Below are positions 1 through 64,000 of a DNA stretch of 64,000 nucleotides, piece by piece. Location: the NCBI GenBank assembly GCA_965228855.1, contig CBDDIJ010000003.1:2528001-2592000 (forward strand). The letters run 5' to 3'. The notes under the pieces are model-generated. The model made no database searches, had not been told where the DNA came from, and saw only the letters and a list, made by a program, of their open reading frames with translations. This DNA is from Candidatus Obscuribacterales bacterium (GTDB lineage Bacteria; Cyanobacteriota; Vampirovibrionia; Obscuribacterales; Obscuribacteraceae). The position numbers were made by a program, and so were the translations under genes. The first letter of the stretch is position 1; every line of letters begins with the position of its first letter.

Positions 1-1216
1 CTCCTCCCACAGGTACAGCATCCGGAAGGAGGTTGTTTAAACTCTGTACGACAGAAACTTCAGGCGGCCGTCCAGAAGGAGGGTTTGCGGAATTGGTATC
101 GGTGGTGAGAGATATAGGACTGCCCGAGGGCGCATGGCTTCTAAGAATGGCTGGTAAGGCAACATCGCTTGGCCCATCTTTCACAGGTTCTGCCTTAACC
201 ACCGGCGGAAGAGACGCAGGTGTTTCCAACCTCGGCACCGTCAATTTAGATGCCGGTGGCGTGGGCGTGACGTTCTCGACGACATTAAGCAATCGACTCA
301 AGTCGCTCGCCAGATCAGGATTGTTGACAGGCGCCAACGATTCATAGTCGGACGAAGTGACGCTCCCTTGCTTAGCTGGTTTAGCCGGCGGTAAAATTCC
401 GTCGCTCAAAACTTTCACAATCGACTCCGGCGATGGGGACGCCGATAAAGGTTTAGTCCCAGCAGGCTCTACCTGCGCGGGTGTCGCCAGGCTAGATTCA
501 CCATGGGCGGTGCCGCTGAAGACTTCAATACCCGGCAATATCGAAAGTTTGGAAGCCGCGGGAGACGGTTTCGCACTGTCGGACAGTGATGGTTTGGCAG
601 TGAAGGATGTTGAAGAGTTCTGAACTTCGATGCTGATGGATGGCAGGTGAGGTGTCGCAGTTTCGACTATGGGAACTGGCTTGATTCCAGCATTGGCAAC
701 CAGTGCAGCCAGGGGCGCTGATGGTTCCGCACTATCGCGAAGAAGATCCGCCCCATTGTGTTTCGTCTCAGCGTGCCTGGGCGTTGGTACCGAAACATTA
801 TCCTGGGACGCGGCAGCCACGACCGGCAGAATTTGAAGGTCTCCCGGTCCGCTGTCATCCTTAGTATCTTTATCCTTGTTAGGATGCGGAGCCTCGACGC
901 TCGTTTGAGCAAGAATCTCTGACAGCGACTTTGCAGCACTGATACTTACGTCACTGGGACCAGCCTCAGGAGAGGTGCTGGAGGTCGAACCAGATTTCAT
1001 GACCGGCAACGAGGCAAGGGACACATCACCGCGAATTCCCGCAGGCGAGGCCGAATGCGAAACCTCCGACGAGACCGCGGAAGGTACAACGTCCCCGGCA
1101 GAATGAGGAGCTGTCACCGAATCTGATTTCGGTGGTGCGGTTTCGAGAATATCAATCTGAAAATCCAAATTGGCAGGCGCATCGGACTGCCCAGTAGGCG
1201 CGAAGAAATCTTCCAT
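1..1216 (-). CDS. Partial Pro/Ser/Ala-rich low-complexity hypothetical protein (runs off the window start)
   Basis: Manual translation from ATG at 1216 (MEDFFAPTGQSDAPANLDFQIDILE...) is stop-free down to position 2 (~405 codons). It is absent from the ORF track because its stop lies outside the window. An in-frame GTG at 1252 is an alternative start. Confidence 0.8.
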   Translation of the reverse strand, partial: MEDFFAPTGQSDAPANLDFQIDILETAPPKSDSVTAPHSAGDVVPSAVSSEVSHSASPAGIRGDVSLASLPVMKSGSTSSTSPEAGPSDVSISAAKSLSEILAQTSVEAPHPNKDKDTKDDSGPGDLQILPVVAAASQDNVSVPTPRHAETKHNGADLLRDSAEPSAPLAALVANAGIKPVPIVETATPHLPSISIEVQNSSTSFTAKPSLSDSAKPSPAASKLSILPGIEVFSGTAHGESSLATPAQVEPAGTKPLSASPSPESIVKVLSDGILPPAKPAKQGSVTSSDYESLAPVNNPDLASDLSRLLNVVENVTPTPPASKLTVPRLETPASLPPVVKAEPVKDGPSDVALPAILRSHAPSGSPISLTTDTNSANPPSGRPPEVSVVQSLNNLLPDAVPVGG

Positions 1217-1319
1217 GGCGGTAAATAATTGGGGCGATGGGGGAAGAAACACGAACGCGATACAAAGGGTTATGGGGGGTATCGAGTTGCGTAGTAAAAC
1301 TTCAAGGGGCATTGGAAGT

Positions 1320-1333
1320 TTGATATACGTCAA
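1320..1333. promoter_or_regulatory. FNR/CRP-family-like palindromic site
   Basis: TTGAT-ATAC-GTCAA is a 9/10 match to the FNR consensus TTGAT-N4-ATCAA and lies in the divergent intergenic region. Confidence 0.35.
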
Positions 1334-1414
1334 TATGCGAAACGGAAAATTCCTGGACAGTCGGCGAGATTAAATCTCGTCGACCGAGAAGAATTGCCGT
1401 GACAGCCGGTCCTA

Positions 1415-1443
1415 TTGACATCCGAGCGAACCGCGCATATGAT
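1415..1443 (+). promoter_or_regulatory. Sigma70-type promoter for the 1835-aa gene
   Basis: TTGACA (1415-1420), 17-nt spacer, TATGAT (1438-1443). Confidence 0.7.
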
Positions 1444-1601
1444 CTTGTCGCCACGCCTGTATGCACCCGACTACAGCAGGTCCCTTACTATCGATCAAAG
1501 TAGACGACCGGAGACACGCCCCTCGACGAGGGGTATGAAGTAATAGTCGCCTTAACCCCTCGAAATCCACTTACCTTATTTGATAAACAGCGGAGTAAAA
1601 G

Positions 1602-4600
1602 ATGGCTTCAAAGTCAACGGCAGCAGCGCAAACAGATCAGACGCCGACATCTACACCAGGCAACGCTCAGCTCGCCCAAACTCAGGCTGGGAGAGATACA
1701 ACGCCAGCAGCCGGCAGTGACGCCACAACTGGTGTTGCACCACATACGGAAGTACTGCAGGGCGACAACGTCCTCAGCCAGAGTCCTCAGCCAGGCACTG
1801 CCAACGAAACTGCCGCGAAGATCATTCAACAACAGAACGAAGCGACCGGTGTGGGGGGTGTTCGCGGCGACGCCAACAATCCTATTAATACTGCGCAGAC
1901 GACAGCAGAAGTTCGACGAGCAGAAGCCGTCGCAAGAACAACCAGCACGACTCCGACCGATGCTAAGGCTCCGGTCTCAAAACCAACAGACACGGCTCCT
2001 GCGACACCGACAACAGCAGAGACTCGCAGGCAGGAAGCACTGGCAAGAACGACCTCTACACCGGCAGACGTAAAACCGCCTGCCACCACTCCTGGTGACA
2101 CTCCGGCAACCACGCCGTCGGTTGCGGAGACGCGCAGACAAGAAGCGCTAACTAGATCGAGCAGCACGCCTGCAGATGCGAAACCGGCAGATGCAAAACC
2201 GCCGGCAGCGAATCCAGTCGAAGCGAATCCAACGTCGCCGACCACAGCAGAGACCAGACGGCAAGAAGCATTAGCTAGAACTACTGGAACACCCACCGAC
2301 GCGAAACCGGCAACAGGAAATCCTAACGACACGAATCCAACGGCACCGAGTTCTGCTGAAGTTCGAAGACAAGAATCCCTTGCTAGAAACACCGGTACGA
2401 CCGTCGATGGAAAACCGCCGGCCGCCACCGCCGGTGATGCCACGCTACCCGGACAATCGCCCGCAGAAACTAGGCGGCAAGAAGCTTTGACAAGGACTGG
2501 AACCACGCCTGGTACCACGCCTGGTGCCGAGGTGAAAGCTCCGGCAGCCAACCCGGGTGAGGTCAATTCGCCGACTCGCTCGCTTCAGGATTCCAGACTT
2601 CAGAGCGCCCTGGATAGAAGCGGTAAGGGACCCGCCACCGGCGAGCAGCCATCCGGCAGCAATCCACTCGGTCCTACTGCAGAGCAGAGAAGAGCCGACG
2701 CAATAGCGCGTACCGGTGCACCTGATGTGAAACCCGCAGCGCCCCGAACCGATGCCACTGCGGTGACACCTGGAGCCAGCCCGGCAGAACAGCGTCGGGC
2801 TGAAGCACTCACCAGAGCCAATGCTACAGACAACAGACCGGCTGCACTCGCAGGCGACGGGAAGCCGCCTGTTCAACCAACTGGCGACGTGAAACCGGCT
2901 GCGGCATTATCCCCGGAACAGCGCAGAGCAGAGAGCATTGCCAGAAACAATGCCACAGATAACAGACCTGCAGCACTCACCGGCGACGGAAAGCAGCCCG
3001 TTCAACCAACTGCAGAAGTTAAACCAGCTCCGGCACTCTCGCCGGAACAGCGCAGAGCGGAAAGTATTGCCAGAAACAATGCGCCGGATAATAGACCCGC
3101 AGCACTTGCCGGTGACGGGAAAACACCTGTACAACCGACTGGCGAAGTTAAACCAACTCCTGCACTCTCACCAGAACAGCGCAGAGCGGAAAGCATCGCC
3201 AGGAATAATGCACCGGATAACAGACCCGCAGCACTTGCCGGCGACGGCAAAACAACTGTGCAACCGACTGCCGAAGTGAAACCGACTGCGACACTCTCAC
3301 CCGAACAGCGCAGAGCCGAAAGTATCGCTAGAAATGGCGCGACGGACCACCGCCCACCCGGCACAGTTGCGGATGCCAATCCGACGAGAAACATCACCGG
3401 AGACCCACCCGCGACCGGTACGGAGCGACTGAAAGGACGAGATCGGGTTGCTGACGCACCAGCGGACACGGCAAAACCGCCAGGAAAGGGCAACGCGACG
3501 GGCGACACAGTGAGACCCACGGTTAAGGCGGATGCTCCTGCCGATGCGGGAAGACGTGCGGTCAAAGCCGATGCCACAGATACCGGCACTCCTCCAGGCA
3601 GTGGTTCCACCGACTCGTTCCTGAACGGCCGCCAACAACGACAGCTTGAAACACTTCGGCAGCAAGCAGAAACCGGAACCCTCACCAGAAGCGAGCAGCG
3701 CCAACTGGAAAGACTCACGGCACTTGAAACGAGGAAAGCCGAAATTGCTTCCGCACCCACGGATCCGAGAACCCGAGCACCGAAGGTAGAAACGGTACCC
3801 AAAGCAGAAGCGCCGGCAGGCGAGGTACCCAGACCGCCGAGAGCGGAAGCACCTGGAAGCGAGTTGCCCAGAACTCCAAGAGCCGAAGCGCCGGTAGCTC
3901 AACCTAAAGAGAACAGACGAGGCACCACTGAGGCACCAACCGGAAACCCCACAGGCAATCCGTTAGTCAACCCTGATGGCAATCCTAAGGGGCGCAATAG
4001 AGATGGAGGCGTCACTGCGGAGCAGCCGCCAGGTACCGAGCGCGGACCATTTAAGCCGGGTGCTGATCCAGCTCTCAAGCCTGGCGTTGAATCTGTGTTT
4101 AAACCTGGTGGAGAACAGGCATTTAAGCCAACCGCTGATATGTCTCCCAGAGACATTCGCAGAGCACTTGCGGAAGCGCGTCAAAACCAGCCCCTCGATC
4201 CTGCTCAGCAAAAGTGGCTGGCAGAACAAACAGCTAAAATGGGCGATGGTCGCAGTCAAAACTTCGCGAGAAACTTCGAGAATCTATCGCCACAAAATCG
4301 CGCCGCTCTGATGGGTCTGGAAGGACCGCAACAAGGCGATATGATTGCCAAGCTCGGCAGAGGTCGTGCCGACATCTCAGCAATTGAAGGAAAGCTGGGC
4401 GCAGTACCAGGAGGAGATCTCAGAGCCGGGCGCACCGCAGATGGTGCCGTTGCCGGAGGCAAACCTCCACTCGGTTTGGACGGTCTGAAAGGTCCTGGTG
4501 GCGATCTTGCCCGCGGTCCTGGTGGCGACCTCGCTCGAGGTCCTGGTGCAGACCTGGCCAAAGCGCTGCAGCGCGCAGACCTCAAAATTCCTGGTCTAGA

Positions 4601-7109
4601 TGCCGCGGATCCGTCGAACAGACGATTTTTGGCGGACGCTTCATTGCGTTTCAACAATTTGAAGTTCGATGGCACCAACGCAAATATGAAAGTGTCAGAC
4701 GTTCTCAAAGGCATGGATCCTCAGAAGGTAATGGCGCTGGAAAAATTCCTTGCTGGAAACAACCAGATGCTTGAGCCGGGCAAACTCACATTCGGACAGT
4801 TGGACCAAACCAGAGTCACGCAGCTTCAAAGCCTGTTGCGTGGTAATTTTGATGCCTCTGGCCGTCAGCTGACTCCTCAAGAGTCATTCAGGCAATTGAC
4901 TCAGGGACTACTGGCTCAGCAAACAGACTCAAACCTGATAGGAAGAGGACGACTTCCCGAAGTTGGCAAACTGCTCAACGAGCAGCCGACAGCCAAGCTA
5001 TCGGAGATGGTATCCAGAACTCTCGATGCGCGTTCGCCCGTTGGCACCATGGGTGGTGCCGGAGGAATTGGCTCATTCGATTTCGGTCGTTTTGATTTCA
5101 CAGCAAAACTCAACCCCGTTCAAGAAATCCATGTGCGCAATTTACTCGACAACAGCTCCAAACTTGCAACCTTACTTGAGCAAAACATCGCGCGTACAGA
5201 CTTAACTCAGCCGAGATTTGACGTAGGGAAAGCAATTGGCTTGGCGCAGGTGATGGCCACCACCCTCGGTGACAGTCGCGGTGATTTCGCGGTGCGCGGT
5301 GATGTTCGAGCCATGATTGACAGCACTAGTGCGGTACGCGTTAATGAAGCCGGAGAGATTGTCAACACTGCCAGTGGTGCCAAGTCAGCTGACTACATTG
5401 CGAAACTTCCAATCGACGCAACAACCGGCTTGCCTTATGACCCAGCCAGCGGCAAGCTTCTCGACCCCAACACGGGCAGACCTATCGGAGACCGAGTGGC
5501 GGAAGAGAAAAAATCGTCAGACAAGAAATGGGACAAGGACGACGAAGAACTCGACGAAAAAGAGAAGAAAAAGAAAAAGCAAGACTCCGATGTCGACTCA
5601 GAGAAAGCGAAACAGAAAGCGATGCTCCTTCTACTTCAAGCGAAGAAAAAACGCGAACAGGAGCTCAAAGACAAAGCGCTTCGCGATCAAAAACGCAAAG
5701 AGGAAGACGAGAAGCGAGTCAAATACATCTGCAAAGACGGCGATACTGTTCAGTCGATCGCTCTCAAACAACTTCGCGACAGCCGCGTGACGGCTCTGAT
5801 CTACCAGATCAACAAAGAGGTCATACCTACCAAGATAGTCAACGGAGAACAAGTACCTGTCCTCCATGCCGGTCTGGTAATCTGGCTACCCTCACCCAAG
5901 GAGATCCGAGAGTTCCGCACCAAACTGGTCAGCGGTTCTCAACCCGGGACAGGACCGCAAGGAGCGAATGAGTTCGCATCTGTCGAAGACGAACTTGCAG
6001 CACGCTTCGGTGAAAACTGGGCCGGTGATGGCGAATCAAGCCCTGGAGAAGAAGCGGGCTCTGCTTCAGCACCGGCAGTTCCTCAACAAAATAGCATAGA
6101 GAAGAAACTTATGGACGACGCAATCGCAGACGCAAAGCGCCGCCGCGAAAATATCGAGGCCGCACTTGGTCCAATCGCATCAAGCAAAGCAGCGAATCGG
6201 GCGCCCACAGGACAAATCATCTACCAGGTCAGGCTCGGCGACACTCTTCGCTCCGTAGCGCAGAAGCAGCCATCCCTCGGCGATGTTCATCTGTGGCGTT
6301 TGCTTGCCGAAGTGAACGGCTTGTCGACAGAAACCGACGCCAAAGGTCAGCCGGTAGCCGGTCTGTCGCGTGGCAGCAAGATTAAACTCCCGACTCAACA
6401 AGAAATCGCAGACTATCGACAACGAATCGGCTCTATGGCCGGTCAGCCGATGCCGCGAGAACAACGCATCTCAAAAACCTGCCGCACTTGCGGCAAAGTC
6501 AATCCTGCTGCTGCATCTTCGTGCCCAGGCTGCGGATACAAATTCGGCACGATCACGCAGGCGAACGTTCCAACAGGTACCGCCCCAGTGCCGACTTCAT
6601 CCGTTCCAAGTTCCGTTTCGACGACGCCAGTTCCGACCTCGCAAGCGGGCGGACCCGAGCAATCGCAACCGAAAGACGCAGCAACAATACTTCTTGAAGG
6701 CATGAGCCAAACAACCGTTGGACGCACCGAAGATCTAGATCAACCTCCACAACGACCAGCCACTGTTAATGTCGACGCGGCTCAATCCGCGCCTCAAACA
6801 GAAGCGCAAATGTGGGCGTCGGTCAAAGACTTCGAAGCAGGTTGCCGGCTCGCCAAATCGGCCCACTCGTGGGAGACCGCAAGCGGCAAACTCGTTATTC
6901 AGCTGCAAATTAAAGAGACCGACAAGGATTGGTATCCGATTTTGGAATACGACATATTCGAATCGCATGCGCTCAGACACAGCTTCATTCGTGAAACCGG
7001 AGCGAAGAAGAGCGTCCGTATAGACTTGCCTGCTGCAGCAGCGATGGAGCTAGCGCAAAACGACCTTCTTGCAAATTGGAACAACTACAAAACCAAATTC
7101 TTTGCATAA
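1602..7109 (+). CDS. Giant repeat protein (1835 aa) with C-terminal 2x LysM-like domains, zinc ribbon and conserved terminal domain
   Basis: Long ORF with a GGAG RBS. N-terminal A/P-ExRRxExxAR repeats; LysM-like YICKDGDTVQSIA (5724) and YQVRLGDTLRSVA (6222); zinc ribbon CRTC...CPGC (~6480-6534). No signal peptide or TM segment seen. Confidence 0.9.
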   Translation: MASKSTAAAQTDQTPTSTPGNAQLAQTQAGRDTTPAAGSDATTGVAPHTEVLQGDNVLSQSPQPGTANETAAKIIQQQNEATGVGGVRGDANNPINTAQTTAEVRRAEAVARTTSTTPTDAKAPVSKPTDTAPATPTTAETRRQEALARTTSTPADVKPPATTPGDTPATTPSVAETRRQEALTRSSSTPADAKPADAKPPAANPVEANPTSPTTAETRRQEALARTTGTPTDAKPATGNPNDTNPTAPSSAEVRRQESLARNTGTTVDGKPPAATAGDATLPGQSPAETRRQEALTRTGTTPGTTPGAEVKAPAANPGEVNSPTRSLQDSRLQSALDRSGKGPATGEQPSGSNPLGPTAEQRRADAIARTGAPDVKPAAPRTDATAVTPGASPAEQRRAEALTRANATDNRPAALAGDGKPPVQPTGDVKPAAALSPEQRRAESIARNNATDNRPAALTGDGKQPVQPTAEVKPAPALSPEQRRAESIARNNAPDNRPAALAGDGKTPVQPTGEVKPTPALSPEQRRAESIARNNAPDNRPAALAGDGKTTVQPTAEVKPTATLSPEQRRAESIARNGATDHRPPGTVADANPTRNITGDPPATGTERLKGRDRVADAPADTAKPPGKGNATGDTVRPTVKADAPADAGRRAVKADATDTGTPPGSGSTDSFLNGRQQRQLETLRQQAETGTLTRSEQRQLERLTALETRKAEIASAPTDPRTRAPKVETVPKAEAPAGEVPRPPRAEAPGSELPRTPRAEAPVAQPKENRRGTTEAPTGNPTGNPLVNPDGNPKGRNRDGGVTAEQPPGTERGPFKPGADPALKPGVESVFKPGGEQAFKPTADMSPRDIRRALAEARQNQPLDPAQQKWLAEQTAKMGDGRSQNFARNFENLSPQNRAALMGLEGPQQGDMIAKLGRGRADISAIEGKLGAVPGGDLRAGRTADGAVAGGKPPLGLDGLKGPGGDLARGPGGDLARGPGADLAKALQRADLKIPGLDAADPSNRRFLADASLRFNNLKFDGTNANMKVSDVLKGMDPQKVMALEKFLAGNNQMLEPGKLTFGQLDQTRVTQLQSLLRGNFDASGRQLTPQESFRQLTQGLLAQQTDSNLIGRGRLPEVGKLLNEQPTAKLSEMVSRTLDARSPVGTMGGAGGIGSFDFGRFDFTAKLNPVQEIHVRNLLDNSSKLATLLEQNIARTDLTQPRFDVGKAIGLAQVMATTLGDSRGDFAVRGDVRAMIDSTSAVRVNEAGEIVNTASGAKSADYIAKLPIDATTGLPYDPASGKLLDPNTGRPIGDRVAEEKKSSDKKWDKDDEELDEKEKKKKKQDSDVDSEKAKQKAMLLLLQAKKKREQELKDKALRDQKRKEEDEKRVKYICKDGDTVQSIALKQLRDSRVTALIYQINKEVIPTKIVNGEQVPVLHAGLVIWLPSPKEIREFRTKLVSGSQPGTGPQGANEFASVEDELAARFGENWAGDGESSPGEEAGSASAPAVPQQNSIEKKLMDDAIADAKRRRENIEAALGPIASSKAANRAPTGQIIYQVRLGDTLRSVAQKQPSLGDVHLWRLLAEVNGLSTETDAKGQPVAGLSRGSKIKLPTQQEIADYRQRIGSMAGQPMPREQRISKTCRTCGKVNPAAASSCPGCGYKFGTITQANVPTGTAPVPTSSVPSSVSTTPVPTSQAGGPEQSQPKDAATILLEGMSQTTVGRTEDLDQPPQRPATVNVDAAQSAPQTEAQMWASVKDFEAGCRLAKSAHSWETASGKLVIQLQIKETDKDWYPILEYDIFESHALRHSFIRETGAKKSVRIDLPAAAAMELAQNDLLANWNNYKTKFFA
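2778..3340 (+). repeat. 129-nt (43-aa) coding tandem repeat
   Basis: SPEQRRAESIARNN-x-xDNRPAALxGDGKxPVQPTxEVKP units start at ~2910, 3039, 3168 and 3297 (last one partial), with a diverged unit at ~2778. Confidence 0.9.
4491..4562 (+). repeat. 24-nt coding repeat (GPGGDLAR x3)
   Basis: Translation GPGGDLARGPGGDLARGPGADLAK. Confidence 0.8.
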
Positions 7110-7671
7110 GTTAGTTGCTGCCACTATATATAGTACTAAATCTAGTGCAACATATGATACGACCTGGTATCGTTTCTGATACCAGTTTAAAGACTTTCTA
7201 AATTGATTCGACACCGTATTCAGTATCAATAAGTACTGCGAGAATTGAACCTGTTGATTTGGCAACCGAACGAATTCTGGAAAGTACTCCTGGGTGTATG
7301 CGAAAAAATCGTTTTTGGGACAGACCGAAAAGTTAAATTCGAGACCCGAGACGTCCGCCAAGAATTAATCTATTGGACACGGAAAAGCCTCAATTTACGG
7401 CTCGTTCGTAGCAAAAATGTATTCCAGACAACAGTAAACTCCCTCTAATATTAGTAGTATAAGCATGTCAAGTTAGCCGATCCCACACCCCTCTGGATCT
7501 GACTTGGCGGGCACTAAGGCTGGCACCTTCACTTTTTTGATTGCTCTTTACTACCCCTGAAGCTTTCGCGCCCACACTGTTGCCGTTTCCCAAGCCGTGC
7601 AAGCGGTTTCAGGAATCAGTGAGATGTGTATATAGAAAGTAGATCAGACATCTAGAGCAAAAAAATCTCTC

Positions 7672-10600
7672 ATGGCCGACAAACCAGATCCAAAAGCTGA
7701 AAATGCGAAAGACCCGAGCACGGAGCCGGTTAAACCGACTTCGGACAGCACCGCAAGCAAACCGGATGCCGGCGACTCGCATGTCGTAAGCAGTACAAAC
7801 CCGAACGTTCAGACCGACGTCGCGGCAAGCAGCATGACCGATGCTGTGGAGAAAGCACAGACGTTAAACCAGGCAGAGCGCCAGGACCAGACCGGCACTC
7901 AATTTGTTCAGGGTCCGGACAAATCGGACGTGGAACTCTTTGACTCCTCTAAAGAGCCCGCCTCCGACGCTGCGAAAAAAACAGGGGATTCGGACCAGCC
8001 AGAGAAAAAAGAGGTTGCCGAAAGCGCCGACACTGGAGTTAAGACCGAACAGAGTGAATCTAAGCCGGATGCTGGAACAGAAGCTATTCTCTCCAAGTTA
8101 CCTGCTGATCATCAACGAGTTCTCGAAGGCTTACCGCCCGATGCACGCGCTAACTTTGCCAAGCAAATAGACGGCATGGAAGGCGAGTTTGCTCAGAAGA
8201 TGAAAGCCCAGCAGCTGTCAGCGCTTGTTGATACTTTCAATAAGACTACCAAGAATGGTGAAAACGCAAAAATCGGCGACACTATAAACGTCGAAGGAGT
8301 GGTGCGTTCGATTCAGGCGGAAAGAGCAAGAGGTACCTCTGCTGCGAATCGAGGAGGCTCAGCAACCGCAGCACTCGTCAGCGAAGCACCACCAACGAGG
8401 ACTGAAGCTACCGATCCCAATCACGGCACGATTGCGGAAGCTCGCCAGCCGGTCAAACGCGAGACCAGCACACCGACAGCGCCTTCCGACGTCCCTAGTT
8501 CGCAGGTAGCAACCGGAGACGTTCCCGTCACCGTGGTCAAATCAGCGGAACCAGTTGATATAGCTTCCGCAGATCCAAGAAAAGCAGAAGCCGAGCAACG
8601 ACAAGCGGCAGGCGACAAACAAGTTAGCGATTTCATAGCCACCCAGACAGGGGAAGCAAAAGCACCTGCCGACTCTCGTAAATCAATAGCTCAGCAAGGA
8701 TTCGAACCAAAGCCAGGTGCCTACAATCCTGTTAATGTTCCTGGATTCTCGGAAGAAGGAGTTGGCGACCAACATACGTCGCTAAAAGAATCCAAAGTTG
8801 ACAATTACGATATCGAGTCTCGGCAAATGAGCTCGATGACTCGAAATTCAGACAACAGCATCACGAGAACCTACACGGGTGCGATTGATACCGCGGGCAT
8901 GATCTCCTTTTCGTCCGATACAACATTTCAAGCACATGAAACTATAACCAAGGACAACAAGCTTGAAAGTCGGTCTGTAACCTACAATCAGCCTCTTGAG
9001 CTCACGTTCGACACACCTGACGGTCCAAAGAAAATTGCCGACGTCAAAGCTGTTGATACCAAATATGATGCTGCGCGTGACAGATATGTTTCGACAATCA
9101 GAAGTGCGGACGGCAGTCAGCATGAGGCAATCGTAAAAACAGATGGCTCTGTAGAGAAATTCGAGCAGACAGTAAAACTGACGACCGCCGAATATACAAA
9201 AGGCGTGGAAACGAAAGTCTGGCAAGACAGAAACGGCACCATCACTCAAGTTCAAGAGGGTGATGAACGATGGTCTAAGCAGTCAGGAACTGATAAGTGG
9301 GTAAAGCAAAACGCGAACGGCGATTACATCGACGCTAACAATAAGGTTGTTTCGTCAGCATCTGAAGCGGCTTCTTTCACCGGAAGATACGAATTCGTCA
9401 CCTCGCCGCAAAAGGGTTTAGCAAAAGTCGATACAGCTCAACAACAAGCGATCACTAAGTACGCCGATGGATCGCAAGAGCGGATCGTCGGTCTGAAAGG
9501 CGCTCCGGAATTCACGGTTCGAACATCCGCCGACGGCAAGGTGTCGCTGGATTCTCAGTGCGGACACTTCAGCGTCGACGATAAGTCGATGGAAGTCTTG
9601 CCGAATGGAGACATCAAATTCAAAGACACCGACGGACAAAAGACTCTGAATACTGACGGTTCACTGACCAGCACTTACTCGAATCGTACCAACAGTTTTC
9701 AGTCGGTCACAGAAGGTTTCAGCCCGGAGGGCGGACGTTACATCAAGTCAATCAACTTCGGTGAGCAAGCCAAGATCAGCGGCATGGACATGGCCGGCAC
9801 TTGGACCCTGGGTGAAGACGGCAAACTGCACAATGGCTCGAAAACATTCGATGGAGAGTTGAAACTTAAGGACTCATCGACCCTTTCGTACACGGTCATG
9901 GCACCGGAAGGAGTCGAAGGAAACGGCGTACTTCACGGAGACGGAAGCAATTACACCGCATACTACGACGCCGGAAAGAACTTCTCGAAATCTGTCGAGG
10001 GTCTGAAAGACGGCTCTACGATCGAACGGCGCTACTCGTTTACACCCGACGAGCAGAAAGAGCTGAACGCGCGCTACGGCGACCAATTCAACTTCAATGA
10101 AATCACCAGAACGGACGCGAAGGGGCAGACGATCAAACTGATCGAAGCGGCGTCGAAAGGGCACGTCGACGGAGAAGACGACAGTCATATCGTTCAAGCG
10201 ACTGACCCGACAGGAAGAACTTGGAGCCTCATCAATCAGGATAAAAACACCTGGGGCGAAATCGACGCAAAAGGGAAACCCGTTAAAGGCACCAACGGTG
10301 AACAAAACACCTTCACCGGCAATTGGGCGATGCGAAAAGATGGCAGCGGAAACAGCACAGTCACTCGCATCATAGGTGCTCAATCCGAAACGAACAACGC
10401 CTTCAGTGCGCGCTTCCTGGTCGACTACAGGTCAGATGGCGAGATTACGATCACGAACCAAGAAGTCCCGATGATCGGTTACAGCACAGACGCAATGATT
10501 GGCCCTGGCGTTCAACGCGGCGCAAATGGCGATCTGACAATCACCAGCGTCAACACTAAAGACCAATTAACAATCAAGGCAAACGGAGATGTCGTTTCAT

Positions 10601-13600
10601 CGAATCTCGCGCTGAACCCTTACGGCACCACAGGTCTGGTCGAGGGAACCGACGCCGAAGGACAAAATTACGTCAAAGAGATTACGTTCAACGGGCAGAG
10701 CACCACGGGTCCCGGAGCGGGAACATGGCGCCGAGACGGTGATTCGAGCTCCGAGAAATGGCAGCAAATTGACTCATCCGGTAAGCCCACCGGAAAAACC
10801 TTTGATGGCGAGATCACGATGAACAGTCGTCTCTCTGGTGATATGACCATCAAAGACAATAAGAAGCACACTGTAGATAGTGTCACCACCGCTACTGGTT
10901 TTGAACGTCACGAACAGTACGCTTCGAACAATAAGGACCTGGTTAGCTCCTACGAGAAAGCGCCCGACAAATCAACAATAACTCACGATGTGACGAGTGA
11001 CTCGAAGACTATCAAAGAGTACGGTCTCGATGAGCATGTGAAGCCACCCGTCGATAAAACTGTAGTGACGGACGCCAACGGAAATAAAATCACCTATTAC
11101 AGTGCAAAAGACGCCGAAGGTAAAGACTACACTGCTCGCGTCGATGCACCTTCCGGAACTTGGATTCGTGGCGGAGATAGCAGCTCTAACCAATGGAACA
11201 AGGCCACAGCAGAGACTAACGAGAAGGGCGACACGGTTTATAAGCAAACCGGAGAGACCTTCTACGGCAACGTAGAACGAGTTGGAAAGACTGCAATCTT
11301 CACCAACGACAGAGACAATCAGCGCACATACTATCAACCGGACGGCAGCTTCGAGAGACAGTTGCTGACAGAGAAGACAGAAGTCTTGTCGAACCTTGAC
11401 GTTCGCTCGACAAAGCAGCCTGAATACACCATACGTTCAGATGCCAGGGGCAATCGCAGTATTGTCGACAACAATACGGGCAAGACCTACAGCACCACCG
11501 ATGGTGCGGGAAATCCGTTGAAGGTGGACGACAAGGGCAACATGACCTTCACGGATGGTAGCGGAAGAACGATTACCATCGCTCAGGACGGTTCAAGAAA
11601 AGTTGTTGATGCGAACAAAAATGAATTAACCACCGATGCCGGCGGCCGAATGCTTCAACAAAAGGACGCAAACGGCAAAACAGTCGCCAACTACAACTAC
11701 GAACAGAAGGGAGACCAGGTCTATCTAAAATCATTCGAAAACGCCTCCGGCTATTGGGAGATGACTCAACTCGCGGATGGAAAACAAAAATGGGATTTGA
11801 TGAACGGCAAAGATGGCGCTACAGCCACCATGCAAGCCGATCGGATCTACATAAATCGCGACAACAGCATGGTCTTGGAAAACGGCGACCAGCGCACCGT
11901 TCGAAAACTCGACGGAACTGAAATCGTTGAGACCTCGGTAATGACTGGAGACATCACGACGACGACTGTAGTAGTTGGAAAACGTGATGGCGAGAATTTC
12001 ACACCTGCATACACACTAAAAACGACGACAGACAAGCACGACATTCAAACTCAAGAGCTCGAATCAGCAGGTGAACGAGCGGTACGAGGCAAAGATGGTA
12101 TCTGGACTTCGACAGATTTGAAAACTGGCGAAGTAACCAAGTTTGCTGGTCAAATTAGCATCGACGATTCCGGAACTCTTCGAAAGGTCACATTCGAAAC
12201 CGAGAGAAATGGTGATACGGTCACCGTGCTGAAAAACAAAGACGGCACGCCACGCATAAGTAACACCGTCGATGTCTACACCAACGGCTCCTCGTGGCAA
12301 TCCTACGAAAATGGAGCAATGGTAAGCCGTGACAGAGACGGTGACGTTCAATTCAGACAAACCGCTGCTGGTGAAGTCACTCGAATTGATTATTCGACCA
12401 CCTCTCCCAAGGAAGTAGTGGGATTCTCGCAAGGAAACACTTACTGGAAGTTCAATAAAGAAACCGGCAAGTATGTACCGACAGACATCAACAACCCGTC
12501 TAAAATTCTCGATCAACAAAATGACGCGCAAGTCACAATCACAATCAACAATCGCAACGGTGATATTGTCAGAACCAATATCCCTACAGGAGACGTCAAC
12601 ACCAGTAAGCTTGACGGAACCACGGAACTTCATCGCAAAGATAACACCATCGTTTATACGGATTCTCAGGGACGTCCGACCAAACAGATAGACGCCAACA
12701 AAAACGAGTTTGATCTTACTTACGGTCCCAAAGGAGACCTTTCGTCGATCAAAGCGAGAATATACACGGGAGTTGACGACAAGGGTCAGCCCACTTACAA
12801 AGATATGATGGTGCGCACCGAGGACTATACAGGTCCGGGTGCCGAGACCGCCATCGTAGGCAAAAATCTCAAGATCGAAGGATTCAACGATCGCTACCTG
12901 GCTTACGAAAACTCGAAGGGTCACAGGGTTGAAATATATCCGGATACCACTATGCGAGAGTTCGCCGGCAAGGATGTGACTTCGGGCGTAATTCGCGTAG
13001 ACCTGCCCAGCAAGGTCACGGTACTGGCAAAGGGTTACGATGAGAAGAGCACCGAGCAGCCATTCGAAGACCTGGCCAAACGAGGCCCCATAATCAGAGA
13101 TGCAGAAATCGTCGCGACGCCAAAAACGGACTTCGATCGTCTGAGGGCACTTGGCAGAGATTTACCGGCACCACCGGCGACACCACAAGAAATAAAGGCG
13201 TCGGAAAGAAGTATTATTTATAAGAACGCGGATGGCAATGTCGTCGAGCGTTGGGCAAATGGTGCGACCCAGGAATTTCAAAAGGTTCCAAAAACCCCTG
13301 GAAGTTCCGAAACTGTAACCCGAATCAAGTCATCGACCGACAGCACAGGCAGGTACATCGAATACTCGTATGATGATTCGAAAGTAGTCTCGACTGTTCC
13401 AAACAAAATAGAGATAACAGCGATGGTCCCTGGTGCGGACGGCAAAATGGTGCCGAGCACTTCAGTTCTTCAAAGAGACAAAGACGGTAACGCCACCTGG
13501 ACTGAAGCCGGTAAACAACCTGTTGCAATCAAAAACTTCAACGTCCTCGACAACAGGATAATGATTGCGCACACCTCAGACGATCCAAACAATCCAAAAT

Positions 13601-16600
13601 TCCTCGAGTTCATCGACACACGAAACGCAACCAGTCAAGTAATCGGAAAGGACCGCAGTCTTACCGATTTCGACGCTCAAGGCAGAATGACTCACAAGCG
13701 CGACGCTGCTGGCAACGAATTCAATTTCTTCTACAAGGGTGACGACAAGATACCGAGCACCCTCCAAAACATGGATGGTAGCTGGACTCGAACGGTAGAC
13801 AGCCAGAATCCAAATTCAAGCGAACAAACATGGGTGCATGCCGAGTCGGGAGCGGTCTGGAAGGGAACCGTTTCCACCGAAGGCGGTATCTACAAATTTG
13901 AGAATGCCGAAGGCAAACAAACAATACACCAGGCAGATGGAACCGATCGGTCGACTTACCGAGATGGCACGGTTGAGGTTTCCAAGGAAGGGAAAGTACT
14001 AAGTGTTACTGACACCACTGGCAATATCACAAAGTATGAGTACGGAGAGGATGGAAACGCTCCTTACCCAACGGACTTCAAGGTCTACAATGCCGATGGG
14101 AAAGTGGTGGCAAACAGCGATTCGTTCGTAAAGAGAAATTCGGACGGCTCGATTGATGCTGCAAACCAGATTAAGAAAATCGAGATTGACCCTGCGACCG
14201 GTCGCCCTGTAGTGACCTACAATTCCGACTCCGTAATGAAGCTCAGTGTTAACGGTGTTGGCATCGTCTCGGACAAGGAGTCTAAAATAACCGGTCTTTT
14301 CAGACCAGAAGATCACAAATTCATAGAGTCAGGCAAAGACGGCGTCAAAGAAATCACCGTCGATAAGAACGGGAAGATTGAGATCAAGAAGGGCGATGGC
14401 TCCTCAGAATACTTCAAGTCAGAAGGAACCCGCGTCGTAACCGATGCCGCAGGGAATTCAATCGAAGCTCATTCTATAGATGGAGTAACCGTTCTTAAAT
14501 ACGATTACGCATTAAACGAAAAAACTGGCAAGTCTGAACTCACCAGTTTGACGCGCATGACCAAAGACGAAAAAGGTGTTGATCAAATAACCAAGATCGT
14601 CAAGGACGGCGATAAGTTCGTCGAAAGAAGCGGAACTTCCGAAGCGAATCTCAAACCGACCGGCAACGTTTATGACTCGATGTCGAGCTACAGCGACAAC
14701 GTATATTTCTACAATAAAGCGCAGAAAACGCAAAGAACGATCGATGCGAACGGCACGGAATGGGAAGTTCGCCGATTTGGAGAAGGAAGCGACGAGCGCT
14801 TCACGCGGGTAGAGAGAGATACTCTCGGGCGAGTCACCACAGTTCAAGATCAGAATTACAACATCACCCACTTCGTAAGAAATGCCGATGGTGAGCTGAC
14901 CAGAATAATTCAGGGTGACGACGAACTCTTCAAAACCAAGGATAACACCTGGGTTTCCAGCGCCAACCCAGACCTGCAGATTCATTTGAAGGACGGTGCG
15001 GCAGGTCCAACAATCACGGCTAACGGTGATCAAATCTGGCAGGACAAAGATAACGTCACACGGACGGTAAAAGCAGATGGTTCGGTCGAAATCAGTAGAC
15101 CAGACGGATCGCAAACAATCATCAGCGCCGACGGTAGCCTGACCAGAACAATTTACTCTCCGACCGGCGGTGGAGAAGTCCAGGAGGTCAGAGCAGGCAA
15201 AGACGGCTCTGTTCAGGTCATCATGCGCAATGGTGATGTTCTGAGCCAATCCGCGTATTCCAAAATAATTACTTCCACTACTAGAACACCGGCAGAATTC
15301 GAAGGGTCACTAGAAGTTGGCAAAGATGGTCAGTTGACTTTCTTCACGCAAAGCGACAAGTCAACCAACGTGTACTTCTCTGATGGACGCGCGAAATATC
15401 TTCAACACGTGGTTACCGGAGACATCGGAGCTATCGTCTCCAAAGACCTGAAAGGTCAATCACCGGAAAATATCAAGGCAATTACCGACGCGATTAAAGC
15501 GCGTCCGGCTGATGCAGAGTCCGTTTTAAAAGAATACGGAATTGACAAAGACTCTGCACAGGGCCGCCAGCTCATGAAAGACCTGGAAGCGGCAATGATG
15601 TATACCGATAAGAATTCCGAAGCGGTGTACAGCAGTCTCAACGATCTCGGTGCAGTCGGTCCTTATAGAATCGACAACGAATTCAATATGAACGACGCGC
15701 GAGAAGTTAACACGATGAATCGTGGTTTGGACGCTCTTAATCGTTCTTACTACGCGCCGGAACAGCAGACACCAACAAACTCGCAGCAGCCAGGTCAAAT
15801 TCCGCAGACGCAAACAAATCCGAATGGGCCTCCTCCAGGTTCAGATTTGGCCGGTGGCTCACCTCCGATCAGCGACCACGGACAGGCTCAAAACGTCGTA
15901 GATGAAAACGCAAGACGCATCGAAGCAACGTTAAAAACTGCCACTAAAGCCGATGGCAAACCTCTTTCAAGTGAAGAACTCAAAGACGTCGCGTCGCAAC
16001 TTTCATCCAATCCGCAAAATGCGGAAGCACTGTTGAAGGAAAAAGGCTTCGATACTTCAACGGCGAAAGCTCTTTCGGATACTATAAAGAGCCAGCATGA
16101 CACCGCAAATGATACCGCCAGAGACGATATCATTAAGCAAGCACTAAAAGATGGCGGCGTTCCTGCGAATCGCATCGACGAAATTGCAGGCCAAATCAAG
16201 GCAGACCCGAACAACATCGAGAAAATTCTGGAACGTAACAGCGTGCCAGCAGATAGCGTTCCCAAAATCATGGACTCATATAAGTCCGACATGGCAGCGC
16301 TCGATAAAGCAGCTGGATCCATCATTGGAGATAACCTGAAACGCTCCGGTCTGCCCGCCGAAAAACAAGCAGAAGTAGCAGCCCAAATCCAAGCACATCC
16401 AGAAAATGCTCTGCAGATTCTCAGGGATGCAGGCGTTCCAGAGGCAAATGCAACTCGGATCGCCAACGAAATCAATAAAGACATGCGGACTTTCAATCAA
16501 ATCCGCGAGACCGCAGAGAGCCGACATATAGATGCGCAAACAGCCGCGTCTGTTGCACTTGAAACCTATAACAATCCTGAGAACGTAACCGCAGCTCTGG

Positions 16601-19600
16601 CACGAGCAGGGGTCGAAGCAAGTGTTGCAAGAGAAGTCGGTCAGCAAGCTAGCCGCGACGTAGTCAGCGACAACGTCATCGTCGCTCCGACACCAGTCAT
16701 CGTGGCTCCCGCGCAAAATGGACCGCCAACCGATGTGATACGAACGGGCTCTCACACAAATGTCAACGACATCCCCCCGAACACGACGGATGTCGCGAAC
16801 GACTTCAATAGAAGTCGAGCCCAAGTGGACGCGCTCAACGCGGCTGCAGAACAGCAAAGAGTTGCCAATTTCGAACAAAAACGCGAGGTTGGTTCAAAGG
16901 CTGACGAGCGAGCAGACAGAGTCGGCGACGAGATTGCGAAAGAAGCGATACGTGAAGAAGCACGGGCGAAAGAAAGACTTGAATCAGACAATAAGCACCG
17001 GGAAGAGCAAAGACAACAAGAACAGAGAGATGCCGAAAAGCGCGCAGAAGAGCAACAGCGTGTTCAGAAACAGCAAGAAGAGGAGAGAACCCGCAGAGAG
17101 GAAGAACAGCGCAAACAAGCGGAGGAGATCAAACAGCGCCAGGAACAAGAGCGCAGAGAGCTCGAAGAGCGCCAGAAGGACGAGCGTGAGCGTGCGGACA
17201 AAGCCCGCCTAGAATCATTAGAACGAGAGCAGCGAGTTGCCAAAGACAACCTTCTAAAACAACAAGAGCAGGCTCGACTGGAGCGCGATAGAAGTCTCGC
17301 CGAAAGCAATCGCCAGAAAGATCTAGCAGATCAACGCGCTACCGGCGGGAAGATCGAGACCGAGAAACCCGCTCCGGTGGTCGGAAAATTCGAAGGGCAG
17401 ACGCAAACCAATCCACGAAATACGACAGATTCCACGGCGCCGACAACACCACCTCGTCCCCCTGAAACACGCGGAGAAACTCGCCAGCCTGACGCACCGC
17501 GCACAACGACTCCCGGGTCCGACGTCCGCCAACCAGAGGCGCCCCGCACCACAACGGGTCCGGATGCGCGACAGCCAGACGCTCCCCGCACCACTCCTGG
17601 TTCCGAGACGCGCCAGCCAGATGCTCCACGCACCACACCTGGTTCCGAAACGCGTCCGCAGGAAGCTCCACGCACCACCACTGGTGCAGATGCTCGACCG
17701 CAAGAGACGTCCAAACTACCAGGTTCAGATACGCGTCCAGATGTTCGCCCATCGAGTACTCCTCTGGAGGCGGGCAGCGCTCGTCCCACTACAGTGCCTG
17801 GAGCAGACCTGGCGAAAGCGCAGACCGCGGGCTCCGCAAGTGCTCCTGACGGCGCGCTCAAGAGAGACGCGGCCGGTAACTTCACGAAAGTGGATGCGAA
17901 CGGCAGTGTAATTAAAGTTGATGCAAGCGGCAAACCTATCACGACTAAGGAAGCGCCTCTCGGTAAGACCGGTGAGCTCGGTCCCGACGGAAAACCAGTC
18001 GAGAGCGTCGACACCAAAGGCGATACCAGCAAAACCTCCGCTGACAAAGGTGATGGCGATCACAATTCACCGATCGTCGTCCCCGGCACAGTTACGCCAC
18101 CAGCGGGAGAAGTAGTGCAGAAGCCTGCAGGACCCGCTCCTGCAGTACCGGTCGAGGGTGGTGCATTAGACCGCTCAGGAACCGCACCGGCTGGCGATAT
18201 CGTGAAGGGACCAGGCAAAATGTCTGATACGGTGGCTGAAAACACCGTCGACAAAGTTACGCCGCAGCCTGGACCTGTTCAGCCTGGAAGTGTTTCAGGC
18301 ACAACAACAACCACGGCGAATCAATCGACTGGAGCTACTCCGCCTGGTGGCCAGGATCCGGCTCAGACAGTTCCAGCCGGGCAGGCACCTGGACACACTC
18401 CTCCAGCAGCTGGTTCCCAAACCACAGCTCCGGCAACCGACCCATTGAATAGGTCTACCGTTGATCCAAGCGGAAATGTCACCACGCTACCGGCTGGCAG
18501 CCAGCCACCCGCAGGTCAAACACAAACACAAACTCAAACAGGCAAAGAACCTTCCGCACCCGCCGGAACTCAGACTTCGCCTGTAGGCACAGCGCCCACC
18601 CAGCAGCAAGGGCAAGGTCAAAATCCAGGTCCGACCCAGGGTCAAGGTCAAACACCTGCCGCGCAAGACCCATCCACACAATCGCCAGGAACGGGGACAA
18701 CCCCGCAGCCGGCAGGTCAAGGTCAGGGCCAGACGCAGCCGCAGCAGCCATCGACGACGGCACCAGCAACAGATCCGTTAAATCGAAATTCCGCGCCTTC
18801 AGGTCCAGCGACGCAACCGACAGGTCAAACTCCCGCTGCTCAGACCCCGGCAGGACAGGCGCCCACTGGTCAAGAGCCAAGCCAGCAAACTTCCAGTCAG
18901 ACGTCTCCAGGGACGGGGCAGACCCAAACTGGACAGACGCAAACTGGTCAAACGCAGAGCGGTCAACCGACGAGTCAGACTCCAGCAGGTCAAACCCAAA
19001 CGCCTGCCGGTCAAGCACCAACCGGTCAGACTCCTGCTGGACAACAACCGACTGGATCTTCGACACCGGATCCGCTACCGAAAACCACCACCGACCCTGG
19101 TACCACTACTCAGGTTCCCGCCGGTCAAACTCAGTCCGGCCAGTCAAATACTGGTCAACCAACAACAGGTCAAACTACAACGGGTCAGCCGACATCCGGT
19201 CAACCAACCAGCCAAACTCCGACTGGTCAAACGAGCGGTCAAAATCAGACCGGACAGCAACAAACAACTCCAACGGGCTCATCAACTCCGGATCCGTTGC
19301 CAAAGACCAGCACCGATCCTGGTACCACGACTCAAGTTCCAGCCGGTCAAACACAGACCGGTCAGACAACTACCGGTCAGACGACCACCGGTCAAACGAC
19401 GACCAACCAACCGACAAGTGGTCAACCGACGACGGGTCAAACACCGACCGGTCAGCAGCCATCAGGTCAGACAGGTACATCAACTCCAGATCCATTGCCG
19501 AAAACAGGCACCGAACCTGGTACCACGACTCAGGTTCCCAGCGGTCAAACACAGACAGGTCAGTCGACTACTGGTCAAACCACGACAGGTCAGCCAACAA

Positions 19601-22600
19601 CCGGTCAACCAACTGGTCAAACGCCGACCGGTCAGCAAACATCCGGTCAGACAGGAACAGCAACTCCGGATCCGCTTCCGAAAACCGGCACCGAACCTGG
19701 TACCACCACTCAAGTGCCATCCGGTCAATCAACATCCAACAACGCTGGTCCGACCGGTCAAACCACAACTGGTCAAACTACAACTGGTCAGACCACGACA
19801 GGTCAGCCACCGGCGGGTCAGACTCCGAGCGGTCAGACCCCCACAGGTCAGACGACTACCGGTCAAGAACCAGCACAGCAGTTGCCGAAGCAGTCGGACC
19901 CAGGTTCGACTTCGACGACAACCGGTCATCTCCCGACTTCAGGACAGACAACTCCAGGACAGACGCAGAGTCCGACTTCCGGTCAGACTACGGGTCAGAC
20001 GGATCCTCAAAGTCAACAGTCGCCCACTGGTCTGCCGTCCCAGACAGTTCCGAGCGGTCACGCCGGTCAAACACAAAATCCGACGGGAACGACAAGTCAA
20101 CAAGGGACAGCCTCGACTCCGACATCGGATCCATCCACATCACTACCAAAAACTGTCGACCCCAACGCGCCTGCCAGCACCACTGGCAACACCACGACTT
20201 CAACCCATACGGGAACGACACAGAGCGGTACAGTTCCAACTGGCACGAATACGACCGGCACGACGACAACCGGAACAACTCAAACCGGTACGAACCCGAC
20301 TGGAACGAGTCAATCGGGCACCGCGCCAACACAAACACCTCAGACCGGAGCTCCGTCAGGCTCCACACAAGGTGGAACCGTTCAAAACGGAAACGTGACC
20401 ACCGATCCATCTAGCGGCATGCCGGCAGGCACAACAACGAGCCATGCGACCCAGACAACTTCCACGGGCAATGCACCCGCCGGACCGTCATCCGATCCAG
20501 GAAGTATTGGGAACGCCTCCAGTCACGGCAGTGCTGCTCCAACGCATTCGTCGACCAGTGGACAGGCCGTCAATGCAGCGGTTCAGGATATGGCATCACA
20601 AATCGCCACGACCGCGGTCGTCGTCGCCGTTATCAACAGCATGTCCAGCCACGGCTCTCAGCAGCCTCAAGTTCAACAGAAACCCACCGTAGACCCGGGT
20701 TCCACAACGGTCAGCTCCACCCCGCCACAGCTACCGTCGTCCGCTCCGTCATCGTATTCGCAGCCGGCCAATCACTCCGGTTCCACAACCTACACGCCAC
20801 CAGCTAGCAGCACCACCAGCAATACCGACCCTTCGTCGAATACATCCGGCGGCTCTACCACGATTTCAACGGGCTCATCGACAACGCATACTTCATCGAC
20901 GTCGACGCAAGCTCCAGCATCGCCGCAACCGGCATCGGAACCAACTTCCTCATCGTCGCAGCCACAGTCGACTAACCCAGAGCCAAAACAAGTTGCGCAA
21001 GCATCCGAGCCGACAGCGCAACCGTCCCCGCAACATCACTCGAATGCACCGCAGACGAACACAGCGACAACGCCACCTTCCACGCATGCGCCTTCCGTCT
21101 CCACCACGGTTCAGCCAGGGACGCTACAGCAACAACCACAATCGTCGAACCCCGCTCATAGCATCTCAAACACTTCGCAGAATCAAACAGCTGAGCCCGC
21201 CCACAGCACCGCGACGAGTCAATCAGCGCAGCCAGCACCGGCAAACTCCGGCAACATAGCTTCGACTACAACTACTCAAAATTCGACCTCTTCGGCGCCC
21301 GATCCGTCGCAGGCATCTTCCGTCGGCAACACTGATGACGAACAATCTCACAGTCACGCATCGGCGGCCACCCATGCTAACGCGACCCAACAAGGTCCAG
21401 CCGACCCTGGTCAAAACGCTCAACCGACTACGACGACGGTCGTCCACACTCAAACAGCGAACCGTTCTCAACATCAGGGGCAGCAGAACACAGCTCCTCA
21501 ACCGCGCCAAGCAGCTCAGCCTGCTTCACACAACACTTCAGGCGCGCATGGACAGCAAGGACAAACACCCGCCCAGCAAGCTCCGGCTCACACCGCCAGC
21601 GGTGGCACCACTTCCGGCAACAGTTCATCTTCCACTTCGGGCAACACAGACCCCACCGCCACAACTGCGGCGAACTCCCCATCGACTTCCGCAGCGCACA
21701 CCACTAGTGCGACCACAGGGGCGCATGCTAGCGCGTCGCCGACTGGAGCGCAGGCAAGCACAGCTCAGGGCACTCCGGCGGATCCAGCTGCGAAAACCAA
21801 CCTGAATAATACAGATCCAAACAATGATCCCAATGCTGTTGGAATCGTAAGTAACACACAAGCAGACCCAAGTTCTTCATCAAGCGACCCAACGGCAAAT
21901 AGTCAAGATCCAGCTCAAAGTCAGATATCCCAAGATCCATCGATGGCCCAAGATCCTTCGATGACTCAAGATCCTGCAGGTGTCCAAGATCCTTCAATTG
22001 TCCAGGACCCTTCAACGTCTCAGGATCCATCGACTACCCAAGAGCCTTCAACAACTCAAGCTCAAGATCCGAGTTCAGCTCAGCAACAACAGGAGCCGTC
22101 CGAGTCCCAGAAGCAGGCGCCGTCTTCATCGTCCGAGGAGTCCGATGTCACAGCTATTTCAGATCGCAGCGAGCAAATGGAAGCTCAGAAATACGCCAAC
22201 GACAGTCAAGAAACTCAACTGCAGCGCGAGCCTCAGGAGTCTATCGATAAGCAGCCTGTCGTCGATGACTGGTCCGTTGAACCGACCTACGACGCTGCCG
22301 CTGAGCGCGCGCGTATAGAGGCGCAAGTCGACTCCTATTTTGAATCGCAAAAGACTGTCGATCCTCCGTTCGTCGACATGTCCGGCGACAGGGTCATAGA
22401 AAAGCACATGCCGGATGGCACCACGCTGCTGACGTTTAACGACGGAGTCTCCGCCTGGGTTAAGGGCGATCAAGTCACGGTAATTGATTCAGAAGGAGAC
22501 ATATCAAGCTTCGTTGGTCGCATCGACACCGCCGATGGCAACGTCACCATATACGATGCCAACGACATTGTCATTCATTCAACAGAACCGATAGTCGAAT

Positions 22601-25497
22601 CTGCTGGCGGAGTTGAACAGTCGCACTACACATTCGTGTACTCCAACGGCGAAGAGAACAAGCAAGTTCAAATTCCAAGCGACTGGTCAATTTCCTTCGG
22701 CGATGATGGAAATCAAATAGTCTCCGACGCAAGCGGAAATCCGATGATTCTCCTGGACGGCGACTCGGCTAAGTACGTCGGTCCGGAAGAATTCCAAAGT
22801 CTGTACGGAGACCTGGACGGCGATGTCACCATTCTCGATACGGTGCAGTCGGTTCAATCCTCTGCCGGCCGTGTTACGCTCCTTGATTTCAACCCTGGCA
22901 GCAACGATAGCACCGTTAGCGGTGTCACCAACCTGCTCGATTCTTCAGCGCAGGTCTTGAGTCAGAATCCTCAAATCGATGCACTCGGTCCGGAACAAGC
23001 CCCGGCAACAGTTGATCCGAACGCAATCGATCCGAATTCCGTCTCACTCAATACGGACTTGGGCATGACCGACCCAGGTCTGCCGATGTTAAACACAAGC
23101 ACTCAAATTGATCCTATCCTTGATGCATTCAACGACCCACCGGCAATGGGCAGCGCCATCGATCCTGTCGCAGGCATGCCTATCGATCCGACCACCGGTC
23201 TTCCTTACAATCCGGAAACCGGAAAACTTCTAGATCCTTCAACAGGTCAGGAAATAGGCAACTATGTTGCGCAGGATAATTCGATTAGCGGAACCACCGG
23301 TATCATCAGTGGTGACAAGACATCGCCGATTGCAGAGAATCCTGGAATCAGCCAGCCAGAAGCCGAGAGTTCACAGAACCTGGCGGATATTCTAAATGAC
23401 GAGATTCTTCGAATCCACGACAACATCGAGTCGCGCCTCGAAGAAATTAGAAATGGTGTACATGGAACACGGATAGACGACGATAGTGTTATCGCGAGCT
23501 TCGCTCCTGAATCGGCGTCTGATGTTTCCTCCAGAATAGACGATATCGATAAAGTCGCCGACGAACGCGAGCAGCACAAGCAAGATCGCATCAAAGACGA
23601 AGAGGAACGCAAGCGCGACGAGGAAGAAGAGCGGCTCAAGAAGCGCAAAGAGGATATCAAAAAACTCGCAGACACGATGCAAGCAATCATCGCTACCAAG
23701 CGTCGTGAGGAGATGGAACGCGTCAGAAAGCTGCTGGAGCAACAACGCAAGATCGAAGAATTCATCGTCAAGGATACGCGCCAGTCGAAGTACACCGTAC
23801 GCTACGGCGATACACTCGAGTCGATCGCTAAGAAAATGTTCAAAGATCCGCGTGTCGCAACCCTTATCTACGATATGAACAAGAGCAAGGTAACTGCCGA
23901 GAACGTCGACGGCAAGTCTGTCTACCATGTCAAGCCGGGTACCGAACTTAAGCTTCCGAGCCCTCGTCAAGCACGCGAATGGGTTATGCGCGGCAAGCAC
24001 ATGCAGACCGATCAAGCAGCAGCAGACAAGGTCCGTAAAATCACGGAGAAAGAGAAAGCTGAACTCGACGACCGTCGCAAGCACGTCGAATCGATGCTCG
24101 GTGCCGTCGGTTATGTTGGACCGAATACCGAGGACGGCGGAGTCAAATACAACGTACGGCTGGGTGATTCGTTGCGTTCAGTAGCTATGAAACATCCGAT
24201 GTTGAACGACGTTAGTCTCTGGAGACTGCTCGCAGAGAAGAATGATTTGCCCACTACCACCGACAATCATGGTATACCGACTGCCATTCTGAAACGTGGA
24301 ACGAAGCTCCTGATGCCGACGAAGCAAGAAATTGTCGACTTCCGGAAGAAGATCGGCGTGCTTACGCACCCCGCCTCGACCTGGATCAACAACACTTCCA
24401 AAGACGGTCCTGAATCATCTATTCACTCGAAGAAGTGCTCGGACTGCAAACGTCAAGCTCCAATCGGCGTGGCGATCTGCCCGAGCTGTGGTCATATTTT
24501 CGAATCTGTCATAACCGGCGGCGTCGCCAAACAATCATTCACAATCGTCACGAAACCGCCGAAGGCCGGTATCCAAACCAAAGACGATTCGATTACCGCC
24601 GACTCCAATCGCAAGAGCGGAGTTAAGACAAAGGACGACGAGTTCGCAAAGGATCCGCTTGTCGAAACGGCTGACGATAACAAAGTCGTTGATCTCTCTA
24701 ACCATGGCGTATCCACATCAGAAGAAGTTTCAATTTCTGAAGACGGCGAACCGGCGACTGCCACTGCCAATGGTGCGAAGACGAACGACCAGTCAGGCGT
24801 CAAGACTACCGAAGAGCGCAAACCTTTTGTTTCAACGTCGTCGAGTGACAACGGCGTACCAACAGAGGAAGATAGAACGGTATTCGTAAATCCAGGCGCA
24901 TCAGTCGACCCAAGCAGCGCGATAACTCAAGAGCTCGGTGACGATTACGAGAATACAGTCATCGTCAAAGATGGCATCGTCACGGCCCAACTACCGGACG
25001 ACTCAGATTCGACCGTGATAGTAACCGGCGCGCCGAAGCAACCAATCTCGGACGCAGTCAGCGCTTCCGAAAGTCTACTTCAGGGCATATCTTCACTTCA
25101 TAAGCGTGCTACTACTGGCGGTGTCGATACAGGTGGTGTCACGACCGGTGGCGTCAATACGGGTGGAGTTTCCAGCCAGCAACTGCAGGTTGAACGCTTC
25201 ACAGAACAATTGAGTGAGACTTGCCGACTTGTCCAACTAGATTCCTCACGTGCTAACAAGCGCAGCACCAGACTTCAACTCGAAGTGCTTCGCGACGGCA
25301 AGTGGTCACCTGTAATTGCATACGAAATCGCTGCGGAAAAATCAGTCCGCCACGAGTACAGCCTGAGCGGAAAGACGAAGTCTATGAAGATGGACCTACC
25401 GAGCGGCGCTCTGGAAGCGATGGTGCAAAACGACCTGACCCGCAACTGGAAATCATACTGCGAAAAATTCCTGACCGGCAAGAAGATCTCGGCTTAG
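7672..25497 (+). CDS. Giant protein (5941 aa): YD/Rhs-like beta repeats, helical repeats, coiled coil, T/Q/G/P/S mucin-like stalk, then 2x LysM-like domains, zinc ribbon and conserved terminal domain
   Basis: 17.8-kb ORF. YD-like units (VTDANGNKITYY, FDAQGRMTHKRDAAGNEFNFFY, RDTLGRVTTVQD); LysM-like YTVRYGDTLESIA (23791) and YNVRLGDSLRSVA (24148); CSDC...CPSC (~24436-24489). No signal peptide seen. Confidence 0.9.
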   Translation: MADKPDPKAENAKDPSTEPVKPTSDSTASKPDAGDSHVVSSTNPNVQTDVAASSMTDAVEKAQTLNQAERQDQTGTQFVQGPDKSDVELFDSSKEPASDAAKKTGDSDQPEKKEVAESADTGVKTEQSESKPDAGTEAILSKLPADHQRVLEGLPPDARANFAKQIDGMEGEFAQKMKAQQLSALVDTFNKTTKNGENAKIGDTINVEGVVRSIQAERARGTSAANRGGSATAALVSEAPPTRTEATDPNHGTIAEARQPVKRETSTPTAPSDVPSSQVATGDVPVTVVKSAEPVDIASADPRKAEAEQRQAAGDKQVSDFIATQTGEAKAPADSRKSIAQQGFEPKPGAYNPVNVPGFSEEGVGDQHTSLKESKVDNYDIESRQMSSMTRNSDNSITRTYTGAIDTAGMISFSSDTTFQAHETITKDNKLESRSVTYNQPLELTFDTPDGPKKIADVKAVDTKYDAARDRYVSTIRSADGSQHEAIVKTDGSVEKFEQTVKLTTAEYTKGVETKVWQDRNGTITQVQEGDERWSKQSGTDKWVKQNANGDYIDANNKVVSSASEAASFTGRYEFVTSPQKGLAKVDTAQQQAITKYADGSQERIVGLKGAPEFTVRTSADGKVSLDSQCGHFSVDDKSMEVLPNGDIKFKDTDGQKTLNTDGSLTSTYSNRTNSFQSVTEGFSPEGGRYIKSINFGEQAKISGMDMAGTWTLGEDGKLHNGSKTFDGELKLKDSSTLSYTVMAPEGVEGNGVLHGDGSNYTAYYDAGKNFSKSVEGLKDGSTIERRYSFTPDEQKELNARYGDQFNFNEITRTDAKGQTIKLIEAASKGHVDGEDDSHIVQATDPTGRTWSLINQDKNTWGEIDAKGKPVKGTNGEQNTFTGNWAMRKDGSGNSTVTRIIGAQSETNNAFSARFLVDYRSDGEITITNQEVPMIGYSTDAMIGPGVQRGANGDLTITSVNTKDQLTIKANGDVVSSNLALNPYGTTGLVEGTDAEGQNYVKEITFNGQSTTGPGAGTWRRDGDSSSEKWQQIDSSGKPTGKTFDGEITMNSRLSGDMTIKDNKKHTVDSVTTATGFERHEQYASNNKDLVSSYEKAPDKSTITHDVTSDSKTIKEYGLDEHVKPPVDKTVVTDANGNKITYYSAKDAEGKDYTARVDAPSGTWIRGGDSSSNQWNKATAETNEKGDTVYKQTGETFYGNVERVGKTAIFTNDRDNQRTYYQPDGSFERQLLTEKTEVLSNLDVRSTKQPEYTIRSDARGNRSIVDNNTGKTYSTTDGAGNPLKVDDKGNMTFTDGSGRTITIAQDGSRKVVDANKNELTTDAGGRMLQQKDANGKTVANYNYEQKGDQVYLKSFENASGYWEMTQLADGKQKWDLMNGKDGATATMQADRIYINRDNSMVLENGDQRTVRKLDGTEIVETSVMTGDITTTTVVVGKRDGENFTPAYTLKTTTDKHDIQTQELESAGERAVRGKDGIWTSTDLKTGEVTKFAGQISIDDSGTLRKVTFETERNGDTVTVLKNKDGTPRISNTVDVYTNGSSWQSYENGAMVSRDRDGDVQFRQTAAGEVTRIDYSTTSPKEVVGFSQGNTYWKFNKETGKYVPTDINNPSKILDQQNDAQVTITINNRNGDIVRTNIPTGDVNTSKLDGTTELHRKDNTIVYTDSQGRPTKQIDANKNEFDLTYGPKGDLSSIKARIYTGVDDKGQPTYKDMMVRTEDYTGPGAETAIVGKNLKIEGFNDRYLAYENSKGHRVEIYPDTTMREFAGKDVTSGVIRVDLPSKVTVLAKGYDEKSTEQPFEDLAKRGPIIRDAEIVATPKTDFDRLRALGRDLPAPPATPQEIKASERSIIYKNADGNVVERWANGATQEFQKVPKTPGSSETVTRIKSSTDSTGRYIEYSYDDSKVVSTVPNKIEITAMVPGADGKMVPSTSVLQRDKDGNATWTEAGKQPVAIKNFNVLDNRIMIAHTSDDPNNPKFLEFIDTRNATSQVIGKDRSLTDFDAQGRMTHKRDAAGNEFNFFYKGDDKIPSTLQNMDGSWTRTVDSQNPNSSEQTWVHAESGAVWKGTVSTEGGIYKFENAEGKQTIHQADGTDRSTYRDGTVEVSKEGKVLSVTDTTGNITKYEYGEDGNAPYPTDFKVYNADGKVVANSDSFVKRNSDGSIDAANQIKKIEIDPATGRPVVTYNSDSVMKLSVNGVGIVSDKESKITGLFRPEDHKFIESGKDGVKEITVDKNGKIEIKKGDGSSEYFKSEGTRVVTDAAGNSIEAHSIDGVTVLKYDYALNEKTGKSELTSLTRMTKDEKGVDQITKIVKDGDKFVERSGTSEANLKPTGNVYDSMSSYSDNVYFYNKAQKTQRTIDANGTEWEVRRFGEGSDERFTRVERDTLGRVTTVQDQNYNITHFVRNADGELTRIIQGDDELFKTKDNTWVSSANPDLQIHLKDGAAGPTITANGDQIWQDKDNVTRTVKADGSVEISRPDGSQTIISADGSLTRTIYSPTGGGEVQEVRAGKDGSVQVIMRNGDVLSQSAYSKIITSTTRTPAEFEGSLEVGKDGQLTFFTQSDKSTNVYFSDGRAKYLQHVVTGDIGAIVSKDLKGQSPENIKAITDAIKARPADAESVLKEYGIDKDSAQGRQLMKDLEAAMMYTDKNSEAVYSSLNDLGAVGPYRIDNEFNMNDAREVNTMNRGLDALNRSYYAPEQQTPTNSQQPGQIPQTQTNPNGPPPGSDLAGGSPPISDHGQAQNVVDENARRIEATLKTATKADGKPLSSEELKDVASQLSSNPQNAEALLKEKGFDTSTAKALSDTIKSQHDTANDTARDDIIKQALKDGGVPANRIDEIAGQIKADPNNIEKILERNSVPADSVPKIMDSYKSDMAALDKAAGSIIGDNLKRSGLPAEKQAEVAAQIQAHPENALQILRDAGVPEANATRIANEINKDMRTFNQIRETAESRHIDAQTAASVALETYNNPENVTAALARAGVEASVAREVGQQASRDVVSDNVIVAPTPVIVAPAQNGPPTDVIRTGSHTNVNDIPPNTTDVANDFNRSRAQVDALNAAAEQQRVANFEQKREVGSKADERADRVGDEIAKEAIREEARAKERLESDNKHREEQRQQEQRDAEKRAEEQQRVQKQQEEERTRREEEQRKQAEEIKQRQEQERRELEERQKDERERADKARLESLEREQRVAKDNLLKQQEQARLERDRSLAESNRQKDLADQRATGGKIETEKPAPVVGKFEGQTQTNPRNTTDSTAPTTPPRPPETRGETRQPDAPRTTTPGSDVRQPEAPRTTTGPDARQPDAPRTTPGSETRQPDAPRTTPGSETRPQEAPRTTTGADARPQETSKLPGSDTRPDVRPSSTPLEAGSARPTTVPGADLAKAQTAGSASAPDGALKRDAAGNFTKVDANGSVIKVDASGKPITTKEAPLGKTGELGPDGKPVESVDTKGDTSKTSADKGDGDHNSPIVVPGTVTPPAGEVVQKPAGPAPAVPVEGGALDRSGTAPAGDIVKGPGKMSDTVAENTVDKVTPQPGPVQPGSVSGTTTTTANQSTGATPPGGQDPAQTVPAGQAPGHTPPAAGSQTTAPATDPLNRSTVDPSGNVTTLPAGSQPPAGQTQTQTQTGKEPSAPAGTQTSPVGTAPTQQQGQGQNPGPTQGQGQTPAAQDPSTQSPGTGTTPQPAGQGQGQTQPQQPSTTAPATDPLNRNSAPSGPATQPTGQTPAAQTPAGQAPTGQEPSQQTSSQTSPGTGQTQTGQTQTGQTQSGQPTSQTPAGQTQTPAGQAPTGQTPAGQQPTGSSTPDPLPKTTTDPGTTTQVPAGQTQSGQSNTGQPTTGQTTTGQPTSGQPTSQTPTGQTSGQNQTGQQQTTPTGSSTPDPLPKTSTDPGTTTQVPAGQTQTGQTTTGQTTTGQTTTNQPTSGQPTTGQTPTGQQPSGQTGTSTPDPLPKTGTEPGTTTQVPSGQTQTGQSTTGQTTTGQPTTGQPTGQTPTGQQTSGQTGTATPDPLPKTGTEPGTTTQVPSGQSTSNNAGPTGQTTTGQTTTGQTTTGQPPAGQTPSGQTPTGQTTTGQEPAQQLPKQSDPGSTSTTTGHLPTSGQTTPGQTQSPTSGQTTGQTDPQSQQSPTGLPSQTVPSGHAGQTQNPTGTTSQQGTASTPTSDPSTSLPKTVDPNAPASTTGNTTTSTHTGTTQSGTVPTGTNTTGTTTTGTTQTGTNPTGTSQSGTAPTQTPQTGAPSGSTQGGTVQNGNVTTDPSSGMPAGTTTSHATQTTSTGNAPAGPSSDPGSIGNASSHGSAAPTHSSTSGQAVNAAVQDMASQIATTAVVVAVINSMSSHGSQQPQVQQKPTVDPGSTTVSSTPPQLPSSAPSSYSQPANHSGSTTYTPPASSTTSNTDPSSNTSGGSTTISTGSSTTHTSSTSTQAPASPQPASEPTSSSSQPQSTNPEPKQVAQASEPTAQPSPQHHSNAPQTNTATTPPSTHAPSVSTTVQPGTLQQQPQSSNPAHSISNTSQNQTAEPAHSTATSQSAQPAPANSGNIASTTTTQNSTSSAPDPSQASSVGNTDDEQSHSHASAATHANATQQGPADPGQNAQPTTTTVVHTQTANRSQHQGQQNTAPQPRQAAQPASHNTSGAHGQQGQTPAQQAPAHTASGGTTSGNSSSSTSGNTDPTATTAANSPSTSAAHTTSATTGAHASASPTGAQASTAQGTPADPAAKTNLNNTDPNNDPNAVGIVSNTQADPSSSSSDPTANSQDPAQSQISQDPSMAQDPSMTQDPAGVQDPSIVQDPSTSQDPSTTQEPSTTQAQDPSSAQQQQEPSESQKQAPSSSSEESDVTAISDRSEQMEAQKYANDSQETQLQREPQESIDKQPVVDDWSVEPTYDAAAERARIEAQVDSYFESQKTVDPPFVDMSGDRVIEKHMPDGTTLLTFNDGVSAWVKGDQVTVIDSEGDISSFVGRIDTADGNVTIYDANDIVIHSTEPIVESAGGVEQSHYTFVYSNGEENKQVQIPSDWSISFGDDGNQIVSDASGNPMILLDGDSAKYVGPEEFQSLYGDLDGDVTILDTVQSVQSSAGRVTLLDFNPGSNDSTVSGVTNLLDSSAQVLSQNPQIDALGPEQAPATVDPNAIDPNSVSLNTDLGMTDPGLPMLNTSTQIDPILDAFNDPPAMGSAIDPVAGMPIDPTTGLPYNPETGKLLDPSTGQEIGNYVAQDNSISGTTGIISGDKTSPIAENPGISQPEAESSQNLADILNDEILRIHDNIESRLEEIRNGVHGTRIDDDSVIASFAPESASDVSSRIDDIDKVADEREQHKQDRIKDEEERKRDEEEERLKKRKEDIKKLADTMQAIIATKRREEMERVRKLLEQQRKIEEFIVKDTRQSKYTVRYGDTLESIAKKMFKDPRVATLIYDMNKSKVTAENVDGKSVYHVKPGTELKLPSPRQAREWVMRGKHMQTDQAAADKVRKITEKEKAELDDRRKHVESMLGAVGYVGPNTEDGGVKYNVRLGDSLRSVAMKHPMLNDVSLWRLLAEKNDLPTTTDNHGIPTAILKRGTKLLMPTKQEIVDFRKKIGVLTHPASTWINNTSKDGPESSIHSKKCSDCKRQAPIGVAICPSCGHIFESVITGGVAKQSFTIVTKPPKAGIQTKDDSITADSNRKSGVKTKDDEFAKDPLVETADDNKVVDLSNHGVSTSEEVSISEDGEPATATANGAKTNDQSGVKTTEERKPFVSTSSSDNGVPTEEDRTVFVNPGASVDPSSAITQELGDDYENTVIVKDGIVTAQLPDDSDSTVIVTGAPKQPISDAVSASESLLQGISSLHKRATTGGVDTGGVTTGGVNTGGVSSQQLQVERFTEQLSETCRLVQLDSSRANKRSTRLQLEVLRDGKWSPVIAYEIAAEKSVRHEYSLSGKTKSMKMDLPSGALEAMVQNDLTRNWKSYCEKFLTGKKISA
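17482..17705 (+). repeat. ~14-aa coding repeat RQP(D/E)APRTTPGS
   Basis: Five complete units plus a degenerate sixth in the translation (RQPDAPRTTTPGSDV, RQPEAPRTTTGPDA, RQPDAPRTTPGSET x2, RPQEAPRTTTGADA). Confidence 0.85.
18900..19870 (+). repeat. GQ(T/P)xT pentapeptide array punctuated by four TPDPLPKTxT(D/E)PGTTTQVP blocks
   Basis: Blocks at ~19063, 19285, 19483 and 19663, separated by variable numbers of 15-nt GGTCA(A/G) units. Confidence 0.85.
21904..22077 (+). repeat. 18-nt QDPS hexapeptide coding repeat
   Basis: QDPAQS, QDPSMA, QDPSMT, QDPAGV, QDPSIV, QDPSTS, QDPSTT, QEPSTT, QDPS. Confidence 0.85.
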
Positions 25498-25517
25498 AGC
25501 GTTCTGGTTCGAACGCT
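25498..25517. terminator. Hairpin between convergent genes (possible weak terminator)
   Basis: AGCGTTC-N6-GAACGCT immediately after the stop of the giant gene; no strong U-tract. Confidence 0.3.
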
Positions 25518-25552
25518 TACCGCCGCGCTTGAGTTCCTAAAGGCGCTCGGAT

Positions 25553-26128
25553 TCAGTCTGCCGTCAGCTCCCGGAATCTAGTAAGTTCGCCATCATGGGT
25601 CATGTTGCGGAGCTTGTAAACAACATCGACGGTAATTCGCTCACCCTCAACTGTTAGAAAGTGGTGATTGTTATCATCGTCGAAAAAAACCGCATAGTGT
25701 TTCAGCGTACCGGGTTTCTGCTCCCAGTAGTAAAACAACGAGCGTCCATTGAATTTCGCACCTGGAACTCTTTTGCGCTCACCCCAGACATCGACAATGA
25801 TTCCAGCATCGTCCATCATGAGTACAATCTCTTCGGCGGGTCCCTCGTCCGCATCTTGAAACGGCAGCTGCGGAGGATGTAGAACCAAAAATTCATCTGT
25901 GAATTCTGCTACCGGAGCATTGCGACCAGCAGAGGAGAACGTTTTTCCGCGACTGTCGCGCAGCGTTTTTTTCAGGTCACGAACATCGAGTTCGTCCACA
26001 AAACTGAGCGATTCGGTAAACTGCTCACCGGATGGGAAAGCATTTCCTGTGCCGGTCGGAGAAACACCTGGCAGACTTGCATGTCCGCCCTGGGCATCGT
26101 TGTTAGATTCGTCGTCTTGAGGGTCCAT
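25553..26128 (-). CDS. Hypothetical acidic protein (191 aa), last gene of the ATPase operon
   Basis: ATG-initiated ORF 45 nt downstream of the HerA-like gene; disordered N-terminus and a beta-rich C-terminal domain. Confidence 0.75.
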   Translation of the reverse strand: MDPQDDESNNDAQGGHASLPGVSPTGTGNAFPSGEQFTESLSFVDELDVRDLKKTLRDSRGKTFSSAGRNAPVAEFTDEFLVLHPPQLPFQDADEGPAEEIVLMMDDAGIIVDVWGERKRVPGAKFNGRSLFYYWEQKPGTLKHYAVFFDDDNNHHFLTVEGERITVDVVYKLRNMTHDGELTRFRELTAD

Positions 26129-26173
26129 AAACTATTCTGTTCCAACCGCGCTTCGTGCTTGAGACCTAGTCTA

Positions 26174-29100
26174 CTAACCTTGTTGTTCCCCGCCGCCTTC
26201 TTCACTTTCCTTCTGGAAATTCTCCAGAGCTGTTCTTACCTTGTGGAGCAAGACCAACTGAGCGTCCGTAGATAGCTGCTGATCCTTAATCAAGTGCGCC
26301 GCCAAACAGTACGCCAGATCGACATCCCCCTGGCTTACCAGACGTTCAGTAAGCAGTCGGCAGAACCACGCAGCAGAGTCGGAAGCCGGCGTGTCCTTTC
26401 GGTTAATCGAAGAATTGAAGTCGAATTTGATTTTTGGATCTCGAACAACTTCCGACACTTCGAATCGATACAAACACTTCGAAGTGCACGGACCACAGGT
26501 AGGAAGCGGTCCCTGGTCACGTTTATGCAATTCGATAAAATCATCGCGCCACTGGCGCAAAACGTTGATGTCCAGTTTTCGGTTCACTTCAGTGGGTTGG
26601 AAGGCTGGTCTCAAGAGGTTCAACCATCGCATGTGCTGCTCTCTCACCTGGTCGTAAAACCAATAATTTTCCTCGCCTTTGCGCTCGAAATATCGTTCGG
26701 TCGCCTGAGTCAGAACGCACCAGGTGATGCCGGTAATATTTCCGGTTCTCGCCCGACCGCCGATGACCCGCTGAATTTCGTGGATAATCTGGGCACGAAA
26801 GTGAACCAGCTGAGTCAAATCTTTCAGCGTGGATAAGAGATAGCGGTTGTAGACTTGCCTGAAAAGCGTATCGTCAGCGACGGGAACTGCTGTGTCCAGA
26901 ATCGTCGAATCGCATCGGTGCAAACAAAAACGGCAGCCGAGATGCCGGTCGAACTTGCCGACGATATCTAACGGTTTCATCGCCTGCCTGACGACTTCAT
27001 CAGATTCTTCCGGTGTCCTCGGCGGTGGCACCTCTTTTGTCTTGTCGAACATGATCGCAAGGTGGAACGGTTGTTCCATCTTCTCAGCGTAAACAATCGC
27101 GCGCCCCTGTCCGAGCGCTGTTACGTGCCTCTTTTGAATGTCGTCCAAGTTCATAGCACCGCCCATGGAGTCACGGTCATCGACCGCCACGATACGGTGC
27201 ATAACTTTCAAGTTAGTGTTCTTCAACGCTTCCGGAGCCAGTTTGTTCGGGATTTGGTCCGCGATGATGAACCCTTGTCCATACGAACGAATTTCTGCAA
27301 GCATGTTGGTGAAGAATTCAACTGCTTTACCCGCAGGGTTGGCGGATTCACCTGATTGCCCGGTCGGCACGTTCTTCAAAAGACGGTGAGCCTCTTCGAT
27401 CAACATGACGTGTTTCAAGTCATCGTGCGGACCGCCGGCTTCTCGATATTCATAGAGGAATACGAGCAACATTCCCATGAGGAAAGACTTTTCACTATCT
27501 TCGGAAACCATCTTCAGTTCGATAACTGTAGGTCTTTTGAACAGCGCTTCAGCAGGGATTGACCGGCGCGTGTTTAGCATCTGCCCCTTACCGCCAATCA
27601 GTAGTGAGCCGATACGGGCTTTCAGAGCGGCTTGTACGTCAGGTCCGATTCTTTCTGAATATCCGAAACTCTCGACGACCGGATCGATAATTTCAAAAAG
27701 ATCCTTCATTGTCGGGTAAATTTCCGGCGGGCAATCGGGGTCGCCAGGGTCGATTCCCGGAGGCAGTCGCCTGTTCTTGTTGTTTACCAGATCCCATCCG
27801 CGAACGTTATAAATTTCGTTCAACGCTTTTTCCAATACCTGCGGCATCGGAGAATACATTTCGAAACTGGCGTTAAATACTGACTTGAGCGCGTCCAGGT
27901 GGGTTTGAACTTTTACGCCTCGCATGATTTCGAAAGGGTTCAATCGAAACGGTGATACTGTTTCATCACCCAGAGAAAACGCCTGTCCAATACCTTTAAA
28001 CTGTTCGGACATCAGCATCATGTGCCGATATTCTGATTTCGCCGGCTCGATAACCATGAATGGAATCTTGTAATTCCAAAGTTGACCCAGCAAGTAGAAG
28101 CAAGTATTCGTCTTGCCGCCCCCTGTTACTCCGCAGACAATGGTGTGTTTCTGCATAGCGTCAACGTCGATGTAATAAAGGTTTCCCGTATCCATGCCGC
28201 GATCGAGGATGTTCCCAATCGCGATCGTTCGCGTCGGATCCTTTGGAGGAACCGGCGCTAGGGAAAACTCTGCGGATCTTCGAATTCGGAAGCCCGGCAT
28301 CTCACGCTTCGGCAAATGAACAAACGCAGACAGCATGCGAGAGTTCAGCGGCGTCAAAAATTTGTACTCTAAGAGATCTTGGAAGATTTCATCGTTTCGT
28401 TTGTTTCTAAGCAATCCGAAAGATTGTACGTGAGGTTGAAGCCCCTTGATCTCGTGCGTGCGAAGCGGTGTCGGACGGCTGGTCTCATCAACATACGTTG
28501 CGCGAATCAAGGACTGTAGCCTGACAAATACAGAACGATCCGGAGCAAAGAAGTAAACAGCAGTCAACCAGTGTCCGACCGCGATACCCAGCTGAACATG
28601 CTTCAAGTAAGCATCTTGAAGTTCGAGATAATATTTGATTCTTCGTTTCTTTTCCGGGTCTTCGTTTTCCTGTGCGCGCTGAATCTGGTCGACAACAGTC
28701 ATCTCTTCCCGGTTTACTTTCTGGTTTGGAATCGGGATTGCGAGCACGAGGAAGCCGAAGTCATGCCCCTGAAGACCAGTAGCAAGACGTTCTATCTGTT
28801 CCGATTCCATGGTATCACCGGCAGTGGACTTCAAAGCCGGGATTCCTGTAACAAGACCGGTATGGACAGCAAGTGGATCAACCATGCGCTTCATCTGCTC
28901 CGTCGTAAACGGCTCATTATGAATATCAACACCGTTGTAGACACTGTGCATGATCGAGCGCAAAGACGTATAAGCAACCATATTCGCACTGCTGTCGCCG
29001 TTGCCGGTTGAGTCGGCAGGCAGCGAGACGCCCATATAGTAGTTGACCCCGGTCTTGTTTCCGAGTACAACGAACGAAAGATTAGCTTTCTGGCTGTGCA

Positions 29101-29374
29101 AGCCGGTTAAGGCATCCTCAGACAGGTACATACGCTTGGGCGGCTTGCTCGGATCCTGGTCTTGTTGAGGCTGTTGACTCTGTTGATTCTTTTCGCGCTC
29201 GATGTCCCAAGACCGCAAGACACCATCGATGCGCACGAAGGTTAGGTCAGGGAGCGGCCAACTGTGCAACTGGGCTCCGTCGAACGGTGTGACCTCGAGG
29301 TCATCAAGGTCATAGCGCCTGAGGTCGGCGATTTTCTCTTCCCAAATGTTGCGGTCTCTAGATGTACTCACCAA
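26174..29374 (-). CDS. HerA/FtsK-superfamily (DUF87-type) ATPase with N-terminal extension and Cys-rich C-terminal domain
   Basis: Walker A GVTGGGKT (~28110-28133), Walker B VMLIEEAHRLL, family motif LAEIRSYGQGFIIADQIPNKL...KNTNLKVMHRI; C-terminal CRFCLHRC and CGPCTSKC. TTG/GTG start. Confidence 0.88.
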   Translation of the reverse strand: MVSTSRDRNIWEEKIADLRRYDLDDLEVTPFDGAQLHSWPLPDLTFVRIDGVLRSWDIEREKNQQSQQPQQDQDPSKPPKRMYLSEDALTGLHSQKANLSFVVLGNKTGVNYYMGVSLPADSTGNGDSSANMVAYTSLRSIMHSVYNGVDIHNEPFTTEQMKRMVDPLAVHTGLVTGIPALKSTAGDTMESEQIERLATGLQGHDFGFLVLAIPIPNQKVNREEMTVVDQIQRAQENEDPEKKRRIKYYLELQDAYLKHVQLGIAVGHWLTAVYFFAPDRSVFVRLQSLIRATYVDETSRPTPLRTHEIKGLQPHVQSFGLLRNKRNDEIFQDLLEYKFLTPLNSRMLSAFVHLPKREMPGFRIRRSAEFSLAPVPPKDPTRTIAIGNILDRGMDTGNLYYIDVDAMQKHTIVCGVTGGGKTNTCFYLLGQLWNYKIPFMVIEPAKSEYRHMMLMSEQFKGIGQAFSLGDETVSPFRLNPFEIMRGVKVQTHLDALKSVFNASFEMYSPMPQVLEKALNEIYNVRGWDLVNNKNRRLPPGIDPGDPDCPPEIYPTMKDLFEIIDPVVESFGYSERIGPDVQAALKARIGSLLIGGKGQMLNTRRSIPAEALFKRPTVIELKMVSEDSEKSFLMGMLLVFLYEYREAGGPHDDLKHVMLIEEAHRLLKNVPTGQSGESANPAGKAVEFFTNMLAEIRSYGQGFIIADQIPNKLAPEALKNTNLKVMHRIVAVDDRDSMGGAMNLDDIQKRHVTALGQGRAIVYAEKMEQPFHLAIMFDKTKEVPPPRTPEESDEVVRQAMKPLDIVGKFDRHLGCRFCLHRCDSTILDTAVPVADDTLFRQVYNRYLLSTLKDLTQLVHFRAQIIHEIQRVIGGRARTGNITGITWCVLTQATERYFERKGEENYWFYDQVREQHMRWLNLLRPAFQPTEVNRKLDINVLRQWRDDFIELHKRDQGPLPTCGPCTSKCLYRFEVSEVVRDPKIKFDFNSSINRKDTPASDSAAWFCRLLTERLVSQGDVDLAYCLAAHLIKDQQLSTDAQLVLLHKVRTALENFQKESEEGGGEQQG

Positions 29375-29544
29375 TCAAGGAATCCTGTAGACGACGTTCT
29401 GTGTAATGACTTCTTGTACTAATTGAATTACTGATCTAACTATACACGTGACTCATCTAAAACTCTGCTCCTGTCAGTAAATATGCCCCTTTGCCCTTCG
29501 CAGATCCGAAGATTACCGAGCGGCGACTGATAATTGTTCGCATC

Positions 29545-31515
29545 TCAGCCACCGCCACCGGGAGTGGCGAACCCGCCTTGGGTCGGCATGCCCTGCGGCA
29601 TAGCTCCTTGCGGTGGATAGCCTTGCTGTTGCGGATAACCTTGCTGCGGATAACCTTGTTGGGGGGCGACCTGCTGTTGTGGGTAGCCCTGCTGAGGGAA
29701 GCCTGGCTGTCCCTGCGGATTCTGCTGACCAGACATCCCGGGCGGCTGCGAGCCTTGCAGTCCCGTCGCACCCGGTTGGGCCATCAATTGATTCGGCAAG
29801 CCGGCTCGCCATGTCCCTTTCAGTCGCTCCTCATCTGTTTTTCTCCAGGAATAACTACCTGAGGCAAAGGAGCCATCCTGATTCTGCCCGATCGTTCCGC
29901 TAAAAAGAATCGGCCATATGTAGCCGACTGAGTCGTACTGCTTCTGCAGCGATATTATGTTTCCTTTGGAAACTTCGCCGGTAAGCGTGAAATCACCTAC
30001 ATTGTCGCGCCCCTTACCACTTATGCTTTTGCCGGATTGCCTGATCTCTACTCCAAAACTCTGAAAAGGTTGCCCACCTTCAGAATCAGTTAGAAGGACC
30101 ATCCATTGAGATGGCAATGCAGCACCATTAGCAGTGGCACCTCCCATTAACTGCCCACCACTGAGTTCACCAAGTTTGGTGTACACCACAAAGCCGATCA
30201 CAGCTAAAACACCAACGACGCCAACCATGGCGGCAACCATTGCCAGTGGATTTTTCTTAGGTTTAGGTCGCGCGGCAGCCTTTGCCTCTGCCCTCATCTT
30301 GCCAATATCAATCTCCTGTTCCAGAGGTGCTCGTTTGGGATTAAACACACTTCGCTCTCTCGGCTTCTCGATCAGCAGGGCATCACCTGCGGTATCATCA
30401 TCTTCAGCCTCGTTAGAGACAGATGGTCCTTGAATGAACTTCGATCGAAACTCATCGCGTCCTTCCGGCGTTTCGAAACCTATGACGCCGCTGCTTTGCA
30501 GCGCGCCTTGCATGCGCAGTGCCGCGATTCTGCTAAGTCCCTCTTCAAAGGATAATCTGCTGTCGATGTTTAAAGAAGATTCGTTGTGCTGATCACTATC
30601 ATCGCCGTCATTGTTCGCATCATGAAATGACAGAGCGTTGGCTGAAAGCGAGACCGCGCTTAAAGGCAATTCTTGCACAAAGACAATATTGAAATCACTT
30701 GAGGCGGGAAGCAAACCAAATACGGGCACACCGGCAGCTGCCTCCTGAGCTTGTGTGAGACATATCGTCTGACCATCGTTTTCCTGGACAACCAGCAATA
30801 GCGAGTCGGCAAGCATGAATGATGGATAAGCTGTACGAACGATCTTCGATGTCTTGCCAGTCGCATCCGAGGACTCTGATTTAGCAACTGCTCCTCTAAA
30901 CGACGCGGGTTCCACATCCTGTAATGAACTATCCGAAGCGGGTGCAATTACTTGCTCCGACGAATTTCGCTGTATCTCGGCAGACGAAGAAACAACCGCA
31001 TCCGCGCCGATTTGAGCAACTGTGCTCTCGGAAGAAGAAGAAGAAGAAGAAACAAGTTCGCGGGCAGAAGGCTCAGAGGTACGAATCGCAGCTCTGAAAA
31101 AATCGTTCTTCTCATCACCTTTTGCTGGTTGCGGTGGTCCGAAGTCAGCAAACATGCCCTCGGCCAGAAGCGTTTGGCTCATAGGCTTACTTTCATCAGC
31201 ACGCTGAACATCCCCGGGGTCCTGGAGAAAAGCACGACTTCCGTGAAACTGCCTCGGTTTTGGAGTCAGGGCGTCTTTGAATTTACACCTGGTAACAACC
31301 CGCTCCATTACCAAAGGATCGTTCTCCGGACGCAGATGCTGGGGGCTCGAAGCAGGCGCACGTTGAATAACCAGGTTGGGCATTACGGTCGGAGAGTACC
31401 GCGACATTACGCTGCCGCAGTCACGACAATTTTTCACTCGCTGCCTGAGGACGACGCCGCAATGCTGGCAAATCAACAGGCCTGCGTTCGCGTCCTGCGT
31501 CCACTTATTGTTCAT
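29545..31515 (-). CDS. Zinc ribbon / disordered linker / single TM / extracytoplasmic beta-domain protein with QQGYP-rich tail (656 aa)
   Basis: N-terminal CQHC...CRDC; TM LAMVAAMVGVVGVLAVIGFVVY; beta-strand domain; its ATG overlaps the upstream stop (TAATG). Confidence 0.85.
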   Translation of the reverse strand: MNNKWTQDANAGLLICQHCGVVLRQRVKNCRDCGSVMSRYSPTVMPNLVIQRAPASSPQHLRPENDPLVMERVVTRCKFKDALTPKPRQFHGSRAFLQDPGDVQRADESKPMSQTLLAEGMFADFGPPQPAKGDEKNDFFRAAIRTSEPSARELVSSSSSSSESTVAQIGADAVVSSSAEIQRNSSEQVIAPASDSSLQDVEPASFRGAVAKSESSDATGKTSKIVRTAYPSFMLADSLLLVVQENDGQTICLTQAQEAAAGVPVFGLLPASSDFNIVFVQELPLSAVSLSANALSFHDANNDGDDSDQHNESSLNIDSRLSFEEGLSRIAALRMQGALQSSGVIGFETPEGRDEFRSKFIQGPSVSNEAEDDDTAGDALLIEKPRERSVFNPKRAPLEQEIDIGKMRAEAKAAARPKPKKNPLAMVAAMVGVVGVLAVIGFVVYTKLGELSGGQLMGGATANGAALPSQWMVLLTDSEGGQPFQSFGVEIRQSGKSISGKGRDNVGDFTLTGEVSKGNIISLQKQYDSVGYIWPILFSGTIGQNQDGSFASGSYSWRKTDEERLKGTWRAGLPNQLMAQPGATGLQGSQPPGMSGQQNPQGQPGFPQQGYPQQQVAPQQGYPQQGYPQQQGYPPQGAMPQGMPTQGGFATPGGGG

Positions 31516-34500
31516 TAGCTGGCCTTGTCGCTATCGCTGTCTCTATCCTTGCTCTTCTTGCTCTTCTTCTTATCGCCGAAACTATCAGTGATGGCGTGCA
31601 TTTTCTCAACCAACTTGCGATTGATCTTCTTCTCCGAGATGTCTTTGAAGTCAGGCGCCCTCATCTTAAAGACACCAGCTACGGTACCAACTCTGTAACA
31701 GAAATACGTCTGAATTTCTTGACCGACGATTCTGTCGATATTCAGCTTTTCTTCGTCCATAATCAACTCGAACTGTGGCGAAGTGTTGACCTGGTTAAAG
31801 AAGTTCTGAATCGTCTGGTGTTTGATCTTTCGTCCATCCACACGGAACATCTGCGGACCAAGCATATCGCCGTCCTTCTTAGAAAGTGCGAAGACAGCCA
31901 TGGTGCCCATATTGATCGTCAGTTGGTTTCTGTAGTCCTCGGGAAGGTGTTGCAGAGTTTTGATACTGCCGACGAAACCAATCTGGTACCGACGAGTTTC
32001 CGAAGTAATCGTTTCGATTGTCTCCTTCTCGATGAAGCTGTCCATTTCATCGAGATAGAGAGAAACTGGACGATCGTCGTTATTCGACTTCGACAAGTTC
32101 ATAGCCGCTTGCTGAATTCCAGTCACAATCAAGCTTCCCAACAGGTTGGCGTTCTGGTCCAACTCGCCTTGTGGAACTTTTACAATCAGAATCTTTTTCT
32201 GCTTGATGATGTCTTTCAATTTAAGGTCACTGACCGGCTTCGTAAGAATCGGCCGAATACGTCCATCCGAAAGCATCGGTCCAACTCTGTTCAAAATCGG
32301 CTCAACCCAGTTGATCCACTGATCCGTTCTAGCCAGCTTCTTGTACTGGTTCCAAGTTTCCAGAATGGTAATGTACTCGGTCTTGTCGTGTTTTTTACGC
32401 TCAACAGCTTCCAACATGATGTCGCGGAAATCGTTGTCCTGCAGGAGGTTTGGCAGGTCGGTCAAGGTTCGTCCATTGGCCATCAACAGCAAGGCCGCGT
32501 TTCTCAAAATGTTGGCAGTTTGGGCGTTCCACTGACTCTGAGCCCCTGGAGGCTCGGTGTAAATTGCTTTAAAACCGTGAACGATTGCCGACGATGCCGC
32601 TTGCAGGTCGCCATCATCCGGCATCTCGAGAGGGTTGTACGCTAATGAACCGGCTTTGTACGTCGGGTCTACGAGTACCACGCGCTTAGCGTATTTCGAA
32701 CCTTCAGGCTGCGAAGCGATCCACTCAATGATCAAATCACACAGCTGTCCGTCGGAATCGATCAAAACAACTGCTCGATCTTCAGACTTGATGTCATGCG
32801 TGATCATTGATGCCATCAGCCGCGTCTTACCCTTGTCACCGCCGCCGATGCACAATATATGTGGGTTGGCCCTGCGAATATCAGGAGGAAGATTCAAGAA
32901 TTTAGGTGTCCAGAATGACCACCAGCCCCACTCCATGCGCGTCCCGAACGGAGTGCCGCCTGGTGTGAGAGCCTTACCGTACTCACGAACCATTTTCATA
33001 TGATCAGGTCTGAACTGCGACGGAATGTATTTTTGTTTCTCCCAAACGTTCATCCAGCCCGAAGGGCCGAAGAGCTTGAGGAAGAACAAGAATATGAATA
33101 CACCCAGCGCTACCAAACCGAGCGCGATGGTTAGGAACATCTGCTGGAGGTTGCCAGGTCCAGGTTTTCCGGTTGTCGCGGGAGTAGGTACGTTGACCAG
33201 ACCAGGCTTGGGCAGACTCATATTAGGCAATGCAAACGCACCTGCTTGAGGATTGTTGGCAGCAACCATCGTCTGCGATGCGCGCCACTTGCCTCGAATA
33301 GGTATGACTTTCGACGGCTTCAATGTGCTGAATGAAGAGCCGACGCGCTTCTGAGTTTGATAGGCTCCGACGGCTTGAAGCTGAGCGCCGTTAGGTATCA
33401 ACTTTCCTTGAAAGACTATGTACTCATTGTGAGCGTTGTATTTATGCCGCGACTCCTGATCGTATCTCATGTTGAACATGATGACGTCCGGTGCTTGCAG
33501 TTGCCCCTGTATCTCGAACACACCAGACGAGTCCTTGCCCTGACCGGCAAAATTGACGCCGCCCTGGTTCAAATTCATTTGTCCGGTCAGGATCTTCGCT
33601 CCGACCTGACTTTCAATTGTCCAGTTGCCACCAACGACTGGAATTCCATTGGTGAACTCCGCCGCAGGCGCCTGTTGTCCCTGACCAGGCATCCCCTGAC
33701 CTGGCATCGTCTGTCCGGGTTGACCCTGTCCGGGCATACCTTGCATGCCCCCCTGCCCAGGCATTCCACCGGCAGCCGACATCGCACCCTGACCGGCGAG
33801 ACCACCGAAAGCCCCAGCTCCCTGTCCCAATCCGGAGCCAGCTCCAGAACGGCCACCGCCCAGACCTCCCAGACCACCGAGGGCTCCCATGCCACCACCT
33901 GTGGGGGCTTGGGCAGTCTGCTGTTGTGCTGCGCTACCGTTCGCCATGTTGACGAAACTCATCACCCAGCCCGGGATCTGAATGGCAATAAAGAGCCCGA
34001 CTGCACATAGCACGCCGGCCGTTTTTCTTGAAACATTCAATCCTATGAATTTGACATCTTCTTCCAGCCAGCCGAGTGCGCCACCAGGTGCTCCGCTGGA
34101 AGCGTCATCTTCGTCTTCGTCGTCATCGGAAACCTTTCCTTTTTTGACTGCTTTCGTTATTGTCTTTGCTCTAGACTTAGGAGCAGTCTCATCACCACTG
34201 AAGTTCCGACGCTTCGGCGGTTTGTATTTCGGCTTATCATCATCGTCATCATCATCTTCTTCATCGGAAAGCTTGTCTTCGATGTCGCTCGAGGATGAAA
34301 CATTCGCATCATCGTCGCTGACCTTCAAGCGCGTCTTTGTCTGAGTCTGGGTCAAGCTCTTAGGCATGGCTACCTTAGGACGATCTTGGGCAGTTGAGTC
34401 TACCGCAGAATCAGGAGTCTGCTGCTGAGTGACGGAGGACGCCAGATCGGAACTGGTATCAGCGGAGACGGCCGGAGAACTGACATTTGGTTTATCGGAA

Positions 34501-36026
34501 TCATCGGAGAATGACTGTTTTCGGGCAGCAGCGCTGGCCGGGCTGGAAAAGAAATCAAAACCGTTATCGTCATCGCCGAAGAAACTCGAGGACTCCGCGC
34601 GCTTCATCTCCGGTTCCGGCGATGACACCGCGGGCGGTTCCGCTGCCGGCGCTGCGGCAATCGGAGCGACCGGCGCTGGCGGAGCGGCAGGAACCATTAG
34701 TGTTTCTGCACTTGGGGTGGCTGAGCGTGCGGAAAAACTTTCCAATGACGTGCTCGCCGTATCAGGTATATTGGTTTCAGCAGTGACATCCGACTCAATC
34801 GGATTTCGCTCCGGTTCTGCTTTGGTCTGAGGACCAAAGAAATCTTCGAGTTCAGATTTACTGCCGGCTTCAAAAAAGTCGTCCTGAGAATCTCGTGCGG
34901 CACCAGGCTCGGTACCAGGTGCGAAATTGTCCGCAAATGAACTTGTTTCGGAAGATGGCTCAGCCAGCGGACTCTCGGTGGCGGGCGAAACAGATTCAAG
35001 AGCAACCGACTCGCGAACCGGTGCTGTCGACTGGGTCGGCTCCACAGATTGAGAATCGCTCGGCGCCTGCGTAGCCTCAGCCCGTTTGTTCAACATCTGA
35101 TTGGCAACTGCTCCCACACCGATTCCGGCGCCAATGGCGATAGAAATTGCGGCTCCTGGGTGTGCCCCAAAGCCAGCCAGGTGCATGCTGGGATTTGTTG
35201 TAATCGAGGAGGATTGCGGTTGAGCCGCAGTCTCAGGTTGAACGTCTTGCGCCTCGAGATCTCGAGCAGCGGTTATCTCTGATGCGAGGGTCGGGAAATC
35301 AGTCGAGCTATCTTCCAGAGACATTTCGCCGAGCGCTTCAACCGCTTTGTTTTTCGGCTGCGCCGGCGGTTCAGGCTCTTCAATGAGCTCCACAGATTCG
35401 CGAGCATTTTTTAAGTAGTAATCGTTGGGACTTCCAGGACTGTAGAACCCGCTACCCGAGCTGGGAGCAGCGGGCTGTGCCTGCGGCTGAGGATCGGAAT
35501 TCCAGAATTCACCGGACGGCGCACTTGAAGAATTTTGCGCTCCAGGATCGACAAAGCGCCCCTCGGCAGGCGTCATCTGAGAGCCAGAGTTGCTCCAGCC
35601 GAAACCGTTAGGATCCTGAGCCGGGTCTGCGTACTGAAGAGTGGCGTACTGACTGCTGCCGCCGTTGCCTCCATATCCATCGTGCCCATTGCCGCCATAA
35701 CCGCCGTTGCCACCATTACCACTACCACCGTTACCCCCGTAGGCAGCATAGCCGGTTGTCGGAGAGTAGTCTTCTCCTCCGTCGTCGTACATCGGTGTGG
35801 ATGACACTTGCGGTCTCAGGGTCATGACACTGACCTGACGCTCAGTGACGACTCTCTCCAGCAGAAGATGGTCCTGGCTGTATCGCACGGCCAAAGGCGG
35901 ACGCTCAACCGGAAAGTTGGGCATCGCAGTCGGTGAGTTCAATGCCAGCTGTATGCCGCATCCGGAGCAATGCTTCCCCTTTGTCCGAATAACTACCCCA
36001 CAACTCTGGCAAATAAGAAGTTTCAA
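31515..36026 (-). CDS. Type IV coupling protein-like ATPase (VirD4/TraG/TrwB family) with zinc ribbon, long acidic linker, two TMs and a periplasmic beta-domain (1503 aa)
   Basis: HILCIGGGDKGKT Walker A, VVLIDSDG, YNPLE, LYLDE Walker B, ANLLGSLIVT, SETRRY; TMs GVLCAVGLFIAIQIPGWV and MFLTIALGLVALGVFIFLFFL; N-terminal CQSC...CSGC. TTG start. Confidence 0.85.
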   Translation of the reverse strand: MKLLICQSCGVVIRTKGKHCSGCGIQLALNSPTAMPNFPVERPPLAVRYSQDHLLLERVVTERQVSVMTLRPQVSSTPMYDDGGEDYSPTTGYAAYGGNGGSGNGGNGGYGGNGHDGYGGNGGSSQYATLQYADPAQDPNGFGWSNSGSQMTPAEGRFVDPGAQNSSSAPSGEFWNSDPQPQAQPAAPSSGSGFYSPGSPNDYYLKNARESVELIEEPEPPAQPKNKAVEALGEMSLEDSSTDFPTLASEITAARDLEAQDVQPETAAQPQSSSITTNPSMHLAGFGAHPGAAISIAIGAGIGVGAVANQMLNKRAEATQAPSDSQSVEPTQSTAPVRESVALESVSPATESPLAEPSSETSSFADNFAPGTEPGAARDSQDDFFEAGSKSELEDFFGPQTKAEPERNPIESDVTAETNIPDTASTSLESFSARSATPSAETLMVPAAPPAPVAPIAAAPAAEPPAVSSPEPEMKRAESSSFFGDDDNGFDFFSSPASAAARKQSFSDDSDKPNVSSPAVSADTSSDLASSVTQQQTPDSAVDSTAQDRPKVAMPKSLTQTQTKTRLKVSDDDANVSSSSDIEDKLSDEEDDDDDDDKPKYKPPKRRNFSGDETAPKSRAKTITKAVKKGKVSDDDEDEDDASSGAPGGALGWLEEDVKFIGLNVSRKTAGVLCAVGLFIAIQIPGWVMSFVNMANGSAAQQQTAQAPTGGGMGALGGLGGLGGGRSGAGSGLGQGAGAFGGLAGQGAMSAAGGMPGQGGMQGMPGQGQPGQTMPGQGMPGQGQQAPAAEFTNGIPVVGGNWTIESQVGAKILTGQMNLNQGGVNFAGQGKDSSGVFEIQGQLQAPDVIMFNMRYDQESRHKYNAHNEYIVFQGKLIPNGAQLQAVGAYQTQKRVGSSFSTLKPSKVIPIRGKWRASQTMVAANNPQAGAFALPNMSLPKPGLVNVPTPATTGKPGPGNLQQMFLTIALGLVALGVFIFLFFLKLFGPSGWMNVWEKQKYIPSQFRPDHMKMVREYGKALTPGGTPFGTRMEWGWWSFWTPKFLNLPPDIRRANPHILCIGGGDKGKTRLMASMITHDIKSEDRAVVLIDSDGQLCDLIIEWIASQPEGSKYAKRVVLVDPTYKAGSLAYNPLEMPDDGDLQAASSAIVHGFKAIYTEPPGAQSQWNAQTANILRNAALLLMANGRTLTDLPNLLQDNDFRDIMLEAVERKKHDKTEYITILETWNQYKKLARTDQWINWVEPILNRVGPMLSDGRIRPILTKPVSDLKLKDIIKQKKILIVKVPQGELDQNANLLGSLIVTGIQQAAMNLSKSNNDDRPVSLYLDEMDSFIEKETIETITSETRRYQIGFVGSIKTLQHLPEDYRNQLTINMGTMAVFALSKKDGDMLGPQMFRVDGRKIKHQTIQNFFNQVNTSPQFELIMDEEKLNIDRIVGQEIQTYFCYRVGTVAGVFKMRAPDFKDISEKKINRKLVEKMHAITDSFGDKKKSKKSKDRDSDSDKAS

Positions 36027-36657
36027 GGTAACGCTCCAATAGAATCTAAGAATTACTTACCCGGCTTTGGCGTTTCCCGCACAGCCCAGCGGCTGATTAA
36101 AAACACGGTTCGGAACAAAAGCCGTTCAACTAGCTTGAGAAACTCTGGGTTGTTAGTAAGTGTCGAACTGCCGAACGGACAAGCGATCTGGCTACTCAAG
36201 CTGCATACTAACCTCAGCAAATCCACTTGTCAAGCGGATCTATTACTAATCATCGCTCTTTTTAGGCAGTTTGTCTCGAAAAGATTAGGCAGATAAATCG
36301 GACATTCTCACGAAAACGAACCTCGAATTCGTTTTTCATTTATAAGAGTAGAACTAACAGCTTTCTACTGTTTACTGGGGTCCAGACAGTCATCAACAGT
36401 GCGAGTCGCGGCAAATAAATACCTCACCCAAAATTGAATTGAAGACATCCGCTAATCAAGGCATTAAACTAGGGACAGGCAGGAATTTGCCTGGGAGTTC
36501 ATCCTGACTACCTGCGCGTTTGCTTAAACAAACGAGATTGACGGAGAGCGAGCGCAGAGTTACCAGCGATTGCGGGTACAAGTAAATAAGGTGTATCCGA
36601 ATGTCAGATCACGGGGGCGACTGACACTCGGTGTAAGGATCTGGAGAAGGCAACCAA

Positions 36658-39600
36658 ATGGCACGGGACGAAGACAGTAACGGCAATGGCAATGGCAACG
36701 GAAATGGAAAGTCTGGAAGACAAGACTCGCCGCTCTCCGCTCGCAGAGCCCGTCTACGCTCATTAGCGAAACAGGCGCTGCCGCCGGATCCTTACTCAAA
36801 AAAGCAGGATGCGGAAGGCGAAGATCCAGCCGCGGGATTTGAATTTGCCGATCAGCAAGGAGCCGCGAGCGGAGCCGTCTCGCAGCCACAGCAGCCTACT
36901 CAACAGAATCCCGAACCCTGGCTCGATGAGGCCATGAAAGCAATCACCCAGGCTCCCACACAGGAAGGCGCGGTTCAGCAGCAACCACCTGCGATGCCAG
37001 TCGGTCACGATCCGAACATGCTCGGGATGCAGTCTCAGATAGGCGACGCGGGCTTTGCAGCAAGCGGCACCTACGGGCAATTTCCGCAAGAAAACCCATT
37101 TCCACCCGACCACTTCAACCAGGGTCAAGCGCAGTTTCCATCACCGCAACAACAGTTTCCGCAGGAACAGCCTCCGTTTCCGCAAGATCCGGCTCAGCAC
37201 TTCGGACAACAACCTGACATGAGCCAGTATGCGGTTTCAACGGCTCAAACAGCCCCTGTGACTCCTCCACCCAACCCCGCGGCGGCAGATATCTTCGGCG
37301 AACAGGATGGAGAATCCTTCGAAAGTTTTATGCAGGGTCCTCCCGAGGCTCCTACAGCCTTCATGGGGATGTCGCAGGAGCCGGCCGGTTATGGTCAGAT
37401 GCCTGCCACGCCGGTGATGCCGACAGAGCCATCGACAGGGTTGGCTCAGGAACAGCCTGTTGAACCACTTCCACAGTCGACATCGCAATCGATTGAGGTT
37501 TCCTACCTGCCCAACTCAAGCGACAAAGATTTCGCGTCAAGTTTGGATCTGGACTATGGAGATCTCGATGATTCCAAGGTTTCAGGCGAAACTGACTCCG
37601 TGACGTCTGAGACAGCCGGAGATGCACCTCCTTCCGAATCCGGTGGAGACTCCGATGCGGAACTGGAAAGCCGACCGTGGGAAGTGAATAAGCCAGGTCC
37701 CGGAAAGATTGAGGATGCCTGGTCCGCGGAAGATGATGGCACAAAAACAGTTGCACGCAATTTGGTGACGGAACCGCCCCGTGAACCTATACCTGCCAGA
37801 GAGGAAGAAGCGCCCAAGGAGCCGGCACCAGCCCCGAAGAAAAAGAGCCGGCGCAAATCTGATCCGGACGAGGTCTCGGAAAAAGCACCAGAGTTAAAGG
37901 CTTCTGATGAAGCGGACGAGCTGGGCTCGGAGAATTCGGAGAGTTCGGAGTCCGGCGAAGTAGAATTACAAAAAACTGAACGAAGACCAGCTCACTCAAA
38001 GAAGGTCGAAGAAGAAGAGAAGCCCGAACAGCAAGAAAGAGCAGAGAAGAAATTGCAAGACCCATCGCCTTCGACTGCGGACTCGCCATCAGGGTCTGTA
38101 GTTCCTGTTGAACTCCTCACGAAGTCACAAGCAGAAGCGCTGGAGTTGCTAACCTCAATCGACCAGGCGCTCGGTATCTGCGCAATGAATTTATCCTCGC
38201 TGCAGAGCGCGTCGATAGAACAGACCGACGTCATTAAGAACCTTCGCGAGACTCTTCAGAATCAAACATTTTTTGAACTGGGATTGAACCTTAACACCTT
38301 GATGGAATCCATGTCAGCCGCTCTCGAGCCGATGAAGGCAGTGGGCGAATTGGTTCCAGCCATCGATCAGCTGGTATCGACAATGGTGGCACAGGAGGAG
38401 GTCAAAAAGGAAACGCGTCTCAGCCCTGACAAGCTGGTCATGAGCCTTGCCGACCAACTCGGAAACGGTCAAATCGATCCATGGACGTTTAAATGTGCAT
38501 ACATGGCGGTCTATCCGGACGAGCATCCTGCCGATTTGCTTCATCGTCTCGTCGACCTGCTAGGCACCCAGAGACTATCGGGCGACATGTTCCGCGCCGC
38601 CTATGACGCGGTTCAAGCAGCTGAACCACCGCGTCGCGTAATGAATGGCGACAAGGAAGTAATTGAAGTCGTCAAGGAAGTAATCAAGGAAGTAGAAGTC
38701 GTTAAGGTTGTTCCGGACGAAGAGGTTCTTCGACAGCTTGAAGACTTGCGGCGAGCCAATGATGACCTCAAAGCTCTCGTCGACGCTAAGGATTCCGATG
38801 TCGGGACCAAGTTCGAGGAGCGCGAGCGTGAGATGTCTCAGCGCCTCGAAGAGAAAGAGCAAGAGCTGAACAAACGCCTCGGCGAGCGCGAAGCGGAGTT
38901 CGCAGAACTGCTCGCTTCCAAAGAGCACGAAATTCAAGAAACACAAGAGATGCTGCATTCGCGGTTCGAAGAATTCAATTCGCGATATGAGGAAATGGTC
39001 GAGACCGTCAACCAGAGAGACGAAGAGCTCAAGGTCAAAGACGATGACCTGATGCGTAAGGAATCTGAGATCACGCAACTCAAAGCTCAACTCGATGAGC
39101 TCAAGGACTCTTTCAAAGAAACCGTAGACAATTTACAAAAGCAACTGACTACCACCCAGAAAGCCGCTCAAGAAGCCAGCATGCAAGCACAAGCGGTGGC
39201 AAAACCGGAAGAGCCCCAAAAGCCGGCTTCAAACTTCTTCGACACCGAAGCCAACAAGCCCGCACCAACAGGCAATTTCCTGGACAGCCCCCAGGCTCAA
39301 CGACCGCTGTTCCAAAATCAGATGGATACGTTCAACAGCATGTCAAAGGCTCCGCCCAGCCAACCAGGTGGACCACCCACGCCTGGCGGACCGCCTAGCG
39401 AACCCAAACCGTTCGGCGGAGGCGCTCCGCCTACCGCTCCAATGCCGGAACCATCGAACCAGGCAGTACCAAAACCTCCGCAGCCATCGCCCGGCATGAG
39501 CTCACTGACAGGCACGGGCAGCTACGGAAGTGGCGTGCGCGCACAGGTTTTCGAAGTCATAGTACGCCAGGCGCTTGCGGGCGCGCCGTGGCGCGAAATC

Positions 39601-39687
39601 TGCGCCGGTCCAATGAGCGTCAACAACATATCGCCGGACGAAGTTGAATCCGAAGTCAAACGTCGCGAGCAACTGCTCAAGAAATAA
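36658..39687 (+). CDS. Disordered/coiled-coil hypothetical protein (1009 aa)
   Basis: GGAGAAGG RBS; P/Q/E-rich N-half, helical block (IDPWTFKCAYMAVYPDEHPADLLHRLVDLLG), long E/K/L coiled coil, short C-terminal globular motif. Confidence 0.85.
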   Translation: MARDEDSNGNGNGNGNGKSGRQDSPLSARRARLRSLAKQALPPDPYSKKQDAEGEDPAAGFEFADQQGAASGAVSQPQQPTQQNPEPWLDEAMKAITQAPTQEGAVQQQPPAMPVGHDPNMLGMQSQIGDAGFAASGTYGQFPQENPFPPDHFNQGQAQFPSPQQQFPQEQPPFPQDPAQHFGQQPDMSQYAVSTAQTAPVTPPPNPAAADIFGEQDGESFESFMQGPPEAPTAFMGMSQEPAGYGQMPATPVMPTEPSTGLAQEQPVEPLPQSTSQSIEVSYLPNSSDKDFASSLDLDYGDLDDSKVSGETDSVTSETAGDAPPSESGGDSDAELESRPWEVNKPGPGKIEDAWSAEDDGTKTVARNLVTEPPREPIPAREEEAPKEPAPAPKKKSRRKSDPDEVSEKAPELKASDEADELGSENSESSESGEVELQKTERRPAHSKKVEEEEKPEQQERAEKKLQDPSPSTADSPSGSVVPVELLTKSQAEALELLTSIDQALGICAMNLSSLQSASIEQTDVIKNLRETLQNQTFFELGLNLNTLMESMSAALEPMKAVGELVPAIDQLVSTMVAQEEVKKETRLSPDKLVMSLADQLGNGQIDPWTFKCAYMAVYPDEHPADLLHRLVDLLGTQRLSGDMFRAAYDAVQAAEPPRRVMNGDKEVIEVVKEVIKEVEVVKVVPDEEVLRQLEDLRRANDDLKALVDAKDSDVGTKFEEREREMSQRLEEKEQELNKRLGEREAEFAELLASKEHEIQETQEMLHSRFEEFNSRYEEMVETVNQRDEELKVKDDDLMRKESEITQLKAQLDELKDSFKETVDNLQKQLTTTQKAAQEASMQAQAVAKPEEPQKPASNFFDTEANKPAPTGNFLDSPQAQRPLFQNQMDTFNSMSKAPPSQPGGPPTPGGPPSEPKPFGGGAPPTAPMPEPSNQAVPKPPQPSPGMSSLTGTGSYGSGVRAQVFEVIVRQALAGAPWREICAGPMSVNNISPDEVESEVKRREQLLKK

Positions 39688-39693
39688 GAAATA

Positions 39694-39996
39694 CTAGCGT
39701 TGCTGGCTTTCCATCAGGCGTTCGTACTGATGCCAGAGGCGCACGACCGGTTCCAAATTACTCATATAGTGCGCGTTGACCTGAGACGGCAGACTCTGGA
39801 AAGTGGCTAGAATAGTGAAGATTACGAGCCCCAGATTGACCAACGTGCAAAGCACTATGACCGTGCGCGTGAAGCGAAATTGATCGTCCACCTTTTTGCT
39901 GAGTTGGGCGAACTGTTCGTCCCAGGTCTTATCCTTGCTGTCCATTTTTGAAAGACGCTCCCGCACAATTCCGTCGGTCTGTAGTTTGGCTTCCAA
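39694..39996 (-). CDS. Small single-TM hypothetical protein
   Basis: Hydrophobic segment VIVLCTLVNLGLVIFTIL; the real start may be the ATG at 39945. Confidence 0.6.
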   Translation of the reverse strand: MEAKLQTDGIVRERLSKMDSKDKTWDEQFAQLSKKVDDQFRFTRTVIVLCTLVNLGLVIFTILATFQSLPSQVNAHYMSNLEPVVRLWHQYERLMESQQR

Positions 39997-40020
39997 CGAA
40001 TCACGACAATTATGCCACGG

Positions 40021-41649
40021 CTAGTCAAACGTTATGCGCAACACGACAAATCGCCCGTCAGCACTTATATAAACAGGCTCGACGGACTCTTTACAGGTTT
40101 TGTCGAGAGAGGACGCGAGCGAATAAGCTTGCCCTTCCTCCGCATAACCTGGTTGTGGAGTGACGATTAAGAAACGAACCTTATAGCGCCTCAAGGTTTC
40201 TACCAGTTCTTCGACCGTCCCTAACATGAGTTCGGACTGACCGTAATATGCAGCGCCAATATTCAGGTCGTACGGTCTGATGCACTTGCGTCCCGTATAT
40301 AAATACGTGAGACCATCATAAGTACAAGCGAGCGTATCATCATCAGCCGTATTATGTTTTATCCAATCAAACAATTTTTCGAATCCGCTCCAGTCCGCTC
40401 CATTTCGAGGCACCGACATTAGTGGCATCTGATTAGCGTGATTATTTCTGACCACGGCAGTAAGAAAAACAGCATTTGTTGCGACCATTGCCACCGCGAG
40501 TAATACTACGACTAACGACCGCAACTTTACTCGCGCCAGCATAGTTGAAACTGCTCCAAGGAATCCAGCGGAAAGAAAGGGCATCAGCGGAATTAAAAAG
40601 CGAAATGGAGGCCAGGGCCAGAGGATTACGACTATGGCGTAACCGGCGACCAGAGTAGCAAGCGGTTTCATTTGCCGCACACCGGCAACTACTACCACCC
40701 AGGCGAGCAAACCTCCGAGAACGTAAAGAATGAGGTTGTATGGAGTCGGATTTACAGTTTGAGAAACGCCGCAAAACAAAGCCTTTGTAGTTACGGCTAA
40801 CATTTCCTGCAAATTTTTGCACACGACAGCAAACTCGTGAGATATAGCCAGACGCAGAGCCCACTCAATATAGTTATCCTGATAAGACTGAATTCGATCA
40901 GACGCACCGCCGGTTCTCGAGCCAATTCCGAGCAGCATATGGGAAACTGAAGCAAGCGCAGTCAAACTGCATGAGGAAATTAGAATCGGGTTTAGTAAAC
41001 GTCGCCGCCAGAGAACCAGTAATGCCGCTATCGGTGCGACCCAGCCAATCAAGCGAATCGAAGCGGGTGCCGCCACTGCTACGCCCACGAGAACCTGTAC
41101 AATCGGTGACGGGCATCTATTTGCACAATAGCTATCGATTGCCCACAGGCAAACTATTAGACTCAACGCAAACGGCATCTCAGACAACACCTGACCACCG
41201 AAGAATGCAAAGCCCGGAATACTAATACAAATTGCAGCAGCCGAGGCTGCCACCACCCGTGATGCGTATGAGAATCGTACCAAGTACAGATATGAAAGCG
41301 GGAGAAACAGCGAGGCACTGAACACGCTTACAAGTTGGAGCGCAAAAAGATTTTGTGGAAATTGTGGCAGAGCGGTCCAGACCGTTGCCAGAATCAATGG
41401 ATACAAAATCGGGTATTTCATTTGAGCAGGCTCGCCTGGAAAACTCACGATTCTGTATCCATGTCCTTCGGCGAGTGATTTAGAGATAGTTATGTAGACG
41501 GCATCATCATGGAAGGTGCCGGCCACTTCAGGGATACAGAACGCAAACGATACACCGAACATCGAAAGAAAAAGAAGAGCCGCCACAACGAAATCGAGTT
41601 TGTTTAAACTCTGCGCGGTCGCAGCATGCTCATCGTTGAACACAAACAT
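40021..41649 (-). CDS. GT-C fold membrane glycosyltransferase (ArnT/PMT, GT83/GT39-like)
   Basis: Multiple TMs, first loop GTFHDDAVYITISKSLAEGHGY, later LSEMPF, RLIG and WPWPPFRFLIP motifs. Confidence 0.75.
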   Translation of the reverse strand: MFVFNDEHAATAQSLNKLDFVVAALLFLSMFGVSFAFCIPEVAGTFHDDAVYITISKSLAEGHGYRIVSFPGEPAQMKYPILYPLILATVWTALPQFPQNLFALQLVSVFSASLFLPLSYLYLVRFSYASRVVAASAAAICISIPGFAFFGGQVLSEMPFALSLIVCLWAIDSYCANRCPSPIVQVLVGVAVAAPASIRLIGWVAPIAALLVLWRRRLLNPILISSCSLTALASVSHMLLGIGSRTGGASDRIQSYQDNYIEWALRLAISHEFAVVCKNLQEMLAVTTKALFCGVSQTVNPTPYNLILYVLGGLLAWVVVVAGVRQMKPLATLVAGYAIVVILWPWPPFRFLIPLMPFLSAGFLGAVSTMLARVKLRSLVVVLLAVAMVATNAVFLTAVVRNNHANQMPLMSVPRNGADWSGFEKLFDWIKHNTADDDTLACTYDGLTYLYTGRKCIRPYDLNIGAAYYGQSELMLGTVEELVETLRRYKVRFLIVTPQPGYAEEGQAYSLASSLDKTCKESVEPVYISADGRFVVLRITFD

Positions 41650-41667
41650 TCAGGTGCGCCTTACTCA

Positions 41668-42639
41668 TCAAGCTGCATCGTGCGACTGGTCTAGAACCGG
41701 CATCGTCAGGGGATCTTTCCCACATCTCCTCCTGCTGGAGATTTCGCCTGCAATGTGTTTAAAAGAACGCCAGTTGAGTGGAAATTCCAGGTACACATGC
41801 GCGACACTCAAGAAGAGCAAAACGTTCAAACCCATCTTGAAGTCGTACGCATAAGTCGCCATCGCCAGGACGTACAGCACACCTACGGTTGCGATGCCAC
41901 GCTTTGACAACTTATGCCACTGAATGACTTTCGTTTTGGAAAACCAATTCAGATAATGGTATGTGTATGCAAAGGCGACAAGCCTCATTGCAGCAACAAA
42001 GTTATCGTAATTAGCATTCCAGCCAAGCAAATTGCTCAGGCGTCTTTCGATGTAACCGAAAGCCTGAGCGCTTTGCGCGAAGTATGGTGCAAATTTGTAC
42101 CCATTGGCAGTTTGCGGAACAAACAAAAAACTCAGCGTACAAAGAGTGAGCACCGCGACCGATACATAACCGGAAAGCTTGCGTTCTTTCAAGCTCCCCA
42201 GCAGCATGAACAGCCAAGTGAAGAGAAGAACGTGAATCAACGTAGTCAGATACAAGCCGAATAAAAATTCAGTAAAAGTCATCAAGGTGATAACCGGTGA
42301 TAGAACGATGACCGCAGCGATTCCAGCAGCGCGCTTTACCTTGTCTGGTGTTATGACCATAACTAACGCAGAACCGAACGCGATGAAACTTACAATCGCG
42401 AAACCGTAAACCACATGCATCAAACTCACAGCTGTAGCCGCGATTGCAAGAATCCAAAACCACCATGTTGACTTCGAGGACTCAACAAAATAGCCCTTTC
42501 GATTCAGCCACGGAATCTCAGTCAAATAGTGAAGAGGTCCCAGAATGGCGTACGTCACTATGAATAGCTCGAAAGGAATTAAATACGCAAGCACGTATGA
42601 GATCAGGATTAGGATCGTGTTCAAGGCGTTAAGTGACAA
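41668..42639 (-). CDS. Polytopic membrane hypothetical protein with His motifs
   Basis: About 9 hydrophobic segments; LGPLHYLTE, IHVLLF, YTYHYLNWF, AHVYLEFP. TTG start. Confidence 0.75.
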   Translation of the reverse strand: MSLNALNTILILISYVLAYLIPFELFIVTYAILGPLHYLTEIPWLNRKGYFVESSKSTWWFWILAIAATAVSLMHVVYGFAIVSFIAFGSALVMVITPDKVKRAAGIAAVIVLSPVITLMTFTEFLFGLYLTTLIHVLLFTWLFMLLGSLKERKLSGYVSVAVLTLCTLSFLFVPQTANGYKFAPYFAQSAQAFGYIERRLSNLLGWNANYDNFVAAMRLVAFAYTYHYLNWFSKTKVIQWHKLSKRGIATVGVLYVLAMATYAYDFKMGLNVLLFLSVAHVYLEFPLNWRSFKHIAGEISSRRRCGKDPLTMPVLDQSHDAA

Positions 42640-42747
42640 AATAATCGGCCCGAATTTGTTAATCCGGGTTCATCATAACAACTTAAACAGAAGTTGCAAC
42701 TTTTTTCCGTCTCGTGACAAATTCAGCGATTTGCCGATTTTACCCGG

Positions 42748-44214
42748 CTAAATTACCTGAACCCGAGCACTTAAATGCTCTAAGGCTCGCCGTAAGTCAT
42801 CCTCGTCTCGAGGCAAAATCGTCCGAAAGTCTATGTGAACCTTGTCGTCCTGAACGGTAGTGATAATAGGCGTTTCGAAGTTTCGCAAGAATGAAGAGAG
42901 CTTCGCCGACGAAGTCTTTTCGGCGGAAATTTCCAGAGCAAAACTTGGTAGAACCTTTCCAGGCAGACTGCCTCCGCCCAGCGTTGACTGGGATTCGACA
43001 ATCGAAAATTTAATCGAGGATGCTTGCACCGCATTTTCAACTTTAGTTAAAAACCGCTCGAGACGTCCGCGAATATCATCCGCCGGTTGAGAAGCAAGAT
43101 TAATGACCGGGAGAGACTGGGTAGGGCTCGGAGAGAGATACTGCGTAAGCACAATTTCAATCAGAGAGATTATTAGTTTGTCCGCACGCAAAGCGCGATA
43201 CATCGGATCTTTTCGCATGGCGGATACATATTCGCGTTTTCCAGCCACGATGCCGGCTTGCGGTCCGCCGAGCAGCTTGTCGCCAGAAAAGAGAACTACG
43301 CTCACACCACTTTCGATAACTTTATCGACAGTGGGCTCGTAGGCCAGCCCCAGTTTTGAAATGTCGAAAAGTGCTCCACTTCCGAGATCTTCAACAAGTG
43401 GAATTTTTCGAGCTTCGGAGATTTTCACGAGATCATGCAGTTTAGCTTCTTCAGTGAATCCAGTGATCTCAAAATTGGATCGATGGCAACGCATCATCAT
43501 GCCCGTATTCTCAGTAATCGCGTTGGAAAAATCGCTAGCCCGAGTTCTATTAGTCGTGCCGACTTCCTTGAGGGTGCCACCAGCGGCGGTGATTACGTCA
43601 GGAAGTCGAAAACTTCCACCAATCTCGATAAGCTCGCCTCGCGAGACTATTACTTCCTTTCCACGAGCCAGAGCGGAAACGGCCAGCATTACGGCCGACG
43701 CATTATTGTTCACAACGATCGCGCTTTCACTGCCGGTTAAAAGCCCGAGCAGTCGGCTGACCATTGCGGTTCGCTCACCGCGTTTTCCAGTTTCCACATC
43801 GATTTCTAAACTGGTGTAACCCTGCCCAATCTCTGTTAGCTTGTTTAAGGTGGCAAGAGGAAGCGGAGCCCGGCCGAGGTTGGTGTTCAGAATCACACCG
43901 GTTCCATTGATTACCCTTCTCACTCCACCGCGCAACAACGAGCGCGCAGTCTCAGCCACACGACTTGCCACCTCGACAGGCTCAAGTAAAGTCGGGTCGG
44001 ACGGAGCCCCACTGGATTTCTTGCCATTGCTCGACTTTCCGGCTGCCGCAGAAACATCACCTTCGAATTTTTTTCGAAGCCTGGCCAGATCTTCGCGAAC
44101 TAAATCAGCCAGAACATCGCGACGAAAAGAATTCGACAGTTCAGCCAAAATGGGCTCACGCAGAACTCTGTCGACCTGGGGAAATTTGATTGGGTTTAAA
44201 TCTGTTTCGCTCAA
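42748..44214 (-). CDS. selA: L-seryl-tRNA(Sec) selenium transferase
   Basis: VINGTGVILNTNLGRAPL, VVNNNASAV, VSRGELIEIGGSFRLPDV, EVGTTNRT, PLP lysine in FSGDKLLGGPQAG. Confidence 0.93.
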   Translation of the reverse strand: MSETDLNPIKFPQVDRVLREPILAELSNSFRRDVLADLVREDLARLRKKFEGDVSAAAGKSSNGKKSSGAPSDPTLLEPVEVASRVAETARSLLRGGVRRVINGTGVILNTNLGRAPLPLATLNKLTEIGQGYTSLEIDVETGKRGERTAMVSRLLGLLTGSESAIVVNNNASAVMLAVSALARGKEVIVSRGELIEIGGSFRLPDVITAAGGTLKEVGTTNRTRASDFSNAITENTGMMMRCHRSNFEITGFTEEAKLHDLVKISEARKIPLVEDLGSGALFDISKLGLAYEPTVDKVIESGVSVVLFSGDKLLGGPQAGIVAGKREYVSAMRKDPMYRALRADKLIISLIEIVLTQYLSPSPTQSLPVINLASQPADDIRGRLERFLTKVENAVQASSIKFSIVESQSTLGGGSLPGKVLPSFALEISAEKTSSAKLSSFLRNFETPIITTVQDDKVHIDFRTILPRDEDDLRRALEHLSARVQVI

Positions 44215-44529
44215 AATAAAATACCTGTCTCAAAATCTTTCCCAAATTTGCGGAGCAAACCCCCACTCAAAAACCGTGTGACTGATATCAAAGCTCCAGT
44301 GTGCAATAAAGCGAATCGTCTGAAAAATCTCAGACCTCAGGCACATTCAAGAATTTACGACAAATTGCCCGCAAGGGGGTTGTCAGAAGGACGATTTGAA
44401 GGAACAATTAGAGTATGTAGTAAGCAACTGGAGTTTCCATCAGGATTTCGGCGATTACTTTCCGGTTTATCAAATACCGTCGCCGGCTCAACCAACTCCA
44501 CTCACTCCAACAAAGAGGGTTTCAGAAAA

Positions 44530-44787
44530 GTGGGCAAGAGTTTACGTCACCAAACGCTCTACCAGGACAAAGACTGGCTTTACCAGAAGTATGTCAAAGA
44601 AAAGCTCAGCACTGTTCAAATAGCGAAGATTTATCGAGAAGCTGAGAACAAATGGTGTGATCCCAACACCATATCTCGCTGGCTGAAGAAACACGGCATT
44701 AACATGAGGTCACTGGCGGAAGCGCAACAGAATCGCCATATCGTACCTCCGCCCCCGCAGAATACTCGTAAGGCACGCTCACAGTAA
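44530..44787 (+). CDS. Small helix-turn-helix DNA-binding protein (~85 aa)
   Basis: GTG at 44530 preceded by AAGAGGG; YQDKDWLYQKYVKEKLSTVQIAK...TISRWLKKHGI HTH-like pattern. The track's longer start at 44248 is less plausible. Confidence 0.65.
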   Translation: MGKSLRHQTLYQDKDWLYQKYVKEKLSTVQIAKIYREAENKWCDPNTISRWLKKHGINMRSLAEAQQNRHIVPPPPQNTRKARSQ

Positions 44788-44840
44788 CCGAGCCTGAACG
44801 GAGCAGCAAAGCTATAGCGAGCGGTTTCCAAACCGTTCAG

Positions 44841-44868
44841 AACGCAAGGTCTCGGCCTTGCGTTTTCT
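44841..44868 (+). terminator. Rho-independent terminator
   Basis: AACGCAAGG-TCTCGG-CCTTGCGTT followed by TT. Confidence 0.65.
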
Positions 44869-44893
44869 GCAAACTGGCGAATCGATTACAAAC

Positions 44894-45154
44894 CTAACCT
44901 ATAAGACCGCCACTGTTTAAGACGCCGCCGCCCATCATCATTATGGTTAGCAACCACAGAATGACCTCTCGGCCACCGAATAAGTAGAAGGTGCAGTAGG
45001 AGAACATCGACACTGCCGGCAGCCAAAATTTTGGAGCCTCATCTCTGACGGCATGGGCAGCCAGACATCCGGAGATGACCAGAGGAATTCCAAAGAAGCA
45101 TGCGTCGATTAACATGATGATTAGTTGATAGTGACCAGAGACGCGGGAGCGCAT
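44894..45154 (-). CDS. Possible small hydrophobic protein
   Basis: Hydrophobic ORF filling the gap between the HTH gene terminator and rlmB; no recognisable motif. Confidence 0.3.
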   Translation of the reverse strand: MRSRVSGHYQLIIMLIDACFFGIPLVISGCLAAHAVRDEAPKFWLPAVSMFSYCTFYLFGGREVILWLLTIMMMGGGVLNSGGLIG

Positions 45155-45239
45155 ACAGCTGCTTGATTAAGAGGAAACCATGCTTTACTCTCTGTGTCCA
45201 TGGTAGTTTGCCCACAGCATGGGCATTTGGGGTGTTGCA

Positions 45240-46319
45240 ATGACTAAGGGGCGTCCGGGTAAAGGACAGCGTGCGCCTGGCGGATATGACAGCCGCAAAA
45301 ACGGCCGCGAGCACGACGGCGGTGCGGAGCGTCGCGAGAGAAAAGACTTCGGCAGAAATAGTTCAGACGCCGGTTCCAGCAGAGAGCGGGGCGGGAGTTT
45401 CAAACGAGAGCGCGGAAGCGAGAGTTTCAATCGCGGCGAGCGCGACAGGGATAATTTTGACCGAGAGCGCGGAGGAGCGAATCACCATCGGGACAACGAT
45501 GAAAGTGGTCAGCGAGATTTATTGGTGTTTGGAAAAAATACGATAGTCTCCTACCTTGAACGAATGGATGAGGAAGAAGAGCCTAACGAACAGGCTCAAG
45601 AGATCAATAAAATTTTTCTGGCAGAAGGCGGCGTCCTCGATGAGCGAGTTCGAAAAATAAAACACCTGGCCGGAAAACTTGGAATCCCCGTCGTCAACTG
45701 CCACTCCGCCAAGCTCGACAACATGGTTCCACACGACAGCCGGCATCAGGGAGTGGTCGCTCAGATCAGCCCCATCAAACTGCTTGATTTTGCAGAATGG
45801 CTTGAACGGCTGCTTTCAGACAAGGAAAACCTTGAGAGTTCCGGTAGAAACCTGGACGGTTATCTGATCGTTGCGCTCGATGGCATCGAAGATCCTCGCA
45901 ATGTAGGCGCTATCATCCGCTCGGCAGAGTCGCAGGGCGTGAAAGCAATCTTGATACCTGAGCGGCGCGCGGCACAGGTAACGGATACCGTAGCAAAAAC
46001 AAGTGCTGGTGCGATTGCGCACATTCCAATAGTGCGTATCGTCAATACCGTCCGCGCCCTTGAAGAATTGAAAGAACATGGCTTCTGGGTTATGGGCCTC
46101 GCGGCGGATGCTCCCCAACCTCTATATAGGATGGACCTCAAAAGACCGCTTGTCATCGTGGTCGGCAGCGAGGGAAAAGGTTTACGACCGCTAGTCGTTT
46201 CAACCTGCGACTTGATGGGCTCGATTCCCCTGCCGGGCAAAACGGAATCACTAAATGCTTCGGTCGCTTTGGGAATAGCCGTATATGAGGCAGTAAGACA
46301 AAACACATCCAATATTTAG
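45240..46319 (+). CDS. rlmB: 23S rRNA (guanosine-2251-2'-O)-methyltransferase, SPOUT family
   Basis: HQGVVA, LDGIEDPRNVGAIIRSA, KTSAGA, VVGSEGKGLR, IPLPGKTESLNASVALGIAVYE; alternative ATG at 45219. Confidence 0.92.
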   Translation: MTKGRPGKGQRAPGGYDSRKNGREHDGGAERRERKDFGRNSSDAGSSRERGGSFKRERGSESFNRGERDRDNFDRERGGANHHRDNDESGQRDLLVFGKNTIVSYLERMDEEEEPNEQAQEINKIFLAEGGVLDERVRKIKHLAGKLGIPVVNCHSAKLDNMVPHDSRHQGVVAQISPIKLLDFAEWLERLLSDKENLESSGRNLDGYLIVALDGIEDPRNVGAIIRSAESQGVKAILIPERRAAQVTDTVAKTSAGAIAHIPIVRIVNTVRALEELKEHGFWVMGLAADAPQPLYRMDLKRPLVIVVGSEGKGLRPLVVSTCDLMGSIPLPGKTESLNASVALGIAVYEAVRQNTSNI

Positions 46320-46357
46320 CAACGTGAACAGGCAAGGGTTTCCAGTAGCCTCGAAAA

Positions 46358-46387
46358 TTGACACGTGGGATGAAACATCTGTAGAAT
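46358..46387 (+). promoter_or_regulatory. Sigma70 promoter of the tRNA-tuf operon
   Basis: TTGACA (46358-46363), 18-nt spacer, TAGAAT (46382-46387), 24 nt upstream of the first tRNA. Confidence 0.75.
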
Positions 46388-46411
46388 GCCTGTTTACGTC
46401 GTAATTGCCGG

Positions 46412-46483
46412 GCCGGTGTAGCTCAACGGCAGAGCAACGGTTTTGTAAACCGTAGGTTGCGGGTTCGAATCCCATCACCGGCT
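46412..46483 (+). tRNA. trnT: tRNA-Thr(UGU)
   Basis: Cloverleaf GCCGGTG/CACCGGC, anticodon arm ACGGT-TTTGTAA-ACCGT, T-loop TTCGAAT. Confidence 0.96.
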
Positions 46484-46488
46484 CTTAG

Positions 46489-46571
46489 GGGCAGATGTCC
46501 GAGTGGCTAAAGGAGACGGGCTGTAAACTCGTTGGCGTAAGCCTACGCTGGTTCGAATCCAGCTCTGCCCA
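46489..46571 (+). tRNA. trnY: tRNA-Tyr(GUA)
   Basis: GGGCAGA/TCTGCCC acceptor stem, anticodon loop CTGTAAA, long variable arm, T-loop TTCGAAT. Confidence 0.96.
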
Positions 46572-46580
46572 TATTTCGAC

Positions 46581-46657
46581 ACCTGCTGTCTTTCACTCAG
46601 ACAGCAGGTTTAGTTACGCTTCTCGCTTGACAATTCACTTATCAAGCGAGAAACGTA
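46581..46657 (+). other. Two tandem stem-loops in the tRNA-Tyr to tRNA-Thr spacer
   Basis: ACCTGCTGTCT-N7-AGACAGCAGGT and TTCTCGCTTGA-N11-TCAAGCGAGAA. Confidence 0.7.
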
Positions 46658-46728
46658 CCAAATAGTTAAATTAACTTGTGCCGAATCAAACTATTGGAGA
46701 AAAATCGCGAAATAATGATAGGCGCTTC

Positions 46729-46803
46729 GCCCACGTAGCTTAGCGGTAGAGCACCCCCTTGGTAAGGGGGAGGTCACCAGTTCAATCCTGGTCGTGGGCT
46801 CCA
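46729..46803 (+). tRNA. trnT: tRNA-Thr(GGU), CCA encoded
   Basis: GCCCACG/CGTGGGC stem, anticodon arm CCCCC-TTGGTAA-GGGGG, T-loop TTCAATC, terminal TCCA. Confidence 0.96.
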
Positions 46804-46919
46804 TTTTAAACGAGATGTCGCTGAGAAACCTGGTTCGGCGAGTTCGAAGTCAAAGTTCCAGGTATCGGTTCAAAGTTAAGTTCAGTTAGGTCAGACGTTT
46901 AGTTAAGGAGATAGCAGGG

Positions 46920-48104
46920 ATGGCCCGCGCAAAATACGAAAGAAACAAGCCAAACGTCAACGTGGGAACCATCGGGCACGTTGACCACGGTAAAACAACC
47001 CTCACAGCAGCGATCACCAAGATTCTCGCTGAGAAGGGTCAAGCAAAATATAAGAAGTACGACGAAATCGATGCTGCTCCAGAAGAGAAAGCTCGTGGTA
47101 TCACTATCAATACCGCTCACGTCGAATACGAAACCGAAAACCGTCACTACAGTCACGTAGACTGCCCAGGACACGCCGACTACATCAAAAACATGATCAC
47201 CGGCGCTGCTCAAATGGACGGAGCTATCCTCGTTGTCTCTGCCAACGACGGACCGATGCCTCAGACCCGTGAGCACATCCTGCTCGCCCGTCAGGTAGGC
47301 GTACCGCACATCGTCGTGTTCCTCAACAAATGCGACATGGTTGACGATCCGGAACTTCTCGACCTCGTCGAAATCGAAGCTCGCGAATTGCTCAGCAAGT
47401 ACGAATTCCCTGGTGACGATATTCCGATCATCCGCGGTTCCGGCTTGAAAGCACTCGAAGGCGACAAAGAATACGAAGCAGCAATCCACGAGCTCATGAA
47501 GCAAGTAGATGCTTACATCCCGACACCTGAGCGTGACATCGACAAACCGTTCTTGCTGGCTGTTGAAGACGTGTTCTCCATCACCGGTCGCGGTACCGTA
47601 GCTACGGGCCGTATCGAGCGTGGACAAGTCAAAGTTGGCGAAGAAGTCGAAATCGTTGGTCTCGGCGATACCCGTAAGACGACCGTAACCGGCGTTGAAA
47701 TGTATCAAAAGACCCTCGACAGCGGTATCGCAGGCGACAACGTCGGCGTACTTCTCCGTGGTATCGACAAAACCATGATCGAGCGTGGTCAAGTTATCGC
47801 TAAACCAGGTTCCATCAAGGCTCACACCAAGTTCGACGCTGAAGTATACGTACTCAGCAAAGAAGAAGGTGGTCGTCACACCCCGTTCTTCCCGGGCTAC
47901 AGACCTCAGTTCTACATCAGAACAACTGACGTGACCGGTTCAATCACCCTGCCGGCAGGCGTTGAAATGGTTATGCCTGGCGACAACGTCAACATGGTTG
48001 TTGAACTGATTCAACCGGTTGCTGTTGAGCAAGGGATGAGATTCGCAATCCGCGAAGGCGGCAGAACCGTCGGCGCCGGTGTTGTAGCTAAAATCATCGA
48101 GTAA
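46920..48104 (+). CDS. tuf: Elongation factor Tu
   Basis: [48 protein letters not shown]. Confidence 0.99.
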
Positions 48105-48142
48105 TTGAAGGCTCGCAAGAGCCATCATTCGAAAAAAACAAC

Positions 48143-48183
48143 TAAGGCTGCCGTTCTCCTGAGACCGGCAGCCTTAAACTTTG
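48143..48183 (+). terminator. Terminator after tuf
   Basis: TAAGGCTGCCG...CGGCAGCCTTA hairpin flanked by A/T-rich sequence. Confidence 0.7.
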
Positions 48184-48274
48184 AAGGCAACTGAGATATC
48201 AGCACCGTATGCAGTGACAACGCGGCGCCATCATATACGGTGCAAGGGCTGTCCACTTTCGCGAGGGTATATTT

Positions 48275-48928
48275 GTGAAACTTATAAACGAGCTTCGAAA
48301 TCAAGGCGTTTTAGCAGCTGTCGCCGTGGCTACCGACGTGGTCGTACAACCTTCAAGTGAACGCCTGAGAGCTGAGATTGAACAGTTAATCGAAGAGCGA
48401 AAATTGAATGAGTTTCCCACACCGGAGATCAAAGATGCGGTTCGCAACTTGTTAAAAGCCGGTGGTTTCAAACCTAGCGGACGCAACAAACCAGCAAGCG
48501 AGTATCTCGCTCAAGCAGCCCGAGAGGGTCGCTTCCCGTTTATAAACAACCTCGTGGACATCAACAATTTGATATCCCTTCGAACAGGACTGCCAATCAG
48601 CTTGCTCGATAAAGAAGCGATCGGAGAAAGCCTGCGCCTTCGATTCGGGCGCGAGGCAGAGCGTTATGTGTTCAATTCCGGTGGTCAAGAGATTGAGCTA
48701 AAGGGGCTGATTTGCGCCTGCAACGGGGATAAGGACGAACCATTAGGCAATGCCGTGAAGGACTCAATGACGGGCAAAATCAAAGAGCATACGAAAGACG
48801 TAGCAGCGATTATCTATGCCCCGAGCGGTGGTGAGTTGGCACGAGTCGCCAGGGACCAGATACAGGTATTCGCAGACCTGCTCAGAGAAGAAGGCAAAGC
48901 AACCTCCGTAGAAACGTTCGACGCCTGA
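48275..48928 (+). CDS. Stand-alone B3/4 domain protein (PheRS beta editing-domain related)
   Basis: FKPSGRNKPASEYL and INNLVDINNLISLRTGLPISLLD motifs; GTG start. Confidence 0.85.
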   Translation: MKLINELRNQGVLAAVAVATDVVVQPSSERLRAEIEQLIEERKLNEFPTPEIKDAVRNLLKAGGFKPSGRNKPASEYLAQAAREGRFPFINNLVDINNLISLRTGLPISLLDKEAIGESLRLRFGREAERYVFNSGGQEIELKGLICACNGDKDEPLGNAVKDSMTGKIKEHTKDVAAIIYAPSGGELARVARDQIQVFADLLREEGKATSVETFDA

Positions 48929-49200
48929 CGAGCGAAGTAACGTTTGTAACTTTCGCGCGAGAAACTGTCCCAACTCTGGCGCCTGAAATAAGTGCAGCTC
49001 AGCAGTTAATATCGCTTTTCGACGCAATAATTCATGAATCTGGCAAGCTTGAATGTGGTATTTTTCTAAGCTTGCAAAAGGCTTACGATCACAAGAGATT
49101 CCTGGAAGTATCGCTCTCATCGAGCCCCGAGCAATAAAACAAACAGGACCTGGCACAGGCGTCCTGGCGTAATCCATGTGCGTAATTGCAGGAGAAATTC

Positions 49201-52200
49201 ATGAGTAAGAAAATCGTCCGAGATCGAGGTTCGTTCTCAAAAAACTGGGCTGCCGTAATTGCCGGCTCGCTGATGGTAGCGAGCACGCAGCAATCGCATG
49301 CAGCGAATGAGAACTCGTTCCGCGCCTTCAGGGACAATAACCCGAATCTCGACCGAGCAACTCAGCGTCAAATGTTCCGCGAGCAACGCGGCATAGAACG
49401 CACTCAGAACCTGGGTATACAAACACCCGCGTTGAACGTTCCAACCAACGCGCTTCCGAGCGTCGACAGCAGTTCCAGAGCTGTTCGCCAACTCGAAAGA
49501 AGACTGGAAAACAACGGCACTCGCAATCAAACGTTCCAGGCCCTCGATGGTCAGCTCGTGCGCGTCAACAAAGGCATCGACCTAGACCTCACCTCGACAA
49601 CGAGAAACATTACGCTCGGCAGCAATCTCTTCAACAACGCTACCGAACTAACCATCAAAGTCGGCGGAAATGAGAAAACGGTTTCCGCAGGCGATCAAGT
49701 TTCCGCAGCAGAATACGTTGCAGTTAAACAGCTGTTATCCGGCGGCGGACAGAAAGTCCAGCTCGATGCACAAGGTCGCGCAACAGGCGGCGATGTCGAC
49801 CTCAGCGTTCTCACGAACGGCAACGACACCATGCGCGCCTCCGATCTGGTCGTCCCAGTTAATGTCACCGCCATTGGTGACTTCGGCAGAGGCAGCGACT
49901 TCAGATTGCTCGGCGATTTGAATAACAGCGGTACCGTCCACGCTCTCACGACAGGCGTTCGCAAAAACAGCGGCGGCGCGCTCAGAGCCGACGACATCAT
50001 CAACAACTCAGGCGCATTGATTCAATCGGATGTATCCAATTTGCTCGTCGATGCATCGGGTAATTTCGTCAATGCAGGAACGATTTCCGCAAACGGAAAC
50101 ATCACACTTCAAGCTGGTGGTTCACTCACAAACTCCGGCAGCGTGAGCGCATCCGGCGATGTCGGCATCAATTCGAACAACGTTACGAACACTGGCACCA
50201 TCGCTTCGACAACAGGTGACGTCAACTTTAATGGCGCAGACACAGCGGCATTGCTGATCAACAACGCAGGTGGGACGGTCAGCGCAGAACGAGGCGCCAT
50301 CAACTTCCGCAGCGAAGCCTACACCGGCGCGTTCGACAACAACATCAACGGCGGTGACTTCGTCAGCAAAACATTCAACACTCACTCAGGCCTGGGAACA
50401 AGTTATGTCAACGTGAACCAGCTAACTGGAACCGTTAACCAAACTGGCGCTGCAGCTCACGTTCAAGCAGCAACCGAAAATCTGGAAATCGGCACGGTCT
50501 GCTTGACCGGAGACCCAACGTATCGCAACACCATGGGCAGTATCACTGTCGCCGGCGATATCACCGTCGCAGAAGCCCTGACAATAATCGCAGAGGGTGA
50601 CATCCTTGTTAATGACGGTGTCCACCTGGATGCCGGCACCACCAACTCCGGATTCGACGTGACACTGATCGCTGGCGCTGATATCACTGGTGTCAGCGGC
50701 GGCGCCAATATTCCAACAATTCCTCCTGGTATAAGCGGTTCCGTAACCATCAACGGCAACGCTTCGACGACGGGCGGCAGCGTCCTCTTCGGAGCGAACA
50801 CAGTTATCAACACCCGTGGCACCAGCCAGGGGACTCCAGCTAATGGCGGAAACGTAAACATCTTCGCATTCGAGGGAGCTTCGGCAGGGTCCGGAAGCGT
50901 CGACATGGGCGGCACCACTGTCCGAACAGCAGGTCGCGTCTCGGGAACCAACGGAAACGTCACCATCGTAGCTGGCGCATCCACCGGTAACTCAATAGTC
51001 ATTGGACAACTGATTACTGATCAAGGCGGTGCCGGCACCGGTTCCAACATCTCAATCAGCAGTGCGCAGCCCATCTCAAGTGGTGGTCAAATTACTTGGA
51101 ACGCGAACGGTCAGCGCACTACCGCTGCAGAACTCATAGCCTCCGCGGATACGAGAAACGGTAACGTGATTTTCGCAGGCGGTCAGGTCGTGGCTAACGA
51201 CACCATCACCGTGCAAACGGGTGGAAATATCACCCTGACAAACACAACCGACATAGCGACGAACACCGGCTCCGGTTTCGTTTACCTCGCCTCCGGCGGT
51301 ACTCTAACCGGCGATGCAAACTCGCAGGTCGCAGGCGAGAACATCTATCTCTTTGCCAATGGCAACATCGGCGCCTCCGGTACACCATTCGTGGTTCAAG
51401 CTAACAACTTGAACGTCGAGTCCACCACAGGAAGTGCGTACATACATAATGAATTAGGCGGCGTCATTCTCACAAACGGCAACCAACAGGTCGCCGGAGA
51501 CTTCGTCCTAAGCTCAATCGGCAACATTGCCGTGCGTTCCAACATCATCGCTACGAACGTCAGCTTGTCCGCCGGAAATAATTTGACATTCAATGCGCAA
51601 GGTCACATCAACGCTAGCGGCACAGTCGACCTTTCTGCTGTAAATTCGATTACAGCAAATGCCAACTCGACAGTAAGCGGAACTGAGCTGACGATCAACT
51701 TCTCGACTGGCACCCTGGATCTCAAAACGAACGTCGACGGTCTCACGGTGACGGCCGGTGATTTCGTCAGTGTCCATAACGCGAAATCGTTGACCATTCA
51801 TGATGTAACTTTGCTCAATAACTTCAGCGCCGATACGACAGCTGCAGGAGATCTCACTCTCGATGGCGACATCAACGTCACTCAAGTATCGCTCGCAAAC
51901 GCGAACGGCAACATAGTTCTGGACGGTGATATCAGCGCGGCCCAGGTCGCTCTAAGTGCACTGGGCGGTCCTGGTGCCATCGACCGCGTCAGCGGTTCGA
52001 TCTCGGCAGGCGGCTTGAGCATTCTGGCGGGCGACGGCGGCGTCGGTATGACAGGAGCGCTCGATATCAGCGCAGCCAACACGATTAACGTAAACTCTAC
52101 GACCACTGGAGCTGACGTCAATCTCGTATATAGCGGAACCGGCATCACTAACCTGATCGGTGCGAATGATATTTTCGGTGACTTCAGTCTCGAAGCAAAG

Positions 52201-55200
52201 CAAGCATCGACACTTGGTTTCGGCGTGGGCTCCAGCCTCAGCGCCACAGGTTCCATCTACATCAATACCGGTAACATCAACCTCAATGGCGCTCTGGTTT
52301 CCGGAAACGCCGGCATCACCTTTATCGGAGACACCGACCTCGTTGTTGATGGCACCGTCGGCGGTAGCAGTTTGAGTTCCAACGCCGGTAACTCGATCTC
52401 CTTTATCTCGGCGAACGGCAACCTAACCACCAATGGACTGCTCAACTTTACCGGCGGTAACGCTGTGATGACGTTGCAGAATAACAACGGTGTAAACTCG
52501 TTCACAAACAACGGTACGCTCAACGGCGATACGATGAACGACCTGATCATCACAGCGAAAGTCTACAACGCGAATGGCACGGTCCAAAATTTCGCGAACA
52601 CGATCATCATAGAAGGAAACACAATCGCCAACTCCAACGGCGACGTGGTTCTTCCCAGCAACTTGATCTTCAATGGTCAGGACCTTGCAATCATCGCGTC
52701 GGGCAATATTACAGGAACGCTGACTGAAATCAACCTCGGCTCCGGCACCGGAGCTGGTGGCAACCTCACTATCCTCGCGGGCGTCGCATTCACACCAGCA
52801 ACGATTGGACAGATTCAATCAGCCGATCCATTCACGATCACGACAGCTAGTTCATCCGGCGGCAAAATCGATCTGGGAAGTGCCAACATCATCACCAGCA
52901 GTACCGTCGGTAATGGCGGTAATGTAGTGATGGCTGCTTTCGCAGGAGCGAATGCCAGTTTATCAACGATTACCGTCGGCGGAATTGATACACAGGCAGC
53001 GACTGGGTTCACCAGTGGTTCCGTAACAATTATCGCTCCTGGCAATATCAGTACTGCAGCTATCAATACGGGCTCAACGAGCAAAAACGGCGTAATAACC
53101 GTGAATGCCGCTAGACCCGGATTGAACGGAAATATCGTCGTGACCAATGGCTCTGCGACCGGCTTAAACAACCTGTTTGCAGAAGCGTTTGCTGCCGGCG
53201 GCATTGACGTCGGTCCAATGAGCGCTTTAACCGCCAACTTGAGTTCGACCACAGGCAACATCGCGACTACCGGTACGAGTGGAAACCTAACGAACTTGAA
53301 TGTGACGACTACCTCGGGTAACTTCGACAGCTCAGGCTTTGTTTACACAGTCTCCAATGCCGTGTTTAACTCGAACTCCGGTAACTTTACAGTTACCGGA
53401 CTGAACTATCAAAATCTGACTTCTAATGTTGACACCGGAACTGTGTCGGTCACGAACAACCAGATAACTCTGATTGTGCAAGGAGCGACGGGTTCGGCTC
53501 AGAACCTCATACTCGGCGGAGCAACCTCCGGCGTACGAATCGATGGTCCTATAGATCTCGGAACTGGTGATTTAACAGTCACAAGTCAGAGCATCGCGTC
53601 TAATGCTATCGAAGTAAACGGCACAATCAACGCGAACAACATCTCGATGAGTACCAGTATCGGAAGTGGCAGCATCGCCCTCAACGAAACGATAACTGGA
53701 GCCGGCACCATCACGCTGACTTCGGTCGGCACTATCGATCAGCTATCTGGCAAGACCATAAACGGCGGAGACCTGATCGTCAGTGAAGCGACGTCGACGA
53801 TGGCGGGGCTCGCTCTGGCTGTCAGCTCTCTGCAATTGAACAGTGCAACGGACTTCGTTTTCACCCAAACCGGTAACCTGGAACTGCGTTCGCTCAACGC
53901 CAACTCAGTGACTGGCACCGTATTCGGTGGCAACGTCACAACCGGTGCCGCCATCACTGTTCCGACTCTGGATCTGGCGGTGGTGAATGGCGGTGTGACA
54001 ATTTCCCACGCAATCACGGCGTCGACGCTGTTTAAGGTCTCAGCGGCAAATAACATCACCACGGCAGGCAGCGGTTTAATCACAACCGCGAAACTGGATC
54101 TGGTGAGCGATACCGGTAGCATCGGCACCAGCGGTTCTCTGCTGGCGATCAACAGCCCTGACCTCGACATCACGGCGACAACGGGCAATGTGTACATCAG
54201 CAATGCCAACGCCACGGCTACTGAATTGTTCACGCTCGAAACCACGGGTGTGGTCCAGATCGAGACGGTCGGTACACTGGAGAGCACTCGCCCGATAACA
54301 GGCTCGACTGTCACGTTGAAAGCGTCAGGATTCACCCTGATTGGCCCAGTCACAGCCACAGCCTTGATCGATATAAATCAAACTGCTGGCGACATAACAC
54401 TCGCTGAGTTTTCCGGCGGCCTGACCGGCACGGCTCTGAGATTGAATGCCACCGCAGGTAAGGTCGGCTCGAGCGCAACCCCATTTGCTGCTGTAGCTGG
54501 TTTCAACACCATCTCGGCATTCGGCAATGCGGTCTATGTCACCAGCGCGAACACCACTGGTGTCACGCTCTCGGGTGGTCTGGCCAACGGTGCTGTCGGC
54601 GCCGGCGACTTCGAGTTCAGAACAACCGGACCGCTCACCGTTTCCGGCAACGTCGAATCGACGAATGGCGCAATCCTGTTGCAAAATACAGCCGGTCTGT
54701 TGCAGATCGGAGCAGGTATCACCATCCTCGGTGACACAGCGATCAATATCACCAACACCGGTAGCGTCGATGAAGTCGATAGAATCGCAATCGGTGCAAA
54801 CGCAACGATTATGACCGACACAACGACCAAGACTGGTGGAGCTGGACAAATCAACATCGTTCAAGGCGTACCTGCGACCGGAAAGGTTCGCAAAAACATC
54901 AAGAACGTCGTTCAAAACCTCCAGGGTGGTGGCACGATTCTGTTCGGCGGATCGAAAGCATCGTATATCGCTCAAGCCCCGGATAACGTCTTCAACGCAA
55001 TCGGCGCAAACATATACTTCAGCACCGACCAAAGTAAGAAAGACGGGGGCTTGACAATCGGCGGTGGTGTCACAATCACAGCTGACCCGCCGGTGCCGGC
55101 AGGTTCCGCGACCATCAGCTATGGTGTGAGAAACGCAGCTCCCACAACGTTGGAACTGAATGCGACCCAACCGGTTAACGCGGACACCGCAAACATCGCT

Positions 55201-55989
55201 AACGTTTCTCTCGTTAACGCAGTCAACGCACCAGCAGTGACCTTCAATCAAGCACAAAACAGCATCGCTAACAGCTTGCTCAACCTGGCCACGAACGATG
55301 CTAGATTGCCTGGACTGGTTAGCGATTCCAGCGACAACTCCTATATCGTTTCAACCCAACCGTCGACTTTCGAAGTTGATGCGCCGGTCTGCAGCGATAT
55401 GAACATTGCCATCACCGGCGGTGCAGCAGGAATGGCTGGAACTAAGGGAATTGCAACGATGCCACACAGCGAGATCGTCACACTGAACAACGGAAACGCT
55501 CTGTTCGTTCCTTCCAAGGACACGACAGTCGTCACTCCGAAAGGCACTGTGAAGCTTGCTGCGAACTCGGTTGCGATGGTTATGGTCGATGAGAACCAGT
55601 TGTCGGTTTACGACATCAACGATCACCACAAACGCAGCGTCACGATTGAAGCAGGTGGACGATCCATCGCGCTCTCTCCCGGTCGCCACGTTTCGATCGC
55701 AAGTGTTCGCGCCGCTCAGTTCTCCGACGTCAACCCGCTGGAAGCAATGATGCACAGATCGGTTTCATCTCAAGAAATCGGCGACAAGACAGCCTTCACG
55801 AGCGAATTCTCAATGCCGGCAGCAGTTCAAGTAATGAAACCGCTGAAAGCCATCTTCGCTTCCGACAACGAGAACGCCAAGAAAGTTGCGCAACGCGTTT
55901 TGAAAACATCTGCGGTCATCATGCAAGTTTCCGGCAACACGGCTCCGTTCGAGCACCACGTTCGTCCACGCAGAGTGGCGTTCAACTAA
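49201..55989 (+). CDS. Large secreted filamentous-hemagglutinin-like beta-helix adhesin (~2262 aa) with C-terminal beta-sandwich domain
   Basis: ATG at 49201 after GGAG; signal-peptide-like N-terminus ending SHA-A; G/N/T-rich repeats (GGNVNI, AGGNLTILAG, GNITLQAGGSLTN). Confidence 0.88.
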   Translation: MSKKIVRDRGSFSKNWAAVIAGSLMVASTQQSHAANENSFRAFRDNNPNLDRATQRQMFREQRGIERTQNLGIQTPALNVPTNALPSVDSSSRAVRQLERRLENNGTRNQTFQALDGQLVRVNKGIDLDLTSTTRNITLGSNLFNNATELTIKVGGNEKTVSAGDQVSAAEYVAVKQLLSGGGQKVQLDAQGRATGGDVDLSVLTNGNDTMRASDLVVPVNVTAIGDFGRGSDFRLLGDLNNSGTVHALTTGVRKNSGGALRADDIINNSGALIQSDVSNLLVDASGNFVNAGTISANGNITLQAGGSLTNSGSVSASGDVGINSNNVTNTGTIASTTGDVNFNGADTAALLINNAGGTVSAERGAINFRSEAYTGAFDNNINGGDFVSKTFNTHSGLGTSYVNVNQLTGTVNQTGAAAHVQAATENLEIGTVCLTGDPTYRNTMGSITVAGDITVAEALTIIAEGDILVNDGVHLDAGTTNSGFDVTLIAGADITGVSGGANIPTIPPGISGSVTINGNASTTGGSVLFGANTVINTRGTSQGTPANGGNVNIFAFEGASAGSGSVDMGGTTVRTAGRVSGTNGNVTIVAGASTGNSIVIGQLITDQGGAGTGSNISISSAQPISSGGQITWNANGQRTTAAELIASADTRNGNVIFAGGQVVANDTITVQTGGNITLTNTTDIATNTGSGFVYLASGGTLTGDANSQVAGENIYLFANGNIGASGTPFVVQANNLNVESTTGSAYIHNELGGVILTNGNQQVAGDFVLSSIGNIAVRSNIIATNVSLSAGNNLTFNAQGHINASGTVDLSAVNSITANANSTVSGTELTINFSTGTLDLKTNVDGLTVTAGDFVSVHNAKSLTIHDVTLLNNFSADTTAAGDLTLDGDINVTQVSLANANGNIVLDGDISAAQVALSALGGPGAIDRVSGSISAGGLSILAGDGGVGMTGALDISAANTINVNSTTTGADVNLVYSGTGITNLIGANDIFGDFSLEAKQASTLGFGVGSSLSATGSIYINTGNINLNGALVSGNAGITFIGDTDLVVDGTVGGSSLSSNAGNSISFISANGNLTTNGLLNFTGGNAVMTLQNNNGVNSFTNNGTLNGDTMNDLIITAKVYNANGTVQNFANTIIIEGNTIANSNGDVVLPSNLIFNGQDLAIIASGNITGTLTEINLGSGTGAGGNLTILAGVAFTPATIGQIQSADPFTITTASSSGGKIDLGSANIITSSTVGNGGNVVMAAFAGANASLSTITVGGIDTQAATGFTSGSVTIIAPGNISTAAINTGSTSKNGVITVNAARPGLNGNIVVTNGSATGLNNLFAEAFAAGGIDVGPMSALTANLSSTTGNIATTGTSGNLTNLNVTTTSGNFDSSGFVYTVSNAVFNSNSGNFTVTGLNYQNLTSNVDTGTVSVTNNQITLIVQGATGSAQNLILGGATSGVRIDGPIDLGTGDLTVTSQSIASNAIEVNGTINANNISMSTSIGSGSIALNETITGAGTITLTSVGTIDQLSGKTINGGDLIVSEATSTMAGLALAVSSLQLNSATDFVFTQTGNLELRSLNANSVTGTVFGGNVTTGAAITVPTLDLAVVNGGVTISHAITASTLFKVSAANNITTAGSGLITTAKLDLVSDTGSIGTSGSLLAINSPDLDITATTGNVYISNANATATELFTLETTGVVQIETVGTLESTRPITGSTVTLKASGFTLIGPVTATALIDINQTAGDITLAEFSGGLTGTALRLNATAGKVGSSATPFAAVAGFNTISAFGNAVYVTSANTTGVTLSGGLANGAVGAGDFEFRTTGPLTVSGNVESTNGAILLQNTAGLLQIGAGITILGDTAINITNTGSVDEVDRIAIGANATIMTDTTTKTGGAGQINIVQGVPATGKVRKNIKNVVQNLQGGGTILFGGSKASYIAQAPDNVFNAIGANIYFSTDQSKKDGGLTIGGGVTITADPPVPAGSATISYGVRNAAPTTLELNATQPVNADTANIANVSLVNAVNAPAVTFNQAQNSIANSLLNLATNDARLPGLVSDSSDNSYIVSTQPSTFEVDAPVCSDMNIAITGGAAGMAGTKGIATMPHSEIVTLNNGNALFVPSKDTTVVTPKGTVKLAANSVAMVMVDENQLSVYDINDHHKRSVTIEAGGRSIALSPGRHVSIASVRAAQFSDVNPLEAMMHRSVSSQEIGDKTAFTSEFSMPAAVQVMKPLKAIFASDNENAKKVAQRVLKTSAVIMQVSGNTAPFEHHVRPRRVAFN

Positions 55990-56057
55990 AGATGAACTCT
56001 GAATGTTTCAATCGACTGCCAAACGCAGTTTATTGACACGCAGAAATTATCGAATTG

Positions 56058-56087
56058 AAACCGTCAGGCCTGGCGCCTGGCGGTTTT
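56058..56087 (+). terminator. Rho-independent terminator
   Basis: AAACCGTCAGGC-loop-GCCTGGCGGTTTT. Confidence 0.65.
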
Positions 56088-56264
56088 CGTTTAAAATCCA
56101 GCAGCCGAGCCTAAACTTCTTAACCGCACTCGATTCAACCTTTAGTAGAATGCGAAGTGAACGGGGAGCTCAGATGAGTAAAACCCAATCTTCCGCCGCC
56201 CTAATTGCGCCAAACCAGTCGGTAAAACGTCTGCTGATACCAGCTGGCCACGGAGGTCCAATTG

Positions 56265-56915
56265 ATGTTGAAACCGAATCGCCAAAGTTTACTCATTGCA
56301 ATGGCTATTTCTGCCGGAGTTGCGCAGCCGGCGTTTTGTGAGAACCAACCCGCTGCAGGTTCAAGCCAGAAACCGTCGACCTCGAGCCAGACGCAATCAC
56401 CCGTGCCTCAGTCTAACCAGCCATCTGATAGTTCGAACGTGCCCGCGACGGTGCAGCAGCAGGCTGTCGGAACGGCTCCCACATTAGGAGAAGTCCTTGA
56501 TCGGGAGGCGCAGCAACAGGGACAGAGCGCGCCTCTCGGTTATCCATCTAATCCCCCCGCCTACGCGCAAGGCGCTCCAGTTGTTCCACCAAACACTTCT
56601 GCGTATCCACAAACACCGCAGGGCTCGCCAGGCTACGCGCCCAATGCGTATCCGCAAAACAGTTATCCAGGAGGCGGAGTGAGAGCAGGCGTCGGAAATA
56701 TTTTGAACGAAGTGCGCGGCATGGTTCAAAATATGGTGCAGGTAAATCCGGGCTCCGAGAACGTCAGAGTTCGCGTTCCCTTCGTAAACGTCGATGTAAA
56801 TCACGGACAACCGAATGTGAAAGTAAATGCACCATTCGTGAAGGTCGATAAGACGCCGGATGCACCGGTCTCTGTCAACGCCCCATTCGTAAATGTCTCA
56901 CCACCAAACCCCTGA
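56265..56915 (+). CDS. Secreted P/Q-rich hypothetical protein with VxVxxPFVxV repeats
   Basis: GGAGG RBS; signal peptide LLIAMAISAGVAQPAFC; three PFV repeats at the C-terminus. Confidence 0.8.
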   Translation: MLKPNRQSLLIAMAISAGVAQPAFCENQPAAGSSQKPSTSSQTQSPVPQSNQPSDSSNVPATVQQQAVGTAPTLGEVLDREAQQQGQSAPLGYPSNPPAYAQGAPVVPPNTSAYPQTPQGSPGYAPNAYPQNSYPGGGVRAGVGNILNEVRGMVQNMVQVNPGSENVRVRVPFVNVDVNHGQPNVKVNAPFVKVDKTPDAPVSVNAPFVNVSPPNP

Positions 56916-56933
56916 TTCTCGCGCGAGAAAAAC

Positions 56934-58085
56934 TTACCGCGCCGGCAACCACACGCAGAACTTGGCGCCCTTTTCCTGCGGTTCCAACCATATTTTGCCG
57001 TTGTGTTGCGTCACGATCTTCTTACAAATCGCCAGACCCATCCCGGTTGATTCCGCATCGGGTCCGCCATCCAGTCGGTGAAATAGTTTAAAAACATCGT
57101 TTTTGTAAACGCTGTCGATGCCGATTCCATTGTCTTCTATTTCAAAAAGGTACCCGCCGTTTTCTTCCGATGAACTGATGCGTATGCGTGGTTTCTCCGC
57201 ACTGCGATACTTGATAGCGTTGGAGACCAGTTCTTTAAACAGATAAACCAATTGCGATCGATTTGCCGGCAGAGAGGGAAGTTCGCCACGAATCACATCG
57301 CAGTTACCAGAGTCAGCGTGAAGTTCCGAAAGCGCATCGTCTAAAACGCGACCGATGAAAACGGTTTCGCGTTCAAAATTCGGTCTGGCTACTCGCGCGT
57401 AGACCCAGATGTCATCGACCATTCGGGCGACCAGAGCGCTCGATGATGTAATCTTGTCAATGAATTCGTTGGCATCAGCGCCAAGCCTGTCTTTATATCG
57501 AGCGCTCAAGAGATTGCAATAACGAGCGATTGTGTATATCGGTGCCTGTAACTCGTGCGAAACCACGTAAGCGAGTCGCTGCAACTCCTCGTTGGACTCA
57601 TTTATCAAACGCAGGGTCTCTTCCCTCAGCTGCTCGGCTTGCTTACGCTCAGACAAATCTCTGGTAACTTTCGAGAATCCTATAAGTGTGCCATTCTCAT
57701 TGCGAAGAGCAGTGATCACCACGTTAGCCCAGAATAGGGAACCATCTTTTCGGACCCGCCAGCCCTCCTCCTCGTAACGTCCGGTAGAAGCAGCGAGTTC
57801 CAGTTCCTGCTCAGGGTGCTTCGACTCAGCAGCATCTTGCTCGTAGAACGTGCGAAAGTGTTTTCCAATAATTTCGTCAGGAGCGTAACCCTTGATTTTC
57901 TCGGCGCCCTCGTTCCACGTCATGACGTGACCTTCGGCATCAAGCATGAAAATGGCATAGTCTTTTACGCTGCTGACAAGCAGTCGAAACATTTCATCGG
58001 AGATTTCTTTGTCGTCGCTTAGGCCGGATGCGGGCGCACCGGTCGACACCGCCCGCGGATCAAAGGTCATTGAGTCATCTGCCAT
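56934..58085 (-). CDS. PAS-domain sensor histidine kinase
   Basis: VKDYAIFMLD...WNEGAEKIKGY PAS domain; SHELQAP H-box; NAIKY, DNGIGI and GMGLAICKKIV. Confidence 0.93.
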   Translation of the reverse strand: MADDSMTFDPRAVSTGAPASGLSDDKEISDEMFRLLVSSVKDYAIFMLDAEGHVMTWNEGAEKIKGYAPDEIIGKHFRTFYEQDAAESKHPEQELELAASTGRYEEEGWRVRKDGSLFWANVVITALRNENGTLIGFSKVTRDLSERKQAEQLREETLRLINESNEELQRLAYVVSHELQAPIYTIARYCNLLSARYKDRLGADANEFIDKITSSSALVARMVDDIWVYARVARPNFERETVFIGRVLDDALSELHADSGNCDVIRGELPSLPANRSQLVYLFKELVSNAIKYRSAEKPRIRISSSEENGGYLFEIEDNGIGIDSVYKNDVFKLFHRLDGGPDAESTGMGLAICKKIVTQHNGKIWLEPQEKGAKFCVWLPAR

Positions 58086-58342
58086 CTAAGAGGTCTCAAG
58101 TTTAGCGTACACGAACAAACTTCATAGCACAACCGACACGTAGTCGTGTAATTCAGGCTTCGCGGCTTGCCGGAAAACTTCGATTTGCCGCTCTCAGTGA
58201 GGCAAACCCTAAAGAGATGGGACAAACACACGTTACGAATCGACACTCAAATTCGTACAGTAGTAGTGAAGAACCTGATGAAATCACAGCCTCGAGAAGA
58301 GCGTGATTTCACACACCCTCAGTTTTTATGCAGGTCGGACAT

Positions 58343-59035
58343 ATGAAAAAAATTCACTCTCTGCGGCTCAGCTCAGCCAAGATTCTATCAACCATTATCG
58401 GGCACACTTACTTAAAAACAAGTGTCGCCCTCGCCGTTCTGACGATCGCGTCATCGGCACCATCGGCCCATGCGCAAGACAAACCCTCAGCGCGTTTCAA
58501 GTTCGCACCTCAATACTATCCCCTGGAACAGGCAAGATATCCTCGAACGCATTACGGAACAGACGTACACTTTCCGGAACGTAATCTACAAACGCCCACC
58601 TCAGTGAAAGCCGGTAGTGTTCCCAACGTAAACTCTTTATTTGGTTTCAACCCGAGCTTCATGGTCCAATCGGCAAATACGAATGTCGCCTGGCAAAACC
58701 TAGCACTACCTGTGATACCAGTACAGCAACCGGTTTACACAGCGAATACTCAGTCGTTACCAGCACCTACAGCTCCGCGATCGAGTTTAATTCAAAGTGA
58801 GAAGCCAGTAGTGAGTAAGACGGTTTCAGCTAGACTGTCGCCTTCGCGAAAACAGCCGGCGCTGAATGCAAAGCCACCGAATTCATCCCGCCAACCGAAT
58901 CATCAGCGTCCATCTAAGCCAGCAAAGATCTTGAAATACGACAATGGCATGTTCGATCCTAGTTCAACCCATCCCGGTTTATACAGCACCGACTCACATG
59001 CCACCACAACTCTGAGCGGAAAAATACTTCGATAA
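58343..59035 (+). CDS. Secreted hypothetical protein
   Basis: Basic N-region, hydrophobic segment and AHA-Q cleavage-like site; alternative start at 58328. Confidence 0.65.
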   Translation: MKKIHSLRLSSAKILSTIIGHTYLKTSVALAVLTIASSAPSAHAQDKPSARFKFAPQYYPLEQARYPRTHYGTDVHFPERNLQTPTSVKAGSVPNVNSLFGFNPSFMVQSANTNVAWQNLALPVIPVQQPVYTANTQSLPAPTAPRSSLIQSEKPVVSKTVSARLSPSRKQPALNAKPPNSSRQPNHQRPSKPAKILKYDNGMFDPSSTHPGLYSTDSHATTTLSGKILR

Positions 59036-59054
59036 GAAGTGCGTCAAAACTCAC

Positions 59055-59095
59055 AAAAAAAACGAGCTCCCGAAACCAGTTCGGAAGCTCGTTTT
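59055..59095. terminator. Bidirectional terminator between convergent genes
   Basis: A-run, then CGAGCTCCCGAA-ACCAG-TTCGGAAGCTCG, then TTTT. Confidence 0.75.
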
Positions 59096-59110
59096 GCTGT
59101 GTCGATCCCG

Positions 59111-59749
59111 TTATTTAGATTGGAAGGTTGAAACTTTTGTGATTTCCTTCATTGCTTCGATTTCCGAAACAGTTGAAATTTGCGCCTCGACGACGACTTC
59201 ATTCTTATCCTTATCGACGGAGACGACCTTCAACGACTTAACAGCTTTTACTGTTTTCAGAAACGTCGGGTCGACGGTCGAACAATTCAAGCGCAGTTTG
59301 ATAAATCTCTTCTCGCCCGGTTTGATTGAGTTGAGCTGAGAATGTACAGATGGTTCAATCTTTCCTGATGAAGTCGATGTGGTTTCAGTAGTCGTGTCAA
59401 CACTCGACTTGACCGCCTCTTTCTTAACTTCGCTCTTCGGCGCATCACCCGGAACGCTCTGCACCGAATAGGGATAACTGGTCCCCGTGTAGTTGTCGGG
59501 TATCGGGCTGCCCTCCGGCAACGTGGGCGAGGTCTTCTGATGACGCTCAGCCCTACCGGAAGTGTAGTAACGCTCATCGATGACGGTCGGTTCCACCTGG
59601 AACATATTCATATCGCGCGGAGCATCAGTAGCCGAGGTTCCCTTATCGGCTGCCACAGCCGGTTGATTGATACCGGGTGCTACGATAACCGCAGCCACCA
59701 ATATCGCTTTAGTAACGGATGATAGATTCGTCGCAATGCTGCTGTACAT
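59111..59749 (-). CDS. Secreted hypothetical protein with C-terminal ferredoxin-like/ACT-like alpha-beta domain
   Basis: GAGGAAAG RBS; signal peptide ending AVA-A; alternating beta-alpha-beta-beta-alpha-beta pattern at the C-terminus. Confidence 0.75.
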   Translation of the reverse strand: MYSSIATNLSSVTKAILVAAVIVAPGINQPAVAADKGTSATDAPRDMNMFQVEPTVIDERYYTSGRAERHQKTSPTLPEGSPIPDNYTGTSYPYSVQSVPGDAPKSEVKKEAVKSSVDTTTETTSTSSGKIEPSVHSQLNSIKPGEKRFIKLRLNCSTVDPTFLKTVKAVKSLKVVSVDKDKNEVVVEAQISTVSEIEAMKEITKVSTFQSK

Positions 59750-59948
59750 CAGTCTTTCCTCTTAGATACTTCGTGCGAACGTGACACGAATAAGCGGCAG
59801 TTTAGCAAAGCCGTTTTCGATCAAGTGTGAAAAGAATTCAAATTATTCTCGGGAACAAACCTTGAAGAGTCCGTCTCTAAGCCGTTGCGAACAGTTTCAA
59901 AGCACCAAGTTTGCAACCCCACGAATTAATGAGACTAATAATTTACCG

Positions 59949-60398
59949 CTAGGCGTCCGGTCTTAGGACGTTTTCAACAGCTGCATTATCAGCATTATAG
60001 CCTTTCATGTGCGCATCAATCATTCGTTTAGTCACAATAAATACCGGCGAAGGAAGTTCGTCAAAACGGTACCACTTCCACTCCGCACATTTCTCTGGCT
60101 CCATCGCAATAGGCTCTCCATCGGGACATTCAGCCACTAGGTCCACGTCGACATAGTGCTTTGTGCCGAACATATAATTACCTATCAAAAGAAATTTTAT
60201 TGCACCGGCGACCAAGCCGGTCTCCTCAAAAACCTCTCGACGAGCGCATTCAGCAAAACTCTCACCATACTCCAGGTGTCCGCCTGGCGCGGCATAAACC
60301 CCAGCCTCATGAGCGCCAATTCTCTTACCCAGAAGATATTTATCGCCACGAATGACCAGAACTCCGACGCCAATCCTTGTCACATCGTCGTTTGCCAT
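59949..60398 (-). CDS. Nudix hydrolase (NUDT15/MutT-like)
   Basis: Nudix box GGHLEYGESFAECARREVFEETGL; MEPEKCAEWKW motif. Confidence 0.92.
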   Translation of the reverse strand: MANDDVTRIGVGVLVIRGDKYLLGKRIGAHEAGVYAAPGGHLEYGESFAECARREVFEETGLVAGAIKFLLIGNYMFGTKHYVDVDLVAECPDGEPIAMEPEKCAEWKWYRFDELPSPVFIVTKRMIDAHMKGYNADNAAVENVLRPDA

Positions 60399-60407
60399 AG
60401 AGTCCCA

Positions 60408-60767
60408 CTACTGATTACTGTCACCACCAATAGTATCATCGATTTGACTTAATTCGTCTGCTGTAAAAGTACGATTTTGGGAAACTCGACCGGTCAGCCA
60501 GCCAATCAAGTCGCGCGACTCCTGAGGTTTCACTACCGCATCCTTCAAGCGCCCCTTAAGCCAGCCGACCAGCTCCACAACGTCACTCAGAGATATGCTG
60601 CTAGACGTTGAGTCGAATGCCTCAATCTCAGCATTGCTTTCGTCGCTGGAACGAGACGACAGCCAGGCGGAGAGTTCCGCAACCTCCTCAGCAGAAAGGT
60701 TTTCTTCGGTCATGCGTTTCCGAAGCCAATCCGTGAGTTCGCCGATATCCTCTTTCCTCGCCGTCAT
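60408..60767 (-). CDS. Small helical-repeat hypothetical protein (119 aa)
   Basis: Four (E/D)LxxWL units; GGAAGG RBS; ends 9 nt upstream of the Nudix gene. Confidence 0.7.
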   Translation of the reverse strand: MTARKEDIGELTDWLRKRMTEENLSAEEVAELSAWLSSRSSDESNAEIEAFDSTSSSISLSDVVELVGWLKGRLKDAVVKPQESRDLIGWLTGRVSQNRTFTADELSQIDDTIGGDSNQ

Positions 60768-60841
60768 CCTTCCAGTTGCAAGTTTCCTTGAAAATAAATA
60801 TCCATCACTCCATCACAATGTAGCGAAATCTCGGACGAAGG

Positions 60842-63148
60842 ATGTCATCATTGTTATGTCATCGAAAGCGAACCGTCAGGTCCGTGGGGGTCCAGTTGTC
60901 TTTCACAAAAACCGCTCTCGAAAAAAGCACGGGAGAAATGCGCGACCTTATCTTGCAAAAGGATTGGTCGAAAACTGAGTTAGGACCGATTGATAGTTGG
61001 CCCAGCGTCTTCCAGACAGCACTGGGCATCGCTCTCAACTCGAAATTTCCGATGGTGCTCTGGTTCGGCAAGAATCTTCTCATGCTTTACAACGACGCAT
61101 GGAGGCCTATCGCAGGACAAACAAAGCATCCTCACTTCCTGGGCGAACCTTGTGAAACTGCCTGGGCTGAAATTTGGGATGTTGTAGGTCCAATGCTCAA
61201 AGGCGTTATGGAATCGGGAACGGCCACATGGGTTCACGATCAGCTCCTGGTTTTGAACAGAAACAATTACCTCGAAGAAGCATATTTCACCTACTCGTAC
61301 AGTCCCATTTACGACGAGGATGGAGTAGTCAAAGGCGTTTTCACTGCGGTAACCGAAACTACTCATCAGGTCATTACGAATCGTCGCATCGCTTTCCTTC
61401 GAGAGTTAGCAGAGAAAGTTTTCGAGACTGATTCGGTGGATAAAACTGTTCATAGCGTCCTGAAGGTTTTAAATGAAAATCGAAAGGACGTACCATTTGC
61501 AGCCATTTATCTGAGAGACAACGAGCATATGTTGCTGCGAGGCTCTACGGAATCGCTGCCTGAGACGTTGGCACCACAGACTCTAAAGTCTGGTGACGCA
61601 AGGGTGACGACAACGGTTGCAAACGCAAAACCATTTGAAATCTCAGAACACGGAATATTGAGTTCCGTATGGGAGCAGATAGTCGAACACGCACTTTTGC
61701 TGCCGCTCTCCGCCGTCGGGCAATCGGAAAGAGTCGGTTATCTCCTGGTCGGACTGAATCCAAGACGAGCCTACGGAGATCCTTACCAGAGTTTTCTGGA
61801 ACTACTGACCGGGCAAATTGCATCAGCGATTAACAGCGCACTAGACGCTTCACGTTTAAGGTTTCTCGTAGAAAAAAGAACCGAGGAACTTCAAGACATC
61901 GGAAACATACTCAACTCATTTGTTGACACAGGCAGTTTTCGCGAAGCCAGTACAAAGATATTGCGCCGCGCGCTCGATGAAACGCAGAGCGAGTACGGCT
62001 TTTGCGGCGCCACAGTTCCCGGCGGTCCGCAAGGAAGGACTCTACGCGTGTTCGCAGATCTGGGTTTTACCTGGAGCGAAACGACAAATCGCGAACTCTA
62101 CGAAAAGATAATCGCGGATTACGACACCAGGGGCTACATTGAATTCCCGCAGCTGGACAACCTTTTCGGCTGGGCGATAACAAACGGTAAACCGATGATC
62201 GCAAATACTCCTTCGGCAGACTCGCGCCGAAGCGGTCGCCAACCGGCAGGACACCCGCCGACCAACAGCTTTATGGCTTTACCGGTATTCAAAGGAGAAC
62301 AGGTGGTCGGCGTGATGGGGCTGGCCAACAAACCTGGCGGATATTCGGATGCCGACATCAAAGCTCTTGAGGCGCTTCTGAAAACGACCAGCGTAATCTT
62401 CGACAGTTATCGTCGTCTGCAAAACGAAAACAAAATCATTCAAGAAAGAATAGTTGCGGAAGACAACCTGAGAAGAGCCAACCAGGCACTTATCGACTTG
62501 GCTTATTCGGTTTCCCACGAATTACAAGAACCACTCACCTCAATGCGAGGTGACCTTTCCTTGTTAGCTGCAAGGTACAGAGATAGACTCGGAGCAGACG
62601 CAGATCAGTTTATCCAGGATGCGGTGAAAGCCAACGTAAAAATCAATTGGATGATAGACGACCTCTGGACATATGCGCGAATAGATCGTCCTCATCTGGT
62701 TTTTAGCGAAGTAGCTATGAACAAATTGTTCGACGATGAAGTGAAGTCGATGCAGACATTTATAGAGGAGAAGAAGGCTACGGTTCTGCGAGCGGACCTG
62801 CCGACGGTGATGGCGGAACCGAAGGAGCTGGTGATCTTGCTTCAAAAACTTCTGGATAATGCCATCAAGTTCTCGGGAGCAGAACCGGAAATAGATTTCA
62901 CCGCGACGCAACTAGTTGATGAATGGCTGTTCTGCATGACCGACAATGGAATCGGTTTCATGCAAACCGAAGCTCGTGAAATCTTTAAGATGTTTAGAAA
63001 ACTGGATCGCAACTCAGAGGGGACCGGTATGGGACTGGCAATCGCCAAGCGCATCGTCGAGTTTCACGGCGGTCGTATCTGGGCGGAATCTGAGCCTGGA
63101 CAAGGCACAAAGTTTTATTTCACGCTGCCACTCGTGCCAATCCGCTAG
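60842..63148 (+). CDS. PAS-like/GAF/GAF sensor histidine kinase
   Basis: DWSKTELGPIDSWP N-terminal PAS-like domain, GAF motif GHPPTNSFMALPV, SHELQEP H-box, NAIKF, DNGIG and GMGLAIAKRIV. Start uncertain (60842-60938). Confidence 0.92.
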   Translation: MSSLLCHRKRTVRSVGVQLSFTKTALEKSTGEMRDLILQKDWSKTELGPIDSWPSVFQTALGIALNSKFPMVLWFGKNLLMLYNDAWRPIAGQTKHPHFLGEPCETAWAEIWDVVGPMLKGVMESGTATWVHDQLLVLNRNNYLEEAYFTYSYSPIYDEDGVVKGVFTAVTETTHQVITNRRIAFLRELAEKVFETDSVDKTVHSVLKVLNENRKDVPFAAIYLRDNEHMLLRGSTESLPETLAPQTLKSGDARVTTTVANAKPFEISEHGILSSVWEQIVEHALLLPLSAVGQSERVGYLLVGLNPRRAYGDPYQSFLELLTGQIASAINSALDASRLRFLVEKRTEELQDIGNILNSFVDTGSFREASTKILRRALDETQSEYGFCGATVPGGPQGRTLRVFADLGFTWSETTNRELYEKIIADYDTRGYIEFPQLDNLFGWAITNGKPMIANTPSADSRRSGRQPAGHPPTNSFMALPVFKGEQVVGVMGLANKPGGYSDADIKALEALLKTTSVIFDSYRRLQNENKIIQERIVAEDNLRRANQALIDLAYSVSHELQEPLTSMRGDLSLLAARYRDRLGADADQFIQDAVKANVKINWMIDDLWTYARIDRPHLVFSEVAMNKLFDDEVKSMQTFIEEKKATVLRADLPTVMAEPKELVILLQKLLDNAIKFSGAEPEIDFTATQLVDEWLFCMTDNGIGFMQTEAREIFKMFRKLDRNSEGTGMGLAIAKRIVEFHGGRIWAESEPGQGTKFYFTLPLVPIR

Positions 63149-63161
63149 GCGTTCGTTTATT

Positions 63162-64000
63162 TTATTTCCCGTTACCAACAGCGTCTCTGGAAACCTCAGA
63201 TTCTGCGCAATCCGTTTCCTCGCGCCCCGGTTCAACAACTACCGGTTCAACAGCTTCCGTTTCCACAGCTACCGTTTTCACAGCTGCCGATTCAACAACT
63301 GTTGCTTCAACAACGGGTGACACGTCTAGCAACGAGCCGCCTTTTGCCAGCACCATGGGCGGTTCAACAGAAAACGTCGTGATCTTGTTGTCATCAATCC
63401 GAATTTGTAGCGAGATGCGATATCCACGCGGCGCAGGCGGAATATTTGAAATCACATAGAGTTCGTTAGTCGTGACCCCGTCCTCAGACCAGCGCAGTTG
63501 AAGGTCCATTCGGGTTTGATCGTCGTCGACCGTGCCAATCTCCTTGGTCACATTAATAGGAATTGGATGCCATTCCGAAATGACGAGAAACGGAACCTGC
63601 CCGACGCCGACCATCGACAGACTTTTGCCGAGAAACTCTTTGGCAAAAATCAAATCGGATATCTCCGAAATTGTCTTGCGCAGCAGCTTGCTCTCCTTGC
63701 ATAGATAGCCTGCAAGGATTGGGTAGAGAAACGGCACTAGCACTGAAGGGAAGGAAAGCGCTTCATGCGGCGCGGTTATCAATGCGTAGGCGAACGTAAA
63801 CGCCGTATAAAGGATATGCGGGAGAAACGGATGACCCTCATGCAACATCTTGTCCGTGAGACGAACGTATACAACTAATAGGATGGGCAAAAGCGTGAAG
63901 AGCATAAACGCGCTCGCAAGCTTTGGCTCTGTAATCTCCGTTCCGAAGAAGCCGAAGGTCTTCGTAAGCCAGAGCCCAATCAAGCCGCCTACAATCGAGG
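63162..64000 (-). CDS. Partial membrane protein with C-terminal Hsp70/DnaK peptide-binding-like domain
   Basis: Frame is open to the window end; at least 3 TMs; PIPINVTKEIGTVDDDQT...ISNIPPAPRGYRISLQIRIDDNKI resembles the DnaK SBD-beta. Confidence 0.75.
   Translation of the reverse strand, partial: SIVGGLIGLWLTKTFGFFGTEITEPKLASAFMLFTLLPILLVVYVRLTDKMLHEGHPFLPHILYTAFTFAYALITAPHEALSFPSVLVPFLYPILAGYLCKESKLLRKTISEISDLIFAKEFLGKSLSMVGVGQVPFLVISEWHPIPINVTKEIGTVDDDQTRMDLQLRWSEDGVTTNELYVISNIPPAPRGYRISLQIRIDDNKITTFSVEPPMVLAKGGSLLDVSPVVEATVVESAAVKTVAVETEAVEPVVVEPGREETDCAESEVSRDAVGNGK
63228..63318 (-). repeat. 15-nt coding repeat (xVVE/xAVE pentapeptides)
   Basis: Translation PVVEATVVESAAVKTVAVETEAVEPVVVEP. 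Confidence 0.7.

What the first reader, a model, noticed from the sequence alone, without database searches (positions are those of the whole stretch)
1..39687. Candidate undescribed translocation system: giant LysM/zinc-ribbon cargo proteins plus paired VirD4-like and HerA-like ATPases
Seen: two giant proteins without signal peptides share a C-terminal cassette. They converge on an operon encoding a membrane-anchored coupling-protein-like ATPase, an ATPase-less paralog, a HerA/FtsK-like ATPase and a small protein, and a coiled-coil protein is transcribed divergently. No relaxase, integrase, VirB channel genes, NurA or Sir2 occur in the window. Known: FtsK/HerA-superfamily ATPases (VirD4, VirB4, EccC/EssC) power substrate translocation and often read C-terminal signals. 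Inference: this is a chromosomal, non-conjugative protein export or surface-assembly machine whose substrates are marked by the shared cassette.
Basis: partly seen in the sequence, partly recalled or inferred. Interest (0 to 1): 0.88.

Follow-up and report, generated by a model that had tools for sequence, protein, structure and literature searches.

The report
Twin-ATPase protein export module of Obscuribacterales
A gene cluster kept by nearly all Obscuribacterales genomes examined encodes two pump-type ATPases beside giant LysM proteins, and it likely exports proteins, because distant relatives of one ATPase in many other microbes sit directly in front of toxin and immunity genes.

Summary
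The organism is an Obscuribacterales bacterium. The order CC | V-(P)-H-S | cassette giants is a core chromosomal locus: V and H are adjacent in 20 of 24 same-family genomes and a cassette gene converges on H in 19 of 24 (one clear exception, the rest not assessable). The linkage is broken in the sister family (0 of 3). A third cassette gene begins in the window. The ATPase-less paralogue P is optional. V belongs with VirD4 coupling proteins. H belongs to a large HerA/DUF87 family (about 2,900 clusters) whose members in other phyla precede toxin-domain genes in 11 of 70 loci, some with immunity genes, and follow zinc-ribbon proteins like the N-termini of V and P. This supports protein export. 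The cassette's terminal domain occurs in only three proteins, so it is not a general tag. The genome has two conserved VirB4-type loci elsewhere, one without its own coupling protein. Best reading: an energising and substrate-recruiting module that likely feeds that channel. No binding or export was shown, and a DNA-pump role remains open because no canonical FtsK was found.

The parts
1..1333 (-).
1602..7109 (+). G1, 1835 aa; polar low-complexity repeats, then the cassette
5718..5927 (+). G1 LysM 1 (residues about 1373-1442); best fold matches are a phage tail-tube initiator LysM and E. coli Kbp
   Evidence: Z 8.2, rmsd 1.4, 53 aligned to 9g8s_T; Z 7.1, rmsd 2.3, 62 aligned to 7pvc
6207..6401 (+). 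G1 LysM 2 (residues about 1536-1600), the best conserved part of the cassette
6474..6545 (+). G1 zinc ribbon (two CxxC pairs)
   Evidence: weak UPF0547 match below cut-off; consensus
6810..7106 (+). G1 terminal domain, DUF7718-like; predicted five-strand meander plus C-terminal helices; no histidine conserved at 90%
   Evidence: no clear fold match (best Z 6.2, rmsd 3.5, 78 aligned)
7672..25497 (+). G2, 5941 aa; acidic leader, about 2,200 residues of beta-hairpin/YD-like repeats (read by eye; no Pfam hit), Thr/Gln/Pro-rich spacer, cassette from about 23780; reading frames of orthologues range from about 760 to 5,950 aa
25553..26128 (-). S, 191 aa; acidic leader plus a conserved domain of no known family; found in 20 of 24 same-family and 0 of 3 sister-family genomes
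26174..29374 (-). H, soluble HerA/DUF87-family ATPase: alpha/beta N-domain with helical hairpin, RecA core with intact Walker A and B, helical C-domain with two CxxCxxxC motifs (about 26210-26977)
29545..31515 (-). P, truncated paralogue of V: zinc ribbon, linker, one membrane helix (residues 426-444), beta-rich domain; optional
31515..36026 (-). V, VirD4-like coupling protein: N-terminal zinc ribbon, about 600-residue acidic linker, membrane helices at 671-689 and 965-983 around a beta-rich domain, ATPase (about 31587-32909) with intact Walker A and B
36658..39687 (+). CC, divergent coiled-coil protein with a conserved middle domain and a nearly invariant 50-residue C-terminal motif; stays beside V in the sister family too

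Best explanation
The locus encodes a membrane-anchored VirD4-type ATPase (V) and a soluble HerA-type ATPase (H) that likely work together as the motor and substrate-recruiting stage of a protein export machine. Shown: the domain layout, intact Walker motifs, conserved gene order, and the toxin/immunity and zinc-ribbon neighbours of H relatives. Inferred step 1: H has no membrane helix and is probably tethered by the N-terminal zinc-ribbon segment of V or P binding its Cys-rich C-domain, as the zinc-ribbon gene upstream of H would do in other phyla. Inferred step 2: the ATPases would thread unfolded, signal-less proteins with polar or acidic low-complexity leaders; G0, G1, G2 and perhaps S are dedicated, locus-linked clients or parts. 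Inferred step 3: passage through the envelope would use a channel encoded elsewhere, most likely the conserved VirB4 locus at G000:C2:1984-2008 kb, which has no coupling protein or relaxase of its own. Inferred step 4: once outside the cytoplasm the LysM pair would hold G1 and G2 on peptidoglycan while the variable N-terminal stalk projects; the cassette is then the functional end, or at most a signal for these three proteins only.
For: Gene order: V-H adjacent and co-oriented in 20 of 24 same-family genomes (4 not assessable), cassette gene convergent on H within 3.6 kb in 19 of 24, CC divergent from V in 17 of 24 and 3 of 3 sister-family genomes. V clade: 30 of 33 members match the VirD4-like CD1115 and TraD models, all below cut-off; best PDB profile hits are TrwB and DotL, not significant (E 0.043 and 0.56). 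H family: 2,916 clusters at E 1e-30 or better, about 2,600 stretches in GTDB across many phyla and archaea. Among the first two downstream ORFs of 70 non-Obscuribacterales H loci, 11 carry a toxin-type Pfam domain, 7 over cut-off (LHH, WHH/colicin DNase, CDI REase, endonuclease, ADP-ribosyltransferase); SUKH immunity follows in 2; the Lactococcus and Bacillus plasmids show H, nuclease, small gene in a row. A zinc-ribbon gene lies just upstream in 17 of 35 assessable H with the Cys-rich C-domain against 2 of 25 without it, and two H proteins are fused to the upstream partner's domain, one with membrane helices (P0144, P0171, matched by eye to cluster 1). Channel: VirB4 query found in 24 of 24 and 3 of 3, and 1 of 13 (weak) outside the order; both VirB4 loci keep their gene content in three relatives mapped (A in 3, B in 2); locus B has VirB4, VirB6-like, VirB3-like genes and a weak TrbI hit beside it, and no VirD4. 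Leaders of G1 and G2 are in the lowest 1.2% for hydrophobic content among 3,536 long ORFs; leaders of the 11 toxin-domain neighbours are more acidic than that background (median +0.08 against -0.02).
Against: 59 of 70 H loci showed no toxin Pfam hit in the two downstream ORFs, my ORF picker often chose wrong frames in GC-rich genomes, and no background rate was measured. The cassette proteins carry no recognisable toxin domain and no immunity gene follows them. V, S, CC and cassette homologues were found in 0 of 74 non-Obscuribacterales H loci, so H works without V elsewhere. In the sister family V, H (3-4 copies) and the cassette gene are unlinked and S was not found; G023 has the cassette gene away from H. 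The shared distribution with VirB4 is uninformative, as many genes are order-specific. The zinc-ribbon association is clustered on the tree (5 changes), so its Fisher p overstates. The leader comparison uses proteins of other genomes against this genome's background. No canonical FtsK was found, which leaves room for a DNA role.
Confidence: 0.55

Rival explanations
1. DNA pump: H (with V and the coiled-coil CC as anchor) would move chromosomal DNA at division in place of FtsK, or import or exchange DNA like the archaeal Ced system; the LysM giants would anchor the machine to the wall.
For: No canonical FtsK found in the 95%-complete genome; the only PF01580 match is a P-loop fragment of VirB4. 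H's ATPase domain is 86-98% identical across the order and the locus sits by selA, rlmB, tRNAs and tuf. All significant PDB relatives of H but one are HerA-type DNA helicases or translocases, and CedD is a weak NCBIfam hit. That HerA can stand in where FtsK is missing is recalled (Iyer et al. 2004; seen only as a reference entry).
Against: Close relatives of H are patchy, often on plasmids, and flanked by toxin, immunity, dynamin and Hsp70-like genes, not division genes. The sister family has 3-4 H copies with divergent N- and C-domains. I did not test whether other orders of the class have FtsK.
Confidence: 0.2
2. One reading: a self-contained, channel-free machine in which the ATPases read the C-terminal cassette as the export signal, as VirD4 reads C-terminal signals of effectors.
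For: Tight linkage in the family; a conserved C-terminus under very variable N-termini; cassette, V, H and CC share one distribution. An antibacterial type IV system whose coupling protein recognises a C-terminal effector domain is a precedent (PMC8740702, listing and start of abstract only; the domain details are recalled).
Against: Terminal domain in only 3 proteins per this genome; 12 of 16 signal-less giants lack any cassette part; unlinked in the sister family; no pore-forming or outer-membrane component in the locus; two VirB4 loci elsewhere.
Confidence: 0.15
3. Anti-phage defence: H would be a HerA partnered with a nuclease or Sir2 effector.
For: Ten PADLOC HerA/mad8 models match H weakly (best E 7e-12); several PDB hits are defence-type HerA.
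Against: Scores are far below the NCBIfam anti-phage HerA cut-off (41.9 against 800); no NurA, Sir2 or nuclease hit among the window ORFs scanned; the locus is core and syntenic, unlike defence islands.
Confidence: 0.05

Closest known systems
Type IV coupling proteins (TrwB, VirD4, TraD, DotL)
   Same: V has two membrane helices followed by a cytoplasmic ATPase that matches TrwB_AAD_bind and T4SS-DNA_transf and the CD1115/TraD models weakly.
   Different: V adds an N-terminal zinc ribbon, a 600-residue acidic linker and a folded domain between the helices; it is not encoded with VirB genes or a relaxase; its operon partner is HerA-type, not VirB4.
Type VII secretion (EssC/YueA/EccC with WXG100/LXG toxins)
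   Same: An FtsK/HerA-superfamily ATPase encoded beside polymorphic toxin-immunity pairs (described for YueA in PMC3482391 and PMC3113570, passages read); H relatives show the same kind of neighbourhood.
   Different: H has one ATPase domain and no membrane helix; no WXG100 protein was found in this genome; the neighbours' N-termini gave no WXG/LXG hit.
NCBIfam NF033849 'serine-rich protein' (ser_rich_anae_1) / Pfam DUF87
   Same: Best family match of H (E 2.8e-32); same N-domain plus ATPase layout.
   Different: Score 111 against cut-off 650; H lacks the serine-rich insert and has the Cys-rich C-domain; no function is attached to the family name.
HerA-NurA, Sir2-HerA and Ced (CedB/CedD) DNA translocases
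   Same: HerA-type ATPase core.
   Different: No nuclease, Sir2 or CedA partner seen; all scores far below cut-offs.
Kbp and tail-tube initiator LysM domains
   Same: Best fold matches for both cassette LysMs.
   Different: No BON domain and no sheath, tube or baseplate gene in the locus; DUF7718-like tip and zinc ribbon are added.

Membership tests
Type IV coupling protein (VirD4/TrwB) | N-terminal membrane anchor plus RecA-type ATPase matching coupling-protein profiles | tested here: met
   Pfam over cut-off, NCBIfam below cut-off
Conjugative type IV system | VirB4, VirB6, VirB8-10 and a relaxase encoded with the coupling protein | tested here: not met
   none among 22 window ORFs or in the 14 family loci mapped; they lie at other loci
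Protein-translocating type IV system with an unlinked coupling protein | A VirB4-containing channel locus without its own VirD4 in the same genomes | tested here: met
   VirB3/6/8 labels rest on size, hydropathy and position, not on family hits
Protein-translocating type IV system with an unlinked coupling protein | Physical coupling of V to that channel and transfer of substrates | not testable with these tools
   needs experiments
Type VII secretion | Membrane-bound ATPase with three tandem FtsK domains | tested here: not met
   H has one ATPase domain and no membrane helix; V has one
Type VII secretion | WXG100 substrates | tested here: not met
   PF06013: no match in G000 (95% complete); rings in 3 of 14 controls
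HerA-NurA or Sir2-HerA | Adjacent NurA nuclease or Sir2 effector | tested here: not met
   S has no family hit
Ced DNA import | CedB/CedD membership and multi-pass CedA partners | tested here: not met
   CedD 56 bits against 600; no multi-pass protein in the locus
Polymorphic toxin system (for G0-G2) | Variable C-terminal toxin domain followed by an immunity gene | tested here: not met
   C-termini are conserved, no toxin Pfam hit, no co-oriented immunity gene
LysM | Beta-alpha-alpha-beta fold | tested here: met
   Pfam over cut-off for G2
LysM | Peptidoglycan binding | not testable with these tools
   closest folds (Kbp, tube initiators) are not classical cell-wall binders (recalled)
DUF7718 | Profile match over cut-off | tested here: met
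   G1 31.5 and G2 29 bits against 25; G0 23.8, below
VirB4 | H N-domain has the VirB4 N-terminal fold | not tested
   H model made but no fold search ran; H has no P-loop_TraG match

The most novel reading that the evidence does not exclude
H defines an undescribed, very widespread class of secretion ATPase: a soluble single-domain HerA pump, docked on a zinc-ribbon membrane partner, that exports signal-less polymorphic toxins in bacteria and archaea without WXG100 or VirB parts. Obscuribacterales fused the zinc-ribbon anchor to a VirD4 coupling protein and fixed the hybrid as a core machine that delivers their giant signal-less proteins through a dedicated type IV channel, pointing to a host-associated or predatory way of life for this uncultured order.
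Probability: 0.35. Interest if true: 0.9.

Novelty: new variant of a known kind. Interest (0 to 1): 0.72.

Why it matters
Obscuribacterales are uncultured relatives of cyanobacteria with genomes full of giant signal-less proteins and no described route to export them; this locus, with the two conserved VirB4 loci, gives a concrete candidate. Beyond the order, it ties a family of about 2,900 'DUF87' ATPase clusters to toxin-immunity pairs, and culturable hosts exist (Lactococcus cremoris pB26B, Bacillus sp. PGP15, Rhodococcus opacus PD630, Streptomyces), so the export claim can be tested directly. If true it adds a trafficking mode that the passages read in the 2011-2012 polymorphic toxin surveys do not list.

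Tried and rejected
Complex prediction (H C-domain with the V zinc-ribbon segment) was not available, so no binding was tested. Fold searches of the H model and the Foldseek search of the cassette model did not run. The ESM Atlas gave no usable hit for S or the terminal domain. PDB profile search with the terminal domain found nothing significant; the fold search gave no clear match for it, but the model was multi-domain, so this is inconclusive. Single-sequence PDB search with V found nothing; V and H profiles align only poorly (probability 8.6%). No RNA holder was listed; contigs X2 and X4 span 24000-40000 without differences but may be the source of this DNA, and X1 is probably DNA of a relative. 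Rfam found only three tRNAs. Phages held two partial H matches in unannotated records; V had two weak plasmid matches, and the one fetched had no H in 21 kb. The careful tree did not finish; the quick tree was used. Earlier findings of this scan: none by words or by sequence. Literature searches listed no paper describing this locus or this ATPase family as an exporter; the library lacks most subscription papers and no supplements were read. Rejected: mobile element (syntenic beside selA and tuf), assembly artefact for P (gap of 1.8-2.4 kb between V and H in 5 genus relatives, ATPase-less P seen in G009 and G012), contractile injection system (no sheath, tube or baseplate genes in the locus). 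My first idea that neither VirB4 locus had a coupling protein was wrong: locus A has its own VirD4 and a Replic_Relax gene.


Full report
Identity and anatomy. The window is G000:C3:2528001-2592000 of an 8.2 Mb genome. Named relatives of H are Obscuribacterales/Melainabacteria. G1 and G2 share a short motif found only in these two proteins, a charged helix, two LysM domains, a zinc ribbon and a terminal domain. The AlphaFold model of G1 residues 1340-1835 is confident for both LysMs and the terminal domain (mean pLDDT 78, pTM 0.41). The LysMs match tail-tube initiators and Kbp best, and the terminal domain has no clear match. The terminal domain scores over the DUF7718 cut-off in G1 and G2 and just under it in a third protein, G0, which starts at window 1333 on the minus strand.

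The two ATPases. V has an N-terminal zinc ribbon, a long acidic linker, membrane helices at 671 and 965 (a third, Ala/Gly-rich hydrophobic window at 290 is ambiguous), and an ATPase with Walker A and B intact. It hits two coupling-protein Pfam families over cut-off; 30 of 33 family members match VirD4-like and TraD models below cut-off. P shares V's zinc-ribbon segment (48% over 63 residues) and weakly its inter-helix domain (24% over 89). Of 14 same-family loci mapped, 9 have a single V, 3 have an ATPase-less P and 3 have a second full ATPase (G021 has both), so P is a variable duplicate. H is soluble, with an alpha/beta N-domain, a RecA core and a helical C-domain bearing two CxxCxxxC motifs (model pLDDT 88.6, pTM 0.78); its PDB relatives are HerA-type.

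Conservation. In 40 relatives: H 23 of 24 in the family (the orthologue at 79-100% in 22), 3 of 3 in the sister family, 1 weak of 13 in other orders; V 22, 3, 0; cassette 24, 3, 0; S 20, 0, 0; CC 24, 3, 0, some by the C-terminal motif only. From those coordinates, V and H are adjacent in 20 of 24, with 4 not assessable (missing gene or contig break); a cassette gene converges on H in 19 of 24, G023 is an exception and 4 are not assessable; two of the 19 rest on a 3' fragment of H. The locus lies between a glycosyltransferase/phosphate-transporter cluster and selA-rlmB-tRNA-tuf (labels of the upstream genes read by eye). In the sister family CC and V stay by selA, H is in 3-4 copies elsewhere with 86-90% identical ATPase but 35-43% identical flanking domains, and the cassette gene is on another contig among unrelated genes. 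One H copy in G026 lies two genes from a giant whose C-terminus looks like a single degenerate LysM (by eye).

What H's family does elsewhere. H has 2,916 clusters at E 1e-30 or better and about 2,600 GTDB stretches; 79 loci were fetched, 10 of them Obscuribacterales. Plasmid copies at 30-37% identity occur in 45 records. In 74 non-Obscuribacterales H loci no V, S, CC or LysM/terminal-domain homologue was found. Four had no downstream ORF; in the other 70, the first two downstream ORFs (135 proteins) gave toxin-type domains in 11 loci, 7 over cut-off, with SUKH immunity next in 2, DUF6985 in 1 and ankyrin in 1 further locus. The Lactococcus plasmid adds WHH nuclease plus DUF6985. Lactococcus and Bacillus loci begin with WYL and two dynamin genes. 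16 loci carry a conserved 200-320 residue protein with a hydrophobic Gly/Ala/Ser-rich N-terminus near H, and Hsp70-like and kinase genes recur. 59 of 70 loci gave no toxin hit; frame choice was poor in GC-rich genomes and I ran no background control. Upstream, a zinc-ribbon gene precedes 17 of 35 assessable H with the Cys-rich C-domain and 2 of 25 without; 7 loci were dropped for short flanks and 2 were left out of the alignment. The label is clustered on the tree. Obscuribacterales H form one clade (SH-aLRT 100) placed with the Cys-domain group at weak support (80) in a quick tree. Two H proteins are fused to the upstream partner's domain (compared by eye).

The channel question. The genome has two VirB4 genes on the main contigs. 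Locus A (C3:3043-3066 kb) has its own VirD4 and a Replic_Relax gene; locus B (C2:1984-2008 kb) has VirB4, two large multi-helix VirB6-like genes, DUF2225, TPR proteins and a weak TrbI match next door, and no coupling protein. Both are conserved in the family and the sister family. V is therefore a natural candidate for locus B, but that is inference from vacancy, not evidence of contact. No WXG100 protein was found and no canonical FtsK.

The cassette as a signal. A profile of the terminal domain finds three proteins in the genome; the cassette profile adds two giants with one C-terminal LysM. Of 114 ORFs of 1200 aa or more on the three main contigs, 16 pass my filter for a polar, non-hydrophobic leader; 2 have the full cassette, 2 a single LysM, 12 neither. 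So the cassette cannot be the general tag for this class. By analogy with toxins beside H relatives, whose C-terminus varies, the leader is at least as good a candidate signal; the compositional support is modest.

Comparison with print. Zhang et al. 2012 (PMC3482391, passages found by term in the first 300,000 characters) and 2011 (PMC3113570, passages) tie FtsK/HerA ATPases to toxin export only through YueA and WXG/LXG domains in the passages read. Soo et al. 2015 (PMC4451040, passages) describe T-type type IV systems in Vampirovibrio and mention Obscuribacter only for respiration. PMC8740702 was seen as a listing and the start of its abstract. Searches listed no description of this locus or family; supplements, which in these surveys hold neighbourhood tables, were not read and may bear on novelty.

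Verdict. The locus is real, core to the order and not filed under any known system. It works most plausibly like a type IV coupling complex joined to a type VII-like toxin-export ATPase (0.55). No interaction, expression or export was shown. Interest 0.72; new variant of ATPase-driven secretion, with a 0.35 chance that H's family is a new secretion class.

Noticed in passing
window 49186-55989 (+): 2267-aa haemagglutinin-repeat protein with an apparent signal peptide; about 20 of the 45 longest ORFs of the genome end in a similar C-terminal segment (seen by eye), a second, larger family of giants with a shared tail.
   Followed up: no
window 39535-39687 (+); G000:C3:414163-415134 (-): The last 50 residues of CC are nearly invariant across the order and recur in unrelated proteins, one or more per genome, one of them with zinc ribbons.
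   Followed up: partly
G000:C3:2797981-2800086 (+), locus L002: Stand-alone paralogue of H without the N-domain, with a degenerate Walker B but the Cys-rich C-domain kept; present in the genus and in G020 and G022. The next gene looks like a reverse transcriptase by eye.
   Followed up: partly
G000:C3:3043000-3066000 and C2:1984000-2008000 (L181-L184): Two chromosomal type IV-like loci conserved across the order, one with VirD4 and Replic_Relax, each with DUF2225 and very large VirB6-like genes.
   Followed up: partly
G000 whole genome: No canonical FtsK found.
   Followed up: partly
L300:14312-15286 (-); L301:8195-9022 (+): Solo genes for H's N-domain (25-26% identity); the one in G017 lies 3 kb from a G0-like cassette gene.
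   Followed up: no
G000:C2:1574461-1578885 (+); C3:9455-14071 (+): Signal-less giants ending in a single cassette-type LysM, away from the locus.
   Followed up: partly
G000:C2:1821000-1846000: Apparent integrated element with a third coupling protein and a relaxase-like neighbour (neighbour read by eye).
   Followed up: no
G000:C4:35000-80000: Eukaryote-like fragments next to a complete-looking conjugative gene set of different composition; probably contamination of the assembly (by eye).
   Followed up: no
L249, L254, L257, L258, L266, L269, L273, L276, L277, L280, L282 and others: 16 H loci in anaerobes and proteobacteria carry a conserved 200-320 residue protein of no Pfam family with a hydrophobic Gly/Ala/Ser-rich N-terminus, mostly right after H; a candidate substrate or pore former.
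   Followed up: no
L141 (G012:C2:686008-690491): V is split into a 959-aa membrane part and a 510-aa ATPase part, and the G2 counterpart into two ORFs of about 3,150 aa.
   Followed up: no
window 46412-48104 (+): tRNA-Thr, tRNA-Tyr, tRNA-Thr and tuf; a 157-base gap between the second and third tRNA has no call.
   Followed up: no

Follow-up and report, generated by a model that had tools for sequence, protein, structure and literature searches.

An order-wide chromosomal membrane ATPase of Obscuribacterales related to type IV coupling proteins

Introduction

What is a relative of the type IV coupling proteins (T4CPs), carrying some 1000 aa of additional sequence in front of its ATPase, doing in a bacterial chromosome, and is its ATPase still a working one? 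The question is raised by a gene, whose product we call P0001, in a window of 64,000 nucleotides (the whole stretch of DNA that was analysed) from a member of the non-photosynthetic cyanobacterial order Obscuribacterales.

Results

The gene and the parts of its product are located as follows.

31515..36026, minus strand: T4CP-like membrane ATPase P0001, 1503 aa
35811..36026, minus strand: N-terminal module, aa 1-72, zinc ribbon CxxC-x10-CxxC (aa 6-23) and then '...LLLERVV'; predicted cytoplasmic
34047..35810, minus strand: low-complexity, net acidic linker, about aa 73-660, ~600 aa
33960..34016, minus strand: transmembrane helix TM1, aa 671-689
33657..33929, minus strand: G/Q/M-rich spacer, aa 700-790; predicted periplasmic
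33264..33638, minus strand: beta domain, also present in the truncated paralogue, aa about 797-921; predicted periplasmic
33078..33134, minus strand: transmembrane helix TM2, aa 965-983
31587..32969, minus strand: TrwB/VirD4-fold ATPase with an inserted all-alpha domain, aa about 1020-1480; predicted fold, cytoplasmic
32823..32846, minus strand: Walker A, GGGDKGKT, aa 1061-1068
32220..32609, minus strand: all-alpha domain, aa about 1140-1269
32046..32060, minus strand: Walker B, LYLDE, aa 1323-1327
31959..31961, minus strand: codon of K1356, Lys in place of the T4CP-conserved Gln

P0001 is one intact gene for a membrane ATPase. Its frame occupies exactly 31515..36026 of the minus strand, a TTG start codon with GGAG 7 nt 5' of it gives the 1503 aa, and the parts are continuous in a single ORF, in the order that an earlier note had read from the sequence: ribbon, linker, TM1, spacer, beta domain, TM2, ATPase. 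Might the gene nevertheless be an artefact, in which misassembly or the gene caller has fused a coupling protein to an unrelated N-terminal protein? The relative G012 does have the gene in two pieces, a 959-aa ORF for the N-terminal part and one of 510 aa for the ATPase, and the zinc ribbon is missing from the called proteins of 48 of 120 database homologues. However, single contigs in the runs of two studies cover positions 29000-37000 with 0 differences (the assembly may itself derive from these runs), the same one-ORF architecture is seen again in relatives across genera, and 72 of the 120 homologues do carry the ribbon. Together these observations rule out such an artefact, whose probability we regard as negligible; the ~1000-aa extension is real and, its architecture being kept in homologues, a trait of the family. 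Most of the calls that lack the ribbon have been started too far downstream, at an ATG, since the true start codon is TTG or GTG: 72 of the 92 ribbon-bearing frames have no in-frame ATG upstream.

The ribbon, linker and ATPase would be cytoplasmic, and the G/Q/M spacer and beta domain periplasmic. The ribbon consists of CQSC (aa 6-9) and CSGC (aa 20-23), and the N-terminal module is 48% identical to the N-terminus of a truncated paralogue encoded next to it (29545..31515). Low complexity extends over about aa 60-650, and acidic residues predominate in the linker (D+E 97 vs K+R 42, summed over aa 51-650). Its residues 290-308 form a weakly hydrophobic, Gly-rich stretch, and its length ranges among homologues from 51 to 729 aa, with a median of 513. 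The distance from TM2 to Walker A is 92-104 aa throughout the family. For the beta domain AF2 predicts eight strands with pLDDT about 85-89; a family search with it gave no named family, and it matches the C-terminal domain of the truncated paralogue at 21% identity (E 6e-4).

The likeness of the ATPase to VirD4 and TrwB, proposed in the earlier note, is borne out by the predicted fold and by profile comparison, and more weakly by Pfam. Foldseek places TrwB first (E 4.5e-11), followed by DndH-C, Cag-beta and DotL; VIA gives Z 27.2 for TrwB (391/427 residues aligned) and 25.7 for DotL; hhalign of the P0001 family against six canonical T4CPs gives a probability of 98.6% (E 9.6e-15); and the Pfam models PF10412 (30.2 bits) and PF02534 (22.9 bits) both match above their cut-offs. 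A sequence search with P0001 gave no match among solved T4CPs. On its modelled fold, then, the P0001 ATPase is a relative of coupling proteins. Like TrwB (of R388), VirD4, TraG and DotL, it has an N-terminal pair of transmembrane helices followed by a RecA-like domain with an all-alpha insert, and it keeps the Walker A Lys and the Walker B Asp-Glu. Unlike them, it adds the ribbon and the ~600-aa acidic linker at the N-terminus, has a predicted periplasmic loop of ~275 aa with a beta domain, carries Lys for the conserved Gln, lies on the chromosome throughout the order with neither a relaxase nor mating-pair genes near it, and is most conserved in its all-alpha domain, where 58 of 130 columns are invariant. 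In T4CPs the all-alpha domain is the substrate-binding domain.

The nearest sequence relatives outside the family are TrwB_AAD_bind/DUF87 proteins of about 450-1200 aa from metagenomes, which match the ATPase core with 170-215 bits at profile positions of about 250-610. The R-K-[YF] motif and Walker B are common to them and P0001, but they differ from it at the sensor position, where 34 of 40 keep Gln, and in Walker A, which has the form GxxGxGK[ST] in 11/12 among the matches listed. The earlier note had called the Walker A of P0001 altered. Its fourth position indeed departs from the form seen in these relatives, and in the family that residue is D in 65, A in 36, S in 10, G in 6 and Q in 2 of the 119 homologues located; the claim is overstated, however, because GxxxxGK[ST] is intact, with its G, G, K and [ST] invariant and just the fourth position variable. 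(Here and below, homologue motif counts refer to those of the 120 database sequences in which a pattern could locate the motif.)

The replacement of the Gln after the basic motif, in contrast, is both real and fixed. P0001 contains SETRRYQIGFVGSIKTLQHL, in which K1356 falls where T4CPs have Gln; in a profile-profile alignment it pairs with the Q of VirD4 'IIQSL'. The position is K in 22/22 aligned relatives; of 112 located database homologues, 108 have K, 4 have R and none has Q, whereas 6/6 canonical T4CPs have Q. Lys is uncommon there outside the P0001 family, so this is not a substitution common in active T4CPs.

Does the change mean that P0001 is catalytically reduced and mainly a membrane scaffold or receptor, with a second, 1066-aa ATPase encoded next to it providing the energy? 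Besides the family-wide loss of Gln, 8 of 116 located homologues have N, D or G in place of the Walker B Glu, the truncated paralogue in the window has lost the ATPase entirely and yet is retained, and the 1066-aa ATPase is far more conserved (77-96% identity across the order's main family) and keeps the canonical R...Q motif. The catalytic site of P0001 nonetheless does not look like a decayed one. Residues G272, G277, K278 and D537 (alignment numbering), which include the Walker A Lys and the Walker B Asp, are invariant in 22/22 sequences; the Walker B pair is DE in 108/116; 19/88 and 23/120 columns are invariant in the nucleotide-binding parts; and a Lys at the sensor position could still touch the gamma-phosphate. 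We consider reduced catalysis with a scaffold or receptor role, at which the earlier note had hinted, unlikely.

Where does the gene occur? It was found in 27/27 sampled genomes of Obscuribacterales (24/24 and 3/3 in the order's two families) and was absent from 13/13 sampled genomes that represent six further families of its class, and 77 loci in GTDB species genomes all belong to Obscuribacterales-type MAGs or to genomes unlabelled or oddly labelled. The window also carries housekeeping genes (SelA, SpoU, EF-Tu, tRNAs). No relaxase or other gene of a type IV secretion system (T4SS) lies near P0001; matches to the relaxase model PF03432 in this genome occur solely beside two ordinary T4CP matches, on contigs C2 and C4, and searches of it with PF08751 and PF03389 found none. 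P0001 is a vertically inherited chromosomal gene of the order, not a plasmid gene.

The following neighbours are relevant to its role.

2..1333, minus strand: 5' part, within the window, of a 1469-aa ORF that runs off the edge; its C-terminus also matches the DUF7718-like domain
1602..7109, plus strand: 1835-aa protein sharing its C-terminal module with the 5941-aa protein
7672..25497, plus strand: 5941-aa giant protein, no signal peptide or transmembrane helix
25553..26128, minus strand: 191-aa conserved protein
26174..29374, minus strand: 1066-aa soluble FtsK-HerA-superfamily ATPase with a C-terminal Cys-rich helical domain; predicted fold nearest VirB4 and DndH-C
29545..31515, minus strand: 656-aa truncated paralogue of P0001 with zinc ribbon, linker, one transmembrane helix, beta domain and Q/P-rich tail, no ATPase
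36658..39687, plus strand: 1009-aa divergent protein, disordered N-terminal half followed by a coiled coil and a small C-terminal domain

These genes form a conserved module of the divergent coiled-coil gene, P0001, its paralogue as an optional member (its ATG overlaps the P0001 stop codon, TAATG), the 1066-aa ATPase, the 191-aa gene and the convergent giants. In the sample of 77 loci, with those having enough flanking sequence as denominators, the 1066-aa ATPase lies downstream of P0001 in 48/58 (at least 7 kb of downstream sequence) and the coiled-coil gene upstream in 51/59 (at least 7 kb upstream); the C-terminus of a giant protein is found in 35/38, and the 191-aa gene, whose product has no match to a known family, in 31/38, of the loci that hold the 1066-aa ATPase and at least 9.5 kb downstream.

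The predicted fold of the 1066-aa ATPase is closest to those of VirB4 and DndH-C. Foldseek places TrwK/VirB4 first (E 1.1e-15), with alignments over both the N-terminal and the ATPase domains, and VIA gives Z 32.0 for the VirB4 core (355/374 residues aligned) vs 28.0 for HerA; a profile comparison with one TrbE reaches a probability of 37%, and Pfam PF03135 finds no match in it. Unlike VirB4/TrwK, it carries ~270 additional aa at its C-terminus, a helical domain in which 8 Cys are conserved, and lacks a VirB3, VirB6 or VirB8 partner.

The C-terminal module of the 5941-aa protein comprises a charged coiled coil, two LysM-like stretches (LysM at 27.3 bits, above the cut-off), a zinc ribbon and a DUF7718-like domain, and its last residues are ...GKKISA. 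Neither in it nor in the 1835-aa protein was a transmembrane helix, N-terminal hydrophobic segment or signal peptide detected. Like P0001, the conserved C-terminal domain is present in 27/27 sampled genomes of the order and in 0/13 others of the class, and two or more of the last 10 residues are K/R in 29 of 30 C-terminal pieces.

Discussion

A pairing of VirB4 with a T4CP is the hallmark of T4SSs. VirB4 has been described as the sole ubiquitous T4SS protein (PMC4027160). The reading that we prefer, and hold tentatively, is that P0001 and the VirB4-like ATPase are the receptor and motor of a lineage-specific, T4SS-derived module that exports the adjacent signal-less, putatively wall-binding giants or anchors them to the wall. 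Its starting points, namely the fold, motifs, architecture, order-wide distribution and neighbourhood of P0001 and the fixed change from Gln to Lys, are direct observations. How might such a module work? P0001 would be a bitopic inner-membrane ATPase with the coupling protein fold, and the giants are predicted to cross the inner membrane with its help. Its all-alpha domain or its zinc-ribbon arm may recognise a conserved partner, for which the basic-tailed C-terminal domain of the giants is a candidate, either directly or via the 191-aa protein. ATP hydrolysis would power the translocation, and K1356 would modify hydrolysis rather than abolish it. EccC/EssC of type VII secretion offers a functional analogy, being a membrane-anchored FtsK-HerA-superfamily ATPase that reads C-terminal substrate signals; it differs in belonging to another clade, in having three tandem ATPase domains and in its much weaker similarity of fold (Z 15.6) and sequence.

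Several observations speak against export. VirB6 to VirB10, the outer-membrane and channel components, were not found nearby or on the chromosome, so that the reading is left with no route across the envelope. The giants have a Cys4 zinc ribbon, a feature commoner in cytoplasmic proteins. The VirB4 likeness of the 1066-aa ATPase is one of predicted fold, given the TrbE and PF03135 results, and the Walker B Glu of P0001 has its few replacements. In the order's second family, moreover, the 1066-aa ATPase is multicopy and not adjacent to a P0001-type gene, lying beside other repeat proteins that have no DUF7718-like domain.

The relatives TrwB, FtsK and HerA are also mostly DNA motors, and P0001 and a HerA/VirB4-like partner might instead move DNA across or at the membrane, for instance to clear the chromosome during division, to take DNA up or release it, or to transfer it in a conjugation-like way with no known relaxase, the coiled-coil protein being a DNA-associated partner. 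The nearest solved folds (TrwB, DndH-C, HerA, FtsK) are DNA-dependent, NCBIfam gives weak matches of the 1066-aa ATPase to CedD and HerA models, the 1009-aa protein weakly matches SMC, JetC and LmuB coiled coils, and canonical FtsK was not found in 41 genomes of the class, where just weak P-loop matches appeared. However, domain searches of the module detected neither a relaxase nor a nuclease, and neither a NurA-like nor a DNA-binding domain, the SMC-type matches are confined to the coiled coil, and DNA pumping leaves unexplained both the strict linkage to giant LysM proteins and the periplasmic beta domain. We regard it as rather doubtful, though a serious contender.

Use of a TrwB-like motor outside conjugation has a precedent in the C-terminal domain of DndH (DndFGH restriction), with Z 24.7 to P0001 and 32.1 to the 1066-aa ATPase; unlike P0001, it is soluble and belongs to a DNA-restriction complex, and no Dnd genes were found at the locus. 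Might the module defend against phages or plasmids by means of a HerA-type ATPase? Many solved HerA relatives sit in defence complexes, the HerA and mad8 models of PADLOC match weakly (E 6.7e-12 at best for the 1066-aa ATPase, 2.1e-5 for P0001), and a paralogue of the 1066-aa ATPase elsewhere in the genome adjoins a reverse transcriptase. Yet presence in every sampled genome of the order, fixed synteny and the high identity of the partner are unlike patchy, fast-evolving defence genes, and a search of the module for effector domains (nuclease, SIR2, TIR) found none, which makes defence highly improbable.

Thus, beyond what the earlier note had seen, the unusual coupling-protein relative is an order-fixed chromosomal gene that shares a conserved module with giant proteins and another large ATPase, and the module may serve to export those giants or to anchor them to the wall.

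Results

P0001 is a single open reading frame on the reverse strand of the window (31515..36026), with 1503 open codons from a TTG start that has a GGAG sequence 7 nt upstream. The earlier note had described an atypical VirD4-like protein with a very long N-terminal extension, and hydropathy and composition reproduce all of its parts from the zinc ribbon to the ATPase:

P0001 aa 6-23: zinc ribbon, CxxC...CxxC (composition and hydropathy)
P0001 aa 51-650: low-complexity stretch, net acidic (97 D+E versus 42 K+R)
P0001 aa 671-689: TM1, a hydrophobic helix (hydropathy)
P0001 between TM1 and the beta domain: G/Q/M-rich spacer
P0001 aa about 797-921: beta-rich domain
P0001 aa 965-983: TM2, a strongly hydrophobic helix
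P0001 aa 1061-1068: Walker A, GGGDKGKT
P0001 aa 1323-1327: Walker B, LYLDE

An additional weak hydrophobic stretch, rich in Gly, lies at aa 290-308, and three hydrophobic segments precede Walker A in 18 of 72 ribbon-bearing homologues, in all of which TM2 and Walker A are spaced 92-104 aa apart. As in type IV coupling proteins (T4CPs), an N-terminal TM anchor stands directly before the nucleotide-binding domain. For the beta domain an Atlas look-up returned scores all below 0.9 and no shared family.

The extension is genuine. That it might be an assembly chimera is contradicted by sequencing runs of two studies (possibly themselves the source of the assembly), in which one contig of 170 kb and one of 81 kb each span window positions 29000-37000 with 0 differences, and by the recurrence of the same one-ORF layout in orthologues across genera; together these rule out an artefact. 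A further run, labelled RNA-Seq but probably of DNA, gave short contigs of a related strain only. In one relative's genome (locus L023, G012:C2) the T4CP-like gene occupies two ORFs, at 2009-4888 and 4960-6492, the first encoding a 959-aa N-terminal part from ribbon to beta domain and the second a 510-aa ATPase, with the break just before TM2; this split may be natural or a sequencing error.

The zinc-ribbon genes begin with TTG or GTG, both in the window (36024-36026) and in relatives' loci, where an in-frame upstream ATG is absent in 72 of 92 ribbon-bearing frames and the nearest start is TTG in 48 of these and GTG in 24. The start usually lies about five codons ahead of the first Cys (25 cases shown). 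Because of these starts, 48 of 120 database homologues are annotated without the ribbon, so that anyone relying on existing annotation will find it missing from many entries.

The earlier note had also read the Walker A motif as altered. In A1, a profile of 22 family members (A1 position plus 789 gives the P0001 residue), G272, G277 and K278 are invariant (22/22) and residue 279 is T or S, while the fourth residue of the motif varies (D 65, A 36, S 10, G 6 and Q 2 among the 119 located), and hence the general P-loop is intact. Position 4 does depart from the GxxGxGK[ST] found in 11 of the 12 nearest outside relatives shown, but the departure is not fixed; five of six canonical VirD4/TraG references read PTR[AS]GKG here.

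The replacement of the conserved Gln after the basic motif, on the other hand, is borne out throughout the family. In canonical T4CPs this Gln closes the strand that follows Walker B (Q-[SDN]-x-x-Q-L), whereas P0001 has Lys there: K567 of A1, which is K1356 of P0001, aligns with the Q of VirD4 'IIQSL' and is K in 22/22 sequences. Locating the site by pattern in database homologues (8 of 120 unmatched) gave K in 108 and R in 4 of 112, and Q in none. Elsewhere the Gln is kept: 6/6 canonical T4CPs have it, and so do 34 of 40 sequences taken from an exhaustive library as the closest ones beyond the family (the others being R 2, S 2, N 1 and one gap); in that library roughly 100 family-level representatives are followed by a drop to relatives at 170-215 bits. 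Since K or R occurs throughout the family and Q in T4CPs and most outside relatives, the Gln-to-Lys change is a derived trait of the whole family.

The conserved Gln of T4CP-type ATPases is a gamma-phosphate or water sensor. Around the altered site, the Walker B Asp (D537 of A1) is invariant (22/22), the residue that follows it is E in 108 of the 116 located (N 4, D 3, G 1), and the basic residue of the 'R-[RK]-[YF]' motif (A1 position 557) is K in 84, R in 27 and T in 1 of 112. We infer that the ATP site is modified, not dead. The altered motifs had led to the proposal that P0001 is mainly a structural, catalytically reduced receptor; with the P-loop and Walker B Asp retained, we regard this as unlikely.

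By sequence, the evidence for kinship with T4CPs is weak but consistent. PF10412 (TrwB_AAD_bind) scores 30.2 bits on P0001 (cut-off 20.5) and PF02534 (T4SS-DNA_transf) 22.9 bits (cut-off 20.1), NCBIfam TraD models give P-loop-level matches far under their cut-offs, and sequence searches of solved structures, using the ATPase domain alone or the family profile, yielded nothing significant (best E 0.68). Aligned by hhalign with six canonical T4CPs (five encoded on plasmids, among them VirD4 of a Ti plasmid, plus the TraG of contig C4 of the same genome), A1 reaches a probability of 98.6% with E 9.6e-15. The case from structure is the stronger one. An AF2 model of aa 790-1503 (pLDDT 76.6) has TrwB as its best structural match (Foldseek E 4.5e-11), and VIA aligns 391 of 427 residues with TrwB at Z 27.2, followed by DotL (25.7), DndH-C (24.7), VirB4 (22.9) and HerA (20.6), and lower down by FtsK (16.7), EccC (15.6) and TcpA (15.2). 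Because the model matches TrwB and then DotL, the domain is predicted to have the coupling-protein fold, a RecA-like nucleotide-binding domain with an inserted all-alpha domain.

No other part of the protein is as conserved as this all-alpha domain: 58 of its 130 columns are invariant, as against 19 of 88 and 23 of 120 in the nucleotide-binding parts and 4 of 125 in the beta domain. In T4CPs the all-alpha domain binds substrates or adaptors. Such high conservation would point to a partner that does not change.

P0001 stands in a module with the following neighbours, in addition to a gene for a 1066-aa ATPase:

656-aa gene: same strand as P0001 and next after it, its ATG overlapping the P0001 stop codon (TAATG)
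191-aa protein: same strand, after the 1066-aa ATPase gene; no known family
1009-aa coiled-coil protein: divergently transcribed from P0001
5941-aa ORF: convergent, its end adjoining the 191-aa gene
1835-aa ORF: before the 5941-aa ORF; common C-terminal module
1469-aa ORF: runs off the window; common C-terminal module

The 656-aa protein has no ATPase; what it has in common with P0001 is the zinc ribbon, 48% identical over 63 aa, and the beta domain, at 21% (E 6e-4). As a congener holds a full 1217-aa T4CP-like paralogue in the same place, the window's copy is, to judge by these similarities, a truncated paralogue.

Counting among 77 loci, the coiled-coil gene lies upstream in 51 of 59, the 1066-aa ATPase gene downstream in 48 of the 58 with enough downstream sequence, and the 191-aa gene in 31 of 38, the loci counted here being those with both the ATPase and a sufficient stretch downstream. 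Where the ATPase is missing (10 loci), the locus is either a second copy or one from the order's second family, in which the ATPase is encoded elsewhere than the T4CP-like gene, in up to three copies. Two membrane proteins (40021-41649 and 41668-42639) were rejected as conserved neighbours, since they occur in 1 of 77 loci, from a near-identical genome.

The 1066-aa ATPase is soluble, keeps the canonical R...Q motif, and is strikingly conserved, with identities of 77-96% over about 110 clusters and of 56-60% in the second family. Pfam recognises only DUF87/HerA and FtsK in it. Its AF2 model (pLDDT 77.5) has TrwK/VirB4 of R388 as top Foldseek match (E 1.1e-15), with alignments over both domains, and VIA places the core equally close to VirB4 (Z 32.0) and DndH-C (32.1) and less close to HerA (28.0); against full-length TrwK, Z is 23.0 over 577 of 799 residues with an rmsd of 12. 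Because the link by sequence is weak (hhalign against one TrbE gives a probability of 37% and E 3.5e-4, and PF03135 does not match), we call this ATPase VirB4-like by predicted fold only. Its C-terminal helical domain (window 26174-26980, aa about 800-1066) has eight Cys that 15-16 of 16 orthologues conserve, of which C814/817/821 and C960/963/967 each form a CxxCxxxC motif, and may hold a metal or iron-sulfur site.

Relatives of this ATPase occur in other settings. A 701-aa paralogue in the same genome (G000:C3:2798041-2799957; L027 9982-12087), 33% identical and without the N-terminal domain, lies directly upstream of a reverse-transcriptase gene (RVT_1). Distant homologues, 36-38% identical over the core, are present in 3 of 200 other Cyanobacteriota genomes, where they do not adjoin a T4CP-like gene; at loci L029 and L030, one homologue lies two genes downstream of ftsZ and one after a SecDF P1-head domain protein.

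Both ATPases match the folds of FtsK, HerA, VirB4 and TrwB at Z 15-32 and share with the FtsK-HerA superfamily a P-loop core, Walker A and B and a later basic residue. A DNA pump is another way to understand the module: DNA motors provide the closest folds, and a canonical FtsK motor was found in none of the 41 genomes of the class searched, bar two large multi-domain proteins in two genomes. We consider this reading doubtful. A conserved ORF of about 940 aa (G000:C2:2005315-2005485 and equivalents) gives a weak FtsK/SpoIIIE P-loop match in most genomes of the order, scoring 25-33 bits in over 20 of 27.

The giant proteins have a C-terminal module in common. It consists of a charged coiled coil and two LysM-like stretches (27.3 bits with PF01476), then a zinc ribbon of the form CxxC...CxxC and, after a linker, a DUF7718-matching domain of about 100 aa. 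A search for a hydrophobic N-terminus or TM segment in the three giant-type ORFs of the window found none. Of the 38 loci with the ATPase and enough sequence, 35 show this C-terminal part as the convergent neighbour. A profile of the giant C-terminal domain (A2) finds 1-4 copies per genome in 27/27 genomes of the order and in 0/13 others, the same phyletic pattern as that of the T4CP-like gene, although the two counts are not independent statistics because the genomes are kin. The domain closes with a basic tail of the GKKLSA type, at least two K/R standing in the last ten residues of 29 of 30 pieces. The window itself also encodes, at 49186-55989, a 2267-aa protein rich in G, T, A and N with a weak haemagglutinin-repeat match. 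In the order's second family, copies of the 1066-aa ATPase gene are convergent to repeat proteins similar to this one, not to DUF7718-type giants.

When 40 relatives' genomes of the class were searched, the T4CP-like gene was present in 24/24 and 3/3 genomes of the two Obscuribacterales families and in 0/13 from six other families. Close homologues are named Candidatus Melainabacteria or Obscuribacterales by their sources. Scanning the GTDB species genomes yielded 105 confirmed stretches, from which the 77 loci kept are of Obscuribacterales-type MAGs, some of them bearing other labels yet on contigs identical to those of the relatives just mentioned. Paralogous copies of the T4CP-like gene in other genomes lie in unrelated contexts. 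A defence system is a further reading, PADLOC giving matches to HerA and mad8, though weak ones only; presence throughout the order and a 1066-aa partner so highly conserved make it very improbable.

The gene content of the window is that of an ordinary chromosome and includes SelA, a SpoU methylase, EF-Tu and tRNAs. Domain searches found no relaxase or mating-pair formation domain in the module, and relaxase matches in the genome fall not near the window but on contigs C2 and C4, where each adjoins one of the genome's two ordinary T4CP matches. Canonical VirB4 (PF03135) is matched on C4 only, and TrbL has no match in the genome at or above cut-off. C4 carries its TraG, VirB4/TrbE and relaxase matches at C4:57076-57696, C4:60828-61913 and C4:64620-64880. 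Since this TraG is 91% identical to that of alphaproteobacterial plasmids (Paracoccus, Mesorhizobium), C4 is probably a contaminant or a broad-host plasmid; the contamination estimate for the assembly is 5.78%.

Discussion

Our analysis indicates that P0001 is a coupling-protein-fold ATPase that lacks two features of its family. Canonical T4CPs keep the conserved Gln and sit on mobile elements alongside relaxase and mating-pair genes, whereas P0001 has Lys at that site and no such context. Its N-terminal and predicted periplasmic architecture is new. The module joins this membrane ATPase, with its catalytic residues kept, to a second ring-type ATPase, and is strictly linked to giant LysM proteins that carry no export signal.

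How could these parts work together? The simplest model would be a translocase derived from a type IV secretion system (T4SS). The two TM helices would leave the zinc ribbon, linker and ATPase on the cytoplasmic side and the spacer and beta domain on the periplasmic side. The T4CP-like subunit might then recruit the giant proteins by binding their C-terminal domain, either itself or via the 191-aa protein, and together with the VirB4-like ATPase feed them across the inner membrane, after which LysM would hold them on the wall. Three observations weaken this model: a Cys4 ribbon in the cargo would be unusual for an exported protein, the arrangement differs in the order's second family, and a search near the module found no channel or outer-membrane parts.

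We put forward only tentatively, as one possibility, that Obscuribacterales have an undescribed, chromosomally fixed apparatus descended from a T4SS that exports signal-less giant wall-binding proteins of up to about 5900 aa. The apparatus would be reduced to VirD4-like and VirB4-like ATPases plus lineage-specific parts, its cargo would be recognised by the conserved, basic-tailed C-terminal domain, and the zinc-ribbon arm and the Gln-to-Lys ATPase site would be adaptations to that cargo.

Judging by titles and the openings of abstracts, we found no paper on this module in the literature on secretion and coupling proteins of Obscuribacterales and Melainabacteria or on DUF7718. PMC4027160 defines eight T4SS classes, one of them cyanobacterial, and names VirB4 as the only ubiquitous T4SS protein. 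The cyanobacterial class has homologues of VirB3, VirB6, VirB8, VirB9 and VirB10 (PMC4027160); none of these was seen with the P0001 module.

The module also matters beyond this comparison. Coupling proteins are known from mobile conjugation systems or from effector-translocation systems. Here a coupling protein is fixed in the chromosomes of an order; its architecture is new, a conserved position of its catalytic site has undergone a fixed change, and its gene is linked to that of a highly conserved second ATPase and to those of giant proteins for which no export route is visible. Should this link prove functional, it would show how an uncultured and poorly known branch of the Cyanobacteriota places giant proteins on its surface, and it would offer a naturally occurring variant in which to test the function of the conserved Gln of T4CP motors.
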